Notes under the pieces: model-generated
The model's input: only the letters and a program-made list of their open reading frames with translations
Databases searched by the model: none
What the model was told of the DNA's origin: nothing
Virus record (IMG/VR): IMGVR_UViG_3300047445_000186
Coordinates: 124,001 to 188,000 of that record
Reading direction: 5' to 3' (one strand)
Length of the DNA: 64,000 nt
Made by a program: the position numbers and the translations under genes
Shown here: positions 1 through 64,000 of the stretch, one piece after another
Layout: every line of letters starts with the position of its first letter
How positions within the stretch are numbered: position 1 is the first letter of the stretch

Positions 1-2
1 CC

Positions 3-164
3 GGCCCGCTCATTCGCGAGAAGATCCGGCCGTACGATGCGGAGCGGATCGCCGAGCTGGAAGAACAGCGGAAGTTCGAGATCGCTCGTGCCGAGTACGA
101 ACGCCGCCAATCAGTGAAGGCTCTCGCCGAGATCGACAAGATCAAGAAGAAGCTGTTCGCCTGA
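3..164 (+). CDS. 3' end of hypothetical protein (runs in from left edge)
   Basis: Open frame GPLIREKIRPYDAERIAELEEQ...KKLFA* ends at TGA 164, followed by a GC hairpin at 173-202. Confidence 0.6.
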   Translation, partial: GPLIREKIRPYDAERIAELEEQRKFEIARAEYERRQSVKALAEIDKIKKKLFA

Positions 165-228
165 TCCCACCCGACGCCGAACCTTATTTGAGGTTCGGCG
201 TCGGCGTTTCCGGAGCTAGAATCCGGGA

Positions 229-1170
229 ATGGCTGAAATCACAGAACAGGTTCGAGCGAAAATTCAAGCAGATGCCACGGCCCGGCTGAAGGAGCTTCGT
301 GCTCGGAACGTAGGCTCGGAGGAACCAGGGGCCCTCTGTGGCACCGTTCCAACCAAGCCCAATTGGCTAATCATCGGCAGCACGGCGGCGTACCGGTGGT
401 TCCCGGACATGCGGAAACCGGCCGATCTCGATCTGCTCACGCCAGCAACGATCAAGACCTCGAGCACCCAGCTCTGCTTCGTAGACACGCAGTGGCACGC
501 AGCAGCCGAGCATGTTCTGTCCGTGAATCGCGACCCAGTGTTCGCGGATCCAGACGTGCTGTACACGCTGAAGGTCTCGCACGCGCACTGGAACATCAAG
601 TGGCAGAAGACGATGGACGACATCGAAATTCTCCGCCGCAAAGGGTGCAAGCTGAACTTCAAGTTGTACGAACATCTCGTCGAAGTCTGGACAGAGATTC
701 ACGGCAAGAAGCACGTGAACATGAACCAGTCGATGGACACGTTCTTCAAGGATGCCGTTCAGCGCGAGTACGATCACGAGTACCTCCATGAGCTCGTCGC
801 GTTCAACGGTCGACCAATGCACGAGCGCCTTCGTCCTGACATCGGTACCGCATGGTGTGACCAGAATCTGTTCAATGCTCTGACCCCTGATGAACAGGCG
901 CAAACAGTCCTAGAAGAGATAATGGCTACTGCTATCGAGCGTTCCCGTCTGAACAATACGGCCCGTAAGAGCCAGAAGTTCGCGGCGATGAACAGAGCAC
1001 ACTTCCTGCTTTGCACATCCATGACCAAGGGATGGTTCGCGCGGTACCTGATTTTGAATCGATTTAACTTACTTTATGAGCGAAAAGAAGAATGGCTGAC
1101 GATAATGAACAAAGCGCTTTCGGTGATTTCGACAGCACCGACTCGAGCGTGTACACCTCGAAGCAATTGA
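229..1170 (+). CDS. Conserved phage protein with Pol-beta nucleotidyltransferase-like N-terminal motif
   Basis: LIIGSTA...PADLDLL (GS...DxD); TAGAAT-N6-ATG start. Confidence 0.55.
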   Translation: MAEITEQVRAKIQADATARLKELRARNVGSEEPGALCGTVPTKPNWLIIGSTAAYRWFPDMRKPADLDLLTPATIKTSSTQLCFVDTQWHAAAEHVLSVNRDPVFADPDVLYTLKVSHAHWNIKWQKTMDDIEILRRKGCKLNFKLYEHLVEVWTEIHGKKHVNMNQSMDTFFKDAVQREYDHEYLHELVAFNGRPMHERLRPDIGTAWCDQNLFNALTPDEQAQTVLEEIMATAIERSRLNNTARKSQKFAAMNRAHFLLCTSMTKGWFARYLILNRFNLLYERKEEWLTIMNKALSVISTAPTRACTPRSN

Positions 1171-1553
1171 CCCTGCTTGCTCTGACCGATCCTTGCGAGG
1201 CCCTGCAGATTGTGTTCGCTGGTTTGTCTGGCGACGCTGAAAAGGAGGACTTCGATTTGGAACAGTTCTGGAGCGAATGCTATCCCGAGCTTGAAGATTT
1301 CTCGGACGGTAAGGAGCACTACCTCGGCCTGACGTACCAGCTCGTGCATCAAGAAGGCGGCCACGAAGGTGGCGGCGAATCTGTCGATCGCGTGTACGCG
1401 CTGAAGGACTTCGTGAGCGGTGATGTGCACGCATTCATTCGCCAAACTGGTTACTACTACAGCCATAACGGCACAGAGTGGGACGATGGTCTGAACCAGG
1501 TGTATGCCCGCGAAGTAATGATCACGATCTACGAGGATAATCCGCATGTCTGA
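1092..1553 (+). CDS. Hypothetical acidic protein (true start may be TTG ~1167)
   Basis: ORF track; end overlaps start of next gene. Confidence 0.6.
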   Translation: MADDNEQSAFGDFDSTDSSVYTSKQLTLLALTDPCEALQIVFAGLSGDAEKEDFDLEQFWSECYPELEDFSDGKEHYLGLTYQLVHQEGGHEGGGESVDRVYALKDFVSGDVHAFIRQTGYYYSHNGTEWDDGLNQVYAREVMITIYEDNPHV

Positions 1554-1887
1554 AGAACTCACCAAGAAATTCGCGAAGAAGGATCCTGTCGCGTTCGTGA
1601 CGGCGCTGATCCGCTCACTCGGATATTCCACTAACCAGGCCGGTCGGTACAAGTACAAGAGTGATCTTGAACATGACGACTTCACGATGAAGCTCGTAGC
1701 CGAAGACGGTGGTGAGGGCGACGGCGCTCCGATCAGCCTCGTGTTCGAGGTCCAAGAGAACGGAAAGCATGTTCTGTACTTCGAAGTGACGGGAACGTAC
1801 AGCTCGTGGGCCGACACCGAGTACGATAGCGATATCGTGATCGTGAAGCCGAAGCAAGTGAAAGTAACCCAGTGGTTCCCCGTATGA
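1546..1887 (+). CDS. Hypothetical protein, distant paralogue of upstream gene
   Basis: Both share GGxxGxG...F...TGxYxS...V.pk.V motif pattern. Confidence 0.65.
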   Translation: MSEELTKKFAKKDPVAFVTALIRSLGYSTNQAGRYKYKSDLEHDDFTMKLVAEDGGEGDGAPISLVFEVQENGKHVLYFEVTGTYSSWADTEYDSDIVIVKPKQVKVTQWFPV

Positions 1888-2051
1888 TGCTCGAGGATTA
1901 TGTCGCGCATCTGAAGGAACTGGCTGAACAGTTCCACACGGAGTGGGTCAAGAGCCGGGTAACCAATCCACGGGAGTGGCCTCTGATGATGAACCAGGCA
2001 GATTGGGACGAGCAGTTCATGGCGTTCCTCACAGGCGATATCGACGTATGA
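1884..2051 (+). CDS. Small hypothetical protein (55 aa)
   Basis: MMLEDYVAHLKELAEQF...GDIDV*; ATGA overlaps at both ends. Confidence 0.55.
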   Translation: MMLEDYVAHLKELAEQFHTEWVKSRVTNPREWPLMMNQADWDEQFMAFLTGDIDV

Positions 2052-2386
2052 AGCTCTGGCGCTGGGAGCACGGTCGTCAGGGCGGTGGATACTCGAAGTT
2101 TACTCTCGCGTATTCCACTCGTCTGAATTTCGACATGTACATTCTGCGCCTACCCAAGGGCTCAATGGTTCAGGAACATACCGATCCAAGCCCAGAGGGT
2201 TTCGAGCATCATCGTGTGAACATCACGCTTCGCTCTGCAAGAACAGGTGGATGCACGTACTTCAGCCGAATGCGAGCGCCACTGCATTATCACTTCAGGC
2301 CGGACGTCATGAAGCATCATGTGACGGCGATCATGAAGGGAAATCTCTGGTTGCTCTCGATTGGTTGGCTTCGCCGAGCCCGCTAA
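2048..2386 (+). CDS. 2OG-Fe(II)/cupin-fold protein
   Basis: HTD...HHRVNI...H motif. Confidence 0.55.
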   Translation: MKLWRWEHGRQGGGYSKFTLAYSTRLNFDMYILRLPKGSMVQEHTDPSPEGFEHHRVNITLRSARTGGCTYFSRMRAPLHYHFRPDVMKHHVTAIMKGNLWLLSIGWLRRAR

Positions 2387-2440
2387 ATAAACAGCCTGAC
2401 ATTCAGTCAGCAATTTCTGTTTCTATTTTGGAGTTTGATA

Positions 2441-3484
2441 ATGAAGACATACTTTGGCGTTTCCCGTGATCACTCGGTCAGCATGCGAACAATCGTACAA
2501 GCTGCTCAGAAGGATTACAACGCAACTATTCTCGCCACTCAACGCGCAGCAGCCGCGAACAACATCGAGACCGTGCTCTCTGTTGTACGATGTGGTGGTA
2601 ACGTCGAACGAGATCTGACTCTCGTACCGATCGGTTCCGTTCCCCAACTGAAATCCTACGACGCTTACGGTAGCAGCACTCCGCTGTTCGAATCCGTGAA
2701 CGTGCTGATTGACGACTTCCTTCGCCTGCCTGATGCGCAAGACCCTGAAGTCACGTTCATCGTGATGGCCACGACTGACGGTGAGAACAACTCTGGCCGC
2801 ACCACTGGTCCGCAACTCGCAGCTCGCATCAAGGAGCTCCAGAAGACCGATCGTTGGACATTCGTGTTCCGCGTTCCGAAGGGCGATGCTCGTGATCTGA
2901 TTCGCCTTGGCATCGAGCCAGGGAACATCCTCGAGTGGGACCAAACCGAGCGTGGTGTTCAAGCTGCGTCGCAAGCGAACGATCAAGCGTTCGATGAGTT
3001 CTACAAGAACCGCGCATCTGGCACGAAGAGCACGAAGACGTTCTACACCTCGATGAAGGACGTGACTGTTTCCGAGGTGAAGGCTGTGCTGACAGACATC
3101 TCGAGCGAAGTGAACCTCTGGCCAGTCGCCACGAAGGAAGAAGGCACGGCGATTCGTGAATTCGTTGAAGGACGCCTTCATGGTCAAGCGATGCTGAAGG
3201 GCGCTGCGTTCTATCAGCTCGTGAAGAAGGAAGACAAGATCCAAGCGAACAAGAAGATCGTGATCCGTGACAAGAACAGCGGTGCGATTTACTACGGTGA
3301 CGCGGCACGCGACATGGTCGGTCTGCCAAAATTCCAAGACGCTCGTGTCCGCCCTGAAGATCATGGCCTGTTCGATGTGTTCATCCAATCGACTTCGGTG
3401 AACCGCAAGGTGAATGCGAACACGCAGCTGATGTACTGGCCTGGCGTAGGTAAGGCATTCAAGGAAGGGATTAGCGCGCGATGA
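2441..3484 (+). CDS. von Willebrand factor A domain protein
   Basis: MIDAS-like DHSVSM, TPLFES, TDGENN; SD GGAG; TAAATA at 2384. Confidence 0.75.
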   Translation: MKTYFGVSRDHSVSMRTIVQAAQKDYNATILATQRAAAANNIETVLSVVRCGGNVERDLTLVPIGSVPQLKSYDAYGSSTPLFESVNVLIDDFLRLPDAQDPEVTFIVMATTDGENNSGRTTGPQLAARIKELQKTDRWTFVFRVPKGDARDLIRLGIEPGNILEWDQTERGVQAASQANDQAFDEFYKNRASGTKSTKTFYTSMKDVTVSEVKAVLTDISSEVNLWPVATKEEGTAIREFVEGRLHGQAMLKGAAFYQLVKKEDKIQANKKIVIRDKNSGAIYYGDAARDMVGLPKFQDARVRPEDHGLFDVFIQSTSVNRKVNANTQLMYWPGVGKAFKEGISAR

Positions 3485-3777
3485 GCACACCACTTCTGAA
3501 AAAGCCGTTCAAAAATGAACACGGCCAAGTGATCAACATCGGTGATACGGTAATTGCGATCGCTCAAGGGTACAGCAAGCGCGTTCACGTTCGACTCGGC
3601 GTGTACGTTGGTCTTCGCGAAGACTCGCGTGGGAACGTGACAAGCGTGACTGCTCGAGTGAACGTGCGTGATTGGAAGTACGATCACATCAAAAAGGCTG
3701 GTGAGTACCGAACGATCTCTCGCCTGAGCACGCTGCCGAATCAACGAATTTATCCAACGGAGGCCGTTCATGGCTAA
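3481..3777 (+). CDS. Hypothetical protein
   Basis: ATGA-coupled ORF; GQVINIGD motif similar to next gene. Confidence 0.6.
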   Translation: MSTPLLKKPFKNEHGQVINIGDTVIAIAQGYSKRVHVRLGVYVGLREDSRGNVTSVTARVNVRDWKYDHIKKAGEYRTISRLSTLPNQRIYPTEAVHG

Positions 3778-4063
3778 GAAAACAACTCTCACTTGGGAAG
3801 AAATTCCGGTCATTGGTAATCTTGGGCACACCATTCAGCCTGGCGATCAAGTGTTCACGTTCACGCAAGTGTACGGACGTGGAACTCGCGTTTGTCGTGG
3901 TACGTACGTTGGAACAAAGAAAGTACCTCACAGGTACAATCCAGGCGAGTTCCGTGAAACGTACGTCGTGCAACGCGAGGATGAGAGCTACACTGTGCTC
4001 CATTACGCAGGGATGGTCCCGACTGGGACGTCGCTGGATGACCTCCATGATCGCGTGATCTGA
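3770..4063 (+). CDS. Hypothetical protein
   Basis: SD GGAGG; followed by terminator. Confidence 0.6.
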   Translation: MAKKTTLTWEEIPVIGNLGHTIQPGDQVFTFTQVYGRGTRVCRGTYVGTKKVPHRYNPGEFRETYVVQREDESYTVLHYAGMVPTGTSLDDLHDRVI

Positions 4064-4083
4064 TACTTTCGTTTTCAAATCCA

Positions 4084-4110
4084 AAGGGCCTTCGGGCCCT
4101 TTTCTGTTTT
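4084..4110 (+). terminator. Rho-independent terminator
   Basis: AAGGGCC-TTCG-GGCCCTT + T tract. Confidence 0.8.
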
Positions 4111-4252
4111 CGGCTTCAGGTTCATTCAAGAGTAATCGCATGTATCCTCTGTCCTGGACCGGCCCGGTTGGCCGGCGTGACATAATTAACACATCCACTT
4201 AGTAAACATCCGCAGTTTGCTAAGTAGGATACGTTCCAATTCTCTAAACACA

Positions 4253-5359
4253 ATGACCCGAATTCTCTTCATTCTCAAAAAGCGCCCCGCTGGGCCGTAC
4301 GATTCCTGGAGCTACACCACCGACGGCCGCATGCTGCCATCTGGTCTCTCCATCTCCGCCACTCAAATGGCATACGCACTTGACGATCTCGGCATCGAGA
4401 ACAAGCTCGTGCAAGTGATCGACAACAACTGCATCGATCGCGAAGTGACGGCTTACAAGCCAACGCACGTGATCATCGAGGCATTCTGGGTTGTCCCAGA
4501 GAAGTTCGACATCCTTCGCAAGCTGCACCCAACGGTCCGCTGGATTGTTCGGAATCACTCGAAGTCCGACTTCCTTGCGCACGAAGGTGGCATGATCGGT
4601 TGGGCGGTTGATTACATCCGTAATGGCATCACGCTCGCGTGCAACTCGCCAGAAGCGACGGTTGATTTCCAGCGCGTCGCAATCGCTGCTGGTGCCGATC
4701 CGAAGTACGTGATCTACCTGCCGAACTTCTACCGTGTCGAGCCATCTGACACGGGCCTGCCTTCCATGCTCTGGAAAGCTCTGCGTTACTTCCGCATCTA
4801 TGGGAAGCCGCCTGAGCGCACTGGCGTGATGAACGTCGGTTGCTTCGGTGCCGTGCGTCCGCTGAAGAACCACATGCATCAAGCGATGGCTGCAATCATC
4901 GTGGCCGACAAGCTTGGCCTGAAGCTGAAGTTCCACATAAACGGCAATCGGATCGAAGGCAAGGCCGAGTCGATCATCTGGGCTCTGCGCGCTCTGTTCA
5001 AGCGATTCCCTCAGCACGAGCTGATCGAACTCGGCTGGCTTGCGCACAAGGAGTTCACTGAAGTCGTGCACACGATGGATGTTGTGATGCAAGTCTCGAA
5101 CAGCGAGACGTTCAACATCGTGTCCGCTGATGCGGTCGCGCATGGCGTTCCTGTTCTTGTCTCGGACGAAATCCCTTGGCTTGACGGTGAGTACCACGCG
5201 AATCCGAACGATGTGCACGACATCTCGCATCGCCTGATGAACCTGTACCTCGGTAGCGGGAACGGCATGCTCCAGTCCGATCAACGCAATCAGCTGCACA
5301 AGTATGCTGATCGTTCGACCTGGATCTGGGGTCAGTACCTTCTGGGTTCCGACGCCTGA
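4253..5359 (+). CDS. Glycosyltransferase, GT-B fold (GT4-like)
   Basis: FGAVRPLKNH and SETFNIVSADAVAHGVPVLVS motifs. Confidence 0.75.
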   Translation: MTRILFILKKRPAGPYDSWSYTTDGRMLPSGLSISATQMAYALDDLGIENKLVQVIDNNCIDREVTAYKPTHVIIEAFWVVPEKFDILRKLHPTVRWIVRNHSKSDFLAHEGGMIGWAVDYIRNGITLACNSPEATVDFQRVAIAAGADPKYVIYLPNFYRVEPSDTGLPSMLWKALRYFRIYGKPPERTGVMNVGCFGAVRPLKNHMHQAMAAIIVADKLGLKLKFHINGNRIEGKAESIIWALRALFKRFPQHELIELGWLAHKEFTEVVHTMDVVMQVSNSETFNIVSADAVAHGVPVLVSDEIPWLDGEYHANPNDVHDISHRLMNLYLGSGNGMLQSDQRNQLHKYADRSTWIWGQYLLGSDA

Positions 5360-5489
5360 GCGACACCCGGTTCGATCTGAACTGAGCTAAACAAGAGGGA
5401 CTCTTCGGAGTCCCTCGGCCGTTTCTGGTGGCACGTCGTCCGTCCTGGAACCGCAGTGCTCCATGCAATGCTGATCATTACAATTACAC

Positions 5490-6044
5490 ATGAGAATCGT
5501 AAATTTATTCGCAGGCCCGGGCACCGGCAAATCCACCACCGCTGCCGCGCTGTTCACTGAGCTGAAGTACCGCGGCATCAACTGCGAGTACATTCCAGAG
5601 TACGCGAAGGACGCTGCTTGGGAGGGCCGCGGCAAGAAGTTCTTCCGCGCTCAACAGCTCATTTACGGGAAGCAATCGTTCCGCATCGAGCGCGTCGCCG
5701 AAGAAGTAGATCTGATGGTCACTGACTGCCCGCTGATGATGGGCTTGGTGTACATGCCAGAGGATTATCCAATGCCTTCGCTACGTGATGTGATCGTCGA
5801 AGATCACGATCGGTACGACAATCTGAACATCTTCCTGAAGCGGAACAAGCCGTTCAATCCAAAGGGCCGGAATCAGAACGAAGCAGAAGCGAAGGAGCTC
5901 GATCGCGACATCAGGAACATGCTCATCGATCGTGACGTGAACTTCCATGAGCTGGATTTCAGCCGAAAGAACGTGAAGGAAATCATTCGTCAAATGATCA
6001 ACGTTGGTTGGGCGAATGACATCCCTGCGCTTCTAAATAAGTGA
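5490..6044 (+). CDS. P-loop nucleotide kinase / AAA_28 (NadR-like) protein
   Basis: Walker A GPGTGKST; EYAKD; GRNQ. Confidence 0.75.
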   Translation: MRIVNLFAGPGTGKSTTAAALFTELKYRGINCEYIPEYAKDAAWEGRGKKFFRAQQLIYGKQSFRIERVAEEVDLMVTDCPLMMGLVYMPEDYPMPSLRDVIVEDHDRYDNLNIFLKRNKPFNPKGRNQNEAEAKELDRDIRNMLIDRDVNFHELDFSRKNVKEIIRQMINVGWANDIPALLNK

Positions 6045-6841
6045 TGCTCAAGTATCTCTTCGCTCTTCTTTTCTTCGTACACACGAGCACATTCGCTGCG
6101 CAACTTCCTCCGCTCCCAATGGAGGAGTGCGTCGCTCAAGCTCCGTACGGTTTTCCTGAATCCCAAAAGCAGAACACCACCAAGGTCTGCCGAGTAGGGT
6201 ACGCACTCGAACACGACAACGTCGCGAAGATTCCTGCATGGGTCTCGTACACGTTGACGCCAAAGAAGGCGACTGGTTGCTTCGCACGCACTGACGATTT
6301 TGATCGTGATCGCTCGCTGCCAGTTCTGTTCGCAAGTACGCCAAAGGATTACGCTAAGAGCGGGTACGACATGGGCCATCAAGCGAATGATGGCGACATG
6401 CGCTGGGACCTGCAAGCAGAGGAAGACTCGTTCATCCTCTCGAACATGGCACCACAACTGCCTGGTTTCAATCGTGGTATTTGGAAGAAGCTTGAGGATT
6501 ACACGCGTGGTTGGACGATCAGCCGCGACAACGAGCTCCTGATTTATGTCGGCCCCGTGTACGATCGTGCACAAGACCCGACGATTGGTAAAGGTTTCGT
6601 GACTGTGCCGCACGCGTTCTACAAGATCATCGTGGACACTGAGACGAGGGAAGTTCAGCCGTTCCTGTTCAAGCATGAACCGTCACGTGCTGATCTGGGG
6701 ATGTTCATCTCGTCGATCGCTGAGATTCAGCGTCAGACCGGGTTGGTGTTCCCGCTGCCAAAGCGCCCAAAGATGTCGAAGACTCTTTGGCCAGTGAAAC
6801 TTAAGAGCGCAATCTCTTCAAAGACCTGCAGCATCCAATGA
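6044..6841 (+). CDS. DNA/RNA non-specific endonuclease (NucA-like) with signal peptide
   Basis: GYDMGHQA, SNMAPQ..FNRGIWKKLE, VPHAFYK; hydrophobic N-terminus ending TFA-A. Confidence 0.9.
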   Translation: MLKYLFALLFFVHTSTFAAQLPPLPMEECVAQAPYGFPESQKQNTTKVCRVGYALEHDNVAKIPAWVSYTLTPKKATGCFARTDDFDRDRSLPVLFASTPKDYAKSGYDMGHQANDGDMRWDLQAEEDSFILSNMAPQLPGFNRGIWKKLEDYTRGWTISRDNELLIYVGPVYDRAQDPTIGKGFVTVPHAFYKIIVDTETREVQPFLFKHEPSRADLGMFISSIAEIQRQTGLVFPLPKRPKMSKTLWPVKLKSAISSKTCSIQ

Positions 6842-7110
6842 GCGAAATCAATCCAAAGAAACCTGTTGTTCGAGGTCGCGCCTCGATCGTGCACTCATCA
6901 CTCGAGGTCACTGTGCTCTGGAAGAGCCAGCTCGAGAAGGCGATCGCATGGTTGATTGAGCGTGAATTCGAATTCAGTTGGGAGGTGAAGGTTGGCGACA
7001 GCATCACCCCAAACACGTACACCTTGACGGTGCACGACATTCCTTGGGCGGACAATCTGAAACAGTTCGCCAAGGTTCTTGAGAAGTGTGATTTTCAATC
7101 TGACATATAG
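6838..7110 (+). CDS. Hypothetical protein
   Basis: ATGA-coupled ORF. Confidence 0.55.
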   Translation: MSEINPKKPVVRGRASIVHSSLEVTVLWKSQLEKAIAWLIEREFEFSWEVKVGDSITPNTYTLTVHDIPWADNLKQFAKVLEKCDFQSDI

Positions 7111-7196
7111 GAGGAAGCTATGTCACAGCTAAACGCGGAGAACACAACGGTGTTCCAAAACACTCTGTAAATGGAGTCTCAAAGAAGTTCAGACGG

Positions 7197-7511
7197 ATGT
7201 CTGAGCTTTACAAGCACTTCGCTATCAATATGTCCAGCACTCTGGACTTCAGCGACGAGGCTTTACTTTCCCTGTACAATCACGAGTCATACGGCCGTCC
7301 GCTCAGTGCGAACAACGGTTTCGGTTATGGCAAGCAGTACCTGAATTTGCAGGTCACGTCTTGGCGTGAAGACCTCAGACGAGGTTGGATCTTCAAGCAT
7401 GAGCTGTACTCAGATCCGAACTACCCGCATTGGTGGCTCGATTCGGTACTCGCTAATGTGTTCTCAGGTTCGACGTACCAGGAGATCCTGAAAGAGTGCA
7501 CGTTGTTCTAA
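7197..7511 (+). CDS. Hypothetical protein
   Basis: ORF track. Confidence 0.55.
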   Translation: MSELYKHFAINMSSTLDFSDEALLSLYNHESYGRPLSANNGFGYGKQYLNLQVTSWREDLRRGWIFKHELYSDPNYPHWWLDSVLANVFSGSTYQEILKECTLF

Positions 7512-7534
7512 GCTTGCAGAGCTACAATCCTTGA

Positions 7535-8110
7535 ATGGATCAAGAACTAAAAGCTGTATTTCTGGACATTGACGGTGTGCTGAACAACTCGCGTTCAGTC
7601 GCCGTCAAAATCGGCCCTTCATCTGAGGGTCTAGCAAAGCGTGTCCGAATCGAACCACTGCCGTTCGTTGTTCAGTACGCGCTGAAGACGATCGATCCGG
7701 TCTGCGTCGCATTGCTGAACAAGCTTTTCGATGCAGATCCTGAGCTCGCATTGGTGCTCAGCTCGTCGCATCGCGCATATCTGATGGAGACCGGGTACTT
7801 ATTCAGGTCGTCTGAGCACTTGGCTGCTCTTCGCCATTATCTGACAGCAATGGGTGTGAACGTTCCGCGGACATTCTCCGCGACTGCACGTTTGCATAAA
7901 GAACGAGGATACGAAGTCGATGACTTCCTTTGCCATGCGTACGAGAACGGAATCGACATCGATCGGTACATCATCCTCGACGATTCGAAGGATTTCCTGC
8001 CAGGGCAGCCACTGATCTGGTGCGACCCTGAGTATGGATTCAGCTACGCGAATTACGTCGAAGCGTGCAAACAACTCGGCCTCCAAGAACCAAGCGTGAT
8101 CCTTTTCTAA
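7535..8110 (+). CDS. HAD-superfamily phosphatase (HAD_SAK_2, RNA-repair-associated type)
   Basis: FLDIDGVLN, LVLSSS, YIILDD motifs. Confidence 0.8.
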   Translation: MDQELKAVFLDIDGVLNNSRSVAVKIGPSSEGLAKRVRIEPLPFVVQYALKTIDPVCVALLNKLFDADPELALVLSSSHRAYLMETGYLFRSSEHLAALRHYLTAMGVNVPRTFSATARLHKERGYEVDDFLCHAYENGIDIDRYIILDDSKDFLPGQPLIWCDPEYGFSYANYVEACKQLGLQEPSVILF

Positions 8111-8111
8111 C

Positions 8112-8630
8112 ATGATCAGAACAAAGCACAACCCAACGATGAACCTCGATAAGAACACTTTCGGAAAAGCCCCAGCGGCAATGTACCTGGTTGTGCTGCT
8201 GCAAGAGCGAGACAATCAAGCCCTGACTCGCAAAGTCGCTCGCGTGATCGAGAGCTTCCGTGAACTGCTGAACGACATCGTGGCGTGTCACTACCAGACC
8301 GAAGAGCTGAAGACCGCGTCGTTCAACAAGCTCCTCGAGATGATGCACGATCGGATCAAGATCGCGACCGCTCAGCTGCCTGATGAATTCATTGGCCACA
8401 TCGTGCGGAACATCCTGACTGGCGAGCTGAAGACGCTGAAGCGGCGCGCAGCCCGTACCGGCCATCTGCAATCGAGCATTGCACGGAAGACGCCAAGCGG
8501 CTGGACCGTGCCGATGGTGAAGGCCACGCCACTGATGAACGAACCGTCTGAAGAAGAACGGATGAAGCAGCTCCAAGCGAAAAGCTCGGCCTATCTCGCT
8601 CGCAAGGGCAAAAAGAACACGTTGTATTGA
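8112..8630 (+). CDS. Hypothetical protein
   Basis: ORF track, operon packing. Confidence 0.6.
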   Translation: MIRTKHNPTMNLDKNTFGKAPAAMYLVVLLQERDNQALTRKVARVIESFRELLNDIVACHYQTEELKTASFNKLLEMMHDRIKIATAQLPDEFIGHIVRNILTGELKTLKRRAARTGHLQSSIARKTPSGWTVPMVKATPLMNEPSEEERMKQLQAKSSAYLARKGKKNTLY

Positions 8631-8631
8631 A

Positions 8632-9006
8632 ATGTACGAATTCGAATTCATGAAGGACTACTCGTTCAACAGGCACATTGAGCCTGGCGAGAAGGCGACC
8701 ATTCGGATCTTGGACGCTACCCCGTTCAAGAAGTTCTACTACGTGCACTCGCACAAGCCGGACTTTAACGAGATGATCTTGCGGCCTGAGCTCTGTGAGA
8801 AGGCCGAAGATCGGTACCACATGCCGATCGTTCACGATGGTGAGCCCAAGATTCTGAGCATGCGTGGCGCAACGTACAAGCAGCTCATGCGCAAGGTCGA
8901 AGAGATCGAGCGTGAACGCAAATACTGGGAGGGCCTTGCACTGAGTCAGAAGGAGGCCGCCCGCCGATTCAAACTTTCAAGGATGCAATATGACCGCAAG
9001 AAATGA
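8632..9006 (+). CDS. Hypothetical protein
   Basis: ORF track, operon packing. Confidence 0.55.
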   Translation: MYEFEFMKDYSFNRHIEPGEKATIRILDATPFKKFYYVHSHKPDFNEMILRPELCEKAEDRYHMPIVHDGEPKILSMRGATYKQLMRKVEEIERERKYWEGLALSQKEAARRFKLSRMQYDRKK

Positions 9007-9280
9007 CATCACTGGCGACTCGATCGCCACCAAGAGTTCCACTGAAGCGTACCGCGACGGTTGGGACGCAATCTTCGGCAAGAAGGCCAAGACCGCAACC
9101 GTGATCAAGGTCGAAACGCCTGCACCGACCGTGGAAGTCGAAGTGCAGAACGAGCGTGACGCACTGACCCGTCAATGGTGGGCGTTCTGTGAGAAAAGCC
9201 AACCGCGTTCCAAGCCGTTCCCAACGTTCGCGGAATGGGAACACGCAGTGTCAGCAGGGAAGTCGCTCGATGAGCTGTGA
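8990..9280 (+). CDS. Hypothetical phage protein
   Basis: NDITGDSIATK...YRDGWDAIF motif. Confidence 0.6.
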   Translation: MTARNDITGDSIATKSSTEAYRDGWDAIFGKKAKTATVIKVETPAPTVEVEVQNERDALTRQWWAFCEKSQPRSKPFPTFAEWEHAVSAGKSLDEL

Positions 9281-9491
9281 GTGCTACAAGATCGGCGGGC
9301 GCTTCATAGCTGAAGACCCTGACTGTCCTGCACACGGGACAGTCGCGCAGATGGAGCGCGATCAAGAGCAACTCGAGCATGCTGAGATGGAAGATCGTAT
9401 CGCCTCGCTCGAGTCTGAAGTTCAAACGCAACAAGCGCTGATTGAGAAGCTTTCAGAGGTTCTCTCTATCTTGCTCGGTGCACTAACCTAA
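9270..9491 (+). CDS. Small Cys-containing coiled-coil protein
   Basis: MSCECY...DPDCPAHG followed by coiled coil. Confidence 0.55.
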   Translation: MSCECYKIGGRFIAEDPDCPAHGTVAQMERDQEQLEHAEMEDRIASLESEVQTQQALIEKLSEVLSILLGALT

Positions 9492-9499
9492 GGAAACAT

Positions 9500-9784
9500 A
9501 TGTCTACTATTCTCCAAGAAGCACTTGACGCAGCCGATGAGGTAGTTGCTGCACTGAAGGCAAAAGGCATCGATGCACAAGAGTATCGCGAAACCATTGC
9601 CATCGAACTCTTCGACGAAGGGTTGCTGGAAGGTAACTATGATTCGTCTTGCGATATTGGCACGCACGGTCTGCGAGCAATTCAGGAAGACGAATACGAC
9701 CAGCACATGGAATTCTCGGACGACAAGCCCGATTGGAATGACATGCTGTGCCAAACGAACCTCAGCTATGTTTGGTTGACCTAA
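9500..9784 (+). CDS. Hypothetical acidic protein
   Basis: SD AAGGA upstream. Confidence 0.6.
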   Translation: MSTILQEALDAADEVVAALKAKGIDAQEYRETIAIELFDEGLLEGNYDSSCDIGTHGLRAIQEDEYDQHMEFSDDKPDWNDMLCQTNLSYVWLT

Positions 9785-9786
9785 GT

Positions 9787-10170
9787 ATGCTTAAATTTAA
9801 GAGTAGAAACGTGATCGAGGTCAGCGACTGGGATGATCTCGTAGAGAAAACGTACGGCAAAATCTACAGCTTCCAACAACAGGAAGGGTGCCAATCACGA
9901 GGTGTTCACACCATTCGTGTTCCGGAAGAATGCGAAGATTATGATCAAACCTCAATTCCTGAAGTGATCAATGGCGAAGAAATGGGCGTGTCGTTCGCGG
10001 CATGGCTGGCCCGCAATCCGAAAGAATGGAACGGCGATCCTAAAGAGAAGCGATTCCTGGACTTGTTCTGGAGTCGAAACTTCTATCCAGAACTCCAGGT
10101 CGTCGCGAATGATCTGCACGCAAAGGGCCTGATTCCGGACGGCGAGTACGACATCAACATCGATTGGTGA
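9787..10170 (+). CDS. Hypothetical protein
   Basis: ORF track. Confidence 0.6.
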   Translation: MLKFKSRNVIEVSDWDDLVEKTYGKIYSFQQQEGCQSRGVHTIRVPEECEDYDQTSIPEVINGEEMGVSFAAWLARNPKEWNGDPKEKRFLDLFWSRNFYPELQVVANDLHAKGLIPDGEYDINIDW

Positions 10171-10257
10171 GACCTGATCCTTCGTTGAAGTGGCCAAAGG
10201 GTGGCTAACACTTAGAATTGCAAGTGTTAGCCATTTTAATTTCAACAAAGGATCGAA

Positions 10258-10914
10258 ATGATTTTGTTTGGTTTGGGGCTCCTCGAGCTCGCGTTTCTGG
10301 GTGTGTTCTTTCTGCTCCTGATCATTGGTGCAGCACTGGACCGTCGCGGTGAATCTTCACCGAAGTGGTGGGTCACTGGTATCGGTGGTGTCGTGATCGC
10401 TGCATACTTCTGGAAGGACTTCACGCTCGCCACCCTCTGGGCTGACGTTCAAACGTTCGCATTCTGGAAGCCATTCGCGCTGTACCTGATCGCTGGTGTT
10501 CTGTACTCCGTGGTCGAATTCGCGCTGAACGTGAAGCGTGCTCGTACATTCCTCGGTGATGCATGGAGTTCGGCTCTGAAGAGCGCCGAATCGAAGCTGA
10601 AGGTCGATGAGTTGACGGACGCAGAAGCAACTGGTCGGAAGCAGGCATTCGTTGCACGCTTCCTGGGCGACAATCGTCGTGCTCACGAGATCGTTGCAGT
10701 CACGTCGAACGATGGTCTGACGATCGAACCAGTCGTGAACAAGAAGGTCCTCGCTGATCACATCTCTGCATGGACCCTGTTCTGGCCGTTCTACCTGATC
10801 GCACTGGTCGTTGGTGATCTGTTCGTCGAGATCTTCAACCTGATCGCTGAACTGTTCCACTCGCTGTCGGCACGGATCGTGAAGCTCTCGTTCGGAAATC
10901 TGTTCAAGTTCTGA
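10258..10914 (+). CDS. Integral membrane protein
   Basis: Several hydrophobic helices; SD AAGGA. Confidence 0.7.
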   Translation: MILFGLGLLELAFLGVFFLLLIIGAALDRRGESSPKWWVTGIGGVVIAAYFWKDFTLATLWADVQTFAFWKPFALYLIAGVLYSVVEFALNVKRARTFLGDAWSSALKSAESKLKVDELTDAEATGRKQAFVARFLGDNRRAHEIVAVTSNDGLTIEPVVNKKVLADHISAWTLFWPFYLIALVVGDLFVEIFNLIAELFHSLSARIVKLSFGNLFKF

Positions 10915-11255
10915 TGTCCGCTCAGTACTACGTCTATCGAAATCTGCGAATTGAGAATACGTTCTCCGTAAGATTTCGTGGACGAGTAGTTGATCGCCTC
11001 ACTGACTTCGTCGCGCGTAATGTGCGATTCCAAGTCAGTGAGGTTGGTCGGCTTCGAGTCCTACGGGAAAGGCAGAAGAATGTTCACGCGTTCGTTCGGG
11101 CGCGAGAATACGAGCCTTTCGAATTCAATGGATCTGGAATGAAGCAGATCTCATACAACCCATACAGAGCCAGCACGTTCATGTGCGATGGGGAACCAAT
11201 CATGAAGGCAGACGTCGTTCTCTTTCGTGGAGGAAAGTGCTACCTAGTAGAATGA
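10914..11255 (+). CDS. Conserved hypothetical phage protein
   Basis: VYRNL..FSVR..GRLRVLRERQKNVHAFV..YNPY. Confidence 0.65.
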   Translation: MSAQYYVYRNLRIENTFSVRFRGRVVDRLTDFVARNVRFQVSEVGRLRVLRERQKNVHAFVRAREYEPFEFNGSGMKQISYNPYRASTFMCDGEPIMKADVVLFRGGKCYLVE

Positions 11256-12211
11256 AAAACATAATCAAGACATTTGAGCCGAACACGAAGGGGAGAGACT
11301 TCGTGATCGGTGATTTGCATGGTGCAATCTCTTGCCTGCGCAATCTAATGAAGAATCTGAACTTCGACCCTGCGGTCGATCGGATGTTTTCAGTTGGGGA
11401 CCTTGTTGATCGTGGTGAAGACAGCTTGGCCTGCCTTCGTCTCCTTCGCGAGCCGTGGTTCTGTGCTGTTCTGGCGAACCACGAGCAGATGATGTACGAG
11501 GCGTTCAACGGTGGTTGGATGGGATCGTACTGGTACCAGAACGGCGGTGGGTGGGGGTACAACTCTGCCTTGTTCGCCGATGCACTCAAGAAGCGCGATA
11601 GGGACCCCGAGTACCCCCTGCCTGCAATGACTGATGAGGACTATGAACTCATTGATCTATTGCCCCTGGTGGAGGAGATGCCATTCCTGATCACGATCAA
11701 TATGACCGATGGTCGGAAGTTCCACGTGCTTCATGCTGAGCTGCCGCCAGGTCACATTGGTCTGACGGACTCGGATCTGAGCTCGCCAGGTCGAGTGAAG
11801 GAGCTCGCAACGATTCAAGCCGGTGACGGTGACGCGTTCATGTGGAGTCGGTTCATCTTCGGCCCGTTCAACGGTGCGAATCTGATTGATCAGCGTAACA
11901 AGGTCATTCGAACTGTGCAGTTCCGATTCAAGGGTTCGACAGGTCCGTTCAATGATAAGCTCTCGCACATTATCAGCGGGCACACGATCATGCGCGCTCC
12001 GTTCACCCTGTTCGGACAGACGAACATCGACACGTGCGCGTACGCGACTGGTGACAAGGAACCGCCGAAGTACGCGGCCCTGACATGCGTGGAACTTGGA
12101 AGCTGGTCGTTCTATCAGGCAACCCCGACCACGTTCAGAACTGTGGAGCCGTTCGTCGTAAATACCGACGTAATCAATTCTCTGAAAGAACCAAATGAAG
12201 CTCCTCTCTGA
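11252..12211 (+). CDS. Metallophosphoesterase, NinI/PphA-like Ser/Thr protein phosphatase
   Basis: GDLHG, GDLVDRG, NHE, GHT motifs. Confidence 0.88.
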   Translation: MKNIIKTFEPNTKGRDFVIGDLHGAISCLRNLMKNLNFDPAVDRMFSVGDLVDRGEDSLACLRLLREPWFCAVLANHEQMMYEAFNGGWMGSYWYQNGGGWGYNSALFADALKKRDRDPEYPLPAMTDEDYELIDLLPLVEEMPFLITINMTDGRKFHVLHAELPPGHIGLTDSDLSSPGRVKELATIQAGDGDAFMWSRFIFGPFNGANLIDQRNKVIRTVQFRFKGSTGPFNDKLSHIISGHTIMRAPFTLFGQTNIDTCAYATGDKEPPKYAALTCVELGSWSFYQATPTTFRTVEPFVVNTDVINSLKEPNEAPL

Positions 12212-12389
12212 AGCTACTGTTGACACGCAATTCACTGCTCTGATGGACAAAATCCAGCAAGCGATCATCAAGCTCGAGGGCTTCGTTGGCGAAGATTTCG
12301 TTCCGCTGAACTCGCAAGTTCTGATGGTCGAAGTTGCTGGTGAAGATCTGTCGAAGCTCGCAAAGAAGCTGAAGGCGCAGCGCGGATAA
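12195..12389 (+). CDS. Small late protein (possible head-internal)
   Basis: TAAATA at 12159; MKLLSEA N-terminus. Confidence 0.55.
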   Translation: MKLLSEATVDTQFTALMDKIQQAIIKLEGFVGEDFVPLNSQVLMVEVAGEDLSKLAKKLKAQRG

Positions 12390-12595
12390 TGACCAAGGAA
12401 CTTCGGTTCCCCTGCTCACCTGAACAAGAGGACGTGATTGCTGATCACGTCCTTTTAGGGACTGAGCTTGGGATGCAACCAGATGAACGCGCCTGGATTC
12501 TGAGTCACGCCAGAAAAGTGTATCCAGAAGGCAAGGTTACAGCGGCCGATCTCGATATCGAGAATGGTCAGTGGGTCGTGCAGATTCAATCGTAA
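12389..12595 (+). CDS. Hypothetical protein
   Basis: TAATG coupling. Confidence 0.55.
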   Translation: MTKELRFPCSPEQEDVIADHVLLGTELGMQPDERAWILSHARKVYPEGKVTAADLDIENGQWVVQIQS

Positions 12596-12645
12596 CCAAG
12601 ATCCCTGGACGGCCACTTCCACTCAAATCTTACAATAGCTTTATC

Positions 12646-12810
12646 ATGTCGAAACAACCGCGTACTACCAAGATCAAGCTCCCTAAAGAGCGAAATCAAA
12701 AGCTGCACCAAGATCTTCTTGGCTGCAAGGGTGGTCGTATGCGTGACAAGAAACGTGAAGCTCAGCAAACCCCAGATCGCCGCATTGACGGCGACACTTT
12801 AACTTTTTGA
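12646..12810 (+). CDS. Small basic hypothetical protein
   Basis: TACAAT upstream; MSKQPRTTKIKLPKERN. Confidence 0.45.
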   Translation: MSKQPRTTKIKLPKERNQKLHQDLLGCKGGRMRDKKREAQQTPDRRIDGDTLTF

Positions 12811-12818
12811 TTCTTTAC

Positions 12819-13217
12819 ATGCTTCCCATTCTCGCTCTCGAAGACCTGACCTCTGACGCCACGATCCTGTTCACGCGTGCATTGCTGAACAAGGAAGTGT
12901 CCTGCTTTGGAGAAGACGGAAATGGTCTTCATGGCACGAACGACCGTGCAAAGTTCTTCACGGTCGATAGCCTCCGCGTTATCATCAACGAAGACATCGA
13001 TGAAAACCTGACCGGCATTCTGCAGTTCCATCTGGATGGTTATCACGAAGCACAGTGCGGTGCTGCCGTGACGGACAACAATCTCCGCATTTCCCTGAAC
13101 AAACTGTTCGCAGCCGAGATCATCGACTCCAAAGACTGGTCTTGGGCTCCTCTGAAAGATCAAGGTGACGAATTCGTCGCGATCAATTTCGACGTCTATA
13201 AAGTCCTGGGCTGGTAA
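12819..13217 (+). CDS. Hypothetical acidic protein
   Basis: ORF track. Confidence 0.55.
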   Translation: MLPILALEDLTSDATILFTRALLNKEVSCFGEDGNGLHGTNDRAKFFTVDSLRVIINEDIDENLTGILQFHLDGYHEAQCGAAVTDNNLRISLNKLFAAEIIDSKDWSWAPLKDQGDEFVAINFDVYKVLGW

Positions 13218-13397
13218 GCTCTTTTGCAAGCACGATTGGTGCTTCATTGGTCTGACGTACGAACCTTTGGACAAGCCTGAACTTCACGTTCACGTTTGTT
13301 CAAGGTGCCGGAAAGTGAGTACGGTCGAGATCCCGAATTCGGAGTCCCGTCCTCGCTCCTAAGTCAGTACAATCACAGAACTTTTGGAGAATAAGAA

Positions 13398-13961
13398 ATG
13401 TTGATTCACGGTAAGAACCTGTTCCCTCTGGAACGCGCCATTCACGGCATCAAGATCGGCTACTTCATGGACGCCGCTGGAAATGTGTACAGCACCAGGA
13501 CCGGGAACACGCTGAAGCAGCTCAGCGGTTCGTACACGAACAGCGGCCGATACTTCTCGCTGACGCGGGTGAACGGTTCGCGGTACAGCCCGTCGATCTC
13601 TCGCCATGCCACGCTTCTGGTCGCCGATGCAAAGGCGCACAAGGACTTCGTGAAAGAAACCTCGGTTCCCGCCTGGCCGACCGAGCCGACCGCTTCCGTT
13701 CAACCGCACAAGAAAGTCATGATCATTCCGACCGCTCGCAATCACGCCGCCAATGTGCATGCTGGTATCGCCTCCAAGGGCTGGCTGATCGGCCAAGTCG
13801 TTGGCGAAGCGATCATCTTCGGCTCGAAGCCGACGGTGCACACGACCGATGACAGCGTACTGAACGAACTCCGCCGTCTCGCTTCGAAGAAGCCTGGTAC
13901 GAAGTTCGTGAAGCTCAAGATCGAGTCGGCCCTGACCCTCGGCGCCGAAGTCTGGGAATGA
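13398..13961 (+). CDS. Hypothetical protein
   Basis: SD GGAGA; TACAAT promoter upstream. Confidence 0.65.
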   Translation: MLIHGKNLFPLERAIHGIKIGYFMDAAGNVYSTRTGNTLKQLSGSYTNSGRYFSLTRVNGSRYSPSISRHATLLVADAKAHKDFVKETSVPAWPTEPTASVQPHKKVMIIPTARNHAANVHAGIASKGWLIGQVVGEAIIFGSKPTVHTTDDSVLNELRRLASKKPGTKFVKLKIESALTLGAEVWE

Positions 13962-14143
13962 CCACGTTCGAAATCGTTATCGCAGTGGCCGTGATCTGCG
14001 TGGTCTGGTCATGCGCAAGCGTGTACTGGGTGGTCACGAAGATGGTTCGACGAGGCGGCAAGAAGGACGCAACGACCGACGCGATCATGATGATCCCGAT
14101 TCTGATCTTTCTCTGGATCGCGCAACTGGCGCGGCGGCGCTGA
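13958..14143 (+). CDS. Small two-helix membrane protein
   Basis: Two hydrophobic segments; ATGA coupling. Confidence 0.55.
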   Translation: MTTFEIVIAVAVICVVWSCASVYWVVTKMVRRGGKKDATTDAIMMIPILIFLWIAQLARRR

Positions 14144-14235
14144 ACCTGGAATTATTACAGGTTTATTTCGGTCCTGGCCCTGTAGTCCTAAGACTACAGG
14201 TTAGAATACCCTATCTTCACCGCAGTTGAGGCCTC

Positions 14236-15330
14236 ATGAAAGTTTACTTAGTTGGTGGCGCAGTTCGTGATAAGTTGATGGGACTTCAGCCGAAGGACCG
14301 AGATTGGGTTGTGGTTGGCGCCACTGAAGCCGATGTTCAGAAAATGTTGGCGGATGGTTACACGCAAGTGGGGGCAGACTTTCCGGTCTTCCTCCACCCA
14401 GAGACGAATGAAGAGTACGCGCTTGCTCGCGTTGAACGCAAGAACGGCGTTGGGTACCACGGTTTCACCGTGCAAGCCGATGCATCCGTGACGATCGAAG
14501 AAGACCTGGCCAGACGCGATCTGACCGTGAACTCGATGGCCATGGACGACGATGGCAAGATCATCGATCCTTTCGGGGGTCTCCGGGATTTGCGAAATGG
14601 CGTTCTGCGGCACACGACCGAGGCATTCGCTGAAGATCCTCTTCGCGTTCTTCGCCTTGCTCGCTTCGCTGCTCGACTCCCTGCATGGCGCGTCGACGAA
14701 AGCACGAAAGCGCTCTGTTGGAAGCTCGCGTCTGAAGGTGAGCTGAATCACCTCTCGATCGAACGGATCTGGGCCGAGTTGGAGAAGGGATTCGCCGCGA
14801 AGAACCCAGGCCGCATGCTCGAAGTTCTCGAGCGGACTGGTGCTCTCCTGTTCTGCGACACTCTGTCGGCCGTGTTCGGCCCTGGTCTCGAAGACTCGGC
14901 GTTCAAGGTCTTGAACACCTTGGCTGCGGTGCCCCAGGAGAAACGATTCGCGGCCTGTGTAGGAGCTATCGCTCTTCCAGACAGTGATCTCCCGGGCGCA
15001 TCGGCACGTGTCCGTGAGTGCCTGAAGAACGTGACTGCCCTGAGGAACGCGAAGTTCACGTGCCACGATCTGGCCGAGGTCTTGAAGCGCTCTCGTGCTC
15101 TTGGCGAAGGTCCAGCGTTCAGCGACTTCTTGTCGGCAGTCGTTGCGATCGAGAGTGCTGGAACTCGACTGCCGTTCTCGATGAAGCAGCTCGCCTTGGC
15201 CGCGCACATCATGAAGGGCGTGAAAGCGATCCAGTTCCCTGGTATCGTCGGGAAAGCTCTCGGTCAGGCGATCGAGAACCAGCGAGTCCAGAACCTCCAA
15301 CAAGGCTTGAACATCCCGATCAACGTGTAA
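14236..15330 (+). CDS. cca: tRNA nucleotidyltransferase (class II CCA-adding enzyme)
   Basis: YLVGGAVRD, DRDWVVVG, EEYALAR, DLARRDLTVN, EDPLRVLRLARFAAR. Confidence 0.95.
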   Translation: MKVYLVGGAVRDKLMGLQPKDRDWVVVGATEADVQKMLADGYTQVGADFPVFLHPETNEEYALARVERKNGVGYHGFTVQADASVTIEEDLARRDLTVNSMAMDDDGKIIDPFGGLRDLRNGVLRHTTEAFAEDPLRVLRLARFAARLPAWRVDESTKALCWKLASEGELNHLSIERIWAELEKGFAAKNPGRMLEVLERTGALLFCDTLSAVFGPGLEDSAFKVLNTLAAVPQEKRFAACVGAIALPDSDLPGASARVRECLKNVTALRNAKFTCHDLAEVLKRSRALGEGPAFSDFLSAVVAIESAGTRLPFSMKQLALAAHIMKGVKAIQFPGIVGKALGQAIENQRVQNLQQGLNIPINV

Positions 15331-15386
15331 TTCTCGATTGGCGTGACGTTACAATAACCTTTTGCTTCAAACACATTAGGAAATAA

Positions 15387-15620
15387 ATGTCACGTCAATC
15401 GAAGAACGCGAAGAACATTGCCCGCCGGAAGATGTACACGGCAATGCACCTCAAGGGTGAAAAGGGCCCGTCGCGTACCACGCCGCTGCATGGCAAGCGT
15501 TGGACCTATCGCTCGAACCCAGAGGTTGCGAAGCGAAATGCTGAAGCCGCAAAGGCTGCAGCGCCGCAAGCTCGAGGCGGCAAGAAGATTCTCGAAGGCG
15601 CCGGCTCCGCAGCCGCGTAA
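15387..15620 (+). CDS. Small basic protein
   Basis: SD AGGA; own TACAAT promoter. Confidence 0.6.
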   Translation: MSRQSKNAKNIARRKMYTAMHLKGEKGPSRTTPLHGKRWTYRSNPEVAKRNAEAAKAAAPQARGGKKILEGAGSAAA

Positions 15621-16123
15621 TGGGAACGCCGAGCTCAGCTCGGTTCTTCAACGTCTTTCTTGACAGCGACGGTCCAGTCGCTGAGTTCGACAAGTCGTTG
15701 GCGGAATCGGGCCTCCACGCTGAAGAATTCAAGATGCTTCCAGGGATTTATCTCTGGCTTGACATCACTCCTGGCGCTGAGACCGCGATCGAGACTTTGA
15801 AAGCTCTCGATGATGCTGGTCTGATTCGCGTCTGGATTCTGACGAAGACCCCAAGCAACTCGCCGTACGCGTACACCGAAAAGGTTCTGTGGTACCGCAA
15901 GAAATTCCCATGGCTTGAAGATCGCGTGATCATCACGCACGACAAGCACTTGATGGGCGGGCCTGGCGATTACCTGCTTGATGATCGGCCGCACAAGGCG
16001 AATGCCGATAAGTTCAAGGGGAACTTCGTGTACTTCGATCCAATGCTGCCGCGCACCTGCTGGGAAGACTTCATTGTCTTGATCTGCAAAGATCTAGAGG
16101 CACGTGGAGTTGAACATGGTTGA
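15620..16123 (+). CDS. 5'(3')-deoxyribonucleotidase-like HAD protein (NT5C)
   Basis: FLDSDG, EKVLW, LLDDRP. Confidence 0.8.
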   Translation: MGTPSSARFFNVFLDSDGPVAEFDKSLAESGLHAEEFKMLPGIYLWLDITPGAETAIETLKALDDAGLIRVWILTKTPSNSPYAYTEKVLWYRKKFPWLEDRVIITHDKHLMGGPGDYLLDDRPHKANADKFKGNFVYFDPMLPRTCWEDFIVLICKDLEARGVEHG

Positions 16124-16310
16124 CCTGTTTGGTGGCCGCCCGATGAGGTTCGTGCGACATGCTTTCGTGGATGTCGTTTCCGGCGCGACTGTGAACTACT
16201 ACATCGATCGGAACGGCAAGCACTGGTTGGCATGCGGGCCTTGGTCCCTGTTCAGGATCGAAACGGCGCATTCTTCGCGGGAATTTTTCCAGCAAGAAAA
16301 TCGGCGCTGA
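16116..16310 (+). CDS. Hypothetical protein
   Basis: SD GGAG; overlaps end of upstream gene. Confidence 0.5.
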   Translation: MVDLFGGRPMRFVRHAFVDVVSGATVNYYIDRNGKHWLACGPWSLFRIETAHSSREFFQQENRR

Positions 16311-16554
16311 AAATTCCGCATGTCAGAATTTTGGCTAGGCTTTGTCGTTGGTGCGGTGGCTGTCATAACACCACCGTTCCTCGTGTACGAGTGCCTTCGC
16401 AGGATCAAGCGAGCGAATCCAAACATGTGAATTAGTTAACACTTTCGCACCTTGCTCATCCCGCGTTACACAATCCACGTGTATCTTGTTGTACAATCAC
16501 CTATCAGCACAATGATGTGGTGAAATTAGTTCAACAACGAAAAAGGTTTTGTAA

Positions 16555-17412
16555 GTGAAAAAGATTCTTTTGGCAGTCGCTCTGACCCTGAGCATGGGCC
16601 TCGCATTCGCAGGCAACGGCCATGGCAATGATAAGACCCCGACGATCGGGAACAACGGCGGCGGGAACGGTGGTTGCGGTGTCGGCCAGCAGACGAATGG
16701 TTGTGGTAACACCGTCCCGCCAGTTGTGGTGCCTCCAGTTGTGGTGCCTCCAGTTGTGGTGCCTCCAGTTGTGGTGCCTCCAGTTGGCAACGGTGGTCAC
16801 AACGGCCATGGCGGCGGCGGTCACGCGCACTCCCATGTTCCGCAGCCGCCGATTCTGATCCCTGGTCAGACCGGGCCGCAAGGCATCCCTGGTGTCGGTA
16901 CTCCGGGTGACACAGGAGCGACTGGAGCGACGGGCGCCACTGGTGCGCAAGGCGCCCCTGGTGTCGGCCTCGCTGGTGACACTGGTGCGACCGGAGCCAC
17001 TGGTGCAACGGGTGCTGCTGGTGTCGGCACTCCGGGTGCGGCCGGCGCCGAAGGCAAGGCTGGTGCGAATGCTCCGGATGCAGTCACTGCACAGCAACTC
17101 GACAGCTCGATCGTTGCATCGCAGAAGGTGAACCAAGCGCAGATCAACAGCTTGCGTGAACAGGTCGAGTCGAACGCGAAGGCCGCTTACGCTGGTACCG
17201 CCGCTGCTCTCGCGCTCCAAATGCCTGCTCTGAATCCGAACAAGCCCGATGCCACGACCGTTCGCCTTGGTGTTGGCTCGTACAAGGGTCAGTCCGCCGT
17301 TGGTATCAGCTTCCGTCGCGGCAACAAGGACGGTGACTGGTCGGTCTCGGGCGGTGTGTCTACCACGTCGCAAGGTACTGGCGTTGCAGTCGGAGTCGAG
17401 CACTCGTTCTGA
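16555..17412 (+). CDS. YadA-like trimeric autotransporter adhesin with collagen-like and (PPVVV)n stalk
   Basis: Signal peptide, Gly-X-Y repeats, AYAGTAAALA...GVGSYKGQSAVGIS...C-terminal F anchor. Confidence 0.88.
   Translation: MKKILLAVALTLSMGLAFAGNGHGNDKTPTIGNNGGGNGGCGVGQQTNGCGNTVPPVVVPPVVVPPVVVPPVVVPPVGNGGHNGHGGGGHAHSHVPQPPILIPGQTGPQGIPGVGTPGDTGATGATGATGAQGAPGVGLAGDTGATGATGATGAAGVGTPGAAGAEGKAGANAPDAVTAQQLDSSIVASQKVNQAQINSLREQVESNAKAAYAGTAAALALQMPALNPNKPDATTVRLGVGSYKGQSAVGISFRRGNKDGDWSVSGGVSTTSQGTGVAVGVEHSF
16720..16785 (+). repeat. Perfect 15-bp tandem repeat CCAGTTGTGGTGCCT x4.4
   Basis: Read directly; encodes PVVVP repeats. Confidence 0.95.
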
Positions 17413-17432
17413 TCTGACCTGATCGCTCCCTG

Positions 17433-17458
17433 AAGGCCTGCCTCGTGCAGGCCTTTTT
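17433..17458 (+). terminator. Rho-independent terminator
   Basis: AAGGCCTGC-CTCGT-GCAGGCCTT + TTT. Confidence 0.8.
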
Positions 17459-17512
17459 AGTTTGTCCCATTCGTGGGACGAGGGGGCGTTCAGTTCCGAG
17501 TACAATACGGAT

Positions 17513-17944
17513 ATGGGCATGATTAAGATTTACGCGGGCAAATCAAAGCCCGCAAAGAAGAAACCAGGCTGGAAAGAAGCGGAAGCTGAACACCAGGCCT
17601 GGTTGAAGAGCGTGAACTCGATGTCGAGCGGTTTCCTGAGTGGTATCCAGTCGAAGGGCCGCGGACTTCGTGGAAAGAAGATCGATCCGGTCGTTGTACC
17701 GGTCGCGAATGCACGTGGGGCTGCTCCAGTCGGACGGTCCCTGGCGACACCAGGAGGGTCTACAGGCACACGGTACGTCGCGCCTGAGGTGCTATACAAG
17801 GAAAGTCCGGAGATGCTCCAGCGTGAACTGGCAGCACGAGAACGAAAGTTCAATGCAGCTCCAGCTTACAACAAGGGCGGTGACGTCCTGATGACAGACG
17901 ACATGATGGCCGACATGATGGCAGGAAAGTTACGACGCAGATGA
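17513..17944 (+). CDS. Conserved basic phage protein
   Basis: C-terminal APAYNKGG motif; TACAAT-N6-ATG. Confidence 0.65.
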   Translation: MGMIKIYAGKSKPAKKKPGWKEAEAEHQAWLKSVNSMSSGFLSGIQSKGRGLRGKKIDPVVVPVANARGAAPVGRSLATPGGSTGTRYVAPEVLYKESPEMLQRELAARERKFNAAPAYNKGGDVLMTDDMMADMMAGKLRRR

Positions 17945-18276
17945 CAAATCAAGAATTCGCAAAGCGCCTGATCGAGATCGCTCGTGTTTACGGGTGGTCG
18001 GGCGACTACATCGAGATCAGCGAGTTCGTGCTGTACGTCGCGAACCGATGCGGTGTTCCGACGACGCACGACGATGTTCAGCCATACGAGTTCGAGACTG
18101 ACGCCGAGCTCGATGCATTCGAAGACAAGACTTTCAACGAGGTAAATCATGAAGCTGAACGAACTGGTGAATGTCCAAACGCTGGAAGCTGTGCAGAAAG
18201 CTGTGCAAAACTCCCAGAAGCTGCTGGCCGCGGCGGACTTCTTGGCGGACAACTCACCCGAGGTTCTGGCTGCTGA
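17941..18276 (+). CDS. Hypothetical protein
   Basis: ATGA coupling; 3' end overlaps next gene. Confidence 0.45.
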   Translation: MTNQEFAKRLIEIARVYGWSGDYIEISEFVLYVANRCGVPTTHDDVQPYEFETDAELDAFEDKTFNEVNHEAERTGECPNAGSCAESCAKLPEAAGRGGLLGGQLTRGSGC

Positions 18277-18415
18277 ACAAGCGGTGTACGAGCTATGGAA
18301 AATCGATCCGAAAAAAGCGCAAGCCCTGTGGGAGGAAGCGTTCCCACCTGCCCCGAAGGGTGTGACTCCGTCGTTCATCCACCGGAAGGCGATGTCGGAG
18401 GGCCTTCCGTCCTGA
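18149..18415 (+). CDS. Hypothetical protein (MKLNELV N-terminus)
   Basis: SD GAGG. Confidence 0.55.
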   Translation: MKLNELVNVQTLEAVQKAVQNSQKLLAAADFLADNSPEVLAAEQAVYELWKIDPKKAQALWEEAFPPAPKGVTPSFIHRKAMSEGLPS

Positions 18416-18618
18416 AGACCTTGCGATCGCTGGCAGATGGAGTCTTGAATGGTGATCTGCCAGCGTCAGCAGCGAAGGACATTGCGAAAGAGCGAGTAAA
18501 GGTTTGCGAGTCGTGCGTGCACTTCACGTCGATCAGTCGCCAATGCAGACTCTGCTGGTGCTTCATGGATCTGAAATCGAAGATGCTCTCTGCAACCTGT
18601 CCTGCGAAGAAGTGGTAA
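18295..18618 (+). CDS. Small Cys-rich (Zn-binding) protein; true start probably downstream
   Basis: RVKVCESC...CRLCWCFM...CPAKKW. Confidence 0.55.
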   Translation: MENRSEKSASPVGGSVPTCPEGCDSVVHPPEGDVGGPSVLKTLRSLADGVLNGDLPASAAKDIAKERVKVCESCVHFTSISRQCRLCWCFMDLKSKMLSATCPAKKW

Positions 18619-19139
18619 TGTTTTTCCTCGAGCAGTCAATCACGAAACCTTACTGGGAGCCAACGCAAGAGTACATCTGGCGCAGGATCAGGAATGGAAA
18701 GTACGCTGACGTTGGAAAAACCGGCGTCGTGAAAATTATCGGTGGGAAACAGACTGTGACGTTCGCGATTCACGATCATGGTTTCCCAGTCGCTTGGTTG
18801 TACCTTCGTGCTCGACCCGGTTGGAGGGCTCATGAGGTCCATCAAGCGTTCACGCTGAAGAAGTACCGAGGTCAAGGGCTCGCTCAGAGGTTGTACAAAG
18901 CCGCGATAAACACTGACGGAATTCTTCTTGCAAGCGGTGAAACGCACACGAAGTATTCCGCAGCGCTCTGGAAGAAGTTCATCGCCAAGAAGCAGTTCAA
19001 CATCTGGGCGCATGACTTCAAGAACACGAGATCGACGAGTACAGTCGAGGTAGAGGACGGCGAGATTCAGTGTGCTCTGCCGATCTATTTGTTGTCCGCA
19101 AAATACGACGTTAGATTCGTCGCAGAAAGAAAAAGATGA
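18618..19139 (+). CDS. GNAT-family acetyltransferase
   Basis: KYRGQGLAQRLY acetyl-CoA-binding motif A. Confidence 0.7.
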   Translation: MFFLEQSITKPYWEPTQEYIWRRIRNGKYADVGKTGVVKIIGGKQTVTFAIHDHGFPVAWLYLRARPGWRAHEVHQAFTLKKYRGQGLAQRLYKAAINTDGILLASGETHTKYSAALWKKFIAKKQFNIWAHDFKNTRSTSTVEVEDGEIQCALPIYLLSAKYDVRFVAERKR

Positions 19140-19831
19140 ACTTTGCTCCGCTCCATGTCGGTACCCCGACGTACAACGCAATCGAGACCGTCTCTGGCCG
19201 GTACTTCGACCCGGTGAAACCAGATCCGGCTCAGATCGACATCAATGACATTGCATGGGCTCTGTCCCGTCAAGCTCGATTCGCTGGGCACACGATCGGT
19301 GAACCGTACTACGTTGCTCAGCATTGCCTGCTCGTCGATACGATCGTTGATTACGTGGGCTCGGACGACTCGACTGGAGCTGCGCGGAAATCGCACCGTT
19401 GGTGGTTGGAAGATCGTGGACATAATGTCAGCGATGTTCGGATCAATCACGTGGCAATGGGCGCACTGATGCATGACGCAAGCGAAGCGTACCTGATCGA
19501 TCTGCCATCGCCAATCAAGCGTCATCCTGATCTTCGTGCACCGTACAAGGAGCTCGAGAATCGAGTGCAAGCCGTGATCGCGGAAGCGCTGGAGCTGCCT
19601 GAGCTGAACGAGGCTGAGCTGTGCTCGATTGAATGGGCGGACCTGGTTGCCCTGCAAGTCGAAGCAGTTCACCTGATGCCGTCCCGTGGCCGAGGCTGGG
19701 GCAATGATCTGCCACAGATCACGTTCGACGATCATGCTCTGTTCGAGCAACCCAAGAAGTGGAGAACTGTCCAGACGGAGTTCCTCGCTCGGTATGACAG
19801 AATCAAGACAGACTTGTTCTTGGCAAGGTGA
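19136..19831 (+). CDS. HD-domain phosphohydrolase (YfbR-like 5'-deoxynucleotidase)
   Basis: DIAWALS..RFAGH..VAQH..ALMHDASEAY..DLPSPIK. Confidence 0.85.
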   Translation: MNFAPLHVGTPTYNAIETVSGRYFDPVKPDPAQIDINDIAWALSRQARFAGHTIGEPYYVAQHCLLVDTIVDYVGSDDSTGAARKSHRWWLEDRGHNVSDVRINHVAMGALMHDASEAYLIDLPSPIKRHPDLRAPYKELENRVQAVIAEALELPELNEAELCSIEWADLVALQVEAVHLMPSRGRGWGNDLPQITFDDHALFEQPKKWRTVQTEFLARYDRIKTDLFLAR

Positions 19832-19864
19832 GAGTTATACAGGCATTAGGTGACAGATAGCGTT

Positions 19865-19888
19865 CAGCCTCCTTCGGGAGGCTGTTTT
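19865..19888 (+). terminator. Rho-independent terminator
   Basis: CAGCCTCC-TTCG-GGAGGCTG + TTTT. Confidence 0.85.
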
Positions 19889-19936
19889 GTTTCCGGAACA
19901 CGCTAAATAACGAATCATCTGCCCAGGAGACTTTAG

Positions 19937-20272
19937 ATGTCTGATTTGACCCGCCTTCGTGAACTCGCTGCTCTGCTCCGTCCTAAGGAACAAGTCGTCG
20001 AAGACACGCGTACTCAATCCGCTACTGATGCATTCGACGGTATCAAGTCGATCGTTGAGGACGCACTTGGTGATCTCGAAGACAAGCTCGGCGAAGGTGG
20101 TTCGCTTGAGACGCTTCTCGACAAGCAAGGTCTGACCGACCTGGATAAAAAGGCTGACGGTGATGGCGCTACGATGCTGCACCGCCTGGCTGTTCGCACG
20201 GAACAGTACAAGAAGGAAGTTTCCGACGTCCTGCTTGAAATTGAGCTGATGCTCGTTTCCGACGGTAAGTAA
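19937..20272 (+). CDS. Late protein, candidate head-internal
   Basis: TAAATA 19904, SD AGGAG; MSDLTRLRELAAL. Confidence 0.65.
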   Translation: MSDLTRLRELAALLRPKEQVVEDTRTQSATDAFDGIKSIVEDALGDLEDKLGEGGSLETLLDKQGLTDLDKKADGDGATMLHRLAVRTEQYKKEVSDVLLEIELMLVSDGK

Positions 20273-21162
20273 TGAACTTCCGCCAGCTGAATGAAACCGA
20301 CGGTGGGTTCGATTATTCGGGCCGCACCGCTGCAGGGATCGACAAGATCGGTGCCCTTGCAAAGCACGTCGTGAATAAGTTCGCGGGTGCAGCAGCTGGC
20401 GCGAAGTACGGTCTTCAGCGCGATCAAGCGATTGCCGCGAAAGACCAGGCAAAAGACCAAGCGAAAGCTGGTGCTGATGCAGAGGCTGAACAAGCCATGA
20501 ACACCCCAGGGTTTGCCTCGTTCACTGACGTGAACACAGCGCAAATCACGATCGCCGGTTTGATCGTTGATGCTGAACCCCGTGAAGGTGTGCAGATCGC
20601 TCCGTTCGAAAGCTTGAATGCTGCGCACTTCTTGAATGCTCAGAAAGCAGTTGAAGTGATGCAGAAGCGCTTTGACAAGTTCATGAAGGAACTCGTTGCA
20701 GACATTCGCTCTGCCTCGTACATCAAAGACTACGAGAAGAACGAAGTTCAAGAGCGCTTTGAAGACACGAATCCAAAGCGTGAAGCGAACTCCGAAGAGC
20801 TGCTCCATAAGAACGGATACGGCGAGCGGAATGCATGGATGCTCGCTCTGACGAGAGATGACCCGAACATCGGTACACGCGCGATCGTGCAGATGATCGG
20901 CAAGATCTCGAAAGACCACGAAGACAAGAATGGCTCTGGCGCTGACAAGACGAAGTACTTTGCCACTGGTTTGAACCTGGTGAACGTCGCCGGTTTCCAG
21001 ATGCGCGCAGTTCAATCTCGTCTGGAAGGCGTGATCGCAATGCTTGATGAGCTCGAGAGCGAGCCACGTCAAGAGACCGCTCCTGCAGAGAAGCCTGGCG
21101 CTGATCAAGTTGATCACGCGCAGAACAAAGAAGTCCTGACGGGTCTTCGCAAGTACAAGTAA
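20272..21162 (+). CDS. Late protein, candidate head-internal
   Basis: MNFRQLNE N-terminus; TAATG coupling. Confidence 0.65.
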   Translation: MNFRQLNETDGGFDYSGRTAAGIDKIGALAKHVVNKFAGAAAGAKYGLQRDQAIAAKDQAKDQAKAGADAEAEQAMNTPGFASFTDVNTAQITIAGLIVDAEPREGVQIAPFESLNAAHFLNAQKAVEVMQKRFDKFMKELVADIRSASYIKDYEKNEVQERFEDTNPKREANSEELLHKNGYGERNAWMLALTRDDPNIGTRAIVQMIGKISKDHEDKNGSGADKTKYFATGLNLVNVAGFQMRAVQSRLEGVIAMLDELESEPRQETAPAEKPGADQVDHAQNKEVLTGLRKYK

Positions 21163-21543
21163 TTCGTAACGGTTACACACCGTTACCCAGGATTACGACT
21201 TTGGTGGTATGATTTCATCATGCACACCACTCCTGAACTCTGGCTGGTAATCTTCGTAGTCGCAGTCTTTGCGCTTACGATAATCGGCGGCCTGATCGGT
21301 TGCTGGTGGTTCTCCCATCATCCGTCGAATGATCTGGACCTCTGGAACGAAACGGGGTTCGGTCGATTGACGGATCTGTGATACAATAGAATCCACAAAC
21401 CCGCAGCAAAATCATGAATCCCGACACCGCAATCCTCCTACTCAAAATCTGCTTTGGCGCAGTAGGCGCGGTCGCGATGACGGTCTCGATCGTCGGTGCT
21501 TTGCGCTCCGTCGAGCGCCTGGACAAGAAGGATAAAGAAGAAG

Positions 21544-22497
21544 ATGCGATCTGATTTCAACAAGCTCCTGACCGAGCGCGAGCGTTACGGCTCTGACCGT
21601 TCGTTCCACAGCGTTCGTCACTCGAAGCAGTCCGCTGCGGACGACTACTACGGTGGTCGCCAGAGCATGAAGAAGCGTCACCGCCTGGCCCAAGGTCGCG
21701 GTCACGGTCTGAAGCAGTTCAACGAGAACTTGAACCCGCTGAAGAACTTCCTGCGCGTGAACGTGGGCCGTCCTTGGGACAAGATCTACAGCGAGATCCG
21801 CACGAACTTCGATGCTCGGAAGGTGATCAACAACCACATCCTCGAGCACCTGTTCCAGTACGTCGAGAAGGACGTGAAGATCATCGACGGGAAGCCACAC
21901 GTCCTGTTCCAGTACCGCGGTGGCGGGAAGTGGGAGCACGTCTCCGAGTCGTACAGCGACTACTACATCGATCCTCGCGATGGGATCATGAAGGAAACCA
22001 AGCGGAACGAGACCAAGCGTCGTCGCGAAGCTCGCCAGGCCGAGAAGACCGAGCAGCTCCTGCACAAGGTGAAGCGCGTGATCGATGGCGGCACCGAGCT
22101 CCATCGCCTGAACGGGATCTGGTACGTCATCGAAATCAAGGACGTTCCTCCCCCTCGCATCGAGTACCAAATGCCGTACGGCTGGAACATCGCCGATCGC
22201 ATTCGTTGGCGGAATATGACCGACGCTGAACGTGTCGAGCACGGCACTCGCCGCGAAGTCCACGATCACCACCCGATGTCGCTCGAGTCCGACGATGGCG
22301 AAGCGTACAAGTACATCGATCACCAGCGCTTCAAGTACAGCCACGGCTGGAACGCCACGCTCTTCAAGAAGTACTACGCTTCGAAGGTGACCGCCTCGGC
22401 GAAGATCCTGAAGGAGCACGGTCTTGTCGGAACCGCGCTGCACGACGATGACGTCGGTGTTCTCTCCCATCGCGAACGCTCGAAGTACCGCGAATGA
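21544..22497 (+). CDS. Conserved basic hypothetical protein
   Basis: LNPLKNFLRVNVGRPWDKIYSEI; GC-rich third codon positions. Confidence 0.7.
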   Translation: MRSDFNKLLTERERYGSDRSFHSVRHSKQSAADDYYGGRQSMKKRHRLAQGRGHGLKQFNENLNPLKNFLRVNVGRPWDKIYSEIRTNFDARKVINNHILEHLFQYVEKDVKIIDGKPHVLFQYRGGGKWEHVSESYSDYYIDPRDGIMKETKRNETKRRREARQAEKTEQLLHKVKRVIDGGTELHRLNGIWYVIEIKDVPPPRIEYQMPYGWNIADRIRWRNMTDAERVEHGTRREVHDHHPMSLESDDGEAYKYIDHQRFKYSHGWNATLFKKYYASKVTASAKILKEHGLVGTALHDDDVGVLSHRERSKYRE

Positions 22498-22621
22498 GCT
22501 GGTTCCTGCTGCTGATCTGGTTGCTGTTCCTCGAAGTGAGGAGCCGCAGGCCAGGTAAGCGCAGGAAATACCGAGACTCGTACCGCTGGCCAGCAAAACG
22601 CAAACCTCCTCGGAGACGCAG

Positions 22622-22816
22622 ATGATGATCGGCAAGAGCAAACTCGCGTTCCTGAAGCTTGGATACGACAAGCCGTTCAAGCCGCACTCAAGACCTGCGA
22701 TTGCCGATTGCCAGAAGCTCGTTCAAAAGGGCCTGCTTCTCGACTACGGTGATGACCACTTCAAGGCCTCTGAGAAGGGTCGAGCGCACTGGACAGTGCA
22801 CAAAAACCGACCATAG
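22622..22816 (+). CDS. Small hypothetical protein (winged-helix-like C-terminus)
   Basis: LVQKGLL...F.ASEKG; SD GGAG. Confidence 0.45.
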   Translation: MMIGKSKLAFLKLGYDKPFKPHSRPAIADCQKLVQKGLLLDYGDDHFKASEKGRAHWTVHKNRP

Positions 22817-22906
22817 CCGGTCTGCGTAAATACTTTCGCGAACACAACAGACTTTAATTTTGCGGCCTTAGTCTGTGGCCGGTTGAAGATGTTCGGAAAG
22901 TAGAAA

Positions 22907-23794
22907 ATGATGTACTCATCAAAGTTTGCCGTCGCCATCAAGAACGCCGGCAAGATTCTCCGCGAAACGTCGAACTCAGATGCTTTCTCGGTCGCTCTCC
23001 CATTCGGTGCAGAGTATCAAATCCACCTGAAGAACATGAACTCGGTTCGAGCCTTGGTGAAGGTCGAAATCGATGGCGTTGACGCAACTGGCGGAACGCG
23101 ACTGATCGTGCCTGCAAATGGCGTGATTGACCTCGAGCGTTTCATCAAAGAGAACGATACGAACATCGGCAATCGGTTCAAGTTCATCGAGCGCTCTGCG
23201 AAGATCGAGAACGGTCCTCGCGGAATTCGCGTCGAAGACGGCCTGGTCCGAGTCGAGTTCGAATTTGAACGTGAACCTACGCCAATCAACGACCATCAGA
23301 TCCGTCACCAGCTCCTAACAGACACGTACTTCACGAAACATCTGGGCGGTTCGCTGAGCGGCCATGGGTACACGACCACGAATGCGATCGGCGACACCTG
23401 GCTGAACGGAGGGCCTCGCGGTCAGATCACCTATAGTGCTAACAGCGCTTCGGCATCCGGTGTCTCCGGCGTCGCCTCTGGGGCTCTGGGCAGTACTACG
23501 CATACCTTCACGCCATCTTCTGTGAAACAGGCGGCTTTCTCGGCACAAGTAAATGACGTCGGGATCACGGTTCCTGGCTCGATCTCTGAACAGAAGTTCG
23601 TCCAAGGCGCGTGGTTCCCAACTGACGGCGTGAAACACGTAATGGTGCTTAAGATCGTTGGCGAACTTCAGGGTAAGCTCGTCGAGGTCCCCGTTACCGT
23701 GAAGGCCAAACCAACATGCGTAACATGCGGCACGGTTAACAAAGGCAATGCTAAGTTCTGTCGCGAATGCGGCACAGCACTGACTGTCGTATAA
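22907..23794 (+). CDS. Hypothetical protein with C-terminal zinc ribbon
   Basis: CVTCG...AKFCRECG; TAAATA 22827. Confidence 0.7.
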   Translation: MMYSSKFAVAIKNAGKILRETSNSDAFSVALPFGAEYQIHLKNMNSVRALVKVEIDGVDATGGTRLIVPANGVIDLERFIKENDTNIGNRFKFIERSAKIENGPRGIRVEDGLVRVEFEFEREPTPINDHQIRHQLLTDTYFTKHLGGSLSGHGYTTTNAIGDTWLNGGPRGQITYSANSASASGVSGVASGALGSTTHTFTPSSVKQAAFSAQVNDVGITVPGSISEQKFVQGAWFPTDGVKHVMVLKIVGELQGKLVEVPVTVKAKPTCVTCGTVNKGNAKFCRECGTALTVV

Positions 23795-23878
23795 AAAGGC
23801 GGCGCCGTACAAAACACCGATAAACCGCCCGAAATCGGCGTGGAGCTGGAACCACGTACGGCGCCGCATAAAACCACC

Positions 23879-24343
23879 TTAGCGAGCATCACCTTCAGTC
23901 GAGTAGTCCGCTGAGTACTCCGGAAAGTCGGTCGGCTTTAGAACTCGCTTGTGCAGAGCTAGGGTGAAAGCCCATAGCTCTGATTTGATTCCTCGTATCG
24001 AACTGCAGTCCTCTGAGTAGATTCCAATTGGTGTCTCAGAAAATCTGCATGGCACACCATTGTCGTCATAGTAAACGGCGCGAATGTCTCTCCACGATTC
24101 TCCATCTTCAGTGAACTCCATTATCCGGTAGTTCCAATGTCTCAAGGCAACTTTATCGTCCTCGATAGGAAGCTCATTACGGTTTGCCGGCCGTGCAGAT
24201 CGACGGCGCGGTGAAGCAGGCGATCCGCCCTTTGGTACCCGTGGTTCGTTAGCTGGTCGAAGTCGACGCACAGGTCGATCTTTTCCTGATTCGTCATCTT
24301 TGTCCATTGTGCCTGTCCATAAGTCTTGCGTATCTTGAGCCAC
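23879..24343 (-). CDS. Hypothetical protein (true start probably ~24145, HWNYRIM)
   Basis: WNYRIM...VYYDDNGVP phage motif. Confidence 0.5.
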   Translation of the reverse strand: MAQDTQDLWTGTMDKDDESGKDRPVRRLRPANEPRVPKGGSPASPRRRSARPANRNELPIEDDKVALRHWNYRIMEFTEDGESWRDIRAVYYDDNGVPCRFSETPIGIYSEDCSSIRGIKSELWAFTLALHKRVLKPTDFPEYSADYSTEGDAR

Positions 24344-24402
24344 ACATGCGCGATTGGCATGTGCAACTCAAGTGCAAAACTCTCGTCTAGTTCATCATTC
24401 AC
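24142..24402 (-). CDS. Hypothetical protein
   Basis: ATGA-coupled to H-NS stop. Confidence 0.55.
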   Translation of the reverse strand: MNDELDESFALELHMPIAHVWLKIRKTYGQAQWTKMTNQEKIDLCVDFDQLTNHGYQRADRLLHRAVDLHGRQTVMSFLSRTIKLP

Positions 24403-24815
24403 GCTGCTTTGACGCGGAATTCTTCCTTGTCATGGCCAGCTTGAACAGCTTCCCGCAGCCAGCGTGGCGTACTCCCTCCACCCGACCACTTGTTCCCATT
24501 CTCGTCCGAGTACTTCACCGCCTTCGGAACTCCAGCGAGAGGTCCACGGTGAACCTTCTCCTTCCTCGACTTGCTGTGCACTGCTTGAGCGCGCTTTGAC
24601 ACGACCTTCTTCGCGGGTTTCTGCTTCGCGACTGCCTTGACCTTCTTGAGCGACACACCATCTGCAGCGTACAGATCGGCCGCGGTGATGCTGTACACGG
24701 CGATTGCTTCGCGAATGCGCTTGATCACGCCATCAGCTTCGCGCTGACGCATTGCGTTCGCTTTGTCTTGGAGCGCAGCTATTTGCGCCATCAATGCTTC
24801 GTACGATCTTGCCAT
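24399..24815 (-). CDS. hns: H-NS family nucleoid-associated protein (Burkholderiales type)
   Basis: SYEALMAQIAALQ..IREAIAVYSITAADL..KYSDENGNKWSGGGSTPRWL; SD GAGGAG. Confidence 0.88.
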   Translation of the reverse strand: MARSYEALMAQIAALQDKANAMRQREADGVIKRIREAIAVYSITAADLYAADGVSLKKVKAVAKQKPAKKVVSKRAQAVHSKSRKEKVHRGPLAGVPKAVKYSDENGNKWSGGGSTPRWLREAVQAGHDKEEFRVKAA

Positions 24816-24825
24816 TCTTTGCTCC

Positions 24826-25188
24826 TCAGATTTGCTTCAACCATTCACGGATTTTCTGGCCGTCAGATTCGACGTTCGCCAGAATGCGGCCGATCAAGGC
24901 CTTGTCGCGCTCATTGAACGTGACACAGTTAACCTTCAGAGCATGCAGCAAATTCGCGCAGTACCCCTCAGTGATGTACAGAGCCCACGCAAGTTCGCGT
25001 TGTCTGAGTTGTTCAAATGATTTGGCTGGGTGATTCTGCTTGGCTCCAAGTCCGTTCAGATAGTTCGTCAAGACTCTGGCAGGCGGCTTTGGCGTCTTAT
25101 TCCGCTCTCGTACTATTGACTCGAAGTCGATGATTTTGGCGGTACGTGGCTTCATTGCGGGCCGTCTTTTCGGTGCAGCTGCTGGCAT
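24826..25188 (-). CDS. Hypothetical protein
   Basis: SD AGGAGG on - strand. Confidence 0.65.
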   Translation of the reverse strand: MPAAAPKRRPAMKPRTAKIIDFESIVRERNKTPKPPARVLTNYLNGLGAKQNHPAKSFEQLRQRELAWALYITEGYCANLLHALKVNCVTFNERDKALIGRILANVESDGQKIREWLKQI

Positions 25189-25328
25189 GTATCCTCCTAG
25201 AGGTTGGGCGATTTAATAAAAAGTGTCCTGAATTAGGACACGTGTTCATTTTAATTCGTGAACCTGAGTCCGACTCCTTGTTACCTTCGTTACGAAGTGG
25301 AACAATTAAATAGACCGGAGGTCATGAT

Positions 25329-25874
25329 ATGAAATACTGGTCGCGCGTGCATTTGCCGAATTACGAAGAAGGTGCAGCGAAAATTATGGAGTGGGTCGAG
25401 CAGCGGAGATACACCAAGAACGGACACTTCTGGAACCACGTTGGAGCGACAGTGCTAAGGGCGCTCGCTCCTGGACTGTTCGAAGATTTGAAGCCATATG
25501 GTGTCGTCACGTACGCAGCAATTCTCGTCTCCCCTCCAGGCCTGATGAACATTCACATCGATGACGAAGCAACGAATCTCGGTGTTCAAGCTCGTATTCA
25601 GATTCCACTGAAGAACACTGCTGGTACCGAGACCCGTTTTTACTCAATTGAGCACGCAGTTCCTATCAAGACTCCAACCACGAATGGTCTGCACTTCTGG
25701 CGGTACGATGAGGAGCAGTGCGAGCAAGTTGACATGGTCAGCGTGACTGAGCCGACCATTCTCCGAATCAGCGCGCCGCACGCAGTTTACGTGCCGCCAA
25801 ATGCGCCGAAGCGATACGCCTTGACTCTCCGCCTTACCAATGATCCAGTGAGATACCTAGATGAGCACTCCTAA
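25329..25874 (+). CDS. 2OG-Fe(II)/cupin oxygenase-like protein
   Basis: HID...PHAV...R; TAAATA 25307, SD GGAGG. Confidence 0.7.
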   Translation: MKYWSRVHLPNYEEGAAKIMEWVEQRRYTKNGHFWNHVGATVLRALAPGLFEDLKPYGVVTYAAILVSPPGLMNIHIDDEATNLGVQARIQIPLKNTAGTETRFYSIEHAVPIKTPTTNGLHFWRYDEEQCEQVDMVSVTEPTILRISAPHAVYVPPNAPKRYALTLRLTNDPVRYLDEHS

Positions 25875-26484
25875 AAACATTTCAAGCCTGTTCAAAATCG
25901 AATGGGACAAAGTTATCAGTCAAGTTCAAGAAATCTCGAAGCTCGAGAAGGTTAGTTTCACTGGTGGTGGATGGGGAGGCTGGAGCCTGACGTCAAACAC
26001 CGGGAAGTTCGCCGATGGTTGGGAAGCCGGTCAGCTCGCGTTCAAGCGCGACGAGGACGGGAACATCTACAAGGATGAAGAGCTTGCCAAGAAGCTTGGC
26101 GTTCAAAAGCACGGTGCCCATAACAAATACACCGAGATCGCCACGCCAGAGTTGATGTCGTGCGTTCAGCAGGTTGCGAAGTACGGTCTCAGACCTGATC
26201 GTGCCAGAATTACGCAGCTCTCTCCGACTCAACACGCGCAATGGCACACAGATGGAACGCCGGAGATCGACACATTCCGCGTGCACTTCGTATTTGAGAC
26301 GAACCCCGAGGCGTTCTTCTATACTCAGGCCGGAACATTCCATCTTGAAGCACGGCAAGTGTACATGGTGAAGGTGAATGATCTGCACAAGGTCGAGAAC
26401 CTTGGTGAGACAAAGCGAACCCATCTGATCATGGACATCTTCGCTCCACGGGCAAAGTACTTCTACTATGTTGCCGCCCTATAA
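25861..26484 (+). CDS. Asp/Asn beta-hydroxylase-like 2OG-Fe(II) oxygenase
   Basis: WHTD..RVHF..TNP..LHKVENLGETKRTHLIMD. Confidence 0.75.
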   Translation: MSTPKNISSLFKIEWDKVISQVQEISKLEKVSFTGGGWGGWSLTSNTGKFADGWEAGQLAFKRDEDGNIYKDEELAKKLGVQKHGAHNKYTEIATPELMSCVQQVAKYGLRPDRARITQLSPTQHAQWHTDGTPEIDTFRVHFVFETNPEAFFYTQAGTFHLEARQVYMVKVNDLHKVENLGETKRTHLIMDIFAPRAKYFYYVAAL

Positions 26485-27055
26485 GTCACTCGACTTCAAG
26501 TTGTTGTCTGATGAGGCGATCAAGAAGATCGCTGATTTTGTTCTGGCAAAGCCTGAAGTAATCCAATCACACGTGTCTACCGTGACTGGTAAGTACGATG
26601 GGATCAGCTATCCGAAGCCACAAGCATTGACGGCGATCTTGGGGCTGATCAGAGCCGAGTACAAGATCATCCGTGAATCTTGCACGCTGCCATTCGAACC
26701 GTCTCTGATTTACTGCAAGCCAGGCACTGTCGTTCAGCGCCATGCCGACGGAAAGAAGTCAACTCGGATGTGCACGATCATTACGCCGATCCATCCATTG
26801 ACTGAGTACGCGCCAACAATGTTCTGGCAGAGCTGGAACGCGAGATCACCACGCGCGGTGCTTACGATTGATAAGCTCCCTGCACTCGTGAACATCCAAG
26901 AGCTGCACAGTCTGACGAACGGCTCTGAGCCTCGATTCAACTTCCAACTCGGCTTTGGCGAACCGTACGAGGTCGTTCTTGACTTACTTCAGCGGGGTGA
27001 GTTGTTCAAGAAGCTCGGTGAACGTGCAAGTCCACTTGTCTCTGAACTGAATTGA
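26468..27055 (+). CDS. 2OG-Fe(II)/cupin oxygenase-like protein
   Basis: HAD...LHSLTN..RFNFQ. Confidence 0.7.
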   Translation: MLPPYKSLDFKLLSDEAIKKIADFVLAKPEVIQSHVSTVTGKYDGISYPKPQALTAILGLIRAEYKIIRESCTLPFEPSLIYCKPGTVVQRHADGKKSTRMCTIITPIHPLTEYAPTMFWQSWNARSPRAVLTIDKLPALVNIQELHSLTNGSEPRFNFQLGFGEPYEVVLDLLQRGELFKKLGERASPLVSELN

Positions 27056-27916
27056 TCGAGCCTCAAGCAGGGGCGTGTGATTCCGATGGTACAGAACTGG
27101 AACCATCTCAGCACCAGTGAACTTCATTCGATTGGCAAGCTCAGGCCAATACTTCTTGTACACTTTGTACTTCACGTACCTTGAGTTCTCGAAGATTTTC
27201 GTGGCGATCTTGTCTTCACCCATAGCGAGTCGTTCAATTAATGGCTCGCGCATCATCGACAGAACAATCTCAGGCGTGTGCTCAAAGAATCCGAGTCCAC
27301 CGAGAATACCTTCGGAGATTGCATATCGATACCAAGCGAGAATGTGCTCGAGCTGAACGTACTTCCATTCAGTGCCGAACTTCTCGAGGTACATGTCACC
27401 GTTCCCCATCACTGGCAGACCGTTCCACTCGTTCCAAATCACATTCATGAGCTTCATGTGTGGAACCATGCCGAACGTATCAGCCTGAGATTGAGTGAAC
27501 ATCGTCCGAGCTTCATTCGTCACGATCCAATTCTCGATCGTGATCATGTAGTACTCGGGATTCAGATTCATGCTCTTGCAGAACTGTTCAACATACGCGA
27601 TCTCATGAACGTTCTTGTCTTGCGTGAATCTGAACGTGGCGATCTTGAACGGCACGTCGGCCTCAATGAACGCCTTCACGACTACTTCGCTGTCCATGCC
27701 GCCACTGAGCATCACAACTGGAATCCGACCGAGGCTCTTTGCCTGTTCGCTCAGGAGCTTTGCAACGTTCACGCACTCTTCACGGAATGTACCAGGTTCG
27801 CGAGTGCAACGAGAGAACGAACATTGCAAGGTGTTCTCAGCGATCTTATCGTTCGGGTTGAACAGCCCGCCCTCGTATCCGAACTGAACGTGATCATCAA
27901 GTGTAAAGGGTAGCAT
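26984..27916 (-). CDS. PP-loop adenine nucleotide alpha-hydrolase (Asn-synthase-like)
   Basis: VMLSGGMDSE; TAAATA on - strand at 27944-27949. Confidence 0.7.
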   Translation of the reverse strand: MLPFTLDDHVQFGYEGGLFNPNDKIAENTLQCSFSRCTREPGTFREECVNVAKLLSEQAKSLGRIPVVMLSGGMDSEVVVKAFIEADVPFKIATFRFTQDKNVHEIAYVEQFCKSMNLNPEYYMITIENWIVTNEARTMFTQSQADTFGMVPHMKLMNVIWNEWNGLPVMGNGDMYLEKFGTEWKYVQLEHILAWYRYAISEGILGGLGFFEHTPEIVLSMMREPLIERLAMGEDKIATKIFENSRYVKYKVYKKYWPELANRMKFTGAEMVPVLYHRNHTPLLEARSIQFRDKWTCTFTELLEQLTPLK

Positions 27917-27961
27917 TTTGGAATCGGTAAATACTCGAGCAAATATTTAGAAGTGCCCTCG

Positions 27962-28519
27962 ATGTCAAAGTACTCCAAGAATCTCGTGATCCCTTTCGAA
28001 CTCGATCTGTTCCCTTCAGTGAAGGCTTCAGGTGAAGGAGCGCCACTGGACAAGCTTGGTCACTTCAAGTACGACAAGAGCTCGCTGCCGCAAGAGCTGA
28101 TTGAGTTCATGCGCGAGCGTGATCTACAACCAGGACATTGTGAGGTGTTCTACACTCCGCCTGGCGCGTCACTGCCGATTCACGTTGATGGCGAGAAGCT
28201 CTCTAATTTGGCGAAGATCAATTGGTGCTACGGCGGACCAGGGAGCATGATGACTTGGTACAAGCTTCTCGTGCCTGAATCAGAGGTTGAACAGAAGCAA
28301 ACTGGTCTTGAGACCAGCTATCTGATTCCGTCGTTCAAGCAGTGCCGAATGATTCACTCTGCGAAGATCGGGTTGCCTACTCTCGTGAACGTTGGAGTGC
28401 CGCATGCCGTGATCAATCCTTCACGTGTCGGACGATGGGTGCTTAGCGTAGTGCCGTACGACCTGCAATTAGGCAGCAATCTGTCATTCGACGTTGCTCT
28501 GGAGCGGCTCAGCCGATAA
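27962..28519 (+). CDS. 2OG-Fe(II)/cupin oxygenase-like protein
   Basis: IHVD...PHAVIN..R; TAAATA 27928. Confidence 0.7.
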   Translation: MSKYSKNLVIPFELDLFPSVKASGEGAPLDKLGHFKYDKSSLPQELIEFMRERDLQPGHCEVFYTPPGASLPIHVDGEKLSNLAKINWCYGGPGSMMTWYKLLVPESEVEQKQTGLETSYLIPSFKQCRMIHSAKIGLPTLVNVGVPHAVINPSRVGRWVLSVVPYDLQLGSNLSFDVALERLSR

Positions 28520-29264
28520 ACTCTGGGAGCGCTTTCTTACTGAGGTGTGCGAGATTACCGTACTTCTGAACAGAGCGCTCGAGCAGATCTTCGCACTTCT
28601 CCAAATTCATCGTGGCTCGAGTGAAGATCATCAAGATCTTGATGTGATCGTCGTGATAGGAACTGCCATGCTTTGCTCGCACGTTGTTCCAACCGAATAC
28701 GTTCGTGTCTGTCCGCGCCAGTGGCAGAATTGGATTTGAATTGCTCGCACCAGGAACGCATTGGCGAATGAACAACGTCTCTCTTGGGTTGTTGTCGTAC
28801 AGCATGATTCGGAAGCTGGACGGCATGTCTTCCCATGGAGACTGATCACGATGAAGACCAACTGGTCGTTCACTTGACCATAGCGAGAACTCAGGCTCTC
28901 CATCAAATGGAAGCGCCTTGATGCCTTCTGCAATCTCAGGGAATTCAGTCAGAACATCGTGCTTGTTCTGCTCCCAGATATCGTCAAGCTGATTCGGAGA
29001 GTTCACACTCAAGAACGTTCGGTCTGCTTTGTACGCATCACCCGCAACGTCAGCTCGGACCTTGTTCACGGTTTTTGCGCGCTCAAGGAACCACGACAAG
29101 AACAGCTCAGGATCGTTCGGCTTGATTGATGGAATATCAAGCGGAAGGTACATGTACTTCCCGTACTTGTGCTCAAGAAGACCGAGCTTGATCCGCTGGC
29201 CCTTGTACCTCTTGTCGAGATACGCGTTCCGCCATTCAATGATGTTCTGTCGTTCAGTGCTCAT
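28509..29264 (-). CDS. Oxygenase-like protein (HxD...H)
   Basis: LHRD...KHGS; TAAATA-N4-ATG on - strand. Confidence 0.6.
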   Translation of the reverse strand: MSTERQNIIEWRNAYLDKRYKGQRIKLGLLEHKYGKYMYLPLDIPSIKPNDPELFLSWFLERAKTVNKVRADVAGDAYKADRTFLSVNSPNQLDDIWEQNKHDVLTEFPEIAEGIKALPFDGEPEFSLWSSERPVGLHRDQSPWEDMPSSFRIMLYDNNPRETLFIRQCVPGASNSNPILPLARTDTNVFGWNNVRAKHGSSYHDDHIKILMIFTRATMNLEKCEDLLERSVQKYGNLAHLSKKALPEFIG

Positions 29265-29300
29265 GGGTTATTTAGCCTAGCCGCGCCCCGTAAATATCAG

Positions 29301-29888
29301 ATGAAAGCACGCCAAACTACCATTGCAGATCGTCCCCAGATTGAAGCGATCGTGAAGTCTAACCCGAAGATGTACGGAGCTGACATCACTCGGTATCACA
29401 GCATCACGATCCATCGATTCGTTGGGCACGTGGTTGGCGATCTGGCGAAGACTGCATGGTGTGTCGAAGACGACGAGGGTCAGATCGTCGGACTGGCGAT
29501 TCAGTTCTGGTGGACCTCAATGCCGGCCTGGTCGATTGCCTCTCTGTTCTTCAAGAATGAACCTGGCAAGAATCAGTTCAACGCGCACAAGATTGGCGCC
29601 GTCCTGGTGAATGCGATGTGCAAAGAAGCCGAATCCCGAAAGATGTACGACTTCTACTACGTAGTAAGAGATAATGAATCTCTTCGTAAGAACATGAGCT
29701 TGAGCGTGAACGACGAATTCACGGAGAGGTACGAGATCAACGATCTGTTCCTGCTGCATCCGTACACTTCGCCGATCTACCCGATGTTCAAGAACATGCT
29801 CGGACACGTAATTGGGCGGAACCGCAAACCAGTGGTTTTCCGCCTTGCATCGCTTAAGAGCAAATATAGGCCGTCTGTATGGGTGTGA
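29301..29888 (+). CDS. GNAT-like fold protein
   Basis: VEDDEGQIVG...KIGAVLVNAMCKEAE; TAAATA-N4-ATG. Confidence 0.5.
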   Translation: MKARQTTIADRPQIEAIVKSNPKMYGADITRYHSITIHRFVGHVVGDLAKTAWCVEDDEGQIVGLAIQFWWTSMPAWSIASLFFKNEPGKNQFNAHKIGAVLVNAMCKEAESRKMYDFYYVVRDNESLRKNMSLSVNDEFTERYEINDLFLLHPYTSPIYPMFKNMLGHVIGRNRKPVVFRLASLKSKYRPSVWV

Positions 29889-31333
29889 ACGTTCTGATCT
29901 TCACTTGCGTCTCTGGACGATTGTTCCAGCGCGCGATTGGAGCGTACCAGGTTGCTGGGTTTCTGCGGCAGCATGGGTACTCAGTGCAGGTCGTTGACTT
30001 CACAGACAACTTCACTGAACAGGAATTGAAGAAGGCCGTCGATCTTTACGTCGACGAGACAACCCTCGCTGTCGGCGTTTCAACCACGTTCTACAGTCAT
30101 CTCGAAAACAAGTTCATCGCCGCGAAGAAGACCTTCGACGCGATCATTCCACAGGAACTTGAGAACGCGATCGTGTACTCGAAGGAGAAATTCCCGAAAG
30201 TAAAGATCGTTTTCGGTGGTTCGCGATCACTGGCAGGCGAGGCAATGCCTTGGGTTGACATGGTCATTCACGGGTACGGTGAAGACAAGTTCCTGACGTA
30301 CTTGGATGGTCTGTCTGGGCGCGCACCAAAGATCTTCTCGATCGGCAAGCCCTTGCGCGTGATCATGGACGATCCGCCGAAGAAGCGATTCGACATCCAA
30401 GAGCTGAGCCATCAGTTCGCGCCACAGGACTTCGTTCTACCTGGTGAAACGCTCCCGATTGAAATCAGCCGTGGCTGTATCTTCAAGTGCAAGTTCTGCG
30501 CGTACCCGCTGAATGGCAAGAAGAAGATGGACTTCCTTCGTTCCGCTCAGTGCGTTCAGGAAGAGCTGTTGCACAACTACGAGAAGTACGGAACCACGTC
30601 GTACTTTATCGGCGACGACACGTTCAACGACAGCACATTCAAGCTAGAGGCATTGCACAAGGTAATCACCGAGCTGCCGTTCAAGCCGAAGTTCACGTGC
30701 TATCTGCGACTCGATCTGCTGTACGCTCATCGCGAACAGATCCAGCTCCTCGATGAGATGGGTCTTGCTTCACCGTTCTTTGGGATCGAATCGCTGAATC
30801 AAAAGTCAGCCACCTCGATCGGCAAGGGCATGAAGACTGGCAAGGTCAAGGATTTCCTACTCGAGCTCTATCACGATCACTGGCGCGGAGAGAAGCCATT
30901 CACGTGCTCGTTCATTGTCGGTCTGCCGCATGAGACCCGTGAAACCGTTCAAGAGACATTTGAGTGGGTGAAGAAGACTGAACTGAGCTCGACGTTCTTT
31001 CCGCTGAGCATCTCAATCAAGTCGTTCTACCAGTCCGAGTTCAATCGGAACTACAAGGATTACGGGTACGATCTGAAGGATCCAGAGACCGGGTACTGGG
31101 AGAGTGAGAATTTCACGCTCGATTCGGCCACTGAGATTGCCGAGCAGTTCAACAAAGAGCTGATGTACACGAACGATCGGCCGAGCTCTTGGTTCCTGAT
31201 GACGATGCTGAATCACGGGATGACCCTTGAAGAGGCACGAAAGGTCTTGGTGAAGGACCTGCCTTGGCCGAAGATTCTGCGGACAAAGCGGGACAAGGTC
31301 GCCGAGTACAAAAAGCTTGTTCTGCAGAGCTAA
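29879..31333 (+). CDS. Cobalamin-binding radical SAM enzyme (class B methyltransferase-like)
   Basis: N-terminal B12-binding-like domain; SRGCIFKCKFC; GIES; IVGLPHET. Confidence 0.88.
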   Translation: MGVNVLIFTCVSGRLFQRAIGAYQVAGFLRQHGYSVQVVDFTDNFTEQELKKAVDLYVDETTLAVGVSTTFYSHLENKFIAAKKTFDAIIPQELENAIVYSKEKFPKVKIVFGGSRSLAGEAMPWVDMVIHGYGEDKFLTYLDGLSGRAPKIFSIGKPLRVIMDDPPKKRFDIQELSHQFAPQDFVLPGETLPIEISRGCIFKCKFCAYPLNGKKKMDFLRSAQCVQEELLHNYEKYGTTSYFIGDDTFNDSTFKLEALHKVITELPFKPKFTCYLRLDLLYAHREQIQLLDEMGLASPFFGIESLNQKSATSIGKGMKTGKVKDFLLELYHDHWRGEKPFTCSFIVGLPHETRETVQETFEWVKKTELSSTFFPLSISIKSFYQSEFNRNYKDYGYDLKDPETGYWESENFTLDSATEIAEQFNKELMYTNDRPSSWFLMTMLNHGMTLEEARKVLVKDLPWPKILRTKRDKVAEYKKLVLQS

Positions 31334-31358
31334 ATATCCGGTTAAACTTGGAAGACTC

Positions 31359-31667
31359 ATGCACAAAGTTACCTACAAATACACGCATCCGACAGATGCC
31401 ACTGGCCTGATCTCGATGACGACAGAGGAACTCGCGTACCGCGACACGTTCCTGACATGGGCGTATCAGAACGGCCTCGTTGCAACAGAGACCAGCATTG
31501 TCGACACAAAGACGATCATGCACGAAGTTCTGTGGAGCAACAAGATCGCGTTCGACGCTTTCCGTGGTCACTTCGGTCAAGAGTACCACACGTTCGTTGA
31601 TAACATCCTCGCTCAAGTTGAAGCGAAGGGTGGCTCGCACGAACTGATCGAAGCTGACATCGCCTAA
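31359..31667 (+). CDS. Small hypothetical late protein
   Basis: TAAATA 31331. Confidence 0.6.
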   Translation: MHKVTYKYTHPTDATGLISMTTEELAYRDTFLTWAYQNGLVATETSIVDTKTIMHEVLWSNKIAFDAFRGHFGQEYHTFVDNILAQVEAKGGSHELIEADIA

Positions 31668-32374
31668 TGCTGTCACTGGATGAAGCTCAACGGGCGCTGA
31701 TTCTCAAGAAGCTTGCGCCCCTAGGACGTGTACCTCGGTACGATGCGGAGGCGCAGACCGTCACGCTCTCCGAGACATCAGCACGTCGCTTCATCATTGA
31801 TGGGACCGCGTGCACCCAGCGGCCGCGTTCAATCGCGCTCCAGGACCCAAAGGCGTACGATCCGTCTTATCTCGGATTTGGTATTCACGAAGCCCTCAGT
31901 GTTCTGATCCAAGACGACTACGCACTGTACGCGACTCTGTTCGACACCGTCAGACAGATCGATTCGACAGCAAGCACAATGTTCGGTTCATGCGAGCAGG
32001 CGGCGTTGATTCTGTCGCATAATTCATTCGGTGAAGAGCTGTTCCCGCATGTTCATGCCAGATCGATGATGGACACGCAGACTCTGTCGCTGTTCGTGAA
32101 TTTGACTGGGACTGACTCAGCAACCCTGACGCTATTCGATCCGGTCACTGAAGACTCACGAGTGTTCAAGAACGGATACACCGATCATCGCGTTGTTGCG
32201 GTGCACGCTCGGAAAGCCGATCAGCGTGAAATCAAGATCGAACACGGGTCATTCATCCTGTTCGACGCTGCGAAGACACCACACAAGTTCTCGTACAGCG
32301 ACGACATCTGGCTCACGTTCGTGTACGATCACGTCAATGGAGTCAGAGAAGATGTTCGCGCCAACTCCCTTTAA
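31667..32374 (+). CDS. Cupin/oxygenase-like protein
   Basis: PHVH...LFDAAKTPH. Confidence 0.55.
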   Translation: MLSLDEAQRALILKKLAPLGRVPRYDAEAQTVTLSETSARRFIIDGTACTQRPRSIALQDPKAYDPSYLGFGIHEALSVLIQDDYALYATLFDTVRQIDSTASTMFGSCEQAALILSHNSFGEELFPHVHARSMMDTQTLSLFVNLTGTDSATLTLFDPVTEDSRVFKNGYTDHRVVAVHARKADQREIKIEHGSFILFDAAKTPHKFSYSDDIWLTFVYDHVNGVREDVRANSL

Positions 32375-33107
32375 GATCCTTTTCGTTCAGCTCCTGGCAT
32401 GGATCGGTATTCCGGTCCTGCTTTGGTATGGTTCATGGGTGCACATCATCGGCGCCCTGCTGATGTACACACTGTACGGTGGTGCTGGAGTTTCACTGAC
32501 GTTCCATCGGATCCTGTCGCACGCTGCGTTCAAGTTGAATCCAATTGTGCGGAAGATCATGATCACGCTTGCGAGCTTCGCGAACGTCGGATCACCAATC
32601 ACCTGGGTTGCCGTACATCGAGCGCACCATCGGTTCGTTGACACTGAACGCGATCCGCATTCACCACATCACATGCCGTTCTGGTACATGATGTTCGGCA
32701 CGATGTACTCACAAGTCTCGGTGAAGTTCACTGTCGATCTGCTTCGTGATCCATTCTGTAGGTTCATCCATAAATACTACTTCGCAGTTCAGCTTCCATG
32801 GATCGTTCTGCTGTTCTTGCTTGGCGGGTGGAAAGCCGTTCTTGCGTTCCATCTCGTTCCAGGCGGAATGACATGGCTTGGCGGATCGCTCGTGAACTAC
32901 TTGAATCATCTACATGGGTACAAACCATTCGACGGTCAGGGAACTAGCACGAACAATCTGATCACTGGATTCTTGGTGTTCGGAGAAGGTTGGCACAACA
33001 TGCATCACGCGAAGCCGACCACACCGACTACGAAGCTGAATTGGTGGGAGTTCGATTTGGTTTACCAGATCGGCAGACTGATTGGAACACCAAGGGGCAA
33101 GAGATGA
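32352..33107 (+). CDS. Acyl-lipid/acyl-CoA delta-9-type fatty acid desaturase
   Basis: His boxes HRILSH, HRAHH..DPHSP, GEGWHNMHH; TM helices. Confidence 0.92.
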   Translation: MFAPTPFKILFVQLLAWIGIPVLLWYGSWVHIIGALLMYTLYGGAGVSLTFHRILSHAAFKLNPIVRKIMITLASFANVGSPITWVAVHRAHHRFVDTERDPHSPHHMPFWYMMFGTMYSQVSVKFTVDLLRDPFCRFIHKYYFAVQLPWIVLLFLLGGWKAVLAFHLVPGGMTWLGGSLVNYLNHLHGYKPFDGQGTSTNNLITGFLVFGEGWHNMHHAKPTTPTTKLNWWEFDLVYQIGRLIGTPRGKR

Positions 33108-33718
33108 TTTACTCAGTCGAGAACTGGGAGCTTGTTCAGCGTTTACGGGCTGACAAGCAGGCGTTGATGGATGAGTACACTGGCGCAGCGAACAGAACGC
33201 TGAACAAAGTGAACGCACTCACGAAGTCGAACAAGATGCTGTTCGATAAGCCGATGAGCGTGCTTCCATACATCTGGGATACTAGGCTCTGGACGGCCGA
33301 TGAAAAGATTGGTGCAAAGATCGACACAGTTGGTCTGCTTCAACCGCCGAACCCATTGCCAGTGGGGAACACGATCGTACAAGACTTCCCGTGCATTCGG
33401 CAATTCTTCTGGGCTTCACTGCTTCCAGGTGGAAAGATCAATCCGCACGTTGGCGTGAACGGCATTCTGTACAAGCGAATCCCTGATCATTACCGCATTC
33501 AAATCTGCTGGTTCCCAGGAACGGGCGCTGCATTTCACGTTCAAGATCGATTCATCGAGTACAAGGAAGATGCGTGCTTCGGCTTCGAAGACGGTAATGA
33601 GCTTCACTGGGTCGAGCATCATGGCGATCAAATCAGAACCACTCTCATTCTTGATGTGTGGCGTGATCAAGTACCTGCGCTGCGCGCACCTCATCCAGAT
33701 GCTGTTCTCAAAAGTTGA
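33104..33718 (+). CDS. Asp/Asn beta-hydroxylase (LpxO-like) oxygenase
   Basis: LLPGGKINPHVG...LHWVEHHGDQIRTTLILD. Confidence 0.75.
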   Translation: MIYSVENWELVQRLRADKQALMDEYTGAANRTLNKVNALTKSNKMLFDKPMSVLPYIWDTRLWTADEKIGAKIDTVGLLQPPNPLPVGNTIVQDFPCIRQFFWASLLPGGKINPHVGVNGILYKRIPDHYRIQICWFPGTGAAFHVQDRFIEYKEDACFGFEDGNELHWVEHHGDQIRTTLILDVWRDQVPALRAPHPDAVLKS

Positions 33719-34205
33719 TCTGGACATCTCGTTCACGAAGCAGGCACGTCGTGGAAAGTACGTGCTTAGCTACGGGCCGATCCATTACTACACCGTTCTC
33801 GGTAATCCATTCCCGTTCAAACTGATCAAGGCCTGGAAGCCGGACCTTGTGCGTTGGGTTGAGATCACTGGCACGCAACCAGCTGGTCCGCATCGTGATC
33901 ATGGGATTACGACCACGTTGAATTGCTACATGGATGCTCCGTCTGGCGAGACGAAATTCTGGCGTGAAGGCGCGAACAGTGCTCCATTCCGTGTAAAGGG
34001 CGCCGTGACATCGAACGGGTACGTGCAAAGCACACTGGATTTTGTTGATTCATTCAAGGCGTTCACGGGTGACGCGTACCTGCTGAACGTGTCTGAAATC
34101 CACTCGGTTGAGAAGGAAATCGACGTCAATCGGCGGTTCATCCAGCTCTCTTGGAACACCGTACCGTTCGACCAGGTTCTGAAGCTCGTTCAAACGCCGT
34201 TGTAG
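33699..34205 (+). CDS. 2OG-Fe(II)/cupin oxygenase-like protein
   Basis: PHRD...LLNVSEIHSV...R. Confidence 0.7.
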   Translation: MLFSKVDLDISFTKQARRGKYVLSYGPIHYYTVLGNPFPFKLIKAWKPDLVRWVEITGTQPAGPHRDHGITTTLNCYMDAPSGETKFWREGANSAPFRVKGAVTSNGYVQSTLDFVDSFKAFTGDAYLLNVSEIHSVEKEIDVNRRFIQLSWNTVPFDQVLKLVQTPL

Positions 34206-34221
34206 TAAAATTGGTTCCATC

Positions 34222-35250
34222 ATGGAACCGAAACTTCTGACACGCGATGCCTTCCGAGAAGGTGTGTTCGCACGGGACAAGCACAAGTGCGTGTTCTGCA
34301 GCGAGCCTGCTCAGGACGCGCATCACATTCTCGAGCGCCGTCTTTGGCCTGATGGCGGGTACTACCTCGAGAACGGCGCGTCTGTTTGCGGTGAGCACCA
34401 CATTCTGTGCGAGCAGACTGTCATTTCGGTCGAGCAAGTTCGCGATGCATGTGGCATTCGCCAACCGCACGTTCCTCCGCATTTCTACCCAGATCACCAG
34501 TACGACAAGTGGGGCAACCCTCTGCTCGATGGTGGCAAGCGCGGTCGTGGTGAACTGTTCTTCGACGAGTCAGTCCAGAAGGTCCTTGGCCAAGGTGGCG
34601 TGCTCGATCTGTTCACGTTGTACGCGAAGTACGGACGGACGTTCCATCTGCCATGGTCTCCTGGCATTCACGACGATGACAAGGCGCTGAAGGACTGCAC
34701 ACAGTTCGAAGGTAAGCGCGTGATCATGTCGCTGAAAGCCGATGGTGAGAACACCACTGGGTACTCGGACGGGCACATTCATGCTCGCTCGATTGACAGC
34801 CGAGGCGGTGAAGATCGCGCTTGGGTGAAGCAATTCCTGTCTGAGAACGTGTGCTACAACTTGCCTGAAGGCTGGCGAATCTGCGGTGAAAATCTGTGGG
34901 CCGAGCACTCGATCAAGTACAGCGACTTGAAATCGTACTTCTACGGCTTCAGCCTGTGGAATGAACGGAACGTCTGCCTCTCGTGGGACGAGACGATCGA
35001 GTATTTCGCTCTGTTAAACGTCACTCCAGTCGACGTGCTCTATGACGGTATCTGGGACGAGGCTGCGATCAGGAAAATCGAGAAGACGCTTGATCTTGAG
35101 AAGGTTGAAGGGTACGTGATCCGACTCGCTGAAGCGTACCCGTACAGCCAATTCAAGAGCTCGATCGCGAAGTTCGTCCGACCCGGGCACGTACAGACAT
35201 CTAAGCATTGGCGGGCAGGTAGCCGCTTCACACCGAACAAACTAGCATGA
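34222..35250 (+). CDS. HNH-like domain fused to ATP-dependent RNA ligase
   Basis: N-term CVFC..DAHH..C..HH; C-term KADGEN (motif I), ICGEN, EGYVIR, AKFVR. Confidence 0.85.
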   Translation: MEPKLLTRDAFREGVFARDKHKCVFCSEPAQDAHHILERRLWPDGGYYLENGASVCGEHHILCEQTVISVEQVRDACGIRQPHVPPHFYPDHQYDKWGNPLLDGGKRGRGELFFDESVQKVLGQGGVLDLFTLYAKYGRTFHLPWSPGIHDDDKALKDCTQFEGKRVIMSLKADGENTTGYSDGHIHARSIDSRGGEDRAWVKQFLSENVCYNLPEGWRICGENLWAEHSIKYSDLKSYFYGFSLWNERNVCLSWDETIEYFALLNVTPVDVLYDGIWDEAAIRKIEKTLDLEKVEGYVIRLAEAYPYSQFKSSIAKFVRPGHVQTSKHWRAGSRFTPNKLA

Positions 35251-35846
35251 GTGATCAACTTCCGTTCCTGTTCTCTGACACGTACACGCTCGAAGGGTAC
35301 GTTCCACCGTTCGGGTACTCAGACACGCTCCTGAATCTGGAGTCACGTCGAGTCCAAACCGGTGGCCGAGGCCGAATTCACTTCGGTGTCGGGTACGATG
35401 ATGACGAAGGCGAGCCAACGTACGAGCTGCGGTACTCGGTCACGGTTCTTGGTGTTCCAATGCCAGGTGATCACGACTCGGCGTACGGCGTGAATCGGAT
35501 CAGTCAACATGATGACAAGTTCACGATTGCCGCTAAGTGCGTGAACGCGTTCTTGGATAACAAATGGATGTGCGATAAGCATCCAGAAGCTGCGAAGTTC
35601 TTGAAGGAGAATGCGAAAGCGCTGAATCAGTCGAAGCGGTACTGGTCGGCACAAGAGCACCTGAAAGAGATAGCGAAAGAGAAGATCAAGCTCGCGCAGA
35701 TGCAGCGAAAGATTCAGCGTGCAGAGCTTGTTGCTCAGCTGAAGGCGTTCGAGGTTCTAGAGGGTCGGCAACTGAGCGACGAAGAGCGTCAGCAGAAGTG
35801 GGCCGAGATCAGTGGTGGCTTGCCGTACGGGGAGTATCAACCGTGA
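35247..35846 (+). CDS. Hypothetical protein
   Basis: ATGA coupling. Confidence 0.6.
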   Translation: MSDQLPFLFSDTYTLEGYVPPFGYSDTLLNLESRRVQTGGRGRIHFGVGYDDDEGEPTYELRYSVTVLGVPMPGDHDSAYGVNRISQHDDKFTIAAKCVNAFLDNKWMCDKHPEAAKFLKENAKALNQSKRYWSAQEHLKEIAKEKIKLAQMQRKIQRAELVAQLKAFEVLEGRQLSDEERQQKWAEISGGLPYGEYQP

Positions 35847-35918
35847 ATGAAGACGTTCGATACTACCTTGGCTTGGTGGTCCTGCTCACCCTTCTAGGCG
35901 TGCTCGTTCTGATCAGAT

Positions 35919-35951
35919 AAAAAGAAGGGTCTCCATTTCGGGAGACCCTTT
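35919..35951. terminator. Bidirectional terminator
   Basis: AAAAAG-AAGGGTCTCC-loop-GGAGACCCTT-T. Confidence 0.75.
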
Positions 35952-35987
35952 CAAAGCCCCGAACCAGCAGCGGGGCGGAGACATCCT

Positions 35988-36080
35988 AAAAAGGGGGCTC
36001 TCACTTCACACGAAATGAGAGCCCCAGAGTGAGCCAGCTGAGGAGGAGAAGAGGCTGCCTTGGAACAGCTGCTGGCTCAC
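35988..36080 (-). ncRNA. Putative ~93-nt antisense-strand sRNA with exposed CUUCUCCUCCU
   Basis: TGGATA-N17-TAGAAT promoter on - strand, 10-bp closing stem, terminator hairpin + U5. Confidence 0.6.
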
Positions 36081-36233
36081 GGTTTATTCTATCCAGACTT
36101 CCTGGGATTATCCACGTCCAGGTGAAACAGTCTGTAAGCGCTTCGCGCTTGAACCCGCTCTCAGGATCTCGTGCAATTGCATTGAAACATACAATGATGT
36201 TCTCGCATCAATTTTGTAATTTTGGAGTTTCAA

Positions 36234-36482
36234 ATGTACCTGCACACCGCCGAACCGAAGACCGCCGATCAACTGCTCGCTCGCCTCCGTGAGATCGAGC
36301 GTGGTGCCATTCGTCGCGCTACTCCCGACGGTCTGGAACAACTCCGCGTCGATGCATTCCGCGTTGATGGTCCTGTGTCGGTCGAGACGATGGCCGAAGT
36401 GAAGCGCCGTCTCGATGAAGACTTCGCGAACGCCGGCGATTACAACCAGGGTCAGTACATCGTTCACAAGTGGGCGAGCTGA
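36234..36482 (+). CDS. Hypothetical protein
   Basis: SD GGAG; TACAAT upstream. Confidence 0.6.
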   Translation: MYLHTAEPKTADQLLARLREIERGAIRRATPDGLEQLRVDAFRVDGPVSVETMAEVKRRLDEDFANAGDYNQGQYIVHKWAS

Positions 36483-36769
36483 TGAGCCGTGAGAAGCAAC
36501 AGGCGCTGATCGACATCTGCTTCGAACTCGTCAGTGTTTCACTGAACAGCGTGTTCCTTCAGAAGCTGGATCGCGAGAGCCGGATGGAGTGGGTCGCACA
36601 GCAGCTTCGCGACAGCGGTTTCGACACAGTTCCTTGTGGAGCGAGCTGGGGAGTCTTGAAGCCACCACCCCAGATCGAGTGCCCTGATTGCCGTGGCACT
36701 GGAGAACAATTCGGTTCGTTCGCATGCGATGAGTGCGATGGAGTCGGCACAGTGGAAGCACCAGAATGA
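36482..36769 (+). CDS. Protein with DnaJ-type CxxCxGxG zinc finger
   Basis: CPDCRGTG...CDECDGVG. Confidence 0.65.
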   Translation: MSREKQQALIDICFELVSVSLNSVFLQKLDRESRMEWVAQQLRDSGFDTVPCGASWGVLKPPPQIECPDCRGTGEQFGSFACDECDGVGTVEAPE

Positions 36770-37383
36770 TCGTTTACGTCACTCGCCCTGATAACCACGA
36801 GCTCGTCATGGGTGGGTGGCGTGATGTGCGAGTCTGGACAAAGAAGCCAGACTTCCATCACACCCCGGTTGGTGGCTTCAACCCGCTGCCGCATGAAGAT
36901 CCTCGCGCCACGTACCGTGATCAGGGCTGGGGATCCAATCGAGTCAATCATGGGCAGCCATTCAAGCCGCTCACGAAGCAGGACAAGGATCTTGAGCAGA
37001 ACGCTTGGAACCTGGTTGCCTGGTCCGCCTGCGCGAAGGGTGTCAGTCTCGAAGACTGGCAGACCTGGGCACACACGATGCCATTGAATGACGACGGCAC
37101 AGAGCAAGATCCGACGTGGGGGTACGACAACTGGTCGAATCTGATGTTCCATCGGACCAGAGATTCTGACCTCACTTCGAACGTGCACTACAAGCGATTC
37201 CTGATGGAGGTGAATCTGAAGACGGCCCAGTGCAAGATCATCGTGCCACGCGTTCACTGGTACGATCCGGACAATAAATCGCTCGGTGGCACGTATCACT
37301 CCGCCGAGACGCAAGAAATCTCGCATGATTTCGCAACTCGCATGAACTACGCGATCGCTGAAGACGACGACATCCCGTTCTGA
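36766..37383 (+). CDS. Hypothetical protein with SSB-like acidic tail (EDDDIPF)
   Basis: C-terminus read directly. Confidence 0.6.
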   Translation: MIVYVTRPDNHELVMGGWRDVRVWTKKPDFHHTPVGGFNPLPHEDPRATYRDQGWGSNRVNHGQPFKPLTKQDKDLEQNAWNLVAWSACAKGVSLEDWQTWAHTMPLNDDGTEQDPTWGYDNWSNLMFHRTRDSDLTSNVHYKRFLMEVNLKTAQCKIIVPRVHWYDPDNKSLGGTYHSAETQEISHDFATRMNYAIAEDDDIPF

Positions 37384-37420
37384 TCTGTATTTCATTTCAT
37401 AGAAGACCTACAATACACGC

Positions 37421-38257
37421 ATGACTATCAAATCAAAACACATTGCAGTCGGTGCAGCCGTTCTCGCAGTCATTACCTTCGTCGCCTTCGTTTGTACGTG
37501 GCTGATGTTCATGCACACCGAGACGGTCGATCCTGGCTACCATGGCGTGATCATCGACAAGCCATACTTCGGCGGCCATCAAGGTGTTCGAGACGAACCA
37601 CTGAAAGAGGGCCGGATTCTGCTCTTCCGCACCTCCTCGGTCGAGGACGTTCGAATGACGCCACAGTCGCACGTCGTGAAGGTCGATGACTACTCGTCGA
37701 AGGACAACATTCTGCTTGACTTTGAAACCACGATCCAGTTCCGAATCACGGATGCTGTGAAGCTGGTTGACAAGTTCGGTGCAGGTTGGTTCGACAACAA
37801 CATCAAGAATCAGTACCTGGCGATCGTGCGAGAAGCCGTGAAACGGAAGACGATGACGGAGATGATGTCTGATGTGAATGCTGCGCAGCAGATCGATGAC
37901 GAAGTCACGAAGGGTCTGCAAGCACTGGTCACGAACTCCAATCTGCCGATCGAGATCTTGAATGTGTCTATGGGCCGTGCAAAGCCGAACGAGAACGTGC
38001 TCGCTCAGATGAACGAAACCGCTGCGCAACAGCAACGGAAGAAGACACTGATCGAAGCTGAAGCGGCTGAAGTGCAACGTAAAGCCGAGCAGACAGCGAA
38101 GGCTGCAGCTGATAACGCGTACCGCAATGCGATGGGTCTCTCGCCAGAGATGTTCATCCAGCTTGAGAGCATCAAGCGGTACTCCGATGCTTGTGCAAAG
38201 TCTGCGCACTGTATCGTGACCTCCGGCCAGACGAACATTCAAGTACCGGTGAAGTAA
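37421..38257 (+). CDS. SPFH/band-7 (prohibitin-like) membrane protein
   Basis: N-terminal TM, VDPGYHGV, SKDN, coiled-coil C-terminus. Confidence 0.85.
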   Translation: MTIKSKHIAVGAAVLAVITFVAFVCTWLMFMHTETVDPGYHGVIIDKPYFGGHQGVRDEPLKEGRILLFRTSSVEDVRMTPQSHVVKVDDYSSKDNILLDFETTIQFRITDAVKLVDKFGAGWFDNNIKNQYLAIVREAVKRKTMTEMMSDVNAAQQIDDEVTKGLQALVTNSNLPIEILNVSMGRAKPNENVLAQMNETAAQQQRKKTLIEAEAAEVQRKAEQTAKAAADNAYRNAMGLSPEMFIQLESIKRYSDACAKSAHCIVTSGQTNIQVPVK

Positions 38258-38952
38258 TGTACGACCTGAACGCAACAATTGACAAGATCTTCTCGCTCGC
38301 GAACCGAGACAAGAAGGCCTCGTACGGTCTGCTGGACCTGACGACTCGCCTCGGCAATCTTGCCCTGACGATCGAAGCTCAAGACAATAACGAGCCTCAC
38401 CGGGGCCTCGCAGGTGAGTCGGCCGAAATGGTGATGAGCGCTATTGCTGTGATGGGCCGGGTGCTACAGGGCCACCCTGATGCAACGCAGGTCATGTGCG
38501 GCCTACTGCGAACTCGGATCGAGCGCTGGAACGATGGTCTGCCGCCTCCCGGACCGAGCGTCTCGACGAACGGTATCCTGCAAGCAATCGCCATGCGTCG
38601 GAACAACATCGAGTCGATCGATCTGCCTGAGCCTCCGGCTCCTCCAGTGATCACAATAAAGGTCGCGCCCAAGGTTCCTGATCCAGCTCTGCTCGGTACT
38701 GGCCGTGTGTACGTCACGATTCGGAAGCATCCACTCGGAATGCCTCAGCCGACTGGTACTCGTCGCGTATACCGCATGGATCAGAACGGTGAAATCCTTC
38801 GGATCGGGATCGGCAAGGAAGGTAATCAGGGCTGGACGGTGAACGTGAACAATTTCCAACCAACGTTCCTGACGTTCCGATTGGAGCACGACCGTGGTCG
38901 AGCAGTGCCGATGCTCGAGGCGCTGGAATATTTCAAACGACACAACCAGTAA
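38257..38952 (+). CDS. Hypothetical protein
   Basis: TAATG coupling. Confidence 0.55.
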   Translation: MYDLNATIDKIFSLANRDKKASYGLLDLTTRLGNLALTIEAQDNNEPHRGLAGESAEMVMSAIAVMGRVLQGHPDATQVMCGLLRTRIERWNDGLPPPGPSVSTNGILQAIAMRRNNIESIDLPEPPAPPVITIKVAPKVPDPALLGTGRVYVTIRKHPLGMPQPTGTRRVYRMDQNGEILRIGIGKEGNQGWTVNVNNFQPTFLTFRLEHDRGRAVPMLEALEYFKRHNQ

Positions 38953-38986
38953 CGTAAATAAGGCTGACTTAATTTAAGATTCAGCC

Positions 38987-39958
38987 ATGGCATTTTCCCT
39001 CCTGCAAGAAATGGCGAAGCGTACCTCCGCTTCGCAGTTCTACGAACTCGGCAAGAAAAAGTACGGAGCCGAGAAGGTGAAGTCTCTGACTTGGCCTGAA
39101 ATCGTAGTGATCGCAAAAGAGAACGACGTTCTCATTCCTAGCGGCCTTCCTAAAATGAAGGTCGCTCGGGGGCGTTTTACTCTCGTTCCAGCAGATCATG
39201 TTGAGAAGGAAGAGCCAAAGGCTGCCGCCCCCGCACCAGCTCCAAAGGCTGAACCAAAGGCTGCTCCTGCACCTGCACCAGTTGCAGCTCCTACGCCAGT
39301 CGAAGCCCCAGCCGAATACAAGCGTCCAAATCTGCACGGTGCAGCGTACTTCTCCGAGTGGAGCCGTTTCTACGACGCCATGAAGAAAGAATGGGGCGAA
39401 TTCAAGCTGAAGCGAGTCGAATCCGGTAAGCAGACACGCGATCGTCTCGGCACAATGTGTGGTGACAAGCTCATGGTCGACGAGAACACGCACAACGTGA
39501 TGGGTATCTGGACCGTGTCCGGTTCCGACAAGATGATGGGCCGCGGCTTTGTCGTGTACGGCAGCGGTTACGTTGCTAAGAAATCTGCTGCGAAGGCAGA
39601 AACTCCGAAGGCTGAACCTGCACGTGAAAAGCGCAAGGGTGGTACAGCTACTGACGCAGAAAAGAAGGCCGCGCTTCTTGACGTGAAGCTTGCAATGCGT
39701 GATCGCGATGCACAAGGCGCCGATTGGGGCGAGTTCAGCACGAACGGGAACGCCATGACTCTTGACGTTCGCTATTGGGGCCGCTGGGAAAACCCAGAAG
39801 GTGAAGAAGACGAAGAAGACTACGACTGGCAGAAGCTGTCGGCCGAGTCACGTAAGAAACTGGAGCGAATCCTCGGTGACATCGAAAAGCGTCATCCAAA
39901 GGTCGCATTGTCGTACAGCACAGAAGAGAAGAACTGGCTGGTCATTCTCGCAAATTAA
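38987..39958 (+). CDS. Late protein with Ala/Pro linker, candidate head-internal
   Basis: TAAATA 38955; MAFSLLQEM. Confidence 0.7.
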   Translation: MAFSLLQEMAKRTSASQFYELGKKKYGAEKVKSLTWPEIVVIAKENDVLIPSGLPKMKVARGRFTLVPADHVEKEEPKAAAPAPAPKAEPKAAPAPAPVAAPTPVEAPAEYKRPNLHGAAYFSEWSRFYDAMKKEWGEFKLKRVESGKQTRDRLGTMCGDKLMVDENTHNVMGIWTVSGSDKMMGRGFVVYGSGYVAKKSAAKAETPKAEPAREKRKGGTATDAEKKAALLDVKLAMRDRDAQGADWGEFSTNGNAMTLDVRYWGRWENPEGEEDEEDYDWQKLSAESRKKLERILGDIEKRHPKVALSYSTEEKNWLVILAN

Positions 39959-39969
39959 GGTATACAATC

Positions 39970-40485
39970 ATGAAGATCCAAGAACTCCTCTCTGAAGGCA
40001 TGTACGTAGTCAAATCCAAAGACGGCGTTGAAAAGCGCTTCAAAAAGTCCGACTCCCCTGAAGCCAAGGACTGGGCTGCTAGCACCCAGAAGAAGGCAAC
40101 GCTCGCGAAATACTCGCAAGCATGGTGGAAAGACAAGGAAGACAAGGCAAAGTGGAAGTGGAATGACGCTGATGCTGTCTATCCATGGACCGAGATCGAT
40201 GACGATGAGCTGAACTCGAGCATGGTCTCGAAGGCCACGTTCAGTGGTGATCAGAAGATCAATGATTACCACATCCAAAAGGAATACTCGACCACGGTCG
40301 ACGGCGTGAAGTGCGCTACCGTTGATGTGTTCGCGCAAGTTGTTCACAACGTGCATGACCTCGGATACGACGACGAAACGATCAAGGGCATGGATCTTGA
40401 TAATGAAGACGGCGATGTTATGGACGGCGAAACCGTCACGTTCCACCGTGATCCAAAGAATCCAAAGAAGCTCGTGAGTGCATAA
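39970..40485 (+). CDS. Late protein, candidate head-internal
   Basis: MKIQELLSEG. Confidence 0.7.
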   Translation: MKIQELLSEGMYVVKSKDGVEKRFKKSDSPEAKDWAASTQKKATLAKYSQAWWKDKEDKAKWKWNDADAVYPWTEIDDDELNSSMVSKATFSGDQKINDYHIQKEYSTTVDGVKCATVDVFAQVVHNVHDLGYDDETIKGMDLDNEDGDVMDGETVTFHRDPKNPKKLVSA

Positions 40486-41222
40486 TGAAGCTCTTTGAAC
40501 TGACTGCCGATCTCGAAGCAGCGCTGAACGACAAAGCGAATGGCGCTGATGAGGTCGAGTACAAGGGTAAGCGGTACCGCCGCTCCGGCCCAAAGAACGC
40601 GACGAGCAAGCCAGGTCGCTGGAAGCTCGTTGAGGCAGTCGTTCAGGCCAGCTTCGGCAAGCGCCGAGGCGTCGAGCAGGACACCGGAATCGAAGTGCCT
40701 AAGGGCTATGACCGCTTTGAAGTCGAACACACCGAGGGTGAGAAATCTGCTTGGGTGATCGGCATCAAGGGGAACACGAAGACGAAGATCTCCCGTGCAG
40801 ATCTGGTTCTCGCTCGTGAGCTCGTGAAGGCGTACAACAAGGGTGGTAAGACGGACAGCGGCTTGAAGCCAATCTCGCTGATGCAGGCGTTCGGCTCGAA
40901 GGAAATGAACGTCTTGCACGACAACGGTATCACGTTCGCTGAGAAGCCATACTGGCACGACTTTGAAGAAGATGGTCGGCGCGCCGACAAGAACATCCAT
41001 CAAATCGCGCTCAAGAAGGTCGAGAAGCTGATTGGCAAGATTCCTGAGTACTCGGCCAAGGAAGTGTACGGCACGGACGTGAAGCAGAACGGTATGCTTG
41101 GTGATGTGAAGAACATGCCAAAGGAAGCCGTCGTGATCATTAAATTCAGCGACGGAACGCGCTATCTTGCTGACACCACGCAAGCTCGCTCGTACATTCG
41201 CATGTGGCAAAAGATCGTGTAA
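40485..41222 (+). CDS. Late protein, candidate head-internal
   Basis: MKLFELTADLEA. Confidence 0.7.
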   Translation: MKLFELTADLEAALNDKANGADEVEYKGKRYRRSGPKNATSKPGRWKLVEAVVQASFGKRRGVEQDTGIEVPKGYDRFEVEHTEGEKSAWVIGIKGNTKTKISRADLVLARELVKAYNKGGKTDSGLKPISLMQAFGSKEMNVLHDNGITFAEKPYWHDFEEDGRRADKNIHQIALKKVEKLIGKIPEYSAKEVYGTDVKQNGMLGDVKNMPKEAVVIIKFSDGTRYLADTTQARSYIRMWQKIV

Positions 41223-42100
41223 TGTTGACCTTCAAAGACTTCATCGCAGCTCAGGCCCTTTACGAGGACATCTTCGTAAAGGGTGATGAGCTTCTGGCTG
41301 CCGTGAATACGAGCAGCACCGTTCGTAAGCCATCAACTCCTACGTCGATCAGCACGAATCTCCGTCCACTTGGCCGTCAGACAGGTCTCACTCGTGGTCT
41401 TGATGTGTGGTACGCTTTCTCGTACAAGCCATCGGACGAATCTGGTGGCTCCACTGATCTGCTGAAGTCTTTCAAGGGTAAGGGCCCGTTCAAGTTCACC
41501 GATGCTCGTCGTGAGAAGTTCATCGATGACACGACAACGCACATGGCATCCGAGTTCAAGAAGATGAACCGCGTTCCAGACGTGATCGTCACGCCTCAGT
41601 CTTCGAGCGTTGTGGTTGCTGAGTTCGCTACCGCTCTCGCAAAGAAGCTTGGCGTTCAATCAGCTAAGATCGGCGCGTTCAAGAAGGCCGACGCTATTCA
41701 GCTCCCTGAAGACAAAGAGAAGGCGCTCACTCTGATCCAGTCGAAGTACATCGACTTGGACTACATCCTCGAGAAATTCAAGGGTGACGACAAGCAGATC
41801 GACGTCGTGATGCGCGAAATCTCGCTTGCTGTCTATCGCTCGATCAAGAAGCACGGTCACATCGTCGCGAAAGAGCTGCCGAAGATGTTCAGCAAGTTCG
41901 TGAAGAACATTGTTGACAATGCGCTCGAAGGCGATGATCAGTACATCCTGTGGGACAAAGACGTGATGGTCGTCGATGACGTGCTCTCGTCTGGTGCCAC
42001 AATGAGCGATCTGTTCCGCGCTTGCAAGGACCTGCTTGCAGCAAAGGTCTGGGGCTGTACCCTGTTCGCACGCACATCAGCCGCTAAAGAAGCAGAATGA
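41222..42100 (+). CDS. Type I phosphoribosyltransferase-fold protein
   Basis: PRPP-binding loop VMVVDDVLSSGATM; N-terminus MLTFKDFI. Confidence 0.8.
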   Translation: MLTFKDFIAAQALYEDIFVKGDELLAAVNTSSTVRKPSTPTSISTNLRPLGRQTGLTRGLDVWYAFSYKPSDESGGSTDLLKSFKGKGPFKFTDARREKFIDDTTTHMASEFKKMNRVPDVIVTPQSSSVVVAEFATALAKKLGVQSAKIGAFKKADAIQLPEDKEKALTLIQSKYIDLDYILEKFKGDDKQIDVVMREISLAVYRSIKKHGHIVAKELPKMFSKFVKNIVDNALEGDDQYILWDKDVMVVDDVLSSGATMSDLFRACKDLLAAKVWGCTLFARTSAAKEAE

Positions 42101-42720
42101 AAATCAAAGAACTCCTGACCCTTCGTGAGGCTCCGCAAGAGGAGTCTTTTGAAGCGTACATTGATCGCCTTCAAGCAATGGGCTTGAATCCGCTTGGTAA
42201 CGGTACGAATTCGTACGTGTTCAAGCACCCAACACTGCCAAACGTCGCTGTCAAAATCTTCCTTGACGACGATCGCGGGTACCGTGATTACCTCGAGTTC
42301 TGCATCAAGCATCCGTCGAACAAGTACTGCCCGAAGGTCTTTGAGACCGACGAGTTCTCTGAACAGCGTCGTACAAAGTACTTCACGAAGGAACTGCACG
42401 CGAACTGGAACGTCGCGCGCAGCGATAACGAGCCGTACTCGATCACCTTCCTTGAAAAATTAGATCCAATCACCAATGAGGCGATGGACTCAATGTTCGA
42501 GCGTCTTGGCAAGATCGCTGGTAAGAAGCTTGGAGCTCTCGCCAATCTCGGTGCTGATGGCTGGACAGCTATTGCAGCTGACGGCAATGATCATGATCTG
42601 CAGCAGCTTGCTCAGTACTTCGTCAGCGAGCTCAAGAACGGTCACAAGCTCGACATGGGCAATCGGAAGAACTTCTGTCTGCGCGGCGATCAATTCGTTT
42701 TCATTGATCCCTTCTTTTGA
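42097..42720 (+). CDS. Protein kinase-like protein
   Basis: LGNGTNSYVF Gly loop, VAVKIF, LD....NF, FIDP. Confidence 0.65.
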   Translation: MKIKELLTLREAPQEESFEAYIDRLQAMGLNPLGNGTNSYVFKHPTLPNVAVKIFLDDDRGYRDYLEFCIKHPSNKYCPKVFETDEFSEQRRTKYFTKELHANWNVARSDNEPYSITFLEKLDPITNEAMDSMFERLGKIAGKKLGALANLGADGWTAIAADGNDHDLQQLAQYFVSELKNGHKLDMGNRKNFCLRGDQFVFIDPFF

Positions 42721-42755
42721 TCGTGCCTGAGGATGTTCTGCTCTATAATGAGGGC

Positions 42756-43181
42756 ATGAAATTCTCACATGTTAAACAAGCCGATACGCCCTGGAAGTCT
42801 GATGGACTCCGGGGCTTTTTCGAATATCGCGATCTCGGCATCAAGGACGCGACCGATGGTCAGGTCATTTGCCATCTGGTCCGCGCCGCGAAGCCAGCAG
42901 ACGAAGGCACGGGCTGGCACATCCACGTTCTGAACTTCCAGATCGTGATCATGAACAAGGGCTGGGCGAAGTTCATGTACGGCGATCAATCAGTTCTCGT
43001 CGAAGCTGGCGACGTCGTTCATCAGCAGCCAGGCCTGATCCACTACCTGTACGACTACTCACGCGACATGGAGTACACCGAGATCTGTTCTCCTGCCGAT
43101 TTCGGATCGCTTGAGGTACATGGTCACAACGTCCCAGTCCCGAAAGCATACGGCGTCTTGATCGTACCTGAGGTAGAATAA
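42756..43181 (+). CDS. Cupin domain protein
   Basis: FFEYRDLGI..TGWHIH..AGDVVHQQPGLIH. Confidence 0.85.
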   Translation: MKFSHVKQADTPWKSDGLRGFFEYRDLGIKDATDGQVICHLVRAAKPADEGTGWHIHVLNFQIVIMNKGWAKFMYGDQSVLVEAGDVVHQQPGLIHYLYDYSRDMEYTEICSPADFGSLEVHGHNVPVPKAYGVLIVPEVE

Positions 43182-43371
43182 GACCTTCACGCGAACAAAC
43201 CTTGAAGTTTCGAGCAAGTTCGCTAAATACAAATGTCCTGAAGTGATGTCGCAGAACATCGATCGTGATCCCGAAAGTGATTACACAAAGATCGAGAACA
43301 TGTTACATTACTTCTATCGACTCTAACGAGTCACCAAACTAATTCATTCAGAAACACTTCGGTAGCACAAC

Positions 43372-43506
43372 ATGAACACCGCACGCATGATCAATACGAA
43401 TCGATTCTGGCAGCAACGCCAGACGTTCGATCGTGCATGCGAGATGAAGCATGAGATTGATACCAAAGGAACGCCCCAGGTAGGAGGCTCGACGGAAACG
43501 CTCTAA
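43372..43506 (+). CDS. Putative leader peptide (44 aa) of the tRNA array
   Basis: MNTARMINTNRFWQQRQTFDRACEMKHEIDTKGTPQVGGSTETL*; codons match array anticodons. Confidence 0.7.
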   Translation: MNTARMINTNRFWQQRQTFDRACEMKHEIDTKGTPQVGGSTETL

Positions 43507-43566
43507 GCGAACCGAAAAGCAAACCAAACCTGGGGAACTACGAAAGTGGTTCCCCAGGGTCGTTTC
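43474..43566 (+). promoter_or_regulatory. Putative attenuator: antiterminator (CCCCAGGT/ACCTGGGG) competing with terminator hairpin 43529-43558
   Basis: CCTGGGGAACTAC-GAAA-GTGGTTCCCCAGG; its 5' arm is also complementary to 43474-43481. Confidence 0.7.
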
Positions 43567-43579
43567 TGGAACACCTTAA

Positions 43580-43796
43580 CGATCGTGACGATCGAGACCC
43601 TCGGTTTAAGAGACACCGAGCTACCAAAACTCCGGACCGCGATAACTCTGGCGAGTAGTCTTCAGCCAGACGAGTGCGAAAAAGGCAAATTGGTTTTATG
43701 CCTCTCGATTCGAGAGGCGTTATTTCAAAACGTGCAGATAGGATTCCGAGGAAAGCTGAAGGCCAGGATTCGGAGGAAGCAGTACGTTTTGAAATA
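43580..43796 (+). ncRNA. Multi-hairpin structured RNA preceding first tRNA
   Basis: CTCGGT/ACCGAG, CTGGC/GCCAG, GCCTCTCG/CGAGAGGC and TATTTCAAAACGTGC/GTACGTTTTGAAATA stems. Confidence 0.45.
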
Positions 43797-43798
43797 AC

Positions 43799-43874
43799 GG
43801 GTCGTTGACAGAGCGGCAGATGTACCTCCCTCTTAAGGAGATCTAGCAGGGTTCGACTCCCTGGCGACCCACCA
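43799..43874 (+). tRNA. tRNA-Lys(CTT)
   Basis: Cloverleaf, loop CTCTTAA, CCA end. Confidence 0.85.
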
Positions 43875-43879
43875 AACAT

Positions 43880-43990
43880 GCCGAGATAGCACGATGGTCG
43901 TGCACTTTATGTAAGAGCGAGTGTCTACGGGAAACACGGCACTTGACAGAAAAGAAACGGATGGTGGTTCAAATCCATCTCTTGGCGCCA
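43880..43990 (+). ncRNA. tRNA-like RNA with extended anticodon arm and no anticodon loop
   Basis: Acceptor GCCGAGA/TCTTGGC-GCCA, D arm, TTCAAAT T-loop; ~50-nt irregular hairpin in place of anticodon arm. Confidence 0.7.
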
Positions 43991-43996
43991 AACAAT

Positions 43997-44072
43997 GGGA
44001 CTTTCGTATAGCTGGTGCGTACGGGAGCTTGAAAACCTTCAGGAAGCGGTTCGATTCCGCTAGGTCCCACCA
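43997..44072 (+). tRNA. tRNA-Phe(GAA)
   Basis: Loop TTGAAAA, CCA. Confidence 0.85.
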
Positions 44073-44076
44073 ATTT

Positions 44077-44151
44077 GCTTCGTTCGACTACCGGTTAGGT
44101 CGCTAGCCTTTCAAGCTGGAGAAACGGGTTCGACTCCCGTACGAAGCACCA
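44077..44151 (+). tRNA. tRNA-Glu(TTC)
   Basis: Loop CTTTCAA, CCA. Confidence 0.9.
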
Positions 44152-44158
44152 GAACAAT

Positions 44159-44237
44159 AGGGTTGAAATCGAAGTGGCACGAGATACATGGCTTTGACCC
44201 ATGGTAATATCAGGTTCGAGTCCTGACAGCCCTGCCA
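44159..44237 (+). tRNA. tRNA-Gln(TTG)
   Basis: CATGG-CTTTGAC-CCATG, CCA. Confidence 0.88.
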
Positions 44238-44242
44238 AACAT

Positions 44243-44320
44243 ATCAGCGTCGTCTAAATGGTCTAGGACATCAGACTTTCAATCTGAGCAATGCGGGTTC
44301 AACTCCCGTCGCTGATGCCA
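44243..44320 (+). tRNA. tRNA-Glu(TTC)
   Basis: TCAGA-CTTTCAA-TCTGA, CCA. Confidence 0.9.
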
Positions 44321-44326
44321 AACAAT

Positions 44327-44401
44327 ACCTTAGTAGCTCAGTGGTAGAGCACCGTCTTGATAAGGCGTAGGTCGTTGGTTCGATTCCAACTTAAGGTACC
44401 A
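44327..44401 (+). tRNA. tRNA-Ile(GAT)
   Basis: Loop TTGATAA, CCA. Confidence 0.88.
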
Positions 44402-44408
44402 GAATAAT

Positions 44409-44482
44409 GGGACGTTCGTATATGGGTATTATGTGGCGCTGTCTACGCTACGAAACGGGTTCGAGTCCCGTACGTCCCGCCA
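44409..44482 (+). tRNA. tRNA-Asp(GTC)
   Basis: TGGCG-CTGTCTA-CGCTA, CCA. Confidence 0.88.
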
Positions 44483-44486
44483 AATT

Positions 44487-44561
44487 CGTGCGGTAGCATT
44501 ATGGTAATGCGCCACCCTCATAAGGTGTCCCAAGTGGGTTCGATTCCCACCTGCACGACCA
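44487..44561 (+). tRNA. tRNA-Met(CAT), elongator-type or Ile2
   Basis: Loop CTCATAA; C1-G72 paired so not initiator-like; CCA. Confidence 0.8.
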
Positions 44562-44573
44562 AGTGTCCTTTGC

Positions 44574-44645
44574 TCCGGTGTAGCTCAGCGGTAGAGCAGC
44601 TCGCTGTTAACGAGTTGGTCGTTGGTTCGATCCCAGCCTCCGGAG
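44574..44645 (+). tRNA. tRNA-Asn(GTT), no encoded CCA
   Basis: Loop CTGTTAA; ends G-CAA. Confidence 0.85.
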
Positions 44646-44661
44646 CAAAGAACATTTCTAT

Positions 44662-44756
44662 TCCCCTGTACTCTAATTGGTAAGAGACCTGGCTGTTAAC
44701 CAGACGTAAAGGCCGTAAGGCGTAATATGCAAGTTCGAAGCTTGCTGGGGGAGCCA
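44662..44756 (+). tRNA. tRNA-Asn(GTT) with long variable arm
   Basis: Loop CTGTTAA; ~25-nt variable region with GCC-GTAA-GGC hairpin; CCA. Confidence 0.78.
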
Positions 44757-44806
44757 AGATTAAGAAACCTTACTCACGCGGTCACTCGCGGTCCCGTAGG
44801 GTTTAT

Positions 44807-44882
44807 GCGCGGTTAGCTCAGTTGGTAGAGCAAACGACCGATAATCGTTAGGTCGCTGGTTCGAATCCAGCACTGCGCACCA
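44807..44882 (+). tRNA. tRNA-Ile(GAT), C at position 33
   Basis: AACGA-CCGATAA-TCGTT, CCA. Confidence 0.88.
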
Positions 44883-44890
44883 CAAATTAT

Positions 44891-44967
44891 GCCTCTTTAG
44901 CTCAACTGGATAGAGCACTGGCCTACGAAGCCGGGGGTTGCAGGTTCGAATCCTGTGAGAGGCACCA
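44891..44967 (+). tRNA. tRNA-Arg(ACG)
   Basis: Loop CTACGAA, CCA. Confidence 0.92.
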
Positions 44968-44973
44968 GAATAT

Positions 44974-45034
44974 TCCGACCGTCAGTGCAAGGTTATCCTT
45001 CTACGATTCCCCCTTGCGCGATCTCTTTGTCGGA
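44974..45034 (+). ncRNA. Y-RNA-like ncRNA inside tRNA array
   Basis: TCCGAC/GTCGGA stem, CCG-N9-GGTTATC, GTGCAAGG/CCTTGCGC stem, 3' ATCTCTTTGT shared with 54929-54985. Confidence 0.7.
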
Positions 45035-45042
45035 CGAAACAT

Positions 45043-45116
45043 AGGTCCTTGGTGTAATGGCAGCATGACGGTCTCCAAAACCGTTCGTGGGGGTTCGAGT
45101 CCCTCAGGACCTGCCA
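45043..45116 (+). tRNA. tRNA-Trp(CCA)
   Basis: ACGGT-CTCCAAA-ACCGT, CCA. Confidence 0.92.
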
Positions 45117-45185
45117 AGATAACGGTGCGTTTAGGAACGGACGCTTAATTGCCAACCCCACATAATCTGGCGGCCGAATAACAAT

Positions 45186-45260
45186 GTGCACTTGACAGAA
45201 TGGTAATGTCGCTGGCTGCAACCCAGTTGTTCGGGGGTTCGATTCCCTCAGTGCACTCCA
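45186..45260 (+). tRNA. tRNA-Cys(GCA)
   Basis: Loop CTGCAAC, U73, CCA. Confidence 0.88.
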
Positions 45261-45416
45261 ATTACGACAGGAGCAAGGCGCCCTCGGGCTTGTGGCTAGC
45301 TGTGGAAAGTGACCCTCCACCTCCAACGTCGTTCCAATCAAAGCTTCGTCGTTCCATTCACACGGGTACGCGACTCCGTTTCTCGCAAGAGGTGCAGGGC
45401 GAAGCAACGCAATTAT

Positions 45417-45489
45417 AGGTGAGCCAGCGGCGCTGGACAAGAGCATCCAAAGCTCGAAGTTGGTAGTTCGACTCTGCCATCGCCTGCCA
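45417..45489 (+). tRNA. Atypical tRNA-Trp(CCA), minimal D arm
   Basis: D arm CCAGC-GGC-GCTGG; loop ATCCAAA; TTCGACT; CCA. Confidence 0.7.
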
Positions 45490-45494
45490 ATTAT

Positions 45495-45566
45495 AGGTGA
45501 TCCATGGGCCGTGGACATGAGCCTCCAAAACTCGTTGGGACAGTTCGACTCTGTCATTGCCTGCCA
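45495..45566 (+). tRNA. Atypical tRNA-Trp(CCA), minimal D arm
   Basis: D arm CCATG-GGC-CGTGG; loop CTCCAAA; CCA. Confidence 0.7.
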
Positions 45567-45574
45567 AAATTTAT

Positions 45575-45650
45575 GGTGTACGTAGTGTAGTGGTCTGCAC
45601 CCTAGGCTGTGAACCTGGTAGTGGGAGTTCGATCCTCCTCGTACACCCCA
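45575..45650 (+). tRNA. tRNA-His(GTG)
   Basis: G-1/C73, loop CTGTGAA, CCA. Confidence 0.9.
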
Positions 45651-45658
45651 GAATATGT

Positions 45659-45731
45659 TGCCTCGTGATATGGAAATCGCCCCTGGCTCTGACCCAGGTG
45701 GATGACGGTTCGATTCCGTCCGGGGTTGCCA
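45659..45731 (+). tRNA. tRNA-Gln(CTG), short D arm
   Basis: CCTGG-CTCTGAC-CCAGG, CCA. Confidence 0.8.
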
Positions 45732-45736
45732 AATAC

Positions 45737-45812
45737 GCCTTGTGAGTGAATGTGGAGAGCACAGCGGTTTCGTATTCCGCAGGACGCAGTTCGACTCTGC
45801 GACAAGGCACCA
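45737..45812 (+). tRNA. tRNA-Thr(CGT)
   Basis: GCGGT-TTCGTAT-TCCGC; GCC acceptor start, A73, CCA. Confidence 0.78.
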
Positions 45813-45819
45813 GAATTAT

Positions 45820-45892
45820 TGGGGTATGACATGGACGTTGGCCTGGGCTTTGACCCCGGTGCCGGTCGGTTCGATTCCGACTACCCTTGCCA
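45820..45892 (+). tRNA. tRNA-Gln(TTG), short D arm
   Basis: CTGGG-CTTTGAC-CCCGG, CCA. Confidence 0.78.
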
Positions 45893-45895
45893 AAC

Positions 45896-45973
45896 ACCGC
45901 ATTAGCTCAACTGGATCAGAGCGTCGCACTCCGAAGGCGACAGATGTGGGTTCGAATCCCATGTGTGGTACCA
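45896..45973 (+). tRNA. tRNA-Arg(CCG)
   Basis: Loop CTCCGAA, CCA. Confidence 0.85.
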
Positions 45974-45980
45974 AAATTAC

Positions 45981-46056
45981 GCCGTCATAGCTCAGTTGGT
46001 AGAGCAGTTCCTTGGTATGGAGAAGGTCAGGGGTTCGATTCCTCTTGACGGCACCA
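45981..46056 (+). tRNA. tRNA-Thr(GGT)
   Basis: Loop TTGGTAT, CCA. Confidence 0.9.
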
Positions 46057-46248
46057 GTTTAGCACATGCTCGGCATGATAACACAGGGTCATTGATCCGG
46101 ACATGTTCGATCTGCGGTCTGACGTAGGAGTACGGCAAAGACAAGCTCGGAACGGGAACTCCCATGTGCTGATTCATTACTTGAAAGGAGCGCGTAATGC
46201 GTACGTCAGTTTCGACGCCTAGCGCGTCTGGTAAACGCCATACACTTT

Positions 46249-46324
46249 GGGTGTATGGCGTAAAGGTTAGCGCATCGGGCTTTTAACCCGTAAGGTCAGA
46301 GTTCGACTCTCTGTGCACCCACCA
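46249..46324 (+). tRNA. tRNA-Lys(TTT)
   Basis: CGGG-CTTTTAA-CCCG, CCA. Confidence 0.9.
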
Positions 46325-46329
46325 ATCTG

Positions 46330-46362
46330 AAGGCCTGCTCGAGAAATCGCGCGGGCTTTTTT
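46330..46362 (+). terminator. Terminator closing tRNA array
   Basis: AGGCCTGC...GCGGGCTT + T tract. Confidence 0.75.
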
Positions 46363-46410
46363 CGTTACATCAACGCGGTGATGTTACAACTCGGGTTGTA
46401 CAATGCAATC

Positions 46411-47256
46411 ATGAAACACGTACTCACCGCCCTTCTGATCGCTGCCTCGCAGTCCGCGTTCGCTGGATTCTTCAGCGACAGCTTCGACATCGAGCTACAG
46501 AACATCCTCACGGTCCGAAAGGATTCCGTGACGGTCGAGCTGCACGCGCCAAAGAAGCAGCTGCAGTCGAAACCTGCCGTGATCTTCATGGGCGGATGCG
46601 ACGGCTCGGTCTCGGACGGTGCGAAGGTCGTGATCAAGAGCCTCGTCGATCGAGGTGTTCTCGTGGCCGAGCTGAAGTCGCTCAGAATCTGGGGCCGCAG
46701 CGCGAACGCCTGCACCGGTGAAAAGGGCGCCCTTGAAGGTTGGCAGCGAGCGGAGGAAGCGTACCGAGCCCGTGATGAACTCGTGAAGCGAGGATTGGCG
46801 AACGAGGAGAACGTCGGCCTGGTCGGTTTTTCACATGGTGGATGGGCGATCTCGTACGCAGTGTTCCTGAACTCGACGGTCACGTACGAGACGAAGAACT
46901 TCAAGCCCTTCAAGGCGGCCGTGGCGTTCTACCCATGGTGCCAAGAGGACTCGCTCTCGCACGATCTGCGAACTCCGACCCTGATGCTGATCGGCGCGAA
47001 GGACACGTGGACTCCGCTCGATCGCTGCACGAGACTCGAAGAACGTGCAAAGAAGGCTGGCACGCATGATCAACCGCTCGAGCTGGTCGTGTACGAGAAT
47101 GCATCGCACTCGTACGACAACGACAAGCCGCGGCGATCCGCTCCGACTGGCAAGGGTTTCGCTGACCTCTGGTACGACAAGGAAGCGACTGACGACTCGC
47201 TCGCCAGGACGATGGCCTGGTTCGAGAAGTACATGGAGCTCGGGTCGGACCTCTAA
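46411..47256 (+). CDS. Exported dienelactone hydrolase-family alpha/beta hydrolase
   Basis: Signal peptide; GFSHGG, AFYPWC, LIGAKDTW, YENASHSYD. Confidence 0.85.
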   Translation: MKHVLTALLIAASQSAFAGFFSDSFDIELQNILTVRKDSVTVELHAPKKQLQSKPAVIFMGGCDGSVSDGAKVVIKSLVDRGVLVAELKSLRIWGRSANACTGEKGALEGWQRAEEAYRARDELVKRGLANEENVGLVGFSHGGWAISYAVFLNSTVTYETKNFKPFKAAVAFYPWCQEDSLSHDLRTPTLMLIGAKDTWTPLDRCTRLEERAKKAGTHDQPLELVVYENASHSYDNDKPRRSAPTGKGFADLWYDKEATDDSLARTMAWFEKYMELGSDL

Positions 47257-47311
47257 TCCGTAACCTGAATTCGCAGTCTACCCCGGCTTTGTCCGGGGTA
47301 GAATCGTTTCC

Positions 47312-47422
47312 ATGAACACCATCAAACGCGTGATCTTCAACCCGTGGTTCATTGCGCTGTCCGAAGCAGCCGCATGGGCCATCATCGTAGTTTGTCTCTT
47401 CCTGGGAACCGCTGCCAAATGA
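47312..47422 (+). CDS. Small membrane peptide (36 aa)
   Basis: TAGAAT-N7-ATG; ATGA-coupled to next gene. Confidence 0.5.
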   Translation: MNTIKRVIFNPWFIALSEAAAWAIIVVCLFLGTAAK

Positions 47423-48180
47423 CCACGCAAACCATCACCCCACCGTCGCCGCTCTTCCTTCTGTCTGAAGGTCGATCACTTTTCGAGGGTGCGCTCGCCG
47501 TTCTCCTCACTCCTGCGCTCTTGGCTGCGGCTCCGAAGGGTGATGGACATTCCGTGTTCTTCATGCCTGGTCTCGGTGCGAACGACCCGACCACGAAGCC
47601 AGCCCGTCTGTTCTTCGATCGACTCGGGTACAACACGAATGGTTGGGGCCAAGGACTGAACTGCGGACCACGACGTGGTGTTCTGGAGACCATGGCCGAG
47701 GACATTGATAGGCTGTACGACGAGACCGGTCCGGTGTCCCTGGTGGGCCACAGCCTCGGTGGTGCGTACGCTCGATATCTGTCCGGTGTTCGACCAACGA
47801 AGATCCGTGGTTGCTACTCGCTCGGCTCGCCTTTCGCTGGTGATCTTGCGCATGCCACGAACGCGTCGCAGGTGTACGAGCTCTTGAGCGGCACGACTGT
47901 CCATGACAGCGAGCTCTTGAATGCGATCGCTGCGACTCCATCCGTTCCAACAACCTCGTTCTTCAGCCGCACCGACGGAGTCGTGGCTTGGCGCTCGAGT
48001 CTGCAAGTCGAAGGTCCGCAGTCCGAGTCGATCGAAGTCCGTGGCTCGCATATCGGCTTGGTCACGAATGCGTCTGTTTGGTACGCGTTGGCCGATCGTC
48101 TTGCTCAACCGCAAGGTCAGTGGGAACCGTTCGATCGTCCGACAGGTTCGGGTTTCCTTTATCCGAATCCGGCACGATGA
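47419..48180 (+). CDS. Alpha/beta hydrolase (lipase/esterase-like)
   Basis: LVGHSLGG, SLGSP, DGVV, SHIGL. Confidence 0.88.
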   Translation: MTTQTITPPSPLFLLSEGRSLFEGALAVLLTPALLAAAPKGDGHSVFFMPGLGANDPTTKPARLFFDRLGYNTNGWGQGLNCGPRRGVLETMAEDIDRLYDETGPVSLVGHSLGGAYARYLSGVRPTKIRGCYSLGSPFAGDLAHATNASQVYELLSGTTVHDSELLNAIAATPSVPTTSFFSRTDGVVAWRSSLQVEGPQSESIEVRGSHIGLVTNASVWYALADRLAQPQGQWEPFDRPTGSGFLYPNPAR

Positions 48181-48444
48181 AATTTCGCGCGATTTTTCTC
48201 ACAAAAATTTCCCACGACGAAAAAAACCGCATGGCGGGAATTCGTTGGGGAATTCACGACGGCAAGAAGTTCCTTCGGTTCGACTTCTGGACCACGAGCT
48301 TTCGAATTACGGGGATGCGATGAAGACAGTGAAAGACATTTTGTTCGTGGCGGCCATGATCCTCTGCATCAGCGGAGTTCTTTACCTGCGGCAGATCTGG
48401 TAGGATGAACTCTCTGTAAATAGTGCATCATTTACGGAGCCGTC

Positions 48445-49602
48445 ATGGAACTTACCAAACTCAAGCAGCTGGCCGAATCTCGCCAGTCCGATTTCAAGTA
48501 CACCGAAAAGCACGTCAAGGGCGCGCTCTCGAAGGTTATCCTCGAGCTGGAAGGTTCGAGCTCCGGTGCGATGTCGCGCTTGATGACTCGTTATCAGCGC
48601 CTCGATCGCTCCGCTAAGCTCCTCGCTGAAAAGCGGAACGAAGTGAACGCGCAAGTCAAGGACGTTGCTGACCGTCTGTTCGATGCCGAAGACGCAGTTG
48701 CTACTCGAATCATCGAGACAATCTCGTACACCGTGATGCTCACGAAGTCCGAGAAGGCTGCTGACAAGGAAGACAAGAAGAAGATCGATTACGAGTCCGC
48801 GTTCGGCGAACTCTCGCGTCTGGTCCCTGATCTCGAAGCTGCCGTGAAGAAGATTATCGAGAAGCACACGGAAATCATTCCAGCGAAGGATACTCCTACC
48901 GCTCTGCGCGTCACATCGAAGATCGCTGAATCCGTTGCTGGAACGATCCTCACGAAGATCAAGAGCTTCGTGACCTCGATCAAGGAATGGGCAACTGGAT
49001 ACGACTCGAAGCTTTCAGCTCTGAAGAAGAAGTTCCCAGTTGGTAAGGTTGTTGCTGAAGCGACCTCGAAGGCATTCGTAAAGAAGACCGACACAGGCGT
49101 GCCATCGACTGCAAAGCAACAGCGCATTGCACGTGACTACTTCGACAAGAAGTTCCCAGACTACGAGCTCCCACTCACGGTCAAGAACGGTCCAGACGGC
49201 TCGAAGTACTTCGCAACGACTGCTTCGACTGACGACTGGGTGACCTCGAAATCCGGCTGCTGCCGCGTAGCCGCTGATGGTACAATCACTGGTGTGACAC
49301 TGAACGCGTTCATGAATCTTCCAACTGCTACCGAAGGAAAGCTGACTGAAGCGGTCGGTTCGAAGAACGTGAAGGAAATTCTGCGTGGTGTGAAGTGGCA
49401 TCAGACAGATAACGACTGGCACTCGGCGAAGAGTGTTGCGCGCGAGATCTTCAAGCAACTCGACGATTCGGATATCGACGTGATGCTCGCTCTGCGAAAT
49501 GCTGCTGAAGTCCAGCGCAAGAAGAATTCGTTCCTCGGCGCTGCTCTGGCTGAACTCGCCAAGGACCAAGCTGAAAAGCTTGGCACCACGAACCGCGACT
49601 AA
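48445..49602 (+). CDS. Late multi-domain protein, candidate head-internal
   Basis: TAAATA 48417; MELTKLKQLAES; internal IAES/VAEA/LTEA sites. Confidence 0.7.
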   Translation: MELTKLKQLAESRQSDFKYTEKHVKGALSKVILELEGSSSGAMSRLMTRYQRLDRSAKLLAEKRNEVNAQVKDVADRLFDAEDAVATRIIETISYTVMLTKSEKAADKEDKKKIDYESAFGELSRLVPDLEAAVKKIIEKHTEIIPAKDTPTALRVTSKIAESVAGTILTKIKSFVTSIKEWATGYDSKLSALKKKFPVGKVVAEATSKAFVKKTDTGVPSTAKQQRIARDYFDKKFPDYELPLTVKNGPDGSKYFATTASTDDWVTSKSGCCRVAADGTITGVTLNAFMNLPTATEGKLTEAVGSKNVKEILRGVKWHQTDNDWHSAKSVAREIFKQLDDSDIDVMLALRNAAEVQRKKNSFLGAALAELAKDQAEKLGTTNRD

Positions 49603-49610
49603 AGATACAT

Positions 49611-49687
49611 GCCTCTGTAGCACAACTGGATAGTGCAGCCCTCTTCTAAAGGGTCCGTTGTAGGTTCAAATCCTATCAGAGGTACCA
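49611..49687 (+). tRNA. tRNA-Arg(TCT), orphan
   Basis: GCCCT-CTTCTAA-AGGGT, CCA. Confidence 0.9.
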
Positions 49688-49692
49688 AACTC

Positions 49693-49728
49693 CTGGCCCT
49701 GTGCAAGAACACAGGGCCAGTTTTGTTT
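49693..49728 (+). terminator. Rho-independent terminator
   Basis: CTGGCCCTGTG...ACAGGGCCAG + TTTTGTTT. Confidence 0.8.
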
Positions 49729-49860
49729 CCGGGGTCCGTTACAACTGCAGTCCGCTGCTTGTCAAGCGTTACATTTGAAATGTGTACAACCATCGCGGTG
49801 GGGATACTATTCAACTGTCAACTTCGACAAACAACCTGTGAACTTAGTTAGGAGATTCTC

Positions 49861-50232
49861 ATGACCGCAGCACAAACCGCCGTTTCCACCCCCGCCCGTC
49901 ATCTGACCGTCGTGTCCAGCGGCAAGGCCCCGAAGGCCAAGGTCGCGAAGACCACGAAGGCCAAGAAGCCCGCCGTCGCCAAGGTCCGCGCCCCGGCCAA
50001 GGAGCTGATGGCCGCTCGCCGCCGGATGTTCTTCGGTGCCTCGTACATGAACGGTGTCCTGGGTGGTTTCCACCGCGACGTCGCCAAGATGGTCCAGCAC
50101 GCCGCCCACCTGAAGCTCGGCTCGCCGTCGCAGCTGAAGGCGCTCAAGGTCGAGACCCTGCGCGAGAAGCTGGCCGACGCCATCCTGTCCACCCCGAACG
50201 GCTCGGAACCGTTCTCGATCAAGCTGCAGTAA
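49861..50232 (+). CDS. Lys/Ala-rich basic protein (histone-H1-like N-terminal segment)
   Basis: KAPKAKVAKTTKAKKPAVAK; SD AGGAG; strong GC3 bias. Confidence 0.7.
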   Translation: MTAAQTAVSTPARHLTVVSSGKAPKAKVAKTTKAKKPAVAKVRAPAKELMAARRRMFFGASYMNGVLGGFHRDVAKMVQHAAHLKLGSPSQLKALKVETLREKLADAILSTPNGSEPFSIKLQ

Positions 50233-50418
50233 TCTCTGCACGCCGATCCACCCTCTCGCCCGCGGCTCATCATCGCGGGCGAGACTGTTTCTGCACGCTA
50301 TCTGTCACCTAATGCCTGTAATCTCGCGCCTCTCAGGTGTCTTTTGACATGTCTGGTCGTGCGCAGGGGGATGTCGCCGCTAAATAGACTATCATAAGAA
50401 TCATCCAGATCCAACACA

Positions 50419-50637
50419 ATGAGCGCCCCCGCCATGAACCACGACCACGAGCTTTTGAAGGCAGTTCTCGACTGGATTGCAGCCAGTCTGACTGTAGCAG
50501 CCTTCGTTTCATGGCTTCCACCTATCGTGACTTTGCTCACAGGAATTTGGACAGTGACACGCCTGTACGAGGCAATCACTGGGAAGCTGTTCAGCAACAC
50601 GCGTATCGCAAAGTGGCTGACTGGACGTAAGCACTGA
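50419..50637 (+). CDS. Holin-like small membrane protein
   Basis: Hydrophobic segments, WLPP..LLT.IW..RLYE; TAAATA 50381. Confidence 0.55.
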   Translation: MSAPAMNHDHELLKAVLDWIAASLTVAAFVSWLPPIVTLLTGIWTVTRLYEAITGKLFSNTRIAKWLTGRKH

Positions 50638-50698
50638 GGATCGTTACAGGATCATCCTGAATTTGGTGTATAATTCACCAACACTTCTGGAGATCCTC

Positions 50699-51106
50699 AT
50701 GATTCAACTCGGTCAAATCCAACAGAACTTCGACGTCCTGCTCTCGAACGAAATCCGCGCAGTGATCAGCGTCTCCCCGTACGGCACGGGGAACATCGCC
50801 CGTCTGTCGAGCACCTTCCCCGAAGGTCCGCGCGCAGTGATCGACAAGGACACCGAGATGCTCGACATCTTCAGCTTCCTCGAGACGTACCGCCGTGAAA
50901 AGGTCGTGATCATCGATGGTGTCGACAAGGCTTCTCCCGAGGTGATCGCCCTGCTGAAAGGCGCGATCGACGGGGCAATCATGTACAACACGCTCCAGGT
51001 GCACCGGAAGTTCGACTTCAAGGCCGCGGTCGTGATGGCCGCGACCGACATCGAGAACGTGGACAAGGCGCTGATCCGCCGCTCGCTGGTCTGCATGCCG
51101 CGCTGA
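50699..51106 (+). CDS. Degenerate AAA+/P-loop-like protein
   Basis: SPYGTG, VVIIDGVD, ALIRR; SD GGAG. Confidence 0.5.
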   Translation: MIQLGQIQQNFDVLLSNEIRAVISVSPYGTGNIARLSSTFPEGPRAVIDKDTEMLDIFSFLETYRREKVVIIDGVDKASPEVIALLKGAIDGAIMYNTLQVHRKFDFKAAVVMAATDIENVDKALIRRSLVCMPR

Positions 51107-51127
51107 TCCAGCGAGCTCCATGAACAC

Positions 51128-51197
51128 GGGACCTTAGGGTCCCTTTCTTTTGCTCGGCTCACCGAGAACGCACGAGGGACCTTAGGGTCCCTTTCTT
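51128..51197 (+). repeat. Two copies of 22-bp hairpin GGGACCTTAGGGTCCCTTTCTT (tandem terminators)
   Basis: Copies at 51128-51149 and 51176-51197. Confidence 0.85.
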
Positions 51198-51286
51198 GTT
51201 TAGACATACAGCCACTGTCTCCGTGGTGCTCTCGTGCGGCCTGTGTAAATACAGGGCAGCACGTGCTGCGTTATCTGGAGTTCCCT

Positions 51287-51400
51287 ATGTTTGATTTGGT
51301 TGCTGGTATCGCAATTGGTACCGCGTTCGCCCCGTTCTGGATTATGGTCTGGAACTTCGCTAAGGCGAAGTACGTCGCTCGCGTGGCCGCTAAGAAGTAA
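51287..51400 (+). CDS. Small late membrane peptide (37 aa)
   Basis: TAAATA 51246, SD GGAG; MFDLVAGIAIGTAFAPFWIMVW... Confidence 0.55.
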   Translation: MFDLVAGIAIGTAFAPFWIMVWNFAKAKYVARVAAKK

Positions 51401-51403
51401 ACA

Positions 51404-51910
51404 ATGAAACTGTTCGAGCTTCAAGACCAAACGTTCGGCGTTCCTCGACTGTCGTGGAACAGCTCGCCAGACATCGGTTGGTGGCGTGACGGAAAGGTTC
51501 TCCGCGGCTACCACGGCTCGAACATGAAGTACCTGGAGTCGTTCGCCAAGGACGGTCTGAATCGAAAAGATTCAAGCACTGGCATGATTTCACTTGCTTA
51601 CGAACCATTCACTGCCCGCGCATTCGCTGCGATGGGTGGTGAAGCAGAATTCAGAAAGGCCGGCGCGAAAGCGAAGACCATTCCTGAAAACGAACGCATC
51701 ACTCTTGTTTTTGATATTCCACAATCGTTTGTTCAAAAGTACGAAGACCCAAACCTCCGAGGCAATGACCCAACCCACCTTGCACGTTTGAGAAACAAGG
51801 AAGAGTACGAAGCATGGACAGGTACGGACCAACAGTACTACCAACTCTGCGAGCTTCGTGTCTCGTCAGAAGTCCCCGCAAAGTACCTCGTAGGATACAT
51901 GATTAAGTAA
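51404..51910 (+). CDS. ADP-ribosyltransferase-fold protein (ART/KptA-like)
   Basis: GYHGS...GL...ISLA...A.AFA...ELRV...VP..YL; MKLFEL N-terminus. Confidence 0.6.
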   Translation: MKLFELQDQTFGVPRLSWNSSPDIGWWRDGKVLRGYHGSNMKYLESFAKDGLNRKDSSTGMISLAYEPFTARAFAAMGGEAEFRKAGAKAKTIPENERITLVFDIPQSFVQKYEDPNLRGNDPTHLARLRNKEEYEAWTGTDQQYYQLCELRVSSEVPAKYLVGYMIK

Positions 51911-52043
51911 GCAGAAGGACCTGGTCGATGATCATGGAGAAGGCTTGCTGCAAGACCTAAATACTTTTTAGATCTTTCTCAACCTGAGTACGGGAGCGGT
52001 TCTTACGGATCGCTCCCGTTTTCGCACATATAATCAGATACAA

Positions 52044-52493
52044 ATGGACACACAAGAAGAACAGTACGAAAAGGCCGCGCGAGCTGGGCTGATTCCGTAC
52101 ATCCGAGACGACGCAGGCACACCGCACTATCTGATGATGGTTGCATCGAATCCGGTGTATGGTGGCCCGCGACCGATGATCAGCAAGGGCAAAATCGAAG
52201 ACGGCGAGAACACTTTCGAGTGCGCAGTTCGTGAAGCCGAAGAAGAGCTTGGGCTTGTTCAGCAGAATATGCAGAGCACCCCGTTCCTCTTGGCCGATGA
52301 GCACGTCACGCTTCGATCGGGTGCGTATCAGTTGACCGTTTACGCCGTTCAGATCTATGATCGGTGGAACTTCGACAAATGGTGCGATGAGACCGAGTAC
52401 ACGGCATGGTTCTCGCTGGAGGAATTCCGTGAAAAGGGACGTAGAGACCACATCCAGTATGTGGAGAGACTTGAAGCGATTTTGAGATCGTAG
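52044..52493 (+). CDS. NUDIX hydrolase
   Basis: KGKIEDGENTFECAVREAEEELG. Confidence 0.9.
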   Translation: MDTQEEQYEKAARAGLIPYIRDDAGTPHYLMMVASNPVYGGPRPMISKGKIEDGENTFECAVREAEEELGLVQQNMQSTPFLLADEHVTLRSGAYQLTVYAVQIYDRWNFDKWCDETEYTAWFSLEEFREKGRRDHIQYVERLEAILRS

Positions 52494-52521
52494 AAAGAGA
52501 AAGTAGTTCAGGAGAATAAAA

Positions 52522-53118
52522 ATGGCTGGCCATAGAATTTTGAAGTTGGATGTTCAGGGTACCCCTGACAAGTGGATTGATTACGAACAAGCGATTACGT
52601 ACCATGCCAAGGGCCTGGTGGCGTGGCAGCTCGGCGATGAAAATCACACACGCTTCCGTGGCGGTGAAAACCGAATCACAGGCCAGATTTCGCAAATCTC
52701 CTCAGCTCCAATCATTGCTGTGCGCGGCGAAGGCGCTGGAAAGCGCGCGAATCGCGTCCCAACTCTGACGAACCCAGAGCTGTTCGCCCGTGATCGTCAC
52801 ACTTGCGCGTACTGCGGACGCACGTTCTCTGAACATCGTCTGACTCGTGACCACATCATCCCGGTCTCCCGCGGTGGTAAGGACATCTGGACGAACGTCG
52901 TGACTGCTTGCGATTACGACAATCACAAGAAGGACGATCACTTGCTGCAGGAAATCGGCATGGAATTGCTGTACGTTCCGTACACGCCGAATCGCGCTGA
53001 GTCGCTGATCTTGAAGGGTCGTAAGATCCTCCCTGTTCAGGCCGAGTACTTGGCACAGTTCATTCCAGAATCGAGCCGAGCGCATTCGATCCTGAACGAG
53101 TTGATGAACGTTCACTAA
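52522..53118 (+). CDS. HNH endonuclease (McrA-like)
   Basis: RDRHTCAYCG..TRDHIIPVSRGG..WTNVVTAC..NHKK. Confidence 0.9.
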   Translation: MAGHRILKLDVQGTPDKWIDYEQAITYHAKGLVAWQLGDENHTRFRGGENRITGQISQISSAPIIAVRGEGAGKRANRVPTLTNPELFARDRHTCAYCGRTFSEHRLTRDHIIPVSRGGKDIWTNVVTACDYDNHKKDDHLLQEIGMELLYVPYTPNRAESLILKGRKILPVQAEYLAQFIPESSRAHSILNELMNVH

Positions 53119-53122
53119 GGAC

Positions 53123-53156
53123 AAAGGGCTGAGATAAATACGTCTCAGCCCTTTTT
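53123..53156 (+). terminator. Terminator hairpin overlapping a TAAATA late-promoter core
   Basis: AAAGGGCTGAGA-TAAATACG-TCTCAGCCCTTT-TT. Confidence 0.75.
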
Positions 53157-53160
53157 ACTT

Positions 53161-53817
53161 ATGCACATCAATCCTGACACCGCTGTCGTCGAGCTTGGCG
53201 ACGTTCCTCTCGATGAGATCGAGCGAGTTCTTGGCGTGATTGAAACCGACTTCGCCGAGAAGTGGGTCTTCCGCGGTTCGAAGCTCATGAATCAGTCTCG
53301 CGTCTTGAAGGCACGGACGATTTCCGAGTTTGATCTTCTTGCGAAGGAAGATGCTGACGCTCTGTTCGAATTGCTCGAGCCGATGACGCGCCCGTACATG
53401 GGGAAGGACGACAAGCTCGTCTATCTCGATGTCTCGTCGCTTCCGAATTCAGCCGCCTCTGCGCTGCACGTCGATTACCTGTGGATGCAGGCCGTCGCTC
53501 GTCGAATCCGCATTCCAATCAAGACAAATCCGAGAGCACTGTTCGCTACAGTCGACTCGAAGAATGAAGTAACCGTGCACAACTTGAAGGTCGGAAAAGC
53601 GTACAGCACGAACAACATGATCCCGCATTCGGCTGCGAACTACGGTCCAGATCGCTGGCACGTGGTGTTCGATATCCTGACGAATGAAGAGTACGAATTC
53701 CTGACGAAGACAAATCGCATTACAGAAGCAGTGTTCAGCCCGTACGTGAACGCAGCTCTGAATCCAGTCCTGGCGCATCGCTGCCGGACTTTAATGGCTA
53801 AATATCCTGCAAATTAA
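53161..53817 (+). CDS. Asp/Asn beta-hydroxylase-like oxygenase
   Basis: LHVD..RIRIPIKTNP..PHSAANYGPDRWHVVFD. Confidence 0.72.
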   Translation: MHINPDTAVVELGDVPLDEIERVLGVIETDFAEKWVFRGSKLMNQSRVLKARTISEFDLLAKEDADALFELLEPMTRPYMGKDDKLVYLDVSSLPNSAASALHVDYLWMQAVARRIRIPIKTNPRALFATVDSKNEVTVHNLKVGKAYSTNNMIPHSAANYGPDRWHVVFDILTNEEYEFLTKTNRITEAVFSPYVNAALNPVLAHRCRTLMAKYPAN

Positions 53818-53834
53818 CTAACTCTGGTAACGAC

Positions 53835-54329
53835 ATGAAAGTCACTGAACTCCTCACAGAAAAGAAGCATTCCGGCGCTTATTACAACGCTGGCTACGAT
53901 GCAGAAAAGAAGGCCGTTGTCGGCGCTGTTAAGGATTGGGTCGAGCGAATCGGCGCTTCCCCTGAAGACCTGGCTGCTGCTTACCTGGAAGCCAAGAAGC
54001 TTCCTTCGTACAAGGCGCTGACCAAGATCGCTCCAGACATCTCGAACGCGCGCGAAGCAAAGAACGGCACATTCTCGTTCAAGCACCCATCCAAAGCCGC
54101 ACACTCTGAGGCTCCAAAGTACAACGTTCGCGCATCAGGCCAAATTCGTGGATCTGACGCAGGTTCGTACTACTCCCCAGGTACACGCCCAACGCACCGC
54201 CTGGCATCACCAAAGCCACGCCTCGTTGCTGGTAATCCAGTGAAGTCGCTCGTGCTCGTGTACGATGGCGCTTTCAAGGAACTCGTTCTGAAGGCCCAGA
54301 AGGTTATTGCCCGCGACACCGTCAAGTAA
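53835..54329 (+). CDS. Late protein, candidate head-internal
   Basis: TAAATA 53799; MKVTELLTEK. Confidence 0.68.
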   Translation: MKVTELLTEKKHSGAYYNAGYDAEKKAVVGAVKDWVERIGASPEDLAAAYLEAKKLPSYKALTKIAPDISNAREAKNGTFSFKHPSKAAHSEAPKYNVRASGQIRGSDAGSYYSPGTRPTHRLASPKPRLVAGNPVKSLVLVYDGAFKELVLKAQKVIARDTVK

Positions 54330-54375
54330 TTGAAACACTGCCGTGGCTTCGGTCACGGCAGAACATGAGTACCAC

Positions 54376-54858
54376 ATGGAATACAACGTTCGAATTGCAT
54401 CCTTCTTCTGCATTTTCGCGACCCTTGCTACGATGGCAGGCCTGACGTACTGGTACTGGTTCGATCCTCTGTACCACGTGTACACGCTAATTGCTGGTAT
54501 TCCACTCCTGTACACATTTGGCGCGATCTTCGGAGCCGTTGCCGAGCTGTTCGGCTTTGAAGCTGTTCAGCCTGAAGAAGGTGAACAGCAGGAAGAACTC
54601 TCGTACACGCCGATCGACCCAACCGAGTACGACGTGACCACATCTGAGAATATCGTCGGCACGTACAAGGGCGAGAACATCTACGAGTACCTGATGAACG
54701 GTGGCGAAAAGTTCTGGTACTACAATGTTCTGCAGGAATCTGAGTTCGAGAACTTCCACGCACCTGAAGGTTCCTCATTCCTTCTGGTCCAGCCTGGAAT
54801 CCTGTACGTCACGGCCCCGCCTGACCACGAACCTGAACCCGAAAATACTGCAGTCTGA
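54376..54858 (+). CDS. Membrane protein with acidic C-terminal domain
   Basis: Two TM helices. Confidence 0.6.
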   Translation: MEYNVRIASFFCIFATLATMAGLTYWYWFDPLYHVYTLIAGIPLLYTFGAIFGAVAELFGFEAVQPEEGEQQEELSYTPIDPTEYDVTTSENIVGTYKGENIYEYLMNGGEKFWYYNVLQESEFENFHAPEGSSFLLVQPGILYVTAPPDHEPEPENTAV

Positions 54859-54921
54859 ACTGCACCCGGCGTCATAGAATTCATTTCTCGACGCTAAATA
54901 CAAACGCTGCAGAAATGCAGC

Positions 54922-54998
54922 GCTGCTTTCGAACCGAAGATAATGGGTTATCGGCTAAGTTTCCCACTATCATCTCTTTGTTCGAGCATTTTAGCAGC
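54922..54998 (+). ncRNA. Y-RNA-like ncRNA 1 upstream of Ro60
   Basis: TCGAAC-C-GAA / TTTGTTCGA bulged-C helix; GATAATGGG/CCCACTATC; CCG-N9-GGTTATC. Confidence 0.78.
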
Positions 54999-55024
54999 CT
55001 CTTCAACACTTACTTCAATCTCAT

Positions 55025-55172
55025 TCAGCCGCAGCAAGTTGGTTATCAACTACTACGACCTGGACCGTCCGCCCTGTAGAAACACTAAACTCTCTACTGG
55101 GTAACCCGTTGACTCCTCTGGTTATTGGAGCGCCTCGCCGAGAGGGCAGACTTTTGTCTGAAGATCGGCTGA
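55025..55172 (+). ncRNA. Y-RNA-like ncRNA 2 with large multi-helix domain
   Basis: TCAGCCG/CGGCTGA closing stem; CCG-N9-GGTTATC; internal hairpins. Confidence 0.6.
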
Positions 55173-55358
55173 TGTTGCAAGTACAAGGAACTTGATCGGA
55201 TACCGCAACTTAAATCGCGGTGTAGGCGGAGCCCATGCTCGAAAGAGATACTCTGCTGAAGTCTCCAACAGCAATTTTTGCTGGATGGGATTGTAGTAAG
55301 TGCTGTCACGCGCCTTTGTTCACTGCGCTAAAGTGAACCGATAATCAGGAGAGAACTC

Positions 55359-56978
55359 ATGAACATGTACACCGACCACGCCGCTTCTCTGAACGCCGTT
55401 CAGACTTCCACCCCACAGACGGAAGCAATTCCTGGCCGCGAAGCCGAGATGAAGCTGAACAACGCTGGTGGATTCACGTTCACTCTTGATCAGTGGGGCG
55501 TCCTCGATCGCTTCATCATGATCGGTTCCGAGAACGGGAACTACTACGTCGGTCAAAAGGACGTGATGAAGCAATCGTTCGCGAACACCCTGAAGTGTAT
55601 CGCTGAAGACGGTCTGCGTGCTGTCGCTCGTGCTCTCGAGTACTCAACCTCTGGTCGCGCTCCGAAGAACGACCCTGCTCTGGTTGTGCTCGCGCTCGCC
55701 GCATCGAAGGGAACGCCTGAAGTTCAATCCGCTGCTTACGACGCCCTGCCAAAGGTCGCTCGTACCGGTACCCATCTGTTCACGTTCGTCTCGATTCTGA
55801 ACTCCCTCGGGAAGTGGAACGCCGCTGCAAAGCGCGGCCTGGCGAAGTGGTACACGAACCGTTCGATCGACAAGCTCGCGATCCAAGTGCTGAAGTACCA
55901 GCAGCGCAATGGCTGGTCGCACCGCGACGTCCTGCGTCTGGCACACGTGAAGCCGCAGAACGACATCCAGACGAATCTGTTCAAGTACATCACGAAGGGT
56001 GGCGACGCTCTCGTGCAAGGCTCGCCGATTCCGCAGCTCGTGATCGACTTCGAATTCCTGAAGCGCGCCGAGTCGGCCAAGGATGTCGTTCGTCTGATCG
56101 AGTCGAATCCATCGATCGCATGGGAACTCGTTCCTACGCAATTCCTGAAGGATCCGGACGTGCTGATGGCGCTCCTCCCTTCGATGGGCATGACCGCTGT
56201 GATCCGTCAACTGGGTAAGCTCACTGCCGCTGGCGTGATCAAGCCGATGTCGGAAGGCGAGAAGTTGGTCGTCGCGAAGCTCTCGGATGCCGAAGCAATC
56301 AAGCGTGGCCGTGTCCATCCGATCACTATCCTCCAAGCCCTGAAGCAGTACCAAGCTGGTCATGGTGAAAAGGGTTCGTTGGTCTGGTCTCCAGTTCAAC
56401 GCGTCGTGTCGGCCCTGGATGACTCGTTCTACTCTGCGTTCACGCTTGGCGAGGACAAGAAGGAGAATCACTTCATCGCTTGCGACATCTCCGGCTCCAT
56501 GACCATGGACAGCGCGAAGGTGATCGGTTCGCCGAACCTCTTGGCTGGTGAAGTGGCTGCGGTGTTCGCGATGGCGATCGCTCGTACCCAATCGAACTAT
56601 TTCCTCGCTGGTTTCAAGCAGAACTTGGAACCACTGAAGATCTCGCCGACGATGCGTCTCGCTGACGCGTTGAACGCAATGCGTGCTATGCACTGGCAAG
56701 GCGGCTCGACCGACTGTGCTAAGGCATTCGAGTACGCGCTCCAGAACGGTATCGCGGTGGACAAGTTCACCGTGATTACCGACAATGAAACGTACGCGGG
56801 TGGCCAAGCCCCAGTGCAGGCGCTCAAGAAGTATCGTGACCGTACTGGTCGCGCTGCGAAGTCGATCGTGATTGCTACCTCGGTATCTGAATTCACGATC
56901 GCCGATCCGAAGGACGGTGGTATGTTGGACATCGCAGGGTTTGACTCGGCTGCTCCACAGATCATCGCTGATTTCTAA
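55359..56978 (+). CDS. rsr: Ro60/TROVE-domain RNA-binding protein with C-terminal vWA
   Basis: NNAGGF..LDRF..GSE.G.YY; KYQQRNGWSHRDVLRLAH; DISGSM; ITDNET; GFD. Confidence 0.95.
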   Translation: MNMYTDHAASLNAVQTSTPQTEAIPGREAEMKLNNAGGFTFTLDQWGVLDRFIMIGSENGNYYVGQKDVMKQSFANTLKCIAEDGLRAVARALEYSTSGRAPKNDPALVVLALAASKGTPEVQSAAYDALPKVARTGTHLFTFVSILNSLGKWNAAAKRGLAKWYTNRSIDKLAIQVLKYQQRNGWSHRDVLRLAHVKPQNDIQTNLFKYITKGGDALVQGSPIPQLVIDFEFLKRAESAKDVVRLIESNPSIAWELVPTQFLKDPDVLMALLPSMGMTAVIRQLGKLTAAGVIKPMSEGEKLVVAKLSDAEAIKRGRVHPITILQALKQYQAGHGEKGSLVWSPVQRVVSALDDSFYSAFTLGEDKKENHFIACDISGSMTMDSAKVIGSPNLLAGEVAAVFAMAIARTQSNYFLAGFKQNLEPLKISPTMRLADALNAMRAMHWQGGSTDCAKAFEYALQNGIAVDKFTVITDNETYAGGQAPVQALKKYRDRTGRAAKSIVIATSVSEFTIADPKDGGMLDIAGFDSAAPQIIADF

Positions 56979-57001
56979 TGTAAGTACGTTTTAGATAGTC
57001 C

Positions 57002-57793
57002 ATGAAAGCTGCAGTTGTAGGGTATGGTTTCGTGGGTAAAGCACTAGGAGAGGCACTTGAGGTGCCTTTTCTCGTTCTTGATCCCAAGTTTGAGAAGAGT
57101 GTTCAAGGACTCGATGACATTCTAGAGTTTCAACCACATGTGATCTTCCTCTGTCTTCCAACTCCCACGGTCGATGGGAAGTGCGATGACACGTTGATCA
57201 TGAAGTACGTGCAAGACTTGAAGGATTACCAAGGTGTTCTCTGTATCAAGAGCACAATCCCAGTAGGGACGGTCGAAAAGATCGAAGCAATTCTCCCGAA
57301 CGCGGTCCTTTGGCCGGAACTGCTCGTTGAAAAGACGGCAGTGTTCGATATGGTCCATCCATCAATCACCGTGATTGGTACTCGCGATCGCGCGCAGTAC
57401 GACTGGATGTACTGGTTCCTGATCGAGAACACGAAGATCAACACAGATCTCGGGAAGTCGATCCATCGCTGCACAATGAAGGAAGCATCCGTGTTCAAGT
57501 ACACGGTGAACTCGTTCCTCGCGATGAAGGTCGTGTTCATGCACGAAATGTACAACTGGCTGCGAGCGCGTGGCGAAGAGCCTTCGTACAAGATCCTGAC
57601 TGACATGCTCTCCGTCGAAGGTCGAGTCGGCGCTTCGCACATGAAAGCTCCTGGCGATCATGGCCTTGGTTTCGCCGGTTCTTGCTTTCCGAAAGATACG
57701 CAAGCGCTTCGTCACCAAGCATCGCTCGATGGCGTGCACCTTGAGCTGCTGAACGCTGGCATTCAGGCGAACGAGAACCTTCGCGCTCTCTAA
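57002..57793 (+). CDS. ugd: UDP-glucose 6-dehydrogenase-like protein (lacks C-terminal domain)
   Basis: VGYGFVG, CLPTP, IKSTIP, KY..NSFLAMKV, GFAGSCFPKD. Confidence 0.85.
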   Translation: MKAAVVGYGFVGKALGEALEVPFLVLDPKFEKSVQGLDDILEFQPHVIFLCLPTPTVDGKCDDTLIMKYVQDLKDYQGVLCIKSTIPVGTVEKIEAILPNAVLWPELLVEKTAVFDMVHPSITVIGTRDRAQYDWMYWFLIENTKINTDLGKSIHRCTMKEASVFKYTVNSFLAMKVVFMHEMYNWLRARGEEPSYKILTDMLSVEGRVGASHMKAPGDHGLGFAGSCFPKDTQALRHQASLDGVHLELLNAGIQANENLRAL

Positions 57794-57862
57794 AGTTCGT
57801 TACAGAAAACACGAGCTCCTAACCCGAGCTCGTGTTATAGTTTCCGGTAACTGGAGAATTTT

Positions 57863-58096
57863 ATGCGAAACAAAGTGGTGCTCGTGCTTGACGTGGACAT
57901 GATCGCTTGCGCTGAGCGATCCCCCGAGGATTTCGTCGAGAAGCTGAAGCTCGCCGTGCGAGAACGTCGGTATCACAACGTGTCTGTCGAAGGTCGAACA
58001 GTCGGTGACGTCGTCTGGTATGGCCGGATGAGCGACTCGCCCACTCTGCAAATCAATGGCCTGCGCGCCGAAGTGATCTCACATGGAGGAACGTGA
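57863..58096 (+). CDS. Hypothetical protein
   Basis: SD GGAGA. Confidence 0.55.
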   Translation: MRNKVVLVLDVDMIACAERSPEDFVEKLKLAVRERRYHNVSVEGRTVGDVVWYGRMSDSPTLQINGLRAEVISHGGT

Positions 58097-58332
58097 TGCC
58101 ACAGAATCAACTGAAGGTCGATCACCCAGTTCTTTTTGACGTGTGGTGCACAGCCACGAAGGAGAACGCCCGATTCTTCGAGTGCAGCTCGCCAGCGTGC
58201 CCACCTGAGTACCGTGAAATGTGGCTCGCGTACGGCCCTTCATCGCAGCGCCCTTCACTTTCGCAAGTGAAAGTTGGCGATCACGGCGTCCTTGAGGCGA
58301 CCGTTCGAGGTTGGATCTTCGTCAAAGACTGA
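58093..58332 (+). CDS. Hypothetical protein
   Basis: SD GGAGG; coupled to upstream gene. Confidence 0.5.
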   Translation: MMPQNQLKVDHPVLFDVWCTATKENARFFECSSPACPPEYREMWLAYGPSSQRPSLSQVKVGDHGVLEATVRGWIFVKD

Positions 58333-58465
58333 CCCGAACCCTGGTTCACCCGAGCGTTCCTAGGCTGTATAGTCTAGGAACGCTTTCTTCATTCAGGTGT
58401 AGATCTTTATGGACTGTTCGGTTCAGTGCAACCGGCGACACCTGAGCCACCTTCAGAGATGCACG

Positions 58466-58732
58466 ATGGTTCCAAATACTCTTGACGAATTCCGCTCCAC
58501 GCTCCTTGACATGTACAAGGGAGACGGACACACGTGCCTCGTTATGCGCGTTCCGAACTCGCTGATTCGCGAGGCGATCGACGAGATCCATGCTCGCGCC
58601 GCGTACCACGAGCTCTTTGGCGACAAGCTAGGCATTCCTGATCCGTGCCAAAAGATCATCGGCCAGTACTTCGTGCAGAACCTTGAAGATCGCATTGATC
58701 TCGACTTCGTAGAAGTGCAAGAAGGAACCTGA
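58466..58732 (+). CDS. Hypothetical protein
   Basis: ORF track. Confidence 0.4.
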   Translation: MVPNTLDEFRSTLLDMYKGDGHTCLVMRVPNSLIREAIDEIHARAAYHELFGDKLGIPDPCQKIIGQYFVQNLEDRIDLDFVEVQEGT

Positions 58733-58775
58733 ATTCGGGAGGGCGCTTTTGGCGCATTGCACTTACAATAGTGCA

Positions 58776-59441
58776 ATGAACCAATTCCAAAAGCTCCTGA
58801 TTTCAGCTCGGTACTGGTTGCTCGGAATGGCCGAGCACGACCCGAAGTACTTCAAAGTCATTGAGGCCATGGAGCTTGGCCTTGAGCATCACGACGGCCA
58901 TCGCAATGGTGGCGACCCAGAGTTCGTGCATCAGCTCGGCATCTTCCACTATCTGCGGACGATGCACAAACACATCCGCAACCCCGTGACCGTGTACATG
59001 CTGGTCTTCCTGCATGACGCGCTCGAGGATCCGAATCAGCAGTCGAAGAAGGAAGGCAAGCCGCGGTACATCGCGCCTTCCGAGATCAGCGAGCAGTTCG
59101 GTGATGCCTTCCTCGTGAAGCTCAAGAAGATGTCCAAGGAAATCCTCGGCCAGACGAATCCTGACTTCTCCCTTGACGTGGTCTTCTCCGATGAGGACAC
59201 CAGCGTTGCGAAGGGCGGCGATCGAGTGAACAACGTTTCCTCGATGATTGGCGTGTTCAAGCGCCCGCGACTGATCAAGTACGTGAAGGAAACCGTCGAG
59301 GAATTCTTCCCACGTCTGAAGCGCTCACGTCGTCTGTTCGCTGATCAAGAGTCGATCTACGAGAACATGAAGCTTGAGCTGTCGACGCAGATCGGTTTGA
59401 TTCAACACATCCTCGATGGGTACGTTCCCCATGAACAATAA
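58776..59441 (+). CDS. RelA/SpoT-type HD hydrolase (Mesh1-like small alarmone hydrolase)
   Basis: H.GHRNGGDPEFVH..LHDALED..KGGDRVNN. Confidence 0.78.
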   Translation: MNQFQKLLISARYWLLGMAEHDPKYFKVIEAMELGLEHHDGHRNGGDPEFVHQLGIFHYLRTMHKHIRNPVTVYMLVFLHDALEDPNQQSKKEGKPRYIAPSEISEQFGDAFLVKLKKMSKEILGQTNPDFSLDVVFSDEDTSVAKGGDRVNNVSSMIGVFKRPRLIKYVKETVEEFFPRLKRSRRLFADQESIYENMKLELSTQIGLIQHILDGYVPHEQ

Positions 59442-59769
59442 CTTCGTTCCTGAAATTGGCGGCGTGTACAAGTTCGCGTCGTGTGGTGTTCAAGTCGTGC
59501 TCTCAGAGCCGATGAAGACAAGTGGTGGAGTGATGTGCGTGAAGACTGCACAGATCTTCATGGACTTCGACGGTGAGAAGCGAATCCTGCTGAACAGTGA
59601 TGGGACCGTGTTCCACTACCCAGCGACTGCGCATCCAGACATCGGCTCGATCACGAAGCACTTGGAACTCGCAGCTGAATCGCACGAATCCAAGGGCTGG
59701 ACGTGGAAGCACTTCAATGAAGTCGTGCTCCGTGTTCCGGCCAAGAAGAAGAAACGGAAAAAGAAGTGA
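59431..59769 (+). CDS. Hypothetical protein with basic tail
   Basis: ORF track. Confidence 0.55.
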   Translation: MNNNFVPEIGGVYKFASCGVQVVLSEPMKTSGGVMCVKTAQIFMDFDGEKRILLNSDGTVFHYPATAHPDIGSITKHLELAAESHESKGWTWKHFNEVVLRVPAKKKKRKKK

Positions 59770-60332
59770 CAGTGAAAATGATCCTTGCTGTTGATCAAGG
59801 GAACGCGATCGGCTGGCAAGATGGGCGCCTGCCCTGGAAGATTTCGCGTGACATGCTCCGCTTCAAGGCGCTCACAACGGGTAGTACTGTTGTGATGGGT
59901 CGGAAGACGTTCGAGAGCCTTGGCCGCCCGCAAGGTCTGCCGAATCGGCAGAACGTCGTGATCACCACGCAGAAGCACGACATGACCGGGAATCCGCTGT
60001 TCTTCCGCGATGGCAAGGATCCGTTCCGCTCGTTCGTGCAAGTGCATCAAGCGTGCCTTGGCTGCGAACCCGCGGATCTGTGGGTGATTGGTGGTGGAAC
60101 GCTGTACGATGCAGCTATCGAACAGAGCTTGGTCGATGAGATTTATCTGACGCTGGTGCACACCAATTCGGGTGCTGATGTTCAGTTGAAGCATGATCTC
60201 GCGGCATGGAAGCTGTTCGTTCTGCGCGAGCAAAGCCGAGGAAATATCTGGAACGTCGCCGAGTACGAGCAACACCAGGTAGAGGGCGATGTTCCCGCGG
60301 TAACTTTCATCACTTTAAAGAAACAAAAATGA
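59766..60332 (+). CDS. folA: Dihydrofolate reductase
   Basis: AIG..LPWK..D..RFK.LT..VVMGRKTFESL..LPNRQN; VIGGG. Confidence 0.95.
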   Translation: MTVKMILAVDQGNAIGWQDGRLPWKISRDMLRFKALTTGSTVVMGRKTFESLGRPQGLPNRQNVVITTQKHDMTGNPLFFRDGKDPFRSFVQVHQACLGCEPADLWVIGGGTLYDAAIEQSLVDEIYLTLVHTNSGADVQLKHDLAAWKLFVLREQSRGNIWNVAEYEQHQVEGDVPAVTFITLKKQK

Positions 60333-60754
60333 ATCCGTTCAAGCGCACTGGTTTCGATTCGATCATTGGCAAGGGCATGGTCGTTCTTGGCGATCTTCTC
60401 CTGCAAGAAGGCACAACCACTGTGATTGACGGCACGCTAGCCGGTCAAGACATCCGCGTTCATAACACGACCCCTGACAAGGTTGATGTGAAGACCACTC
60501 TCGTCGTTGGCGGATCGGTTTCAATCGCGCGTGGTGATCTGAATTCCGGTGGCACGATCCGAGTGCCGAACGTGACGGTCGCTGGTGTCCTCGAATGCGA
60601 AACGCTGATCTGCGAAGGCCGCCTCGCTCTGAAGGCTGGTGCGAAGATCGTTGCGAAACAGATCCAGTACCGTGACATCGTGATCGAGAACGGCGCAATC
60701 GTTCTGAGTCAAATGATGCACCTTGATCACATCTCTGCCGGGGAGCAGACCTAA
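60329..60754 (+). CDS. Bactofilin (polymer-forming cytoskeletal protein)
   Basis: SIIGKGMVVLGDL..IDG..V.G..A.I....I.IENGA beta-helix pattern. Confidence 0.75.
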   Translation: MNPFKRTGFDSIIGKGMVVLGDLLLQEGTTTVIDGTLAGQDIRVHNTTPDKVDVKTTLVVGGSVSIARGDLNSGGTIRVPNVTVAGVLECETLICEGRLALKAGAKIVAKQIQYRDIVIENGAIVLSQMMHLDHISAGEQT

Positions 60755-60984
60755 TGGCCCTCACCTACCTGTTGGTTCAATACGCGGAGGCCGATCACGG
60801 CGCGCATCTCCGCCAGTTCTTCGGCGATCTCGACGAGGTCCAAGCGTTCCTGACCCTGCCAGAGAACGCATGGCAGAAGTGGGAGATCCTGAAGATCGAG
60901 AAGCAGATCAAATACTCGAACAAGGTCGTGGTCAACATCTGGCCCGACGAGTCCACCACCCCACCCAAGGAGGCCTTCCTATGA
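60754..60984 (+). CDS. Hypothetical protein
   Basis: TAATG coupling. Confidence 0.55.
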   Translation: MALTYLLVQYAEADHGAHLRQFFGDLDEVQAFLTLPENAWQKWEILKIEKQIKYSNKVVVNIWPDESTTPPKEAFL

Positions 60985-61238
60985 AATCAGGACTCGGCGT
61001 TTGCGTCGTGATCGGCGCGCTGTTCCTTGGGATTGTCTCAGGTCTGGTCTTGATCAAGACTCGGTACGTGCGTAATCAACCAAAAACTGCTGTGACGGTC
61101 ACAGTGACCGAACCAGTTGCAACCCAAATTATCAATGGCGCCATCAGCGCTCATTGCAAGTACGCCCACTACATCCATGGTGGGTTCGGCCTCGGGAATT
61201 GCGAGGAATCACATCCCAATCCTGAGAAGACCGAGTGA
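60981..61238 (+). CDS. Small membrane-anchored protein
   Basis: SD AAGGAGG; N-terminal TM. Confidence 0.55.
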   Translation: MKSGLGVCVVIGALFLGIVSGLVLIKTRYVRNQPKTAVTVTVTEPVATQIINGAISAHCKYAHYIHGGFGLGNCEESHPNPEKTE

Positions 61239-61368
61239 ATTGCGACTAAACCGCATACAATCAAATCTTCAGTGATTCATTCTGTTGCGTACTTGAGAGA
61301 AGAAGTGCACAATTCATTGGATCGTCGAAACCCTCTCTTTAGCTTTACCACTGGAGCATAACTCGCAT

Positions 61369-63327
61369 ATGTCAGCTCTCAAGTCTCTCTCGGCGAAATA
61401 CGCAGAGAAATTCGCAGCACCGGAAGTCATGTCGCTCGAAGCGTACCTGGACCTGTGCAAAACCGAACCTCTGGCATATGCCACCGCCGCAGAGCGGATG
61501 GTCGCAGCCATTGGCCAACCTGTTGTGGTTGACACGTCGGAAGACCCACGTCTCTCGCGCATCCACAGCAACAAGAAGATCCGCACGTACGATGCATTCA
61601 AGGAATACTACGGCGGTGAAGATCAGATCGAACGTCTCGTTGCGTACTTCCGCAATGCAGCCGCAGGTCTGGAAGAATCGAAGCAGATTCTGTACCTGAA
61701 GGGTCCAGTCGGCGGCGGGAAGTCCAGCCTGGTCGAGCTCCTGAAGGCTCTGATGGAAAAGCACCCGTTCTACGCTCTGTACGATGCGAGCGAAAAGGAT
61801 GCGGAACTGCGGACCTCGCCAGTGTTCGAATCGCCGCTCGGTCTGTTCAACAAGCACGACCCCGATCACCAAGCGGTTCTCGCTGACTCGGGCATCCCAG
61901 TGGGCTACGCTGGTCAAGCAGTTCTGTCGGGCTGGGCACTGAAGAAGCTCGAAGAATTCGGCGGCGACATCACGCGTTTCAGCGTCGTGAAGCTCTGGCC
62001 GAACAAGGACACGCAAGTCGGCGTGATGAAGGTCGAGCCGGGCGACGAGAACAACCAAGACGTCTCTGTGCTGGTCGGCAAGACTGATCTGCGGAAGCTC
62101 GAGAAGTTCAGCCAGAATCACCCGTACGCTTACACATACGGTGGTGGTCTGAATCGCACGAACCAAGGCCTGATGGACTTCGCCGAAATGTTCAAGGCGA
62201 ACATCAAGACGCTGAACCCGTTGCTGATGGCTACGCAAGAGCACAACTACAACGGTACCGAAGCGATCCCAGCGATGCCTTACACCGGCATTATCTGCGC
62301 GCACAGCAACGAGTCCGAGTGGTTCGCGTTCAAGAACAACAAGACGAACGAAGCGTTCCTTGACCGTGTGTACATCGTGGACGTGCCGTACTGCCTCCGC
62401 GTCGACGAAGAAGTGAAGATCTATCAGAAGCTGATCGCGGGCTCCTCGCTCTCGAAGGCACCGATGGCTCCGTACACTCTCGAGCTGCTCGCTCAGTGGA
62501 TGGTTCTGACTCGCCTGAAGGAGCCAGAGAACTCGACGCTGATGGCGAAGATGAAGGTCTATAACGGCGAGAACGTGAAGGACACGATGCCGAACGCAAA
62601 GCCGTACGAAGAGTACCGCGATGCTGCCGGGAACGACGAAGGTATGAGCGGCCAAAGCACTCGATTCGCGTTCAAGATCCTGTCGCAATCGTTCGATCTG
62701 CGCCCTGAAGAACAACAGGCAAACCCTGTGGATCTGATGTACGTGATCGACGCCGCGGTCAAGAAGGAATCGCTGCCGGAAGAAACCGAGAAGAAGCTCC
62801 TGACGCTGATCAAGGATCTGCAACGGAAGTACTTCGATTTCCTCGAAAAGGAACTGCGCGCTGCCTACCTCGACTCGTTCAACAGCTTCGGCCAGAACAT
62901 GTTCGATCGGTACTTCCTGTTCGCTGAAGCCTGGATTGCTGATGAGCAATGCCGCGATCCGGAAACTCATCAGATGATGAACCGCGAGAAGCTGAACGCA
63001 GCTCTCGAAGAGACCGAAAAGCCGGCTGGGATCGTGAATGCCAAGGACTTCCGGAACGAGATCGTGAACTACGTGCTGCGGTACAAGAACAAGCACGACG
63101 TCGCTCCTCGCTGGAACGAGTACGAGAAGATCAAGGTCGTGCTCGAGAAGCGGATGTTCAGCGCAACCGAGAACATCATGCCAGTCGTGTCGTTCGGTCC
63201 GAAGGGTGACAAGGAAGCTGAAGAGAAGCACACGAAGTTCGTCGAGCGCATGATCGAGAACGGGTACAGCGAAAACCAAGTGAAGATCCTGGTGTCCTGG
63301 TGGTCGCAAAACAAGAAAGCTGCATAA
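61369..63327 (+). CDS. prkA: PrkA/YeaG family serine kinase (AAA+)
   Basis: AAERM..AIG; GPVGGGKSS; EPGDENNQD; EMFKA; AHSNESEW. Confidence 0.95.
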   Translation: MSALKSLSAKYAEKFAAPEVMSLEAYLDLCKTEPLAYATAAERMVAAIGQPVVVDTSEDPRLSRIHSNKKIRTYDAFKEYYGGEDQIERLVAYFRNAAAGLEESKQILYLKGPVGGGKSSLVELLKALMEKHPFYALYDASEKDAELRTSPVFESPLGLFNKHDPDHQAVLADSGIPVGYAGQAVLSGWALKKLEEFGGDITRFSVVKLWPNKDTQVGVMKVEPGDENNQDVSVLVGKTDLRKLEKFSQNHPYAYTYGGGLNRTNQGLMDFAEMFKANIKTLNPLLMATQEHNYNGTEAIPAMPYTGIICAHSNESEWFAFKNNKTNEAFLDRVYIVDVPYCLRVDEEVKIYQKLIAGSSLSKAPMAPYTLELLAQWMVLTRLKEPENSTLMAKMKVYNGENVKDTMPNAKPYEEYRDAAGNDEGMSGQSTRFAFKILSQSFDLRPEEQQANPVDLMYVIDAAVKKESLPEETEKKLLTLIKDLQRKYFDFLEKELRAAYLDSFNSFGQNMFDRYFLFAEAWIADEQCRDPETHQMMNREKLNAALEETEKPAGIVNAKDFRNEIVNYVLRYKNKHDVAPRWNEYEKIKVVLEKRMFSATENIMPVVSFGPKGDKEAEEKHTKFVERMIENGYSENQVKILVSWWSQNKKAA

Positions 63328-63349
63328 GCTAAAGCAGCTCTGAGAGGGT

Positions 63350-63384
63350 GAAGGCGGAGTGGAGGATATCCCTCCGCCTTCTTT
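63350..63384 (+). terminator. Hairpin/terminator between prkA and yeaH
   Basis: GAAGGCGGAG...CTCCGCCTTC + TTT. Confidence 0.6.
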
Positions 63385-63404
63385 AGTTTCGAACTAGGAC
63401 AAGT

Positions 63405-64000
63405 ATGGAAAAGCTTCCAGTAGCAACATATATTTTCGTGGATCGTCGGAAGACGGGCCGCGGCAAGTCGCTTCCGAATCGTCATCGTCTGCTGCGTCGG
63501 ATTAAGGACGCGATCCGCGCATCGCAACCGCAGGACATCGATGCTGGTGGTGTGAAGGGCGCTGCATCTCCGCAATCGGCATCATCTGGGAACGCCGTGA
63601 AGGTCACGCGGAACTCACTGCATGAGCCGACGTTTCATTACGCGAGCGGTACCGGGAATCACAACATCGTTCTGATCGGAAATGATCAGTGGGAACGTGG
63701 TGATGACTTCCCTCTGAGTGATGAAGACTCGGGTGCAGGGAACGGCCAAGGCGGACCAGGCGACGATGGTGAAGACGACTTCATCGTGAACATCTCGCGT
63801 GATGAGTTCTACAATGTGTTCTTCGAAGATTGCGAGCTGCCGAATCTGCAAGAGACGCATGAGAAGGAACTGCCTGAGATGGTTCCAAAGCACGCTGGCT
63901 TCCAGAAGGAAGGTAACCCAGCGCAGCTGAACGTGATTCGCTCGTACAAGAACGCGCTGCCACGCCGTCGTGCGCTGACCACCGAAGCACGTGAACAGCT
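63405..64000 (+). CDS. yeaH: YeaH/YhbH family protein (DUF444), runs off right edge
   Basis: FVDRRKTGRGKSLPNRHRLLRRIK..LHEPTF..GNDQWERGD..FEDCELPNL. Confidence 0.9.
   Translation, partial: MEKLPVATYIFVDRRKTGRGKSLPNRHRLLRRIKDAIRASQPQDIDAGGVKGAASPQSASSGNAVKVTRNSLHEPTFHYASGTGNHNIVLIGNDQWERGDDFPLSDEDSGAGNGQGGPGDDGEDDFIVNISRDEFYNVFFEDCELPNLQETHEKELPEMVPKHAGFQKEGNPAQLNVIRSYKNALPRRRALTTEAREQ

Follow-up and report, generated by a model that had tools for sequence, protein, structure and literature searches.

The internal proteins IPI, IPII and IPIII of bacteriophage T4 begin with a capsid-targeting sequence (CTS; MKTYQEFIAE) that is removed by gp21. The targeting role of this peptide was established by fusion experiments, and residues 4 and 7 were found by experiment to be needed for targeting and residues 8 and 10 for processing (PMC9026906). 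The propeptide of T4 Alt is removed at ITE-6 (PMC5694885). All T4 head-core proteins begin with h-x-E (h, hydrophobic residue) inside their first 6–10 residues. A gp21-related protease cutting after Glu is also a feature of phiKZ, 201phi2-1 and SPN3US, in which many ejection proteins are processed and the propeptides are usually 50–130 residues long, with S/A/G-x-E sites and a small residue at P3. Iyer, Aravind and colleagues reportedly predicted head-packaged ADP-ribosyltransferases (ARTs) and other enzymes from domain fusions; such polyvalent proteins and MuF-fused effectors, which are fusions to MuF, to the portal or within giant multidomain polypeptides, embody the concept also proposed here, namely ARTs, kinases and further modifying enzymes that travel with the DNA of myoviruses.

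The phage considered here is a T4-related jumbo phage that is uncultivated and comes from rhizosphere metagenomes only. Its genome has 331,776 bp and 54% GC, and the window that we analyzed is a 64,000-nucleotide stretch of it; all features located below lie on the plus strand. The genome encodes a T4-type prohead protease (Peptidase_S77), a homolog of gp21, as well as a gp23-type capsid protein. In the capsid proteins of this phage and three relatives, a [LI]-[LA]-E/T-A site (a slash follows the Glu of a processing site, known or predicted) is kept at about residue 39 and aligns with the propeptide region of T4 gp23. The putative scaffold (genome position 7693) has an [LI]xE density of 5.1 per 100 residues, placing it at the 99.7th percentile among the proteins of the phage.

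Short N-terminal leaders of two classes, A and B, exist in this phage; they are enriched, modular and swappable, and are found together with late promoters and the protease. We consider a role as modular, T4-type capsid-targeting propeptides probable. According to this model, late genes preceded by TAAATA would make proteins whose first 5–11 residues form a small amphipathic helix, with hydrophobic residues at i, i+3 and i+4 and then Glu; this helix would attach the protein to the scaffolding core while the prohead is being built. After closure of the shell, the gp21 homolog would cleave after the Glu of [L/I/V]-x-E, and the mature enzyme would be retained in the head and ejected with the DNA. 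Class B would be the equivalent of the CTS of the T4 internal proteins and class A that of the N-termini of Alt and gp24. The cargo encoded in the window would comprise a phosphoribosyltransferase (PRTase), a kinase-like protein, an ART-fold protein and several proteins without a known fold. The sequences suggest that these three enzymes are packaged in the phage head and enter the host together with the DNA; we infer docking, cleavage, retention, injection and early action for the leader proteins.

Like the T4 CTS, the leader covers roughly the first 10 residues of the protein; positions 4 and 7 are aromatic or hydrophobic, position 8 is Ile or Leu, and the Glu at position 10 frequently precedes Ala. 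As in T4, the carriers are otherwise unrelated and fast-evolving, the genome encodes a gp21-family protease and expression is late, here by prediction. The T4 internal proteins, however, are small, inhibitor-type and encoded at one locus, whereas the carriers found here are mostly enzymes of 150–530 residues, scattered over the 332-kb genome in several late units; furthermore, the CTS is known by experiment and the present leaders from sequence. Class A shares with T4 Alt (MELITE/LFDE) and gp24 (MAKINELLRE/) an h-x-E in the first 5–6 residues, followed by L-[FL]. Unlike the polyvalent and MuF effectors, the predicted packaging determinant is a leader of 5–11 residues on separate single-domain proteins, and, unlike the propeptides of the phiKZ type, the leader is short, at about 10 residues, and its P3 position is occupied by Leu, Ile or Val, the T4 pattern; cleavage after Glu is in our case a prediction.

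The class A leader can be written as M-[KRL]-[LIV]-x-E-[LI], or in its fuller form as M-K-[LIV]-x-E-L-[FL]-(x)-E. Counted in fixed register as M-x-[LIVM]-x-E-[LIFM], it occurs in 20 of the 463 called proteins against about 2.7 expected from shuffling of each N-terminal column (expectation 2.65, shuffle maximum 9), and at 6 of 2087 internal Met positions. The class A expression also matches T4 lysozyme e (MNIFEM), a non-head protein, and, the motif being short and degenerate, the specificity of individual class A calls is limited.

Paralogy, miscalled start codons or chance are very improbable sources of the pattern, although a few carriers are paralog pairs, the gene caller misplaced the start of the GNAT-like gene at 18618, and five of the 13 N-termini listed in the sequence-only reading fit a loose pattern only. 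The strict motif MK[LIVMF]xEL is found in 11 of 463 proteins genome-wide (expectation 0.20, maximum 3 in 2000 shuffles), six of them encoded in the window, and at 0 of 2087 internal Met positions. All-vs-all BLASTP showed most carriers to be unrelated, dozens of independently assembled orthologs confirm the N-termini, and the same pipeline returned chance-level counts for the four control genomes, RaK2, CBB, XacN1 and RAS14. These four relatives have the same protease family and do not use the leaders; thus, the protease does not require them.

All 13 starts and N-terminal peptides of that list read as claimed. Its claim of one shared leader type holds in part: six genes (18149, 39970, 40485, 42097, 51404 and 53835) carry a tight class A leader, the second Glu being absent from 40485 and 51404, while 41222 is the sole class B gene of the list, five others are loose fits and 18618 is not a member. 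The loose fits (12195, 19937, 20272, 38987 and 48445) are individually indistinguishable from chance.

The hexamer TAAATA is a genuine promoter-like signal. With 21 copies, the window exceeds the 4.5 ± 1.8 of dinucleotide-preserving shuffles; genome-wide, 56 of the 65 plus-strand copies are intergenic, though intergenic DNA makes up 12% of the genome, and the intergenic copies mostly lie 20–35 nt 5′ of a start codon. A gp55-type late sigma factor was looked for in the phage and not found, and genes are therefore labelled "late" on account of where the motif lies and because it also precedes structural genes. In agreement with the sequence-only reading, which had expected the motif to be commoner in TAAATA-driven genes, class A leaders are concentrated in the predicted late units (15/20 vs 79/443 other genes; Fisher p about 1e-7), and h-x-E within the first 11 residues is found in 25/48 genes with their own TAAATA vs 71/415 others (p = 3e-7).

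One such unit is headed by TAAATA at 38955–38960, 26 nt 5′ of 38987, and comprises five genes (38987–42720) that are tightly coupled, with gaps of 11 nt or overlapping stop and start codons. The first gene (38987–39958) encodes a 323-aa protein with a loose leader (MAFSLLQEM, LQE at residues 6–8), whose residues 6–69 are similar to residues 130–193 of a class-B-bearing AAA ATPase (genome position 32689). It is followed by two class A genes for proteins without a known fold, one of 171 aa (39970–40485; MKIQELLSE/G, with h-x-E at residues 3–5 and 7–9) and a basic one of 245 aa (40485–41222; MKLFEL...DLE/A), for which an Atlas feature search gave a single sub-threshold lead, "IpIV internal head protein," and then by the PRTase and kinase-like genes. 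Elsewhere in the window, TAAATA at 53799–53804 stands 30 nt 5′ of a gene for a basic 164-aa class A protein of no known fold (53835–54329; MKVTELLTE/K), and the copy at 51246–51251 lies 152 nt 5′ of the ART-fold gene at 51404 and precedes a 45-codon ORF. The loose genes also follow the signal: the copy at 12159–12164 precedes the gene at 12195 (unit 12159–12389) for a 64-aa protein with a shifted class A form (MKLLSE/A) that scores above all internal-Met controls in a leader PSSM; that at 19904–19909 precedes a coupled pair with h-x-E N-termini only (19937–20272, MSDLTRLRE/L; 20272–21162, MNFRQLNE/T); and that at 48417–48422 precedes the gene at 48445 (unit 48417–49602) for a basic, helix-rich 385-aa protein, MELTKLKQLAE/S. 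In the latter, LAE at residues 9–11 resembles IAE-10 of T4, and a homolog on a related contig starts with MYLPQLQLLAE/A behind its own TAAATA. Two listed genes, 18149 and 18618, lack TAAATA, as had been reported; the former (18149–18415; 88 aa, class A MKLNEL) is coding by codon score and overlaps the 3′ tail of the ORF 17941–18276 by 128 nt.

The class B leader is M-x-[ST]-F-K-[QD]-F-[LI]-A-E, with the consensus M-x-[ST]-F-K-Q-F-L-x-E. The likeness to the T4 CTS put forward from the sequence is supported for this class, which matches at residues 4, 7, 8 and 10 (F4, F7, L8 and E10), in a phage that encodes the S77 protease. A search of IMG/VR for MITFKQF[LF] found the peptide in at least 120 stretches. 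Of 94 matches, 80 lacked an in-frame ATG upstream, and 77 (82%) had Glu at residue 10, which the search left unconstrained. Among 76 proteins that begin with this peptide, at least 33 cargo clusters were distinguished, class A N-termini are present in the same loci, and Peptidase_S77 is encoded by 10 of 14 large leader-bearing records; a search for the S77 protease in a complete 104-kb leader-bearing genome found none. The capsid-targeting reading is also supported by the cultured relative RsoM2USA, in which ORF89 (MKTFKQFLSE) and ORF132 (MKTFKQFLNT) bear the class B leader and were matched by LC-MS/MS to gel bands of the virion, in a paper that covers ten bands and words the correspondence of bands and ORFs as "most likely correspond."

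The leaders might instead act on expression or stability, as a start region that enhances translation of late mRNAs or as an N-terminal signal for stability or degradation, and the A-rich codons (AAA/AAG, GAA) after ATG in a genome of 54% GC and the association with one promoter class would fit such a role. We regard this as improbable. The two classes are wholly different in nucleotides and yet interchangeable; no shared nucleotide cassette was found upstream of leader genes; and leader codons vary synonymously, with Leu, Ile or Val codons at the hydrophobic positions, so that what is conserved is the amino-acid class, not the codons. The frequent Glu at residue 10 also speaks against this alternative, as do the late structural genes with detectable T4 homologs (portal, sheath and terminase), whose products lack leaders, and the near-identity of class B to the T4 peptide with fusion-proven targeting (PMC9026906).

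The identities of the three enzymes, as proposed earlier, were upheld. The 292-aa product of 41222–42100 is a type I PRTase (PF00156, 32.4 bits, E 7e-8, above the cut-off) with an intact PRPP-binding loop. Its class B leader, MLTFKDFIAA, has F4, F7 and I8, but position 10 is Ala, where the T4 CTS has Glu; the next L-x-E has its Glu at residue 15. Among 36 family members (35 homologs and the window protein), 30 have class B, four class A and two other N-termini, and in orthologs with an extra domain of about 100 residues the leader is still at the extreme N-terminus. The protein-kinase-like product of 42097–42720 (207 aa; class A, MKIKELLTLRE/A) matches a PHROG protein kinase (E 3e-7); its family keeps an invariant G-loop, VAVK Lys, HxxDxxxxN and Asp, and all top PDB matches of its AF2 model are kinase-like. 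Its orthologs bear class A in five cases and class B in two. The 168-aa product of 51404–51910 (class A, MKLFE/L) is, judged from its AF2 model (pLDDT 89), an ART at the fold level: the top 50 Foldseek PDB matches all belong to the ART superfamily, and YHG[ST] and E150 are invariant in the family. Among 30 homologs, 19 have class B, nine class A and two none, the most distant one being without a leader. T4 Alt, which undergoes C-terminal trimming as well, is a packaged and injected ADP-ribosyltransferase; the window protein differs in being a single domain without sequence similarity to the catalytic domain of Alt, and in structure it comes closest to Tpt1/KptA and DarT, with the invariant YHG[ST]...E. 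The AF2 models of the ART-fold and kinase-like proteins both show the leader as a helix at residues 3–8 that is detached and of low confidence. The acetyltransferase, also proposed as cargo, did not hold up. The 173-aa product of 18618–19139 matches GNAT weakly, with a score below the Pfam cut-off. The start at 18618 is right, since about 40 homologs begin at the equivalent residue, but MFFLEQ is a conserved N-terminal segment of the family that is not swapped, and the protein is therefore not a demonstrable member and was rejected as a leader carrier.

Metagenomic orthologs of the kinase-like, PRTase and ART-fold cargo thus bear either class, which makes the leader a swappable module, and the replacement of one class by the other on three unrelated cargo families argues for equivalent function. 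It is possible, though unlikely, that only class B is a true CTS and that class A is another N-terminal module merely resembling Alt and gp24, such as a helix for oligomerisation or partner binding, or a label for some other late assembly or compartment. The degenerate motif and its match in lysozyme e leave room for this, and so does RsoM2USA, whose ten virion bands hold class B and no class A proteins. RsoM2USA also has about 35 tandem paralogs of about 195 aa with MKLxEI, unusually many for head cargo. Against this stand the swapping on three families, the pattern h(i), h(i+3), h(i+4), Glu common to both classes, the cleavage of Alt at ITE-6 and the MAKINELLRE start of gp24, and the tie to TAAATA units, which is strongest for class A.

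The proposed cargo extends to carriers elsewhere in the genome, which include an amidoligase, an AAA ATPase and an HD plus P-loop kinase. Two further carriers have weak ART-PolyVal matches (E 6e-4 and 3.5e-5; 21–25 bits, below the Pfam cut-off of 31.2 bits). Outside the window, the protein encoded at genome position 246428 is identical to T4 Alt at 15 of its 30 N-terminal residues.

The record that holds the window is a single virus record of 331,776 bp with 54% GC, estimated to be 94% complete, in which 463 genes were called with a purpose-built codon-usage and start-site model. DNA nearly identical to the window was found only in rhizosphere metagenome runs, and megablast of the window against deposited phages gave no DNA-level match. 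The sequence-only reading had listed 13 N-termini in the window as capsid-targeting-like leaders, and all of them read exactly as claimed. The strict form of this leader, MK[LIVMF]xEL, stands at the start of 11 of the 463 proteins (six in the window), compared with a mean of 0.20 and a maximum of 3 in 2000 trials in which the N-terminal columns were shuffled independently; at internal methionines it was found in none of 2087 cases. In the fixed register M-x-[LIVM]-x-E-[LIFM], here called class A, 20 proteins were found vs. 2.65 expected, six of the 20 in the window. About 20 N-termini outscored every internal-methionine control with a position-specific matrix evaluated by leave-one-out, and the Alt-type propeptide pattern, a hydrophobic residue, any residue and Glu (h-x-E) within the first six residues followed by a hydrophobic pair, fits the same 20 proteins.

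Only a few of the carriers pair up in an all-vs-all BLASTP, the rest being unrelated; the DNA upstream of the leader genes is unconserved, and the hydrophobic positions are encoded by Leu, Ile, and Val codons interchangeably. Selection therefore acts on the short peptide itself. Two AlphaFold models were made, and both predict the leader as a small low-confidence helix (residues 3–8) detached from the confident domain. The isoelectric points of leader proteins did not differ from those of the remaining proteins. The leaders are very likely real modular units.

One of the listed genes, the GNAT-like gene 18618, did not survive as leader-bearing cargo. Its homologs support the start at 18618 and rule out the start at 18543 chosen by the gene caller; in about 40 of them the N-terminus M-h-h-L-E-[RQ]-S-I-T-K..YW forms one conserved block continuous with the domain, and neither class A nor class B variants (the second class is described below) occur among them. 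Because of this block, a GNAT Pfam match below the cut-off, and the lack of a TAAATA signal, the acetyltransferase was left out of the leader set.

The second class was found by reading the remaining N-termini, and the earlier reader had caught it only in part. This class B leader, M-x-[ST]-F-K-[QD]-F-[LI]-A-E, occupies about ten residues at the extreme N-terminus of the proteins at genome positions 28081, 32689, and 49328 and of the window gene 41222. The N-termini MISFKQFLAE, MLSFIDFLAE, and MEKFEQFLAE elsewhere in the genome, as well as MLTFKDFIAA of the phosphoribosyltransferase (PRTase) in the window, are close to MKTYQEFIAE of T4. For the T4 internal protein IPIII, the first ten residues of the capsid targeting sequence (CTS) suffice for encapsidation; residues 4 and 7 serve targeting and residues 8 and 10 processing, and Asp at position 10 blocks cleavage while targeting is kept (PMC9026906). 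These mapped positions are matched by F4, F7, L8, and E10 of class B, all of which are present in 28081, 32689, and 49328. The window gene 41222 has F4, F7, and I8 but Ala at position 10, which counts against the reading of the leaders as cleaved propeptides. Class A is in the same register as T4 Alt, from which six residues are removed at ITE-6 (PMC5694885). All head-core proteins in the T4 record start with h-x-E within 6–10 residues (gp67 MEGLIE, gp68 MLLIPE, gp21 ..LLIE, gp22 MLKEQLIAE, gp24 MAKINELLRE, and Alt MELITE), and the protein at genome position 246428 has 15 of 30 residues in common with the N-terminus of T4 Alt (pairwise E 4e-4). The latter belongs to a pair of small paralogs outside the window (genome 246428–246847 and 253317–253799; 139 and 160 aa; weak DUF6934 match), whose N-terminus, MLITELFSKDTTL, closely resembles those of T4 Alt and alt.-1; an ADP-ribosyltransferase (ART) domain was found in neither.

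The strongest new evidence, drawn from sequence comparison, is the exchange of the two leaders on the same cargo, seen among homologs from independent metagenome assemblies. Some homologs of the kinase-like protein start with MKVRELFEA, MKVSELFEA, or MKLSQLFEA, others with MLSFKQFLKEA or MITFKQYIKEA, and the conserved domain begins directly after the leader. The PRTase family (36 sequences, including that of the window) comprises 30 members with class B, most of them with Glu at or near position 10, four with class A (e.g., MKVQELFED), and two with other N-termini; in members with an extra domain of about 100 residues, the leader is still found at the very tip. Among 30 homologs of the ART-fold protein, 19 have class B, nine have class A, and one is a truncated fragment; the most distant has no leader and begins within the domain itself. 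In both classes, positions i, i+3, and i+4 are hydrophobic and a Glu comes after them. Since two leaders without nucleotide similarity replace each other on three unrelated families, they behave as equivalent functional modules.

Some side observations were made on these and related families. In a subgroup of PRTase orthologs (eight named, about 380–490 aa), the domain of about 100 residues separates the class B leader from the PRTase domain. A contig of 34% GC carrying an ART-fold ortholog has, at 16552–20388, a split large subunit of ribonucleotide reductase with weak Hint and intein matches. Window 38987–39958, genome 32689, and genome 262616 share pieces of an ATPase like that of the T4 nrdC region and differ at the start: one has class B, one a loose MAFSLLQEM, and one no leader.

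The identity of the three swapped cargo proteins, as named by the sequence-only reading, was upheld to different degrees. Gene 41222 encodes a type I phosphoribosyltransferase (Pfam PF00156, 32.4 bits vs. a cut-off of 26.3) with a readable, intact acidic-hydrophobic PRPP loop, VVDDVLSSGAT. In the kinase-like product of gene 42097, the glycine loop, Lys, HxxDxxxxN, and Asp are invariant across eight sequences, and the PHROG kinase profile matches with E 3e-7; the top PDB matches of its model are all APH or eukaryote-like kinases (E ~1e-3, TM ~0.35). Gene 51404 is ART-like at the fold level only: YHG[ST] and a Glu are invariant, and the top 50 PDB matches of its model (pLDDT 89) all belong to the ADP-ribosyltransferase superfamily, including Tpt1/KptA, DarT, Rhs ART toxins, CARDS, and the A chains of pertussis and cholera toxins, with E-values of only ~1e-3 and TM scores of 0.3–0.4. 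It gave no Pfam hit and so did not fall into the Alt/VIP2 ART clade by sequence or profile, and the nearest folds are Tpt1/KptA and DarT. According to the model, the protein is thus a member of the ART superfamily at the level of fold. Elsewhere in the genome, class B is carried by an amidoligase, an AAA ATPase, and an HD plus P-loop kinase protein, and class A by two proteins with weak, sub-cut-off ART-PolyVal matches. Most of the roughly 40 leader-bearing proteins scanned against Pfam and PHROG gave no match, and BLASTP of the leader proteins against RsoM2USA, RAS14, XacN1, and T4 revealed almost no homologs. Look-alikes of 40485 and 53835 in the ESM Atlas were discarded (all scores <0.7, poor models); the lone lead, an "IpIV internal head protein," stayed below the threshold.

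The placement of the signal TAAATA before the 13 listed genes was also as claimed. Five have their own copy (12195, 19937, 38987, 48445, and 53835), and another five (20272, 39970, 40485, 41222, and 42097) follow a copy in tightly coupled units. For 51404 the copy lies 152 nt upstream, and 18149 and 18618 have none. The window contains 21 copies of TAAATA vs. 4.5 ± 1.8 in dinucleotide-preserving shuffles, and 56 of the 65 plus-strand copies in the whole genome lie in intergenic DNA, which makes up 12% of the sequence. The signal usually follows C or G and ends 20–35 nt before the start codon; it precedes, among others, the gene for the prohead protease and large fibre-like structural genes. 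From this position and the genes served, we infer that the TAAATA units are late. TAAATA behaves like a T4 late promoter, although a search of the whole genome for a gp55-type late sigma factor with the T4 protein and two PHROG profiles found none. Class A genes lie in TAAATA units in 15 of 20 cases vs. 79 of the 443 other genes (Fisher p = 1e-7), and a loose h-x-E in the first 11 residues occurs in 25/48 genes with their own TAAATA vs. 71/415 others (p = 3e-7), so that the motif is commoner in TAAATA-driven genes on either count, the opposite of what the earlier reader had named as refuting the idea.

The phage encodes a gp23-type major capsid protein and a T4-type prohead protease, homologous to gp21 and located at genome 5877–6485 (Peptidase_S77, 93.5 bits; PHROG head maturation protease, E 5e-56). 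By its capsid protein, the nearest named relative is Ralstonia phage RsoM2USA (51% identity), followed by Xanthomonas phage Xoo-sp13, Stenotrophomonas phages RAS14 and CM1, and XacN1, with the RaK2/121Q group more distant. The capsid proteins of the phage, RsoM2USA, XacN1, and RAS14 have in common [LI]-[LA]-E and then T-A near residue 39, aligning with the propeptide region of T4 gp23, and the scaffold-like protein adjoining the protease contains 5.1 [LI]xE sites per 100 residues vs. a proteome median of 0.94. The likely specificity of the protease can thus also be read from these sites in the head genes of the phage itself. When the protease was co-folded with residues 1–30 of the kinase-like protein, the score was 0.00, which counts neither way. 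Outside the window, genome 55738–56112 encodes a 124-residue second copy resembling part of the prohead protease (E 1e-13 to 1e-16 against the gp21 homologs of RsoM2USA, XacN1, and RAS14). It recalls the diverged protease paralog reportedly present in SPN3US.

Based on these comparisons, we consider the leaders to be probably T4-type capsid-targeting propeptides in two interchangeable versions, serving both capsid targeting and cleavage. Most likely they would load varied enzymes into the prohead, where the leader would be clipped after Glu by the gp21 homolog, and the cargo would be left in the head and ejected with the DNA. Three further points count against this explanation: class A is degenerate, its regular expression also matching T4 lysozyme; several window leaders have no second Glu; and relatives with the same protease family manage without these leaders. 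The carriers differ from polyvalent or MuF-fused head effectors, in which the effector is fused to MuF or portal or is part of a multidomain giant polypeptide; the carriers here are single-domain proteins of 64–530 residues, and no MuF or portal domain was found in them.

XacN1, RAS14, RaK2, and CBB, passed through the same pipeline, gave chance-level leader counts, so the leaders are specific to a lineage and a positive outcome of the test is not trivial. RaK2 and CBB have deep virion proteomes, but as they use no such leaders, these data cannot serve as a test. In RsoM2USA, which can be cultivated on Ralstonia, 42 N-termini belong to class A, some 35 of which lie in tandem paralogs of ~195 residues, and six are genuine class B. 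Ten gel bands of its virion were assigned by LC-MS/MS in cautious wording ("most likely correspond"), among them the non-canonical ORF89 (28.57 kDa) and ORF132 (76.64 kDa) (PMC8504454). By locus tag and mass, we matched these two to proteins starting with MKTFKQFLSE and MKTFKQFLNT; class A proteins were absent from the ten assigned bands. The two matched bands are indirect support for the packaging of leader-bearing proteins. The ~35 tandem paralogs (~171–214 kb of MG752970.1; ~190–200 residues) all begin with M[KR]LxEI, and have no Pfam match; the RsoM2USA paper makes no mention of such a family.

When IMG/VR was scanned for stretches of DNA that encode MITFKQF[LF], at least 120 were found, and 94 matches were analysed. 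Among the matches listed, 80 of the 94 lack an in-frame ATG further upstream; the upstream stop lies a median of nine codons away, and residue 10, which lies outside the search pattern, is Glu in 77/94, followed mostly by Ala, Gly, Glu, or Lys. With the first 12 residues removed, 76 complete proteins among them formed at least 33 cargo clusters, some homologous to proteins of the phage genome that bear a different leader. The loci of the listed matches also hold MK[LV]xELFE N-termini at about ten times the internal-methionine rate. Of the 14 large leader-bearing records among these matches, 10 encode Peptidase_S77; among those with a completeness of 90% or more, the figure is four of five. In a 103,910-bp record with direct terminal repeats (100% complete) that shows the MITFKQF pattern, Peptidase_S77 was not detected; this genome may represent a chance match or a phage with another protease.

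Proteins injected with phage DNA act ahead of any phage gene expression, which makes them prime candidates for roles in counter-defence and host takeover. For the cargo described here, the chances of injection and action at this stage seem to us evenly balanced. More tentatively, the two leaders could constitute a genome-readable address label that lists the complete injected set of a large, mostly uncultivated clade of the T4 superfamily, comprising in this phage about 25–35 proteins (5–8% of the proteome), mostly enzymes delivered before phage gene expression. The candidate injected enzymes would then be the PRTase, the kinase-like protein, at most three ART-like proteins (fold-level support for one, only weak Pfam matches for two), the amidoligase, the AAA ATPase, and the HD plus P-loop kinase protein.

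Already known are the CTS of T4, the packaging of Alt, and, as a general idea, the delivery of ARTs and polyvalent effectors from the head. Our literature searches found no description of these leaders beyond T-even phages, and none of CTS-type leaders in the jumbo-phage lineage of this genome or in metagenomic phages. Nor did they turn up an account of two leader classes that replace each other on one cargo, or of a PRTase or kinase-like protein as cargo. To our knowledge, virion proteomics of cultured phages is the only way to find injected proteins outside T4 and a few phiKZ-like phages. If the leaders work as in T4, a 10-residue tag would pick out injected proteins directly in metagenomic genomes, and in IMG/VR it already points to the clusters described here (at least 33). 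The T4 CTS would likewise be ancient and portable across hosts and GC contents, since the leader occurs both in a phage of Ralstonia and in phages from the rhizosphere with 34–54% GC; such portability would support the use of CTS-type tags for protein delivery in non-T4 phages. Free swapping of IP-type and Alt-type leaders, if true, would show cargo recruitment by simple leader capture, and the cargo itself would be new biology: we know of no described role for a packaged type I PRTase or minimal kinase in early infection.

Some further features of the window were recorded. The coding signal of the ORF at 17941–18276 drops near 18125, where gene 18149 starts in another frame with an overlap of 128 nt; the arrangement at 17941–18415 could be a real overlap, an assembly indel, or a frameshift. 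Between two late units, a dense array of 19 tRNA genes (43799–46324) holds duplicate Glu, Ile, Asn, Lys, Thr, and Arg species, and one further tRNA-Arg lies beyond it at 49611–49687.

What the first reader, a model, noticed from the sequence alone, without database searches (positions are those of the whole stretch)
25329..34205. 9-kb late-expressed tailoring cluster: eight His-x-Asp/His oxygenase-like genes, B12 radical SAM, PP-loop enzyme, GNAT-like protein, desaturase
Seen: oxygenase-like ORFs at 25329, 25861, 26468, 27962, 28509(-), 31667, 33104 and 33699, with more at 2048 and 53161. They are interleaved with a cobalamin radical SAM enzyme, an SGGxDS ATP pyrophosphatase and a membrane desaturase. 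Six TAAATA cores occur here, including two closely spaced pairs on opposite strands. I found no obvious precursor peptide or carrier protein. Inference: late timing argues against DNA-precursor synthesis and favours modification of virion proteins or glycans, or remodelling of host lipids/lipid A (LpxO-like enzyme plus desaturase). The substrate is unknown.
Basis: partly seen in the sequence, partly recalled or inferred. Interest (0 to 1): 0.68.

Follow-up and report, generated by a model that had tools for sequence, protein, structure and literature searches.

The report
Late phage oxygenase–amide-synthetase island
A 9-kb block of a 332-kb soil phage genome really does hold a swarm of small iron/2-oxoglutarate hydroxylases, an asparagine-synthetase-like enzyme, a B12 radical-SAM enzyme and a lipid desaturase. 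The same gene set recurs in dozens of uncultured phages, which points to an undescribed, late-made pathway that most likely alters lipids of the host envelope.

Summary
The region carries 13 tightly packed genes. Seven of the eight "oxygenase-like" ORFs are supported as AspH-type Fe/2OG double-stranded beta-helix enzymes; the eighth (31667) is inconclusive.

- The "PP-loop enzyme" is not QueC-like. It is a stand-alone AsnB-type synthetase domain without a glutaminase domain (VIA-align Z 16 to asparagine synthetase).
- The B12 radical-SAM enzyme and a Δ9-type membrane desaturase are confirmed. The GNAT call is weak.
- TAAATA is a real promoter-like element: 21 in the window against 4.5 expected. 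It sits upstream of sheath, adaptor and tail-fibre genes and keeps its position in a relative with about 50% protein identity. No RNA data exist, so late timing is inferred.
- The cluster is co-inherited. One relative keeps g03–g14 in the same order.
- The AsnB-like family occurs in 79 IMG/VR loci. It travels with AspH-like paralogs (50 of 85 loci analysed), desaturases (39), the g07 family (32), B12 radical-SAM enzymes (18) and fatty-acid hydroxylases (14). It was not found in 50,697 GenBank phage records and almost never in bacterial genomes.

Best reading (about 0.4): a late-expressed module that tailors a lipid-anchored envelope component. Rivals are Asp/Asn modification of proteins, a pathway-less accessory island, and a soluble metabolite or sugar pathway. 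The substrate remains unknown.

The parts
22907..23794 (+). Left conserved flank: Zn-ribbon/DUF7577 protein that borders the island in all relatives
   Evidence: Pfam zinc-ribbon/DUF7577 hits. Orthologs at 46-48% in L005, L016 and L018. The same flank is present in the 351-kb contig and in L103.
25223..25241 (.). Bidirectional hairpin with T-runs on both strands; likely the left transcriptional boundary of the island
   Evidence: Terminator-like site reported on both strands.
25307..25312 (+). TAAATA promoter-like core, 17 nt before the g01 start, followed by GGAGG
25329..25874 (+). g01: small Fe/2OG DSBH, paralog of g05 (HID...H...R)
   Evidence: g05-family HMM E 6e-8. Viral cluster c27 at 2.8e-34. 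Ortholog at 37% in L016.
25861..26484 (+). g02: AspH-type hydroxylase (PF05118; HTD...H...R)
   Evidence: Pfam 9.7e-10, 39 bits against a 22.6-bit cut-off. Cluster c1 at 1e-25.
26468..27055 (+). g03: divergent DSBH paralog (HAD...H...R); overlaps g04 convergently by 72 nt
   Evidence: Iterated HMM E 1.3e-3 in a 502-protein database. Clusters c26/c27 at about 3e-5. Orthologs in L016 (38%) and L103 (31%).
26984..27916 (-). g04: stand-alone AsnB-type synthetase (PP-loop SGGMDSE) with no glutaminase domain
   Evidence: AF2 pLDDT 90. VIA-align: human ASNS Z 16.0, E. coli AsnB 15.5, beta-lactam synthetase 13.1, carbapenam synthetase 12.0, QueC only 8.1. Invariant residues in the 20-sequence alignment A2.
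27928..27949 (.). Divergent pair of TAAATA cores: 27928 (+) towards g05 and 27944 (-) towards g04
   Evidence: The same divergent pair sits between the orthologs in L103.
27962..28519 (+). g05: Fe/2OG DSBH oxygenase (HVD...H...R); conserved neighbour of g04
   Evidence: Alignment A1 invariants H74, D76, H148, R158. AF2 pLDDT 93. VIA-align Z 9-10.6 to 2OG oxygenases including AspH. Lies next to the PP-loop gene in L005, L018, L103 and the 351-kb contig.
28509..29264 (-). g06: 251-aa DSBH-like protein (HRD...H), a family of its own (c28)
   Evidence: ESM Atlas structure matches Fe/2OG families at TM 0.52-0.62. Orthologs at 39-54% in L005, L018 and L103. No profile link to the g05 family.
29269..29296 (.). 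Divergent pair of TAAATA cores: 29269 (-) is 5 nt before the g06 ATG; 29291 (+) is 5 nt before the g07 ATG
   Evidence: The pair is conserved in L103, where the + site reads TATAAATA.
29301..29888 (+). g07: member of the c21/U4 family, the commonest immediate neighbour of the AsnB-like gene in other phages; possibly a GNAT fold
   Evidence: Cluster c21 at 2.6e-21 and U4 at 4e-6. c21 and U4 are linked by hhalign at 98.6%. It is the immediate neighbour for 31 of 99 PP-loop genes. GNAT hints only: HaaN E 3.9e-4 and PDB 3g8w E 0.036.
29879..31333 (+). g08: class-B (B12-binding) radical-SAM enzyme with CIFKCKFC cluster motif
   Evidence: PF04055 at 2.8e-15 and PF02310 at 8.8e-6. All NCBIfam hits are B12 radical-SAM families, all far under their cut-offs. 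It is the only radical-SAM gene in the genome. 78% ortholog in L103. Cluster c5 occurs in 18 loci.
31331..31336 (+). TAAATA core overlapping the g08 stop codon, 23 nt before g09
   Evidence: Conserved position in L103.
31359..31667 (+). g09: 102-aa protein of unknown function
   Evidence: 46% ortholog in L103 at the same position. No family hit.
31667..32374 (+). g10: 235-aa protein with conserved PH[VI]HARS and TPHK motifs; DSBH status inconclusive
   Evidence: 53% ortholog in L103. WelO5 E 0.06. Low-confidence Atlas model with 2OG/JmjC matches at TM 0.5-0.59. No profile link.
32337..33107 (+). g11: membrane Δ9-type acyl-lipid/acyl-CoA desaturase
   Evidence: PF00487 at 5e-18. His boxes HRILSH, HRAHH and HNMHH. 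Two hydrophobic hairpins. 69% ortholog in L103. Cluster c2 occurs in 39 loci.
33104..33718 (+). g12: AspH-type hydroxylase (PF05118) with a PHVG...H two-His motif
   Evidence: Pfam 1e-8, 35.6 bits against a 22.6-bit cut-off. phrog_25472. 51% ortholog in L103.
33699..34205 (+). g13: DSBH paralog (HRD...H...R), cluster c59
   Evidence: Iterated HMM E 3.6e-3. c59 at 5.5e-40. c59 is linked to c26 by hhalign at 97.3%. Orthologs in L016 (47%) and in two copies in L103.
34222..35250 (+). Right conserved flank: HNH + RNA ligase fusion that borders the island in relatives
   Evidence: PF09414 at 8e-22. phrog_24030 at 4.5e-137. 62% identity to Ralstonia phage RsoM2USA, whose neighbourhood lacks the island.

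Best explanation
The region is one instance of a conserved accessory module that is nearly restricted to phages.

**Components.**
- A stand-alone AsnB-type synthetase (g04). It should adenylate a carboxylate with ATP and pass it to an amine.
- Its frequent partner, the g07 family.
- A radiation of small soluble AspH-type Fe(II)/2OG hydroxylases: g01, g02, g03, g05, g06, g12, g13 and perhaps g10.
- A Δ9 membrane desaturase (g11).
- A B12 radical-SAM enzyme (g08).

**Expression.** It appears to be transcribed as about six short units from TAAATA promoter cores. These resemble T4-type late promoters and also precede virion genes.

**Most likely function.** The enzymes tailor a lipid-anchored component of the infected cell's envelope late in infection. 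Candidates are membrane acyl lipids, an amino-lipid or lipid A. The predicted steps are desaturation, hydroxylation and possibly methylation of acyl chains, plus formation or amidation of a carboxylate-bearing head group.

**Shown.** Gene content, folds, catalytic motifs, promoter-motif enrichment, co-inheritance and distribution.

**Inferred.** Late timing, the lipid substrate, and that the enzymes act on one substrate.
For: **Folds and motifs.**
- g04 is AsnB-like: Z 16.0 and 15.5, against 8.1 for QueC.
- DSBH enzymes carry an intact HxD...H...R set.
- The desaturase has Δ9-type His boxes and is the only membrane protein in the cluster.
- The radical-SAM enzyme has its cluster motif and B12 domain.

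**Co-inheritance.**
- L103 keeps g03-g14 in order at 31-78% identity.
- L016, L018, L005 and a 351-kb contig keep subsets between the same flanks. The 351-kb contig carries a P450 and no called desaturase.

**Wider module.** Among 85 loci holding a relative of g04:
- DSBH superfamily in 50, FA_desaturase in 39 (up to 6 copies), g07 family in 32, B12 radical-SAM in 18, FA_hydroxylase in 14.
- A co-directional order AspH>U3>PP>U4>DES recurs in L033, L034, L039, L045 and L070.
- The 27 loci with only distant PP-loop relatives, several of them QueC-type, carry none of these families. That serves as an internal control.

**Same genome.** A second g05-type DSBH overlaps a second desaturase-like gene at G000:192051-193356.

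**Expression.**
- TAAATA: 21 in the window against 4.5 expected.
- 56 of 89 genome copies are intergenic.
- The motif precedes sheath, adaptor and fibre genes.
- Positions are conserved in L103.
- There are no sigma-70-like sites.

**Literature.** In pelagimyophages, AspH-like genes are core, and radical-SAM cassettes sit with LPS genes in the variable host-recognition cluster (PMC7029224). Cyanophage desaturases are published auxiliary genes (PMC5776448).
Against: - No substrate is shown.
- None of the DSBH proteins has a membrane anchor. None matches NCBIfam LpxO-type models.
- The canonical substrates of AsnB and AspH are Asp/Asn, which fits proteins or peptides as well as lipid head groups.
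- No acyl carrier protein, OlsB-type or PlsC-type acyltransferase was found. PF00550 and PF13444 found nothing relevant, and PlsC was not searched.
- The GNAT assignment of g07 is weak.
- The island varies in content and is split into separate transcription units on both strands, as expected for independently acting accessory genes.
- In some phages the AsnB-like gene sits directly after tail-fibre genes (L043, L046, L050).
- Timing is untested because no RNA runs exist.
Confidence: 0.4

Rival explanations
1. Protein or peptide tailoring. The AspH-type hydroxylases β-hydroxylate Asp/Asn residues. The AsnB-type synthetase amidates or cross-links Asp/Glu side chains, as lasso-peptide cyclases and β-lactam synthetases do chemically (from memory). 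The B12 radical-SAM enzyme C-methylates residues. The target would be virion proteins (tail fibres), host proteins or an unrecognised RiPP-like precursor. The desaturase would then be an unrelated passenger.
For: - The canonical chemistry of both core families centres on Asp/Asn: structural matches to AsnB, β-lactam synthetase and carbapenam synthetase, and to AspH.
- The B12 radical-SAM enzyme also resembles RiPP and methyl-coenzyme M reductase C-methyltransferases. g07 has a weak hit to a RiPP N-acetyltransferase.
- The promoter type is shared with virion genes.
- In L043, L046 and L050 the AsnB-like gene directly follows tail-fibre-like genes.
- The second g05 paralog lies about 4 kb from tail-fibre genes.
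- All DSBH proteins are soluble.
Against: - No precursor peptide, RiPP recognition element, protease or carrier was found.
- It does not explain why membrane desaturases and fatty-acid hydroxylases are the next most frequent partners (39 and 14 of 85 loci). Nor does it explain why a desaturase sits inside the same co-directional operon.
- The DSBH proteins lack substrate-docking domains such as the TPR region I recall for AspH.
Confidence: 0.25
2. There is no common pathway. The region is a hypervariable accessory island in which a small DSBH family has expanded by duplication, and unrelated auxiliary genes (desaturase, radical-SAM, AsnB-like) have accumulated. Each has its own promoter and its own target.
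For: - About six separate promoter cores lie on both strands.
- Gene content differs between relatives lying between the same two flanks. RsoM2USA lacks the island altogether.
- Paralog numbers vary widely: up to 9 DSBH genes, 6 desaturases or 7 PP-loop genes per locus.
- DSBH paralogs are also scattered elsewhere in the genome.
- The pelagimyophage literature describes similar hypervariable regions.
Against: - The same families recur with AsnB-like proteins that are only about 25% identical.
- Tight, start/stop-overlapping operons exist: PP>c21, and AspH>U3>PP>U4>DES.
- The loci with distant PP-loop relatives, several of them QueC-type, lack all of the partner families.
Confidence: 0.2
3. Biosynthesis of a soluble small molecule or unusual sugar, for example a modified amino or uronic acid for glycan decoration. 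The AsnB-like enzyme would amidate a sugar or acid carboxylate, and the oxygenases and radical-SAM enzyme would tailor it.
For: - In L043, L046 and L050 the module also carries a class-III aminotransferase-like gene, an aldehyde-dehydrogenase-like gene and two B12 radical-SAM genes.
- The best structural matches of g05 include sugar- and nucleoside-tailoring oxygenases: 7v4p, EvdMO1 and AviO1.
- g04 has a weak hit to an exopolysaccharide-system amidotransferase.
- LPS genes lie in comparable islands of pelagimyophages.
Against: - No sugar-nucleotide enzymes or glycosyltransferases were seen among the scanned genes of the island.
- No PEP mutase is present, so a phosphonate route is unlikely.
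- Integral-membrane desaturases and hydroxylases point to hydrophobic substrates.
Confidence: 0.1
4. Nucleic-acid modification: 7-deazaguanine or another base, or tRNA modification. The PP-loop enzyme would act as QueC or TilS and the DSBH enzymes as AlkB/TET-like oxygenases.
For: - Weak QueC and TilS PP-loop hits.
- An RNA ligase gene lies next door.
- AlkB-family structures appear among the g05 matches at Z 8-9.
Against: - g04 is structurally AsnB-like: Z 16, against 8.1 for QueC and 8.3-8.4 for TilS.
- It has no conserved QueC-type Cys cluster.
- The genome has no TGT/DpdA.
- True QueC-type loci, which sit next to QueD, form a separate group lacking the partner families.
- The DSBH signature is PF05118-like, not AlkB/TET.
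- The late-type promoters fit precursor synthesis poorly.
Confidence: 0.05

Closest known systems
Asparagine synthetase B synthetase domain and its offshoots (β-lactam synthetase, carbapenam synthetase, TsnB9)
   Same: - SGGxDS PP-loop.
- The whole-domain fold aligns over about 260 residues, at Z 16.0, 15.5, 13.1, 12.0 and 11.1.
- The chemistry implied is ATP-dependent adenylation of a carboxylate followed by attack of an amine.
   Different: - Only 310 aa, with no N-terminal glutaminase domain.
- Under Pfam's Asn_synthase cut-off: 16.4 bits against 21.
- The nearest structural clusters are five virus-only ones.
- The substrate and nitrogen donor are unknown.
Aspartyl/asparaginyl β-hydroxylase family (PF05118: AspH, LpxO, OlsC)
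   Same: - DSBH fold, metal ligands, 2OG-binding Arg and the C-terminal signature around the second His.
- g12 has the His-x-Gly arrangement I recall for human AspH.
   Different: - Minimal proteins of 170-250 aa without the TPR domain of AspH or a membrane anchor as in LpxO.
- Only g02 and g12 reach the Pfam cut-off.
- No NCBIfam LpxO-type match.
- Eight or more paralogs lie in one locus.
Cyanophage and pelagiphage auxiliary genes: Δ9 lipid desaturases and AspH-like genes in hypervariable islands
   Same: - Phage-borne Δ9-type desaturase (PMC5776448).
- AspH-like genes are core in pelagimyophages, and radical-SAM cassettes lie in the variable host-recognition cluster beside LPS genes (PMC7029224).
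   Different: - Those papers treat the genes singly. They do not report the linkage with an AsnB-like synthetase, the g07/U3 families or the operon order.
- The present phage is a 332-kb rhizosphere phage related to RsoM2USA, SCTP-2 and CcrBL9.
Ornithine-lipid / lipid A tailoring enzymes (OlsB, OlsC, OlsE, LpxO), recalled from memory
   Same: The combination of families is similar: a possible GNAT-fold N-acyltransferase (g07?), PF05118 hydroxylases, and FA_hydroxylase (PF04116) in 14 related loci.
   Different: - g07 does not match OlsB's Pfam family.
- No PlsC-type O-acyltransferase was seen among the scanned genes.
- An AsnB-like enzyme and a B12 radical-SAM enzyme are not part of the known pathway.
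T4-type late promoters (TATAAATA, gp55-dependent)
   Same: - An A/T-rich -10-like core with no -35 element.
- It lies upstream of virion genes.
- One orthologous site in L103 reads TATAAATA exactly.
   Different: - The core here is TAAATA with a variable 5' flank. TATAAATA itself occurs 0 times in this genome.
- Several sites lie only 5 nt from the ATG.
- The sigma factor and the timing were not tested.

Membership tests
Fe(II)/2OG oxygenase, AspH-type (PF05118) | Double-stranded β-helix fold | tested here: met
   - g05: AF2 pLDDT 93, with VIA-align Z 9-10.6 to 2OG oxygenases.
- g06: Atlas model at TM 0.52-0.62 to 2OG families.
- Not modelled for g01, g02, g03, g12 or g13.
Fe(II)/2OG oxygenase, AspH-type (PF05118) | HxD/E(or G)...H metal site plus a basic residue for the 2OG C5 carboxylate | tested here: met
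   - H74, D76, H148 and R158 are invariant in the g05 family.
- The same columns are present in g01, g02, g03 and g13.
- g12 has HxG...H.
Fe(II)/2OG oxygenase, AspH-type (PF05118) | Score above Pfam's gathering threshold | tested here: inconclusive
   - Met for g02 (39 bits) and g12 (35.6 bits) against a 22.6-bit cut-off.
- Not met for g01, g03, g05, g06, g10 and g13. These are linked only by iterated HMMs or structure.
Fe(II)/2OG oxygenase (for g10, 31667-32374) | Any significant sequence or confident structural link to DSBH oxygenases | tested here: inconclusive
   - WelO5 E 0.06.
- Atlas model pLDDT 0.47 with matches at TM 0.5-0.59.
- hhalign and PDB profile searches were negative.
QueC (7-cyano-7-deazaguanine synthase) | QueC-level similarity, a conserved Zn-binding Cys cluster, and pathway partners (TGT/DpdA, QueD, QueE) | tested here: not met
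   - 19.9 bits against a cut-off of 150.3.
- Only C32 is near-invariant.
- Z 8.1 to QueC, against 16 to AsnB.
- No TGT in the genome.
- QueD and QueE were not searched separately.
Asparagine synthetase B family | C-terminal synthetase domain with PP-loop | tested here: met
   SGGMDSE is invariant. 263-266 residues align to human ASNS and E. coli AsnB at Z 16.0 and 15.5.
Asparagine synthetase B family | N-terminal Ntn glutaminase domain | tested here: not met
   - The protein is 310 aa.
- The alignment starts at residue 119 of ASNS and residue 73 of AsnB.
- No GATase Pfam hit.
- Full-length bacterial AsnB clusters align over only part of their length.
Class B (cobalamin-dependent) radical SAM | CxxxCxxC cluster motif in a radical-SAM core, plus an N-terminal B12-binding domain | tested here: met
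   - CIFKCKFC motif.
- PF04055 at 57.3 bits, over its cut-off. PF02310 at 26 bits, under its 32.1 cut-off, at residues 19-138.
- The best NCBIfam matches are B12 radical-SAM families (PhpK family 1e-24, ladderane-type 8e-21, HpnJ 8e-19). All are far under their cut-offs, so no subfamily is assigned.
Δ9 acyl-lipid/acyl-CoA desaturase (PF00487) | Three His boxes (HxxxxH, HxxHH, HxxHH) in a membrane protein with two hydrophobic hairpins | tested here: met
   - HRILSH, HRAHH and HNMHH.
- Hydrophobic segments at residues 58-91 and 198-223.
- PF00487 at 66 bits against a 29.7-bit cut-off.
- Regiospecificity is inferred from motif resemblance, from memory.
GNAT acyltransferase (for g07) | Significant match to a GNAT family or a GNAT fold | tested here: inconclusive
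   - HaaN GNAT E 3.9e-4, 20 bits against a cut-off of 250.
- Family profile against PDB 3g8w at E 0.036, over 77 residues only. That 3g8w is a GNAT-fold protein is from memory; the entry is named only 'Lactococcal prophage ps3 protein 05'.
- No Pfam hit in 19 members.
- No annotated homolog.
T4-type late promoter | Over-represented A/T-rich core at a fixed short distance upstream of late (virion) genes | tested here: met
   - 21 in the window against 4.5 expected.
- 56 of 89 copies are intergenic, and 39 lie within 60 nt of a start on the same strand (47 within 80 nt).
- It precedes sheath, adaptor, fibre and assembly genes.
- Positions are conserved in L103.
T4-type late promoter | Late timing and dependence on a gp55-like sigma factor | not tested
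   No RNA run holds the phage. No gp55 search was made.
RiPP biosynthetic cluster | Precursor peptide and recognition/leader-processing components | tested here: not met
   - None was recognised among the ORFs.
- g09 (102 aa) is conserved only in L103 and has no family.
- No carrier protein.
LpxO/OlsC lipid hydroxylases | Family-level match and membrane association | tested here: not met
   No NCBIfam family for g01, g02, g03, g05 or g06. No hydrophobic segment in any DSBH protein.

The most novel reading that the evidence does not exclude
Phages of several lineages carry a self-contained pathway that makes or rebuilds a lipid the host does not make.
- The virus-specific AsnB-type synthetase and its g07-family partner would join an acidic amino-acid-type head group to an acyl chain. 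The product would be an N-acyl-Asp/Asn-like amino-lipid or an amidated lipid A.
- The AspH-type hydroxylases, Δ9 desaturase(s), fatty-acid hydroxylase and B12 radical-SAM methylase would then diversify it.
- This would be made late, to change the envelope before lysis. Possible benefits are blocking superinfection, preventing re-adsorption of progeny, or aiding lysis.
Probability: 0.12. Interest if true: 0.85.

Novelty: new variant of a known kind. Interest (0 to 1): 0.6.

Why it matters
Phage desaturases and "2OG oxygenase" genes are usually listed one by one as auxiliary genes of unknown purpose. Here they form a recurrent linked set around a virus-specific asparagine-synthetase-like enzyme. 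The set appears in at least 50 uncultured phage contigs from different lineages and carries late-type promoters.

That turns a vague annotation into a defined, testable module with a short core: AsnB-like, g07 family, U3, AspH-like and desaturase. If it remodels envelope lipids, it would be a new way for phages to manipulate the cell surface. It would also yield new enzyme chemistry: a glutaminase-less AsnB-type ligase and minimal AspH-type hydroxylases. If it instead modifies virion proteins, it would reveal enzymatic post-translational tailoring of tail fibres.

Tried and rejected
- **GenBank phage searches.** Megablast of the region and tblastn of g08, g04 and g05 against 50,697 GenBank phage records gave no match.
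- **RsoM2USA.** Its neighbourhood shares only the RNA ligase.
- **PDB profile searches.** A1, A2, A3 and A6 gave nothing useful beyond generic PP-loop hits.
- **hhalign.** The g05 family against g06 and g10 was negative. g10 against all DSBH clusters was negative.
- **g10 relatives.** IMG/VR scans with g10 alone and with alignment A6 found none.
- **Complex prediction of g04 with g07.** The verdict was "no answer" (score 0.00). This is not evidence for or against binding.
- **Phosphonate idea.** It was prompted by the PhpK-family radical-SAM hit. No PEP mutase is in the genome.
- **7-deazaguanine idea.** There is no TGT, and g04 is not QueC-like.
- **Ornithine-lipid OlsB test for g07.** No PF13444 match at g07.
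- **Carrier protein.** None found.
- **Expression data.** Nine rhizosphere DNA runs hold the sequence and no RNA run does.
- **Script.** A first phmmer all-against-all timed out and was replaced by blastp.

Full report
**Source.** The window is bases 124001-188000 of a 331,776-bp IMG/VR virus record judged 94% complete. The same DNA is held by nine rhizosphere metagenome runs and by no RNA run. By the flanking HNH-RNA-ligase gene, the nearest named phages are Ralstonia phage RsoM2USA (62% aa), Salicola phage SCTP-2 (60%) and the Caulobacter phages CcrSC/CcrBL9 (54%). Neither the region nor its key proteins match any of 50,697 GenBank phage records.

**Gene map.**

| Gene | Coordinates | Strand |
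|---|---|---|
| g01 | 25329-25874 | + |
| g02 | 25861-26484 | + |
| g03 | 26468-27055 | + |
| g04 | 26984-27916 | - |
| g05 | 27962-28519 | + |
| g06 | 28509-29264 | - |
| g07 | 29301-29888 | + |
| g08 | 29879-31333 | + |
| g09 | 31359-31667 | + |
| g10 | 31667-32374 | + |
| g11 | 32337-33107 | + |
| g12 | 33104-33718 | + |
| g13 | 33699-34205 | + |

Neighbouring genes overlap start-to-stop within three co-directional blocks. The island lies between a Zn-ribbon/DUF7577 gene (22907-23794) and the RNA ligase (34222-35250).

**The oxygenase-like ORFs.**
- g02 and g12 pass Pfam's threshold for Asp_Arg_Hydrox.
- g05 has 11 metagenomic homologs with invariant H74, D76, H148 and R158.
  - Its AF2 model (pLDDT 93) matches only cupin/DSBH proteins in Foldseek.
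  - In the exhaustive VIA-align search it matches Fe/2OG oxygenases at Z 9-10.6. These include a nucleoside-antibiotic hydroxylase, EvdMO1, AviO1, proline 3-hydroxylase and human AspH.
- An HMM of the g05 family finds g01 (6e-8) and two further paralogs elsewhere in the genome.
  - After one iteration g03, g13 and g02 are the next hits, at 1e-3 to 1e-2 among 502 proteins.
  - After a second iteration the 53161 ORF reaches 0.014.
- The aligned proteins share hHxD ... NVxxxHxVxN ... R, which is the PF05118-type C-terminal signature.
- g06 has no sequence link. However, the ESM Atlas model of this very protein matches HalD, viral AspH, PhyH and AlkB clusters at TM 0.52-0.62.
- g10 remains open. 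It has two conserved His motifs, shared with its only known homolog in L103. Its Atlas model is poor and no profile link was found.
- In sum, seven of the eight are supported and one is inconclusive. g12 carries HxG rather than HxD/H.

**The PP-loop enzyme.**
- Sequence scans gave only weak QueC, TilS and Asn_synthase hits to the SGGMDSE loop.
- Twenty homologs of 306-358 aa align end to end at 26-53% identity to g04.
- The AF2 model (pLDDT 90) is closest to human asparagine synthetase (Z 16.0, 263 residues aligned) and E. coli AsnB (15.5). Next come β-lactam synthetase (13.1), carbapenam synthetase (12.0) and TsnB9 (11.1). LarE, NAD synthetases, TilS and QueC score at or below 10.
- g04 is therefore an AsnB-type synthetase domain that has lost the glutaminase domain.
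- In the ESM Atlas its nearest structural neighbours are five virus-only clusters. Bacterial full-length AsnB follows.
- A pattern scan of 185,579 bacterial and archaeal genomes found only three short Bdellovibrio-like MAG contigs.

**Other enzymes.**
- g08 has the CxxxCxxC motif, a radical-SAM core and an N-terminal B12-binding domain. It resembles PhpK-family, ladderane-type, HpnJ and RiPP C-methyltransferase models, all far below their cut-offs. It is the only radical-SAM gene in the genome.
- g11 has the three His boxes of Δ9-type desaturases. It is the only protein of the cluster with membrane segments.
- The GNAT idea for g07 rests on two weak hits. Nothing came from Pfam or from homolog annotation.

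**TAAATA.**
- The window holds 21 copies against 4.5±1.8 in dinucleotide-preserving shuffles.
- Genome-wide there are 89 copies, more than any other permutation of the same letters.
  - 56 are intergenic, although only about 9% of the genome is intergenic.
  - 39 lie within 60 nt upstream of a start codon on the same strand (47 within 80 nt).
- Of ten genes preceded by the motif elsewhere, six are virion genes: tail sheath, head-tail adaptor, two tail fibres, a structural protein and a tail-assembly protein.
- The finding region has seven copies, and six of them sit 5-30 nt before g01, g04, g05, g06, g07 and g09. The seventh (32771) lies inside g11.
- The two divergent pairs, and the site after the radical-SAM gene, recur at the same intergenic positions in L103. 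The flanking sequence there has diverged, and one site reads TATAAATA.
- The region has no sigma-70-like promoter, against 6.3±2.7 in shuffles.
- A T4-like late promoter is therefore a well-founded inference. Timing itself is untested.

**Co-inheritance.**
- L103, a 40.5-kb Logan contig, carries g03 to g14 in the same order and orientation at 31-78% identity. It adds a second PP-loop gene, a second radical-SAM gene and NifU/IscA-like genes.
- L016/L017, L018, L005 and a 351-kb ENA contig carry different subsets between the same two flanks. The 351-kb contig carries a P450 and no called desaturase. L018 has an APS-kinase-like gene.
- RsoM2USA lacks the island.

**A wider module.**
- A scan of IMG/VR with the g04 alignment returned 79 loci.
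- I clustered 1,719 ORFs from 85 loci and annotated the commonest clusters. The families that travel with the AsnB-like gene are tallied below.

| Family | Loci (of 85) | Note |
|---|---|---|
| DSBH superfamily | 50 | 110 copies |
| FA_desaturase | 39 | up to 6 copies per locus |
| g07 family (clusters c21 and U4) | 32 | immediate neighbour of 31 of 99 PP-loop genes, often with overlapping stop/start |
| U3, an unknown 204-aa family | 25 | |
| B12 radical-SAM of the g08 type | 18 | |
| FA_hydroxylase | 14 | |

- A co-directional order AspH>U3>PP>U4>DES recurs in L033, L034, L039, L045 and L070.
- The 27 loci with only distant PP-loop relatives carry none of these families, and several of them sit next to QueD. 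This serves as an internal control.
- In the present genome a second g05-type DSBH overlaps a second desaturase-like gene, 4 kb beyond the window.

**Mechanism.**
- The shown facts are a carboxylate-adenylating amide synthetase, many intact Fe/2OG hydroxylases, a membrane Δ9 desaturase and a B12 radical-SAM enzyme. All are co-inherited and preceded by the promoter type of virion genes.
- The partners most often linked to them, apart from further DSBH proteins, are integral-membrane di-iron enzymes, plus a P450 in one relative. These act on hydrophobic substrates.
- The simplest single-substrate reading is therefore late tailoring of a lipid-anchored envelope component (about 0.4).
- The canonical Asp/Asn chemistry of AsnB and AspH, the soluble nature of the DSBH proteins and the tail-fibre neighbourhood in some phages keep protein or peptide tailoring alive (about 0.25).
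- The variable content and the multiple promoters keep "no common pathway" alive (about 0.2).
- A soluble metabolite or sugar pathway (about 0.1) and nucleic-acid modification (about 0.05) are less likely.

**Comparison with the literature.**
- Cyanophage Δ9 desaturases are described (PMC5776448), but without mention of oxygenase neighbours.
- Pelagimyophage genomes are reported to have a core AspH-like gene, a stearoyl-CoA desaturase in freshwater members, and radical-SAM cassettes with LPS genes in the variable host-recognition cluster (PMC7029224).
- Full-text searches found no paper that links these genes with an AsnB-like synthetase.
- The RsoM2USA paper reports no phage RNA polymerase and does not mention promoters (PMC8504454).

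**Verdict.**
- AsnB-like rather than generic PP-loop or QueC;
- seven TAAATA cores rather than six;
- g10 and the GNAT call left open.

The finding is best described as a new variant of phage accessory islands: a defined, recurrent, nearly phage-restricted enzyme module of unknown substrate.

Noticed in passing
G000:C1:192051-193356 (about 4 kb beyond the window end; locus L101:4051-5356): A second g05-type DSBH (E 5e-50 to the g05 family) overlaps the end of a second FA_desaturase-like gene (PF00487, 28.8 bits, just under the cut-off). The pair lies on the minus strand, about 4 kb from tail-fibre genes.
   Followed up: partly
window 24399-24815 (-): A protein with an H-NS C-terminal DNA-binding domain (PF00816, E 5e-10) lies in a minus-strand block just left of the island. 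This block is not conserved in relatives.
   Followed up: no
window 29264-29301; also G000:130034, 200625, 223032, 253805: Several TAAATA cores lie only 5-6 nt before the ATG. If they are -10-like elements, the transcripts would have almost no leader and no Shine-Dalgarno sequence.
   Followed up: no
L019, L020 (IMG/VR) and L058: Extreme paralog expansion next to the AsnB-like gene. L019 and L020 each carry five or six desaturase genes, and L058 carries seven PP-loop genes in a row.
   Followed up: no
L043, L046, L050 (IMG/VR): Here the AsnB-like gene directly follows tail-fibre-like genes. Beside it lie a class-III aminotransferase-like gene, an aldehyde-dehydrogenase-like gene, two B12 radical-SAM genes and DSBH genes. 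The layout resembles the pelagimyophage host-recognition cluster.
   Followed up: partly
L103:5555-6260 and L016:13097-13435: NifU_N and IscA-like Fe-S assembly genes sit beside the island in relatives. They may supply clusters for the radical-SAM enzyme. No such gene was seen among the scanned ORFs of the window's island.
   Followed up: no
L073, L089, L092 (IMG/VR): The most distant PP-loop hits sit next to a QueD-like gene and an aminotransferase-like gene. They look like true QueC-type deazaguanine loci and are a different system from the one in the window.
   Followed up: partly
window 24500-35500: There are no sigma-70-like promoter matches in 11 kb, against 6.3±2.7 in shuffles. Host-type promoters appear to be avoided in this region.
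   Followed up: no
window 34222-35250 (+): The RNA ligase carries an N-terminal HNH-like segment (residues about 9-65). It is conserved at 54-74% across RsoM2USA, SCTP-2, CcrBL9 and the metagenomic relatives.
   Followed up: no
G000:C1:99763-100932 (L015): A NadR-like nicotinamide-nucleotide adenylyltransferase/NUDIX fusion is also preceded by TAAATA. The motif is therefore not exclusive to virion genes.
   Followed up: no

What the first reader, a model, noticed from the sequence alone, without database searches (positions are those of the whole stretch)
35919..36114. Antisense-strand sRNA presenting an anti-Shine-Dalgarno sequence
Seen: in an intergenic gap on the - strand, TGGATA-N17-TAGAAT (36114-36086) is followed by GUGAGCCAGC...GCUGGCUCAC (10-bp stem). 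The stem encloses a small hairpin and the unpaired CUCUUCUCCUCCUCA, then a GGGGCUCUCA/UGAGAGCCCC terminator with U5. A second hairpin and terminator follow. Established: sRNAs with exposed CUCC motifs (AbcR, cuckoo RNAs) pair with ribosome-binding sites. Inference: an early phage sRNA that silences mRNAs with strong SD sites, from the host or the phage itself (e.g. AGGAGG before 25188). Leaderless mRNAs would escape it.
Basis: partly seen in the sequence, partly recalled or inferred. Interest (0 to 1): 0.66.

Follow-up and report, generated by a model that had tools for sequence, protein, structure and literature searches.

The report
Candidate antisense small RNA in jumbo phage
An uncultured 332-kb jumbo phage has, in a gap between forward-strand genes, a clean reverse-strand promoter–structure–double-terminator unit that probably makes a ~93-nt RNA with an exposed 15-nt pyrimidine tract. 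That this RNA exists and silences ribosome-binding sites is untested and has no comparative support.

Summary
On the - strand, a TAGAAT -10 hexamer (36091-36086) sits 5 nt before a perfect 10-bp stem (36080-36071 / 36038-36029). The stem encloses a small hairpin and a 15-nt pyrimidine segment (36053-36039) predicted unpaired with P>0.97. Two intrinsic terminators with U5 follow. The fold is far better than shuffles (z -5.6 and -6.6). U-tracts and three G·U pairs assign it to the - strand. T1 has the most stable hairpin among the intergenic terminator candidates listed for the 332-kb genome, yet it lies on the 'wrong' strand of a + strand gene block. The nearest - strand gene in my map that could feed it is about 9 kb upstream, inside the tRNA array. 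Only 28 phage-type -10 hexamers lie on the - strand genome-wide.

An independent small - strand transcript is therefore likely (~0.7). The anti-Shine-Dalgarno function is only plausible. No RNA run was listed. All six contigs are 100% identical. No homologue or analogue turned up in related loci, seven searched relative genomes, or Rfam. The loop pairs with the phage's own ribosome-binding sites no better than composition-matched shuffles. It is not a cuckoo/AbcR family member.

A relevant side finding: at least 29 phage genes look leaderless.

The parts
36086..36114 (-). Promoter-like site: TGGATA (36114-36109), 17-nt spacer, TAGAAT (36091-36086). The predicted +1 is at 36080/36079.
   Evidence: One search gives 9 of 12 matches, which is not above shuffles. 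TAGAAT is the phage's own -10 type, about 9-fold enriched in intergenic DNA. Only 28 such hexamers lie on the - strand genome-wide. The hexamer-to-+1 spacing matches the 6-nt spacing seen at 21 leaderless genes. The upstream element ACCTGG lies at 32 nt rather than the class-typical 36±2.
36029..36080 (-). 5' domain: a 10-bp closing stem (36080-36071 / 36038-36029), a bulged A at 36070, and an inner hairpin at 36069-36054 that contains two U·G pairs.
   Evidence: The two U·G pairs become C·A mismatches on the + strand. The + strand fold is weaker, -47.1 against -50.1 kcal/mol.
36039..36053 (-). Unpaired CU-rich segment CUCUUCUCCUCCUCA, the putative seed. It contains CUCC twice and CCUCC once.
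   Evidence: Unpaired probability is 0.84-1.0 per base. It is the only homopurine/homopyrimidine tract of 15 nt or more in non-coding DNA of the genome.
35988..36025 (-). Terminator T1: a 14-pair hairpin (36025-35994), then C and U5 (35992-35988). It would give an RNA of about 93 nt. It terminates in the - direction only.
   Evidence: At -25.6 kcal/mol it is the most stable hairpin among the intergenic terminator candidates listed. It has one U·G pair, which is C·A on the + strand.
35956..35976 (-). Short GC hairpin (GCCCCG / CGGGGC) lying between the two terminators.
35919..35950 (-). Terminator T2: a 10-pair hairpin (35950-35925), then C and U5. A read-through RNA would be about 162 nt. It is weakly bidirectional, since the + strand tail is TTTC. 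It abuts the stop codon (35918-35920) of a possible 25-aa membrane ORF on the + strand.
36150..36233 (+). Divergent + strand promoter and 5' UTR of gene p82: a GAACCCG-type upstream element, then TACAAT at 36190-36195, then a GGAG Shine-Dalgarno before ATG 36234.
   Evidence: (site at genome position 160190). This resembles the class defined. It marks the right-hand limit of the - strand unit.

Best explanation
The gap holds a small, independently transcribed gene on the - strand, convergent with the upstream RNA-ligase operon and back-to-back with the promoter of gene p82.

Proposed mechanism, step by step:
- Transcription starts at about 36080. That is 6-7 nt after the TAGAAT hexamer and right at the first base of a 10-bp stem that would protect the 5' end.
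- It ends mostly at T1, giving an RNA of about 93 nt. Read-through ends at T2, giving about 162 nt.
- The RNA displays a 15-nt pyrimidine segment held open between the closing stem and an inner hairpin.
- The most likely mode of action is base pairing through 6-9 nt of this segment with purine-rich sequences. In practice these would be Shine-Dalgarno regions of selected host mRNAs, or possibly phage mRNAs, blocking 30S binding.

Shown: the sequence anatomy, the strand polarity, the rarity of the parts in this genome, and the absence of a competing - strand gene.

Inferred: that it is transcribed at all (my estimate about 0.7), that the segment is a seed, and that its targets are ribosome-binding sites. 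The confidence given is for the whole statement.
For: - Structure is far better than shuffles and is confined to 35915-36081. The flank 36082-36233 is not structured, z -1.4.
- U5 tails follow both hairpins on the - strand only, and three G·U pairs favour that strand.
- T1 is the most stable hairpin among the listed intergenic terminator candidates, and it is orphaned on the minority strand. My gene map has 401 + and 48 - genes. The nearest - strand gene in that map that could feed the terminators is about 9 kb upstream and lies within the tRNA array.
- The next - strand -10-type hexamer is also about 9 kb upstream.
- TAGAAT is the phage's own -10 type and is rare on the - strand, P about 0.005 for its position.
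- The predicted +1 coincides with the base of the stem, using the hexamer-to-start spacing seen at 21-29 leaderless genes.
- The CU segment is unpaired with P>0.97 over most of its length. It is the only tract of 15 nt or more in non-coding DNA.
- Source gene callers leave the gap empty, and p82 is a real + strand gene.
- Intergenic sRNAs delimited by a start site and a nearby terminator are documented in another jumbo phage (PMC11512511).
- Anti-SD CU-rich loops are documented for CcsR/cuckoo RNAs (PMC8034643).
Against: - There is no expression evidence; no RNA run was listed.
- There is no sequence variation. All six contigs carrying the locus are 100% identical, so covariation cannot be tested.
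- No homologue was found in any of these:
  - 65 loci around RNA-ligase homologues;
  - loci of p82 homologues;
  - six whole relative genomes searched with the model.
- No analogous CU-tract-plus-terminator unit appears in two relatives scanned in full.
- The -35 is weak, and the upstream element is mis-spaced for the phage's main promoter class.
- The loop pairs with phage start regions no better than shuffled loops of the same composition, and the best duplex sites are not at gene starts.
- The U-tail has 5 U. Hfq-dependent sRNAs of E. coli have 7 or more (PMC5558911 abstract).
- A seed enclosed by a 10-bp stem is topologically limited to short helices.
Confidence: 0.4

Rival explanations
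1. The - strand RNA exists but acts in cis. It is perfectly complementary to + strand transcripts that read out of the RNA-ligase / p199 operon, which has no good + strand terminator. The sRNA and convergent transcription would then trim, destabilise or insulate that read-through from the p82 operon, by duplex cleavage or by polymerase collision. The CU tract would have no seed role.
For: - No + strand terminator lies between 35846 and 36233. T1 works in the - direction only, and T2 has just TTTC on the + side.
- The by far best duplex partner of the loop in the whole genome is its own + strand complement, -31.3 kcal/mol against -25.2 for the next.
- p82 has its own promoter downstream of the unit.
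- No trans targets stand out in the phage.
Against: - A simple + strand terminator would do the same job and is what this phage uses elsewhere, with many + strand terminators in +/+ gaps.
- The idea does not explain the carefully exposed pyrimidine segment.
- It is equally untested for lack of RNA data.
Confidence: 0.22
2. There is no dedicated RNA gene. The hairpins are only an insulator or terminator cluster that stops stray antisense transcription and partly stops the upstream operon. The TAGAAT hexamer and the CU tract are coincidences.
For: - The sigma-70 scan is at chance level.
- The promoter does not fit the phage's promoter class.
- The element is absent from all relatives examined and from p82-homologue loci, so it is dispensable for the lineage.
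- Tracts of 15 nt or more are not rare genome-wide.
Against: - The 5' domain (36080-36029) is not a terminator and is not needed for insulation.
- No - strand promoter-type hexamer exists for 9 kb upstream, so there is little to terminate.
- The coincidence of hexamer, +1 at the stem base and open tract directly before the strongest listed terminator has a low joint probability.
Confidence: 0.2
3. The - strand transcript is a leaderless mRNA for a 24-residue peptide, from GUG at 36080 to UGA inside the T1 loop.
For: The phage uses leaderless starts widely, with 29 genes having the -10 hexamer 5-7 nt before the start codon. The reading frame from the predicted +1 is open for 24 codons (read directly).
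Against: - All 29 leaderless candidates at 5-7 nt spacing start with ATG. The single GTG case lies at 9 nt.
- The start codon here is GUG and is buried in a 10-bp GC-rich stem.
- The stop codon lies inside the terminator hairpin.
- No homologue exists to test coding constraint.
- The gene callers did not call it.
Confidence: 0.05
4. The functional strand or molecule is different. One option is that the + strand RNA displays GAGGAGGAGAAGAGG as a Shine-Dalgarno-like or GGA-rich decoy, or as the ribosome-binding site of a 21-codon UUG ORF. Another is that the DNA itself acts, for example a polypurine tract flanked by palindromes serving as a replication or R-loop element.
For: - The + strand also folds well, z -5.8.
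- The + strand is certainly the dominant transcribed strand in this region.
- The purine tract is unpaired on that strand too.
Against: - The U-tracts, G·U pairs and the -10 hexamer all point to the - strand.
- The + strand version has no promoter or terminator of its own.
- There is no GC-skew turn at this position.
- The element is single-copy.
Confidence: 0.08

Closest known systems
CcsR / 'cuckoo' RNAs of Alphaproteobacteria (Rfam ar14 group), as described in PMC8034643
   Same: Small RNAs that display a CU-rich anti-Shine-Dalgarno motif in unpaired regions and end in an intrinsic terminator. They lie beside a gene for a small protein. Here, the 82-aa protein p82 lies divergently next to the unit.
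   Different: - Cuckoo RNAs have two hairpin loops, each carrying CCUCCUCCC. This element has one 15-nt segment reading CUCUUCUCCUCCUCA, and it sits in a multiloop rather than a hairpin loop.
- There is no Rfam match even at E up to 10.
- The neighbour p82 has no DUF1127 or any other Pfam domain.
- The element is phage-encoded, single-copy and not conserved.
Intergenic sRNAs mapped in jumbo phages, for example the 11 sRNAs of Pseudomonas phage 201phi2-1 (PMC11512511)
   Same: A short transcription unit in a giant phage genome, defined by a start site followed closely by a terminator, with function unknown.
   Different: Those were found experimentally, and one is conserved across genera. This one is only predicted, lies antisense to its neighbours, belongs to an unrelated phage lineage (nearest cultured relative Ralstonia phage RsoM2USA), and has no homologue in that phage.
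C/U-rich-seed sRNAs that occlude ribosome-binding sites (AbcR1/2, RoxS/RsaE); recalled from general knowledge, not tested beyond Rfam
   Same: Exposed CUCC-type motif, and a stem-loop followed by a terminator.
   Different: No covariance-model match to any Rfam family. No predicted targets with extended complementarity in the phage. The host is unknown.
Convergent or bidirectional intrinsic terminators between operons
   Same: GC-rich hairpins at the end of an operon. T2 abuts the stop codon of the last + strand ORF.
   Different: Both U-tracts lie on the strand opposite to the genes. T1 has no + strand tail at all. A non-terminator domain and a -10 hexamer precede them.

Membership tests
Cuckoo / CcsR RNA | Two hairpin loops, each carrying CCUCCUCCC (PMC8034643) | tested here: not met
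   There is a single CU segment. The exact nonamer is absent; the segment reads CUCUUCUCCUCCUCA. It lies in a multiloop, not a hairpin loop.
Cuckoo / CcsR RNA | Match to the Rfam covariance models of the group | tested here: not met
   No family reached gathering score. No relevant family appeared at E up to 10 on 35800-36300.
Cuckoo / CcsR RNA (CIN1 subgroup) | Adjacent ORF with a DUF1127 domain | tested here: not met
   p82 and its homologues have no Pfam hit of relevance.
Trans-acting base-pairing sRNA (generic) | Own promoter and own intrinsic terminator giving a discrete 50-300-nt RNA | tested here: inconclusive
   The terminators are strong. The -10 hexamer is well placed but the -35 is weak. 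No RNA data exist.
Trans-acting base-pairing sRNA (generic) | Accessible seed that is conserved among homologues | tested here: inconclusive
   The accessibility criterion is met. Conservation cannot be tested because there are no homologues or variants.
Trans-acting base-pairing sRNA (generic) | Targets whose complementarity exceeds background | tested here: not met
   Within the phage genome, pairing to start regions equals that of composition-matched shuffled loops, and the top duplexes are not at starts. Host targets cannot be tested because the host is unknown.
Hfq-dependent sRNA (E. coli type) | Terminator hairpin followed by 7 or more U (PMC5558911) | tested here: not met
   U5 follows both T1 and T2. 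The rule may not hold in the unknown host.
Intrinsic (Rho-independent) terminator | GC-rich hairpin directly followed by a U-run on the transcribed strand | tested here: met
   T1 has 14 pairs, 8 of them GC, then CUUUUU. T2 has 10 pairs, 6 of them GC, then CUUUUU. Both are on the - strand.
This phage's main promoter class ([AT]CC[CT][GA]N element 36±2 nt before TA[CGT]AAT) | Upstream element at 35-38 nt from the -10 hexamer | tested here: not met
   The element ACCTGG lies at 32 nt. All 37 class members are on the + strand.
Leaderless mRNA | ATG 5-7 nt after the -10 hexamer, with an unstructured 5' end | tested here: not met
   The codon at +1 is GUG and is the first element of a 10-bp stem.

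The most novel reading that the evidence does not exclude
A jumbo phage whose operon-leading genes are largely leaderless, and whose internal genes have weak Shine-Dalgarno sites, encodes an anti-Shine-Dalgarno sRNA. The sRNA would dampen SD-dependent translation of the host, or of late phage genes, while sparing the phage's own leaderless messages. This would be a translational host-takeover device based on an RNA.
Probability: 0.1. Interest if true: 0.8.

Novelty: new member of a known kind. Interest (0 to 1): 0.42.

Why it matters
Functions of phage-encoded small RNAs are almost unknown, especially in jumbo phages, where such RNAs have only recently been mapped. A phage sRNA that presents an anti-ribosome-binding-site sequence, in a phage that itself starts many messages without a leader, would suggest a simple RNA-based way to tilt translation towards the phage. 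Such an RNA would also be a compact part for synthetic regulation. As it stands, this is a well-formed prediction in an uncultured phage, with no expression or comparative support.

Tried and rejected
**Family and homologue searches**
- Rfam at gathering score and at E up to 10 gave nothing relevant.
- DNA and protein searches of the cultured-phage collection with the locus and its flanks gave no match, except for the RNA ligase.
- Synteny downstream of the ligase is not kept in RsoM2USA or SCTP-2. It is also not kept in 63 metagenomic loci or in L017, the only locus with a p199 homologue.
- A covariance model of the 96-nt unit found nothing in any of these:
  - 65 loci around ligase homologues;
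  - the RsoM2USA genome;
  - loci of p82 homologues and chance 17-mer hits;
  - five whole related IMG/VR records;
  - eleven bacterial and archaeal contigs that share a 19-mer.
- There is no paralogue in the phage's own genome.

**Variation and expression**
- The other contigs carrying the locus are all 100% identical, so no covariation test was possible.
- No RNA runs were listed.

**Analogue scan**
- I scanned the phage's own genome and two complete relatives for a CU tract ahead of a terminator. The hits were ordinary gene terminators or coding sequence.
- The other 'orphan' - strand terminators in the window (48210-48251, 57810-57834) turned out to be a weak hairpin and a palindrome inside a + strand promoter.

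**Alternative reading frames**
- The rival that the terminators belong to the - strand 119-aa ORF (36467-36108) is rejected. Gene callers and homologues support the + strand gene p82 instead.
- The codon-usage test alone was ambiguous.

Full report
**Context**

The window is bases 124001-188000 of a 331,776-bp IMG/VR virus record estimated 94% complete. It is a jumbo phage of about 54% G+C. It carries an array of 18 tRNA genes and one further tRNA gene nearby.

Its RNA ligase is 62% identical to that of Ralstonia phage RsoM2USA. It is 54-60% identical to those of Salicola phage SCTP-2 and the Caulobacter CcrSC group.

My own gene map gives 401 genes on the + strand and 48 on the - strand. Around the finding, all genes are on the + strand:
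- RNA ligase, 34222-35250;
- a 199-aa ORFan, 35247-35846;
- an 82-aa protein, p82, 36234-36482;
- further small ORFs;
- an SPFH/Band-7 protein, 37421-38257.

**The observation**

Reading the - strand:
- TGGATA (36114-36109), a 17-nt spacer, then TAGAAT (36091-36086);
- five bases, then a perfect 10-bp stem (36080-36071 with 36038-36029);
- inside the stem, a bulged A and a 6-pair hairpin (36069-36054);
- then the unpaired CUCUUCUCCUCCUCA (36053-36039);
- three bases after the stem, a 14-pair terminator hairpin T1 (36025-35994) with C+U5;
- a short GC hairpin (35976-35956);
- a second terminator T2 (35950-35925) with C+U5.

The 96-nt unit folds at -50.1 kcal/mol with z = -5.6. The 167-nt unit folds at -80.7 kcal/mol with z = -6.6. 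No shuffle did as well. The CU segment is unpaired in the ensemble, with P>0.97 for nearly all bases. The sequence upstream (36082-36233) is not significantly structured, z = -1.4.

**Which strand**

Inverted repeats fold on both strands, and the + strand version also scores well (z -5.8). Three things assign the element to the - strand:
- Both hairpins are followed by U5 on the - strand only. On the + strand, T1 is followed by AGAG and T2 by UUUC.
- Three U·G pairs, two in the inner hairpin and one in T1, become C·A mismatches on the + strand. This lowers its stability to -47.1 kcal/mol and dissolves the inner hairpin in the centroid structure.
- The -10 hexamer is on the - strand.

**Is the gap really non-coding?**

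A - strand ORF of 119 codons (36467-36108) ends inside the putative -35. If it were a real gene, the terminators would be ordinary. Codon statistics alone could not decide. Other evidence does:
- The + strand gene p82 is the one present in the public protein collection. The source gene calls on all contigs leave 35847-36233 empty.
- p82 has homologues at 51% and 61% identity, with an invariant N-terminus MYLHT. It has a GGAG ribosome-binding site and a promoter of the phage's own type just upstream.

The - strand ORF is therefore a shadow frame, and the right border of the gap is firm. On the left, a possible 25-codon membrane ORF (GTG 35843 to TAA 35920, preceded by GGGGAG) may extend the + strand operon to 35920. 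It was not called by the sources.

**How unusual is the arrangement in this genome?**

I scanned the whole genome for intrinsic terminators.
- In gaps between + strand genes, terminators are nearly all on the + strand.
- Only about five lie on the - strand. Two of them are T1 and T2.
- The two others that lie in the window proved trivial on inspection.
- T1, at -25.6 kcal/mol, is the most stable hairpin among the intergenic candidates listed (those at -12 kcal/mol or better).

In my gene map, the nearest - strand gene that could feed these terminators is about 9 kb upstream. It lies within the tRNA array, so it is probably a false call. The next - strand -10-type hexamer is also about 9 kb upstream.

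**The promoter**

The generic sigma-70 scan is at chance level: 2 sites found against 2.8 expected. So I looked at the phage's own signals.

Intergenic DNA is strongly enriched for TACAAT and TAGAAT (8-9-fold), for GTTACA (15-fold) and for CTAAATA. These resolve into classes:
- GTTACA, then about 21 nt, then GTACAAT-TCACCCAT;
- an element [AT]CC[CT][GA]N placed 36±2 nt before TA[CGT]AAT, with 37 sites, all on the + strand;
- cGTTACAATTG.

The candidate's -10, TAGAAT, is the phage's own type. Such hexamers are very asymmetric, with 130 on the + strand and 28 on the - strand. The chance of one lying within 60 nt of the structure is about 0.005.

Its upstream element (ACCTGG) is at 32 nt, outside the class range, and the -35 match is weak. 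The promoter is therefore plausible but not a recognisable member of a phage class. 'Early' cannot be inferred.

One further point favours it. In this phage, 21 genes have exactly 6 nt between the hexamer and the ATG, and 29 have 5-7 nt. This puts +1 at the sixth or seventh base after the hexamer. Applied here, that places +1 at 36080/36079, the very first base of the 10-bp stem. That is the layout expected for a stable small RNA.

**Function**

The segment contains CUCC twice and CCUCC once, so it can pair with any Shine-Dalgarno sequence. That is true of almost any CU-rich 15-mer.
- I paired the 16-nt loop with the -25..+10 region of all 449 predicted genes. The median was -6.8 kcal/mol. Intragenic control windows gave -5.6, and shuffled loops of the same composition gave -6.4. 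The tails were indistinguishable.
- In a whole-genome duplex scan, only 1 of the 60 best sites lies at a gene start. The best site by far is the element's own complement on the + strand.
- The phage's ribosome-binding sites are modest: GGAG in 115 and GGAGG in 13 of 449 genes.

So there is no sign of a dedicated phage target. Host targets cannot be examined because the host is unknown.

**Comparative evidence**

None is available.
- The locus is 100% identical in the other contigs that carry it, from three JGI samples and two SRA runs.
- A covariance model of the unit found nothing in any of these:
  - 65 loci around ligase homologues;
  - RsoM2USA;
  - loci of p82 homologues, where p82 is preceded directly by another gene or by a divergent gene;
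  - five whole related jumbo-phage records, three of them at least 97% complete;
  - bacterial contigs sharing a 19-mer.
- No analogous unit exists in two relatives scanned in full.
- Rfam has no match.
- No RNA run could be listed.

Absence from relatives shows only that the element is lineage-specific.

**Verdict on mechanism**

I consider an independent - strand transcript likely, at about 0.7. The complete statement, a trans-acting sRNA that pairs through the CU segment with purine-rich ribosome-binding regions, I put at 0.4.

The main rivals are:
- a cis-antisense or collision role against read-through from the upstream operon, which has no + strand terminator of its own (0.22);
- a mere insulator with coincidental promoter and tract (0.2);
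- a leaderless 24-codon ORF (0.05). It is disfavoured because the start is GUG and is buried in the stem;
- a + strand or DNA-level role (0.08).

**Comparison with known systems**

The element works most like CU-rich anti-SD sRNAs such as CcsR/cuckoo (PMC8034643). It fails each membership criterion tested: motif and loop architecture, Rfam model, and DUF1127 neighbour.

It resembles the intergenic sRNAs mapped in jumbo phage 201phi2-1 (PMC11512511) in kind but not in sequence.

Its U5 tail is shorter than the 7 or more U of E. coli Hfq-dependent sRNAs (PMC5558911).

I rate it a new, unverified member of a known kind. The most interesting reading still open links it to the phage's heavy use of leaderless messages. 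If the sRNA dampens SD-dependent initiation, leaderless phage messages would be spared. I give this about 0.1.

Noticed in passing
Genome-wide. In the window, for example the hexamer at 37409-37414 before ATG 37421 (SPFH gene). Other hexamers lie at window 217, 5479, 7523, 17501, 42744, 46399 and 58764.: At least 29 genes have a TA[CGT]AAT hexamer 5-7 nt before their ATG, with a sharp peak of 21 at exactly 6 nt. Many operon-leading genes of this phage are therefore probably leaderless mRNAs. This may hint at a host that translates leaderless messages well.
   Followed up: partly
Genome-wide. In the window, for example 36150-36195 (+), 13368, 15350 and 47299.: The phage has its own promoter grammar. 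One class has an [AT]CC[CT][GA]N element 36±2 nt before the -10 hexamer, with 37 sites, all on the + strand. A second class is GTTACA, about 21 nt, then GTACAAT-TCACCCAT. Further motifs are cGTTACAATTG and CTAAATA. The temporal classes are unknown.
   Followed up: partly
window 43997-46321 and 49611-49684 (+): An array of 18 tRNA genes, plus one further tRNA gene 3 kb downstream.
   Followed up: no
window 34222-35250 (+): The RNA ligase (Pfam RNA_ligase, residues 166-319) carries an N-terminal segment, residues about 9-65, with weak HNH-endonuclease profile hits. The same two-part architecture is conserved in RsoM2USA, SCTP-2 and the Caulobacter jumbo phages.
   Followed up: no
window 35843-35920 (+): An uncalled 25-codon ORF with a GGGGAG ribosome-binding site, encoding a single hydrophobic helix. 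It overlaps the stop codon of the 199-aa gene and ends at the foot of terminator T2.
   Followed up: no
window 36136-36150: A perfect palindrome, AAGCGC-GAA-GCGCTT, lies between the divergent - strand and + strand promoters. It could be an operator for a regulator of one or both.
   Followed up: no
window 36234-36482 (+); homologues P0003 and P0004: p82 belongs to a small family of phage proteins of about 80 aa with an invariant N-terminus MYLHTxEPKTAE and no Pfam or PHROG match. In other phages it is not preceded by any sRNA-like unit.
   Followed up: partly
L072 starts at window 36015; L073 starts at window 35986: Two independent assemblies of the same phage break exactly inside or at the foot of terminator T1. 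This suggests that the strong hairpin disturbs sequencing or assembly there.
   Followed up: no
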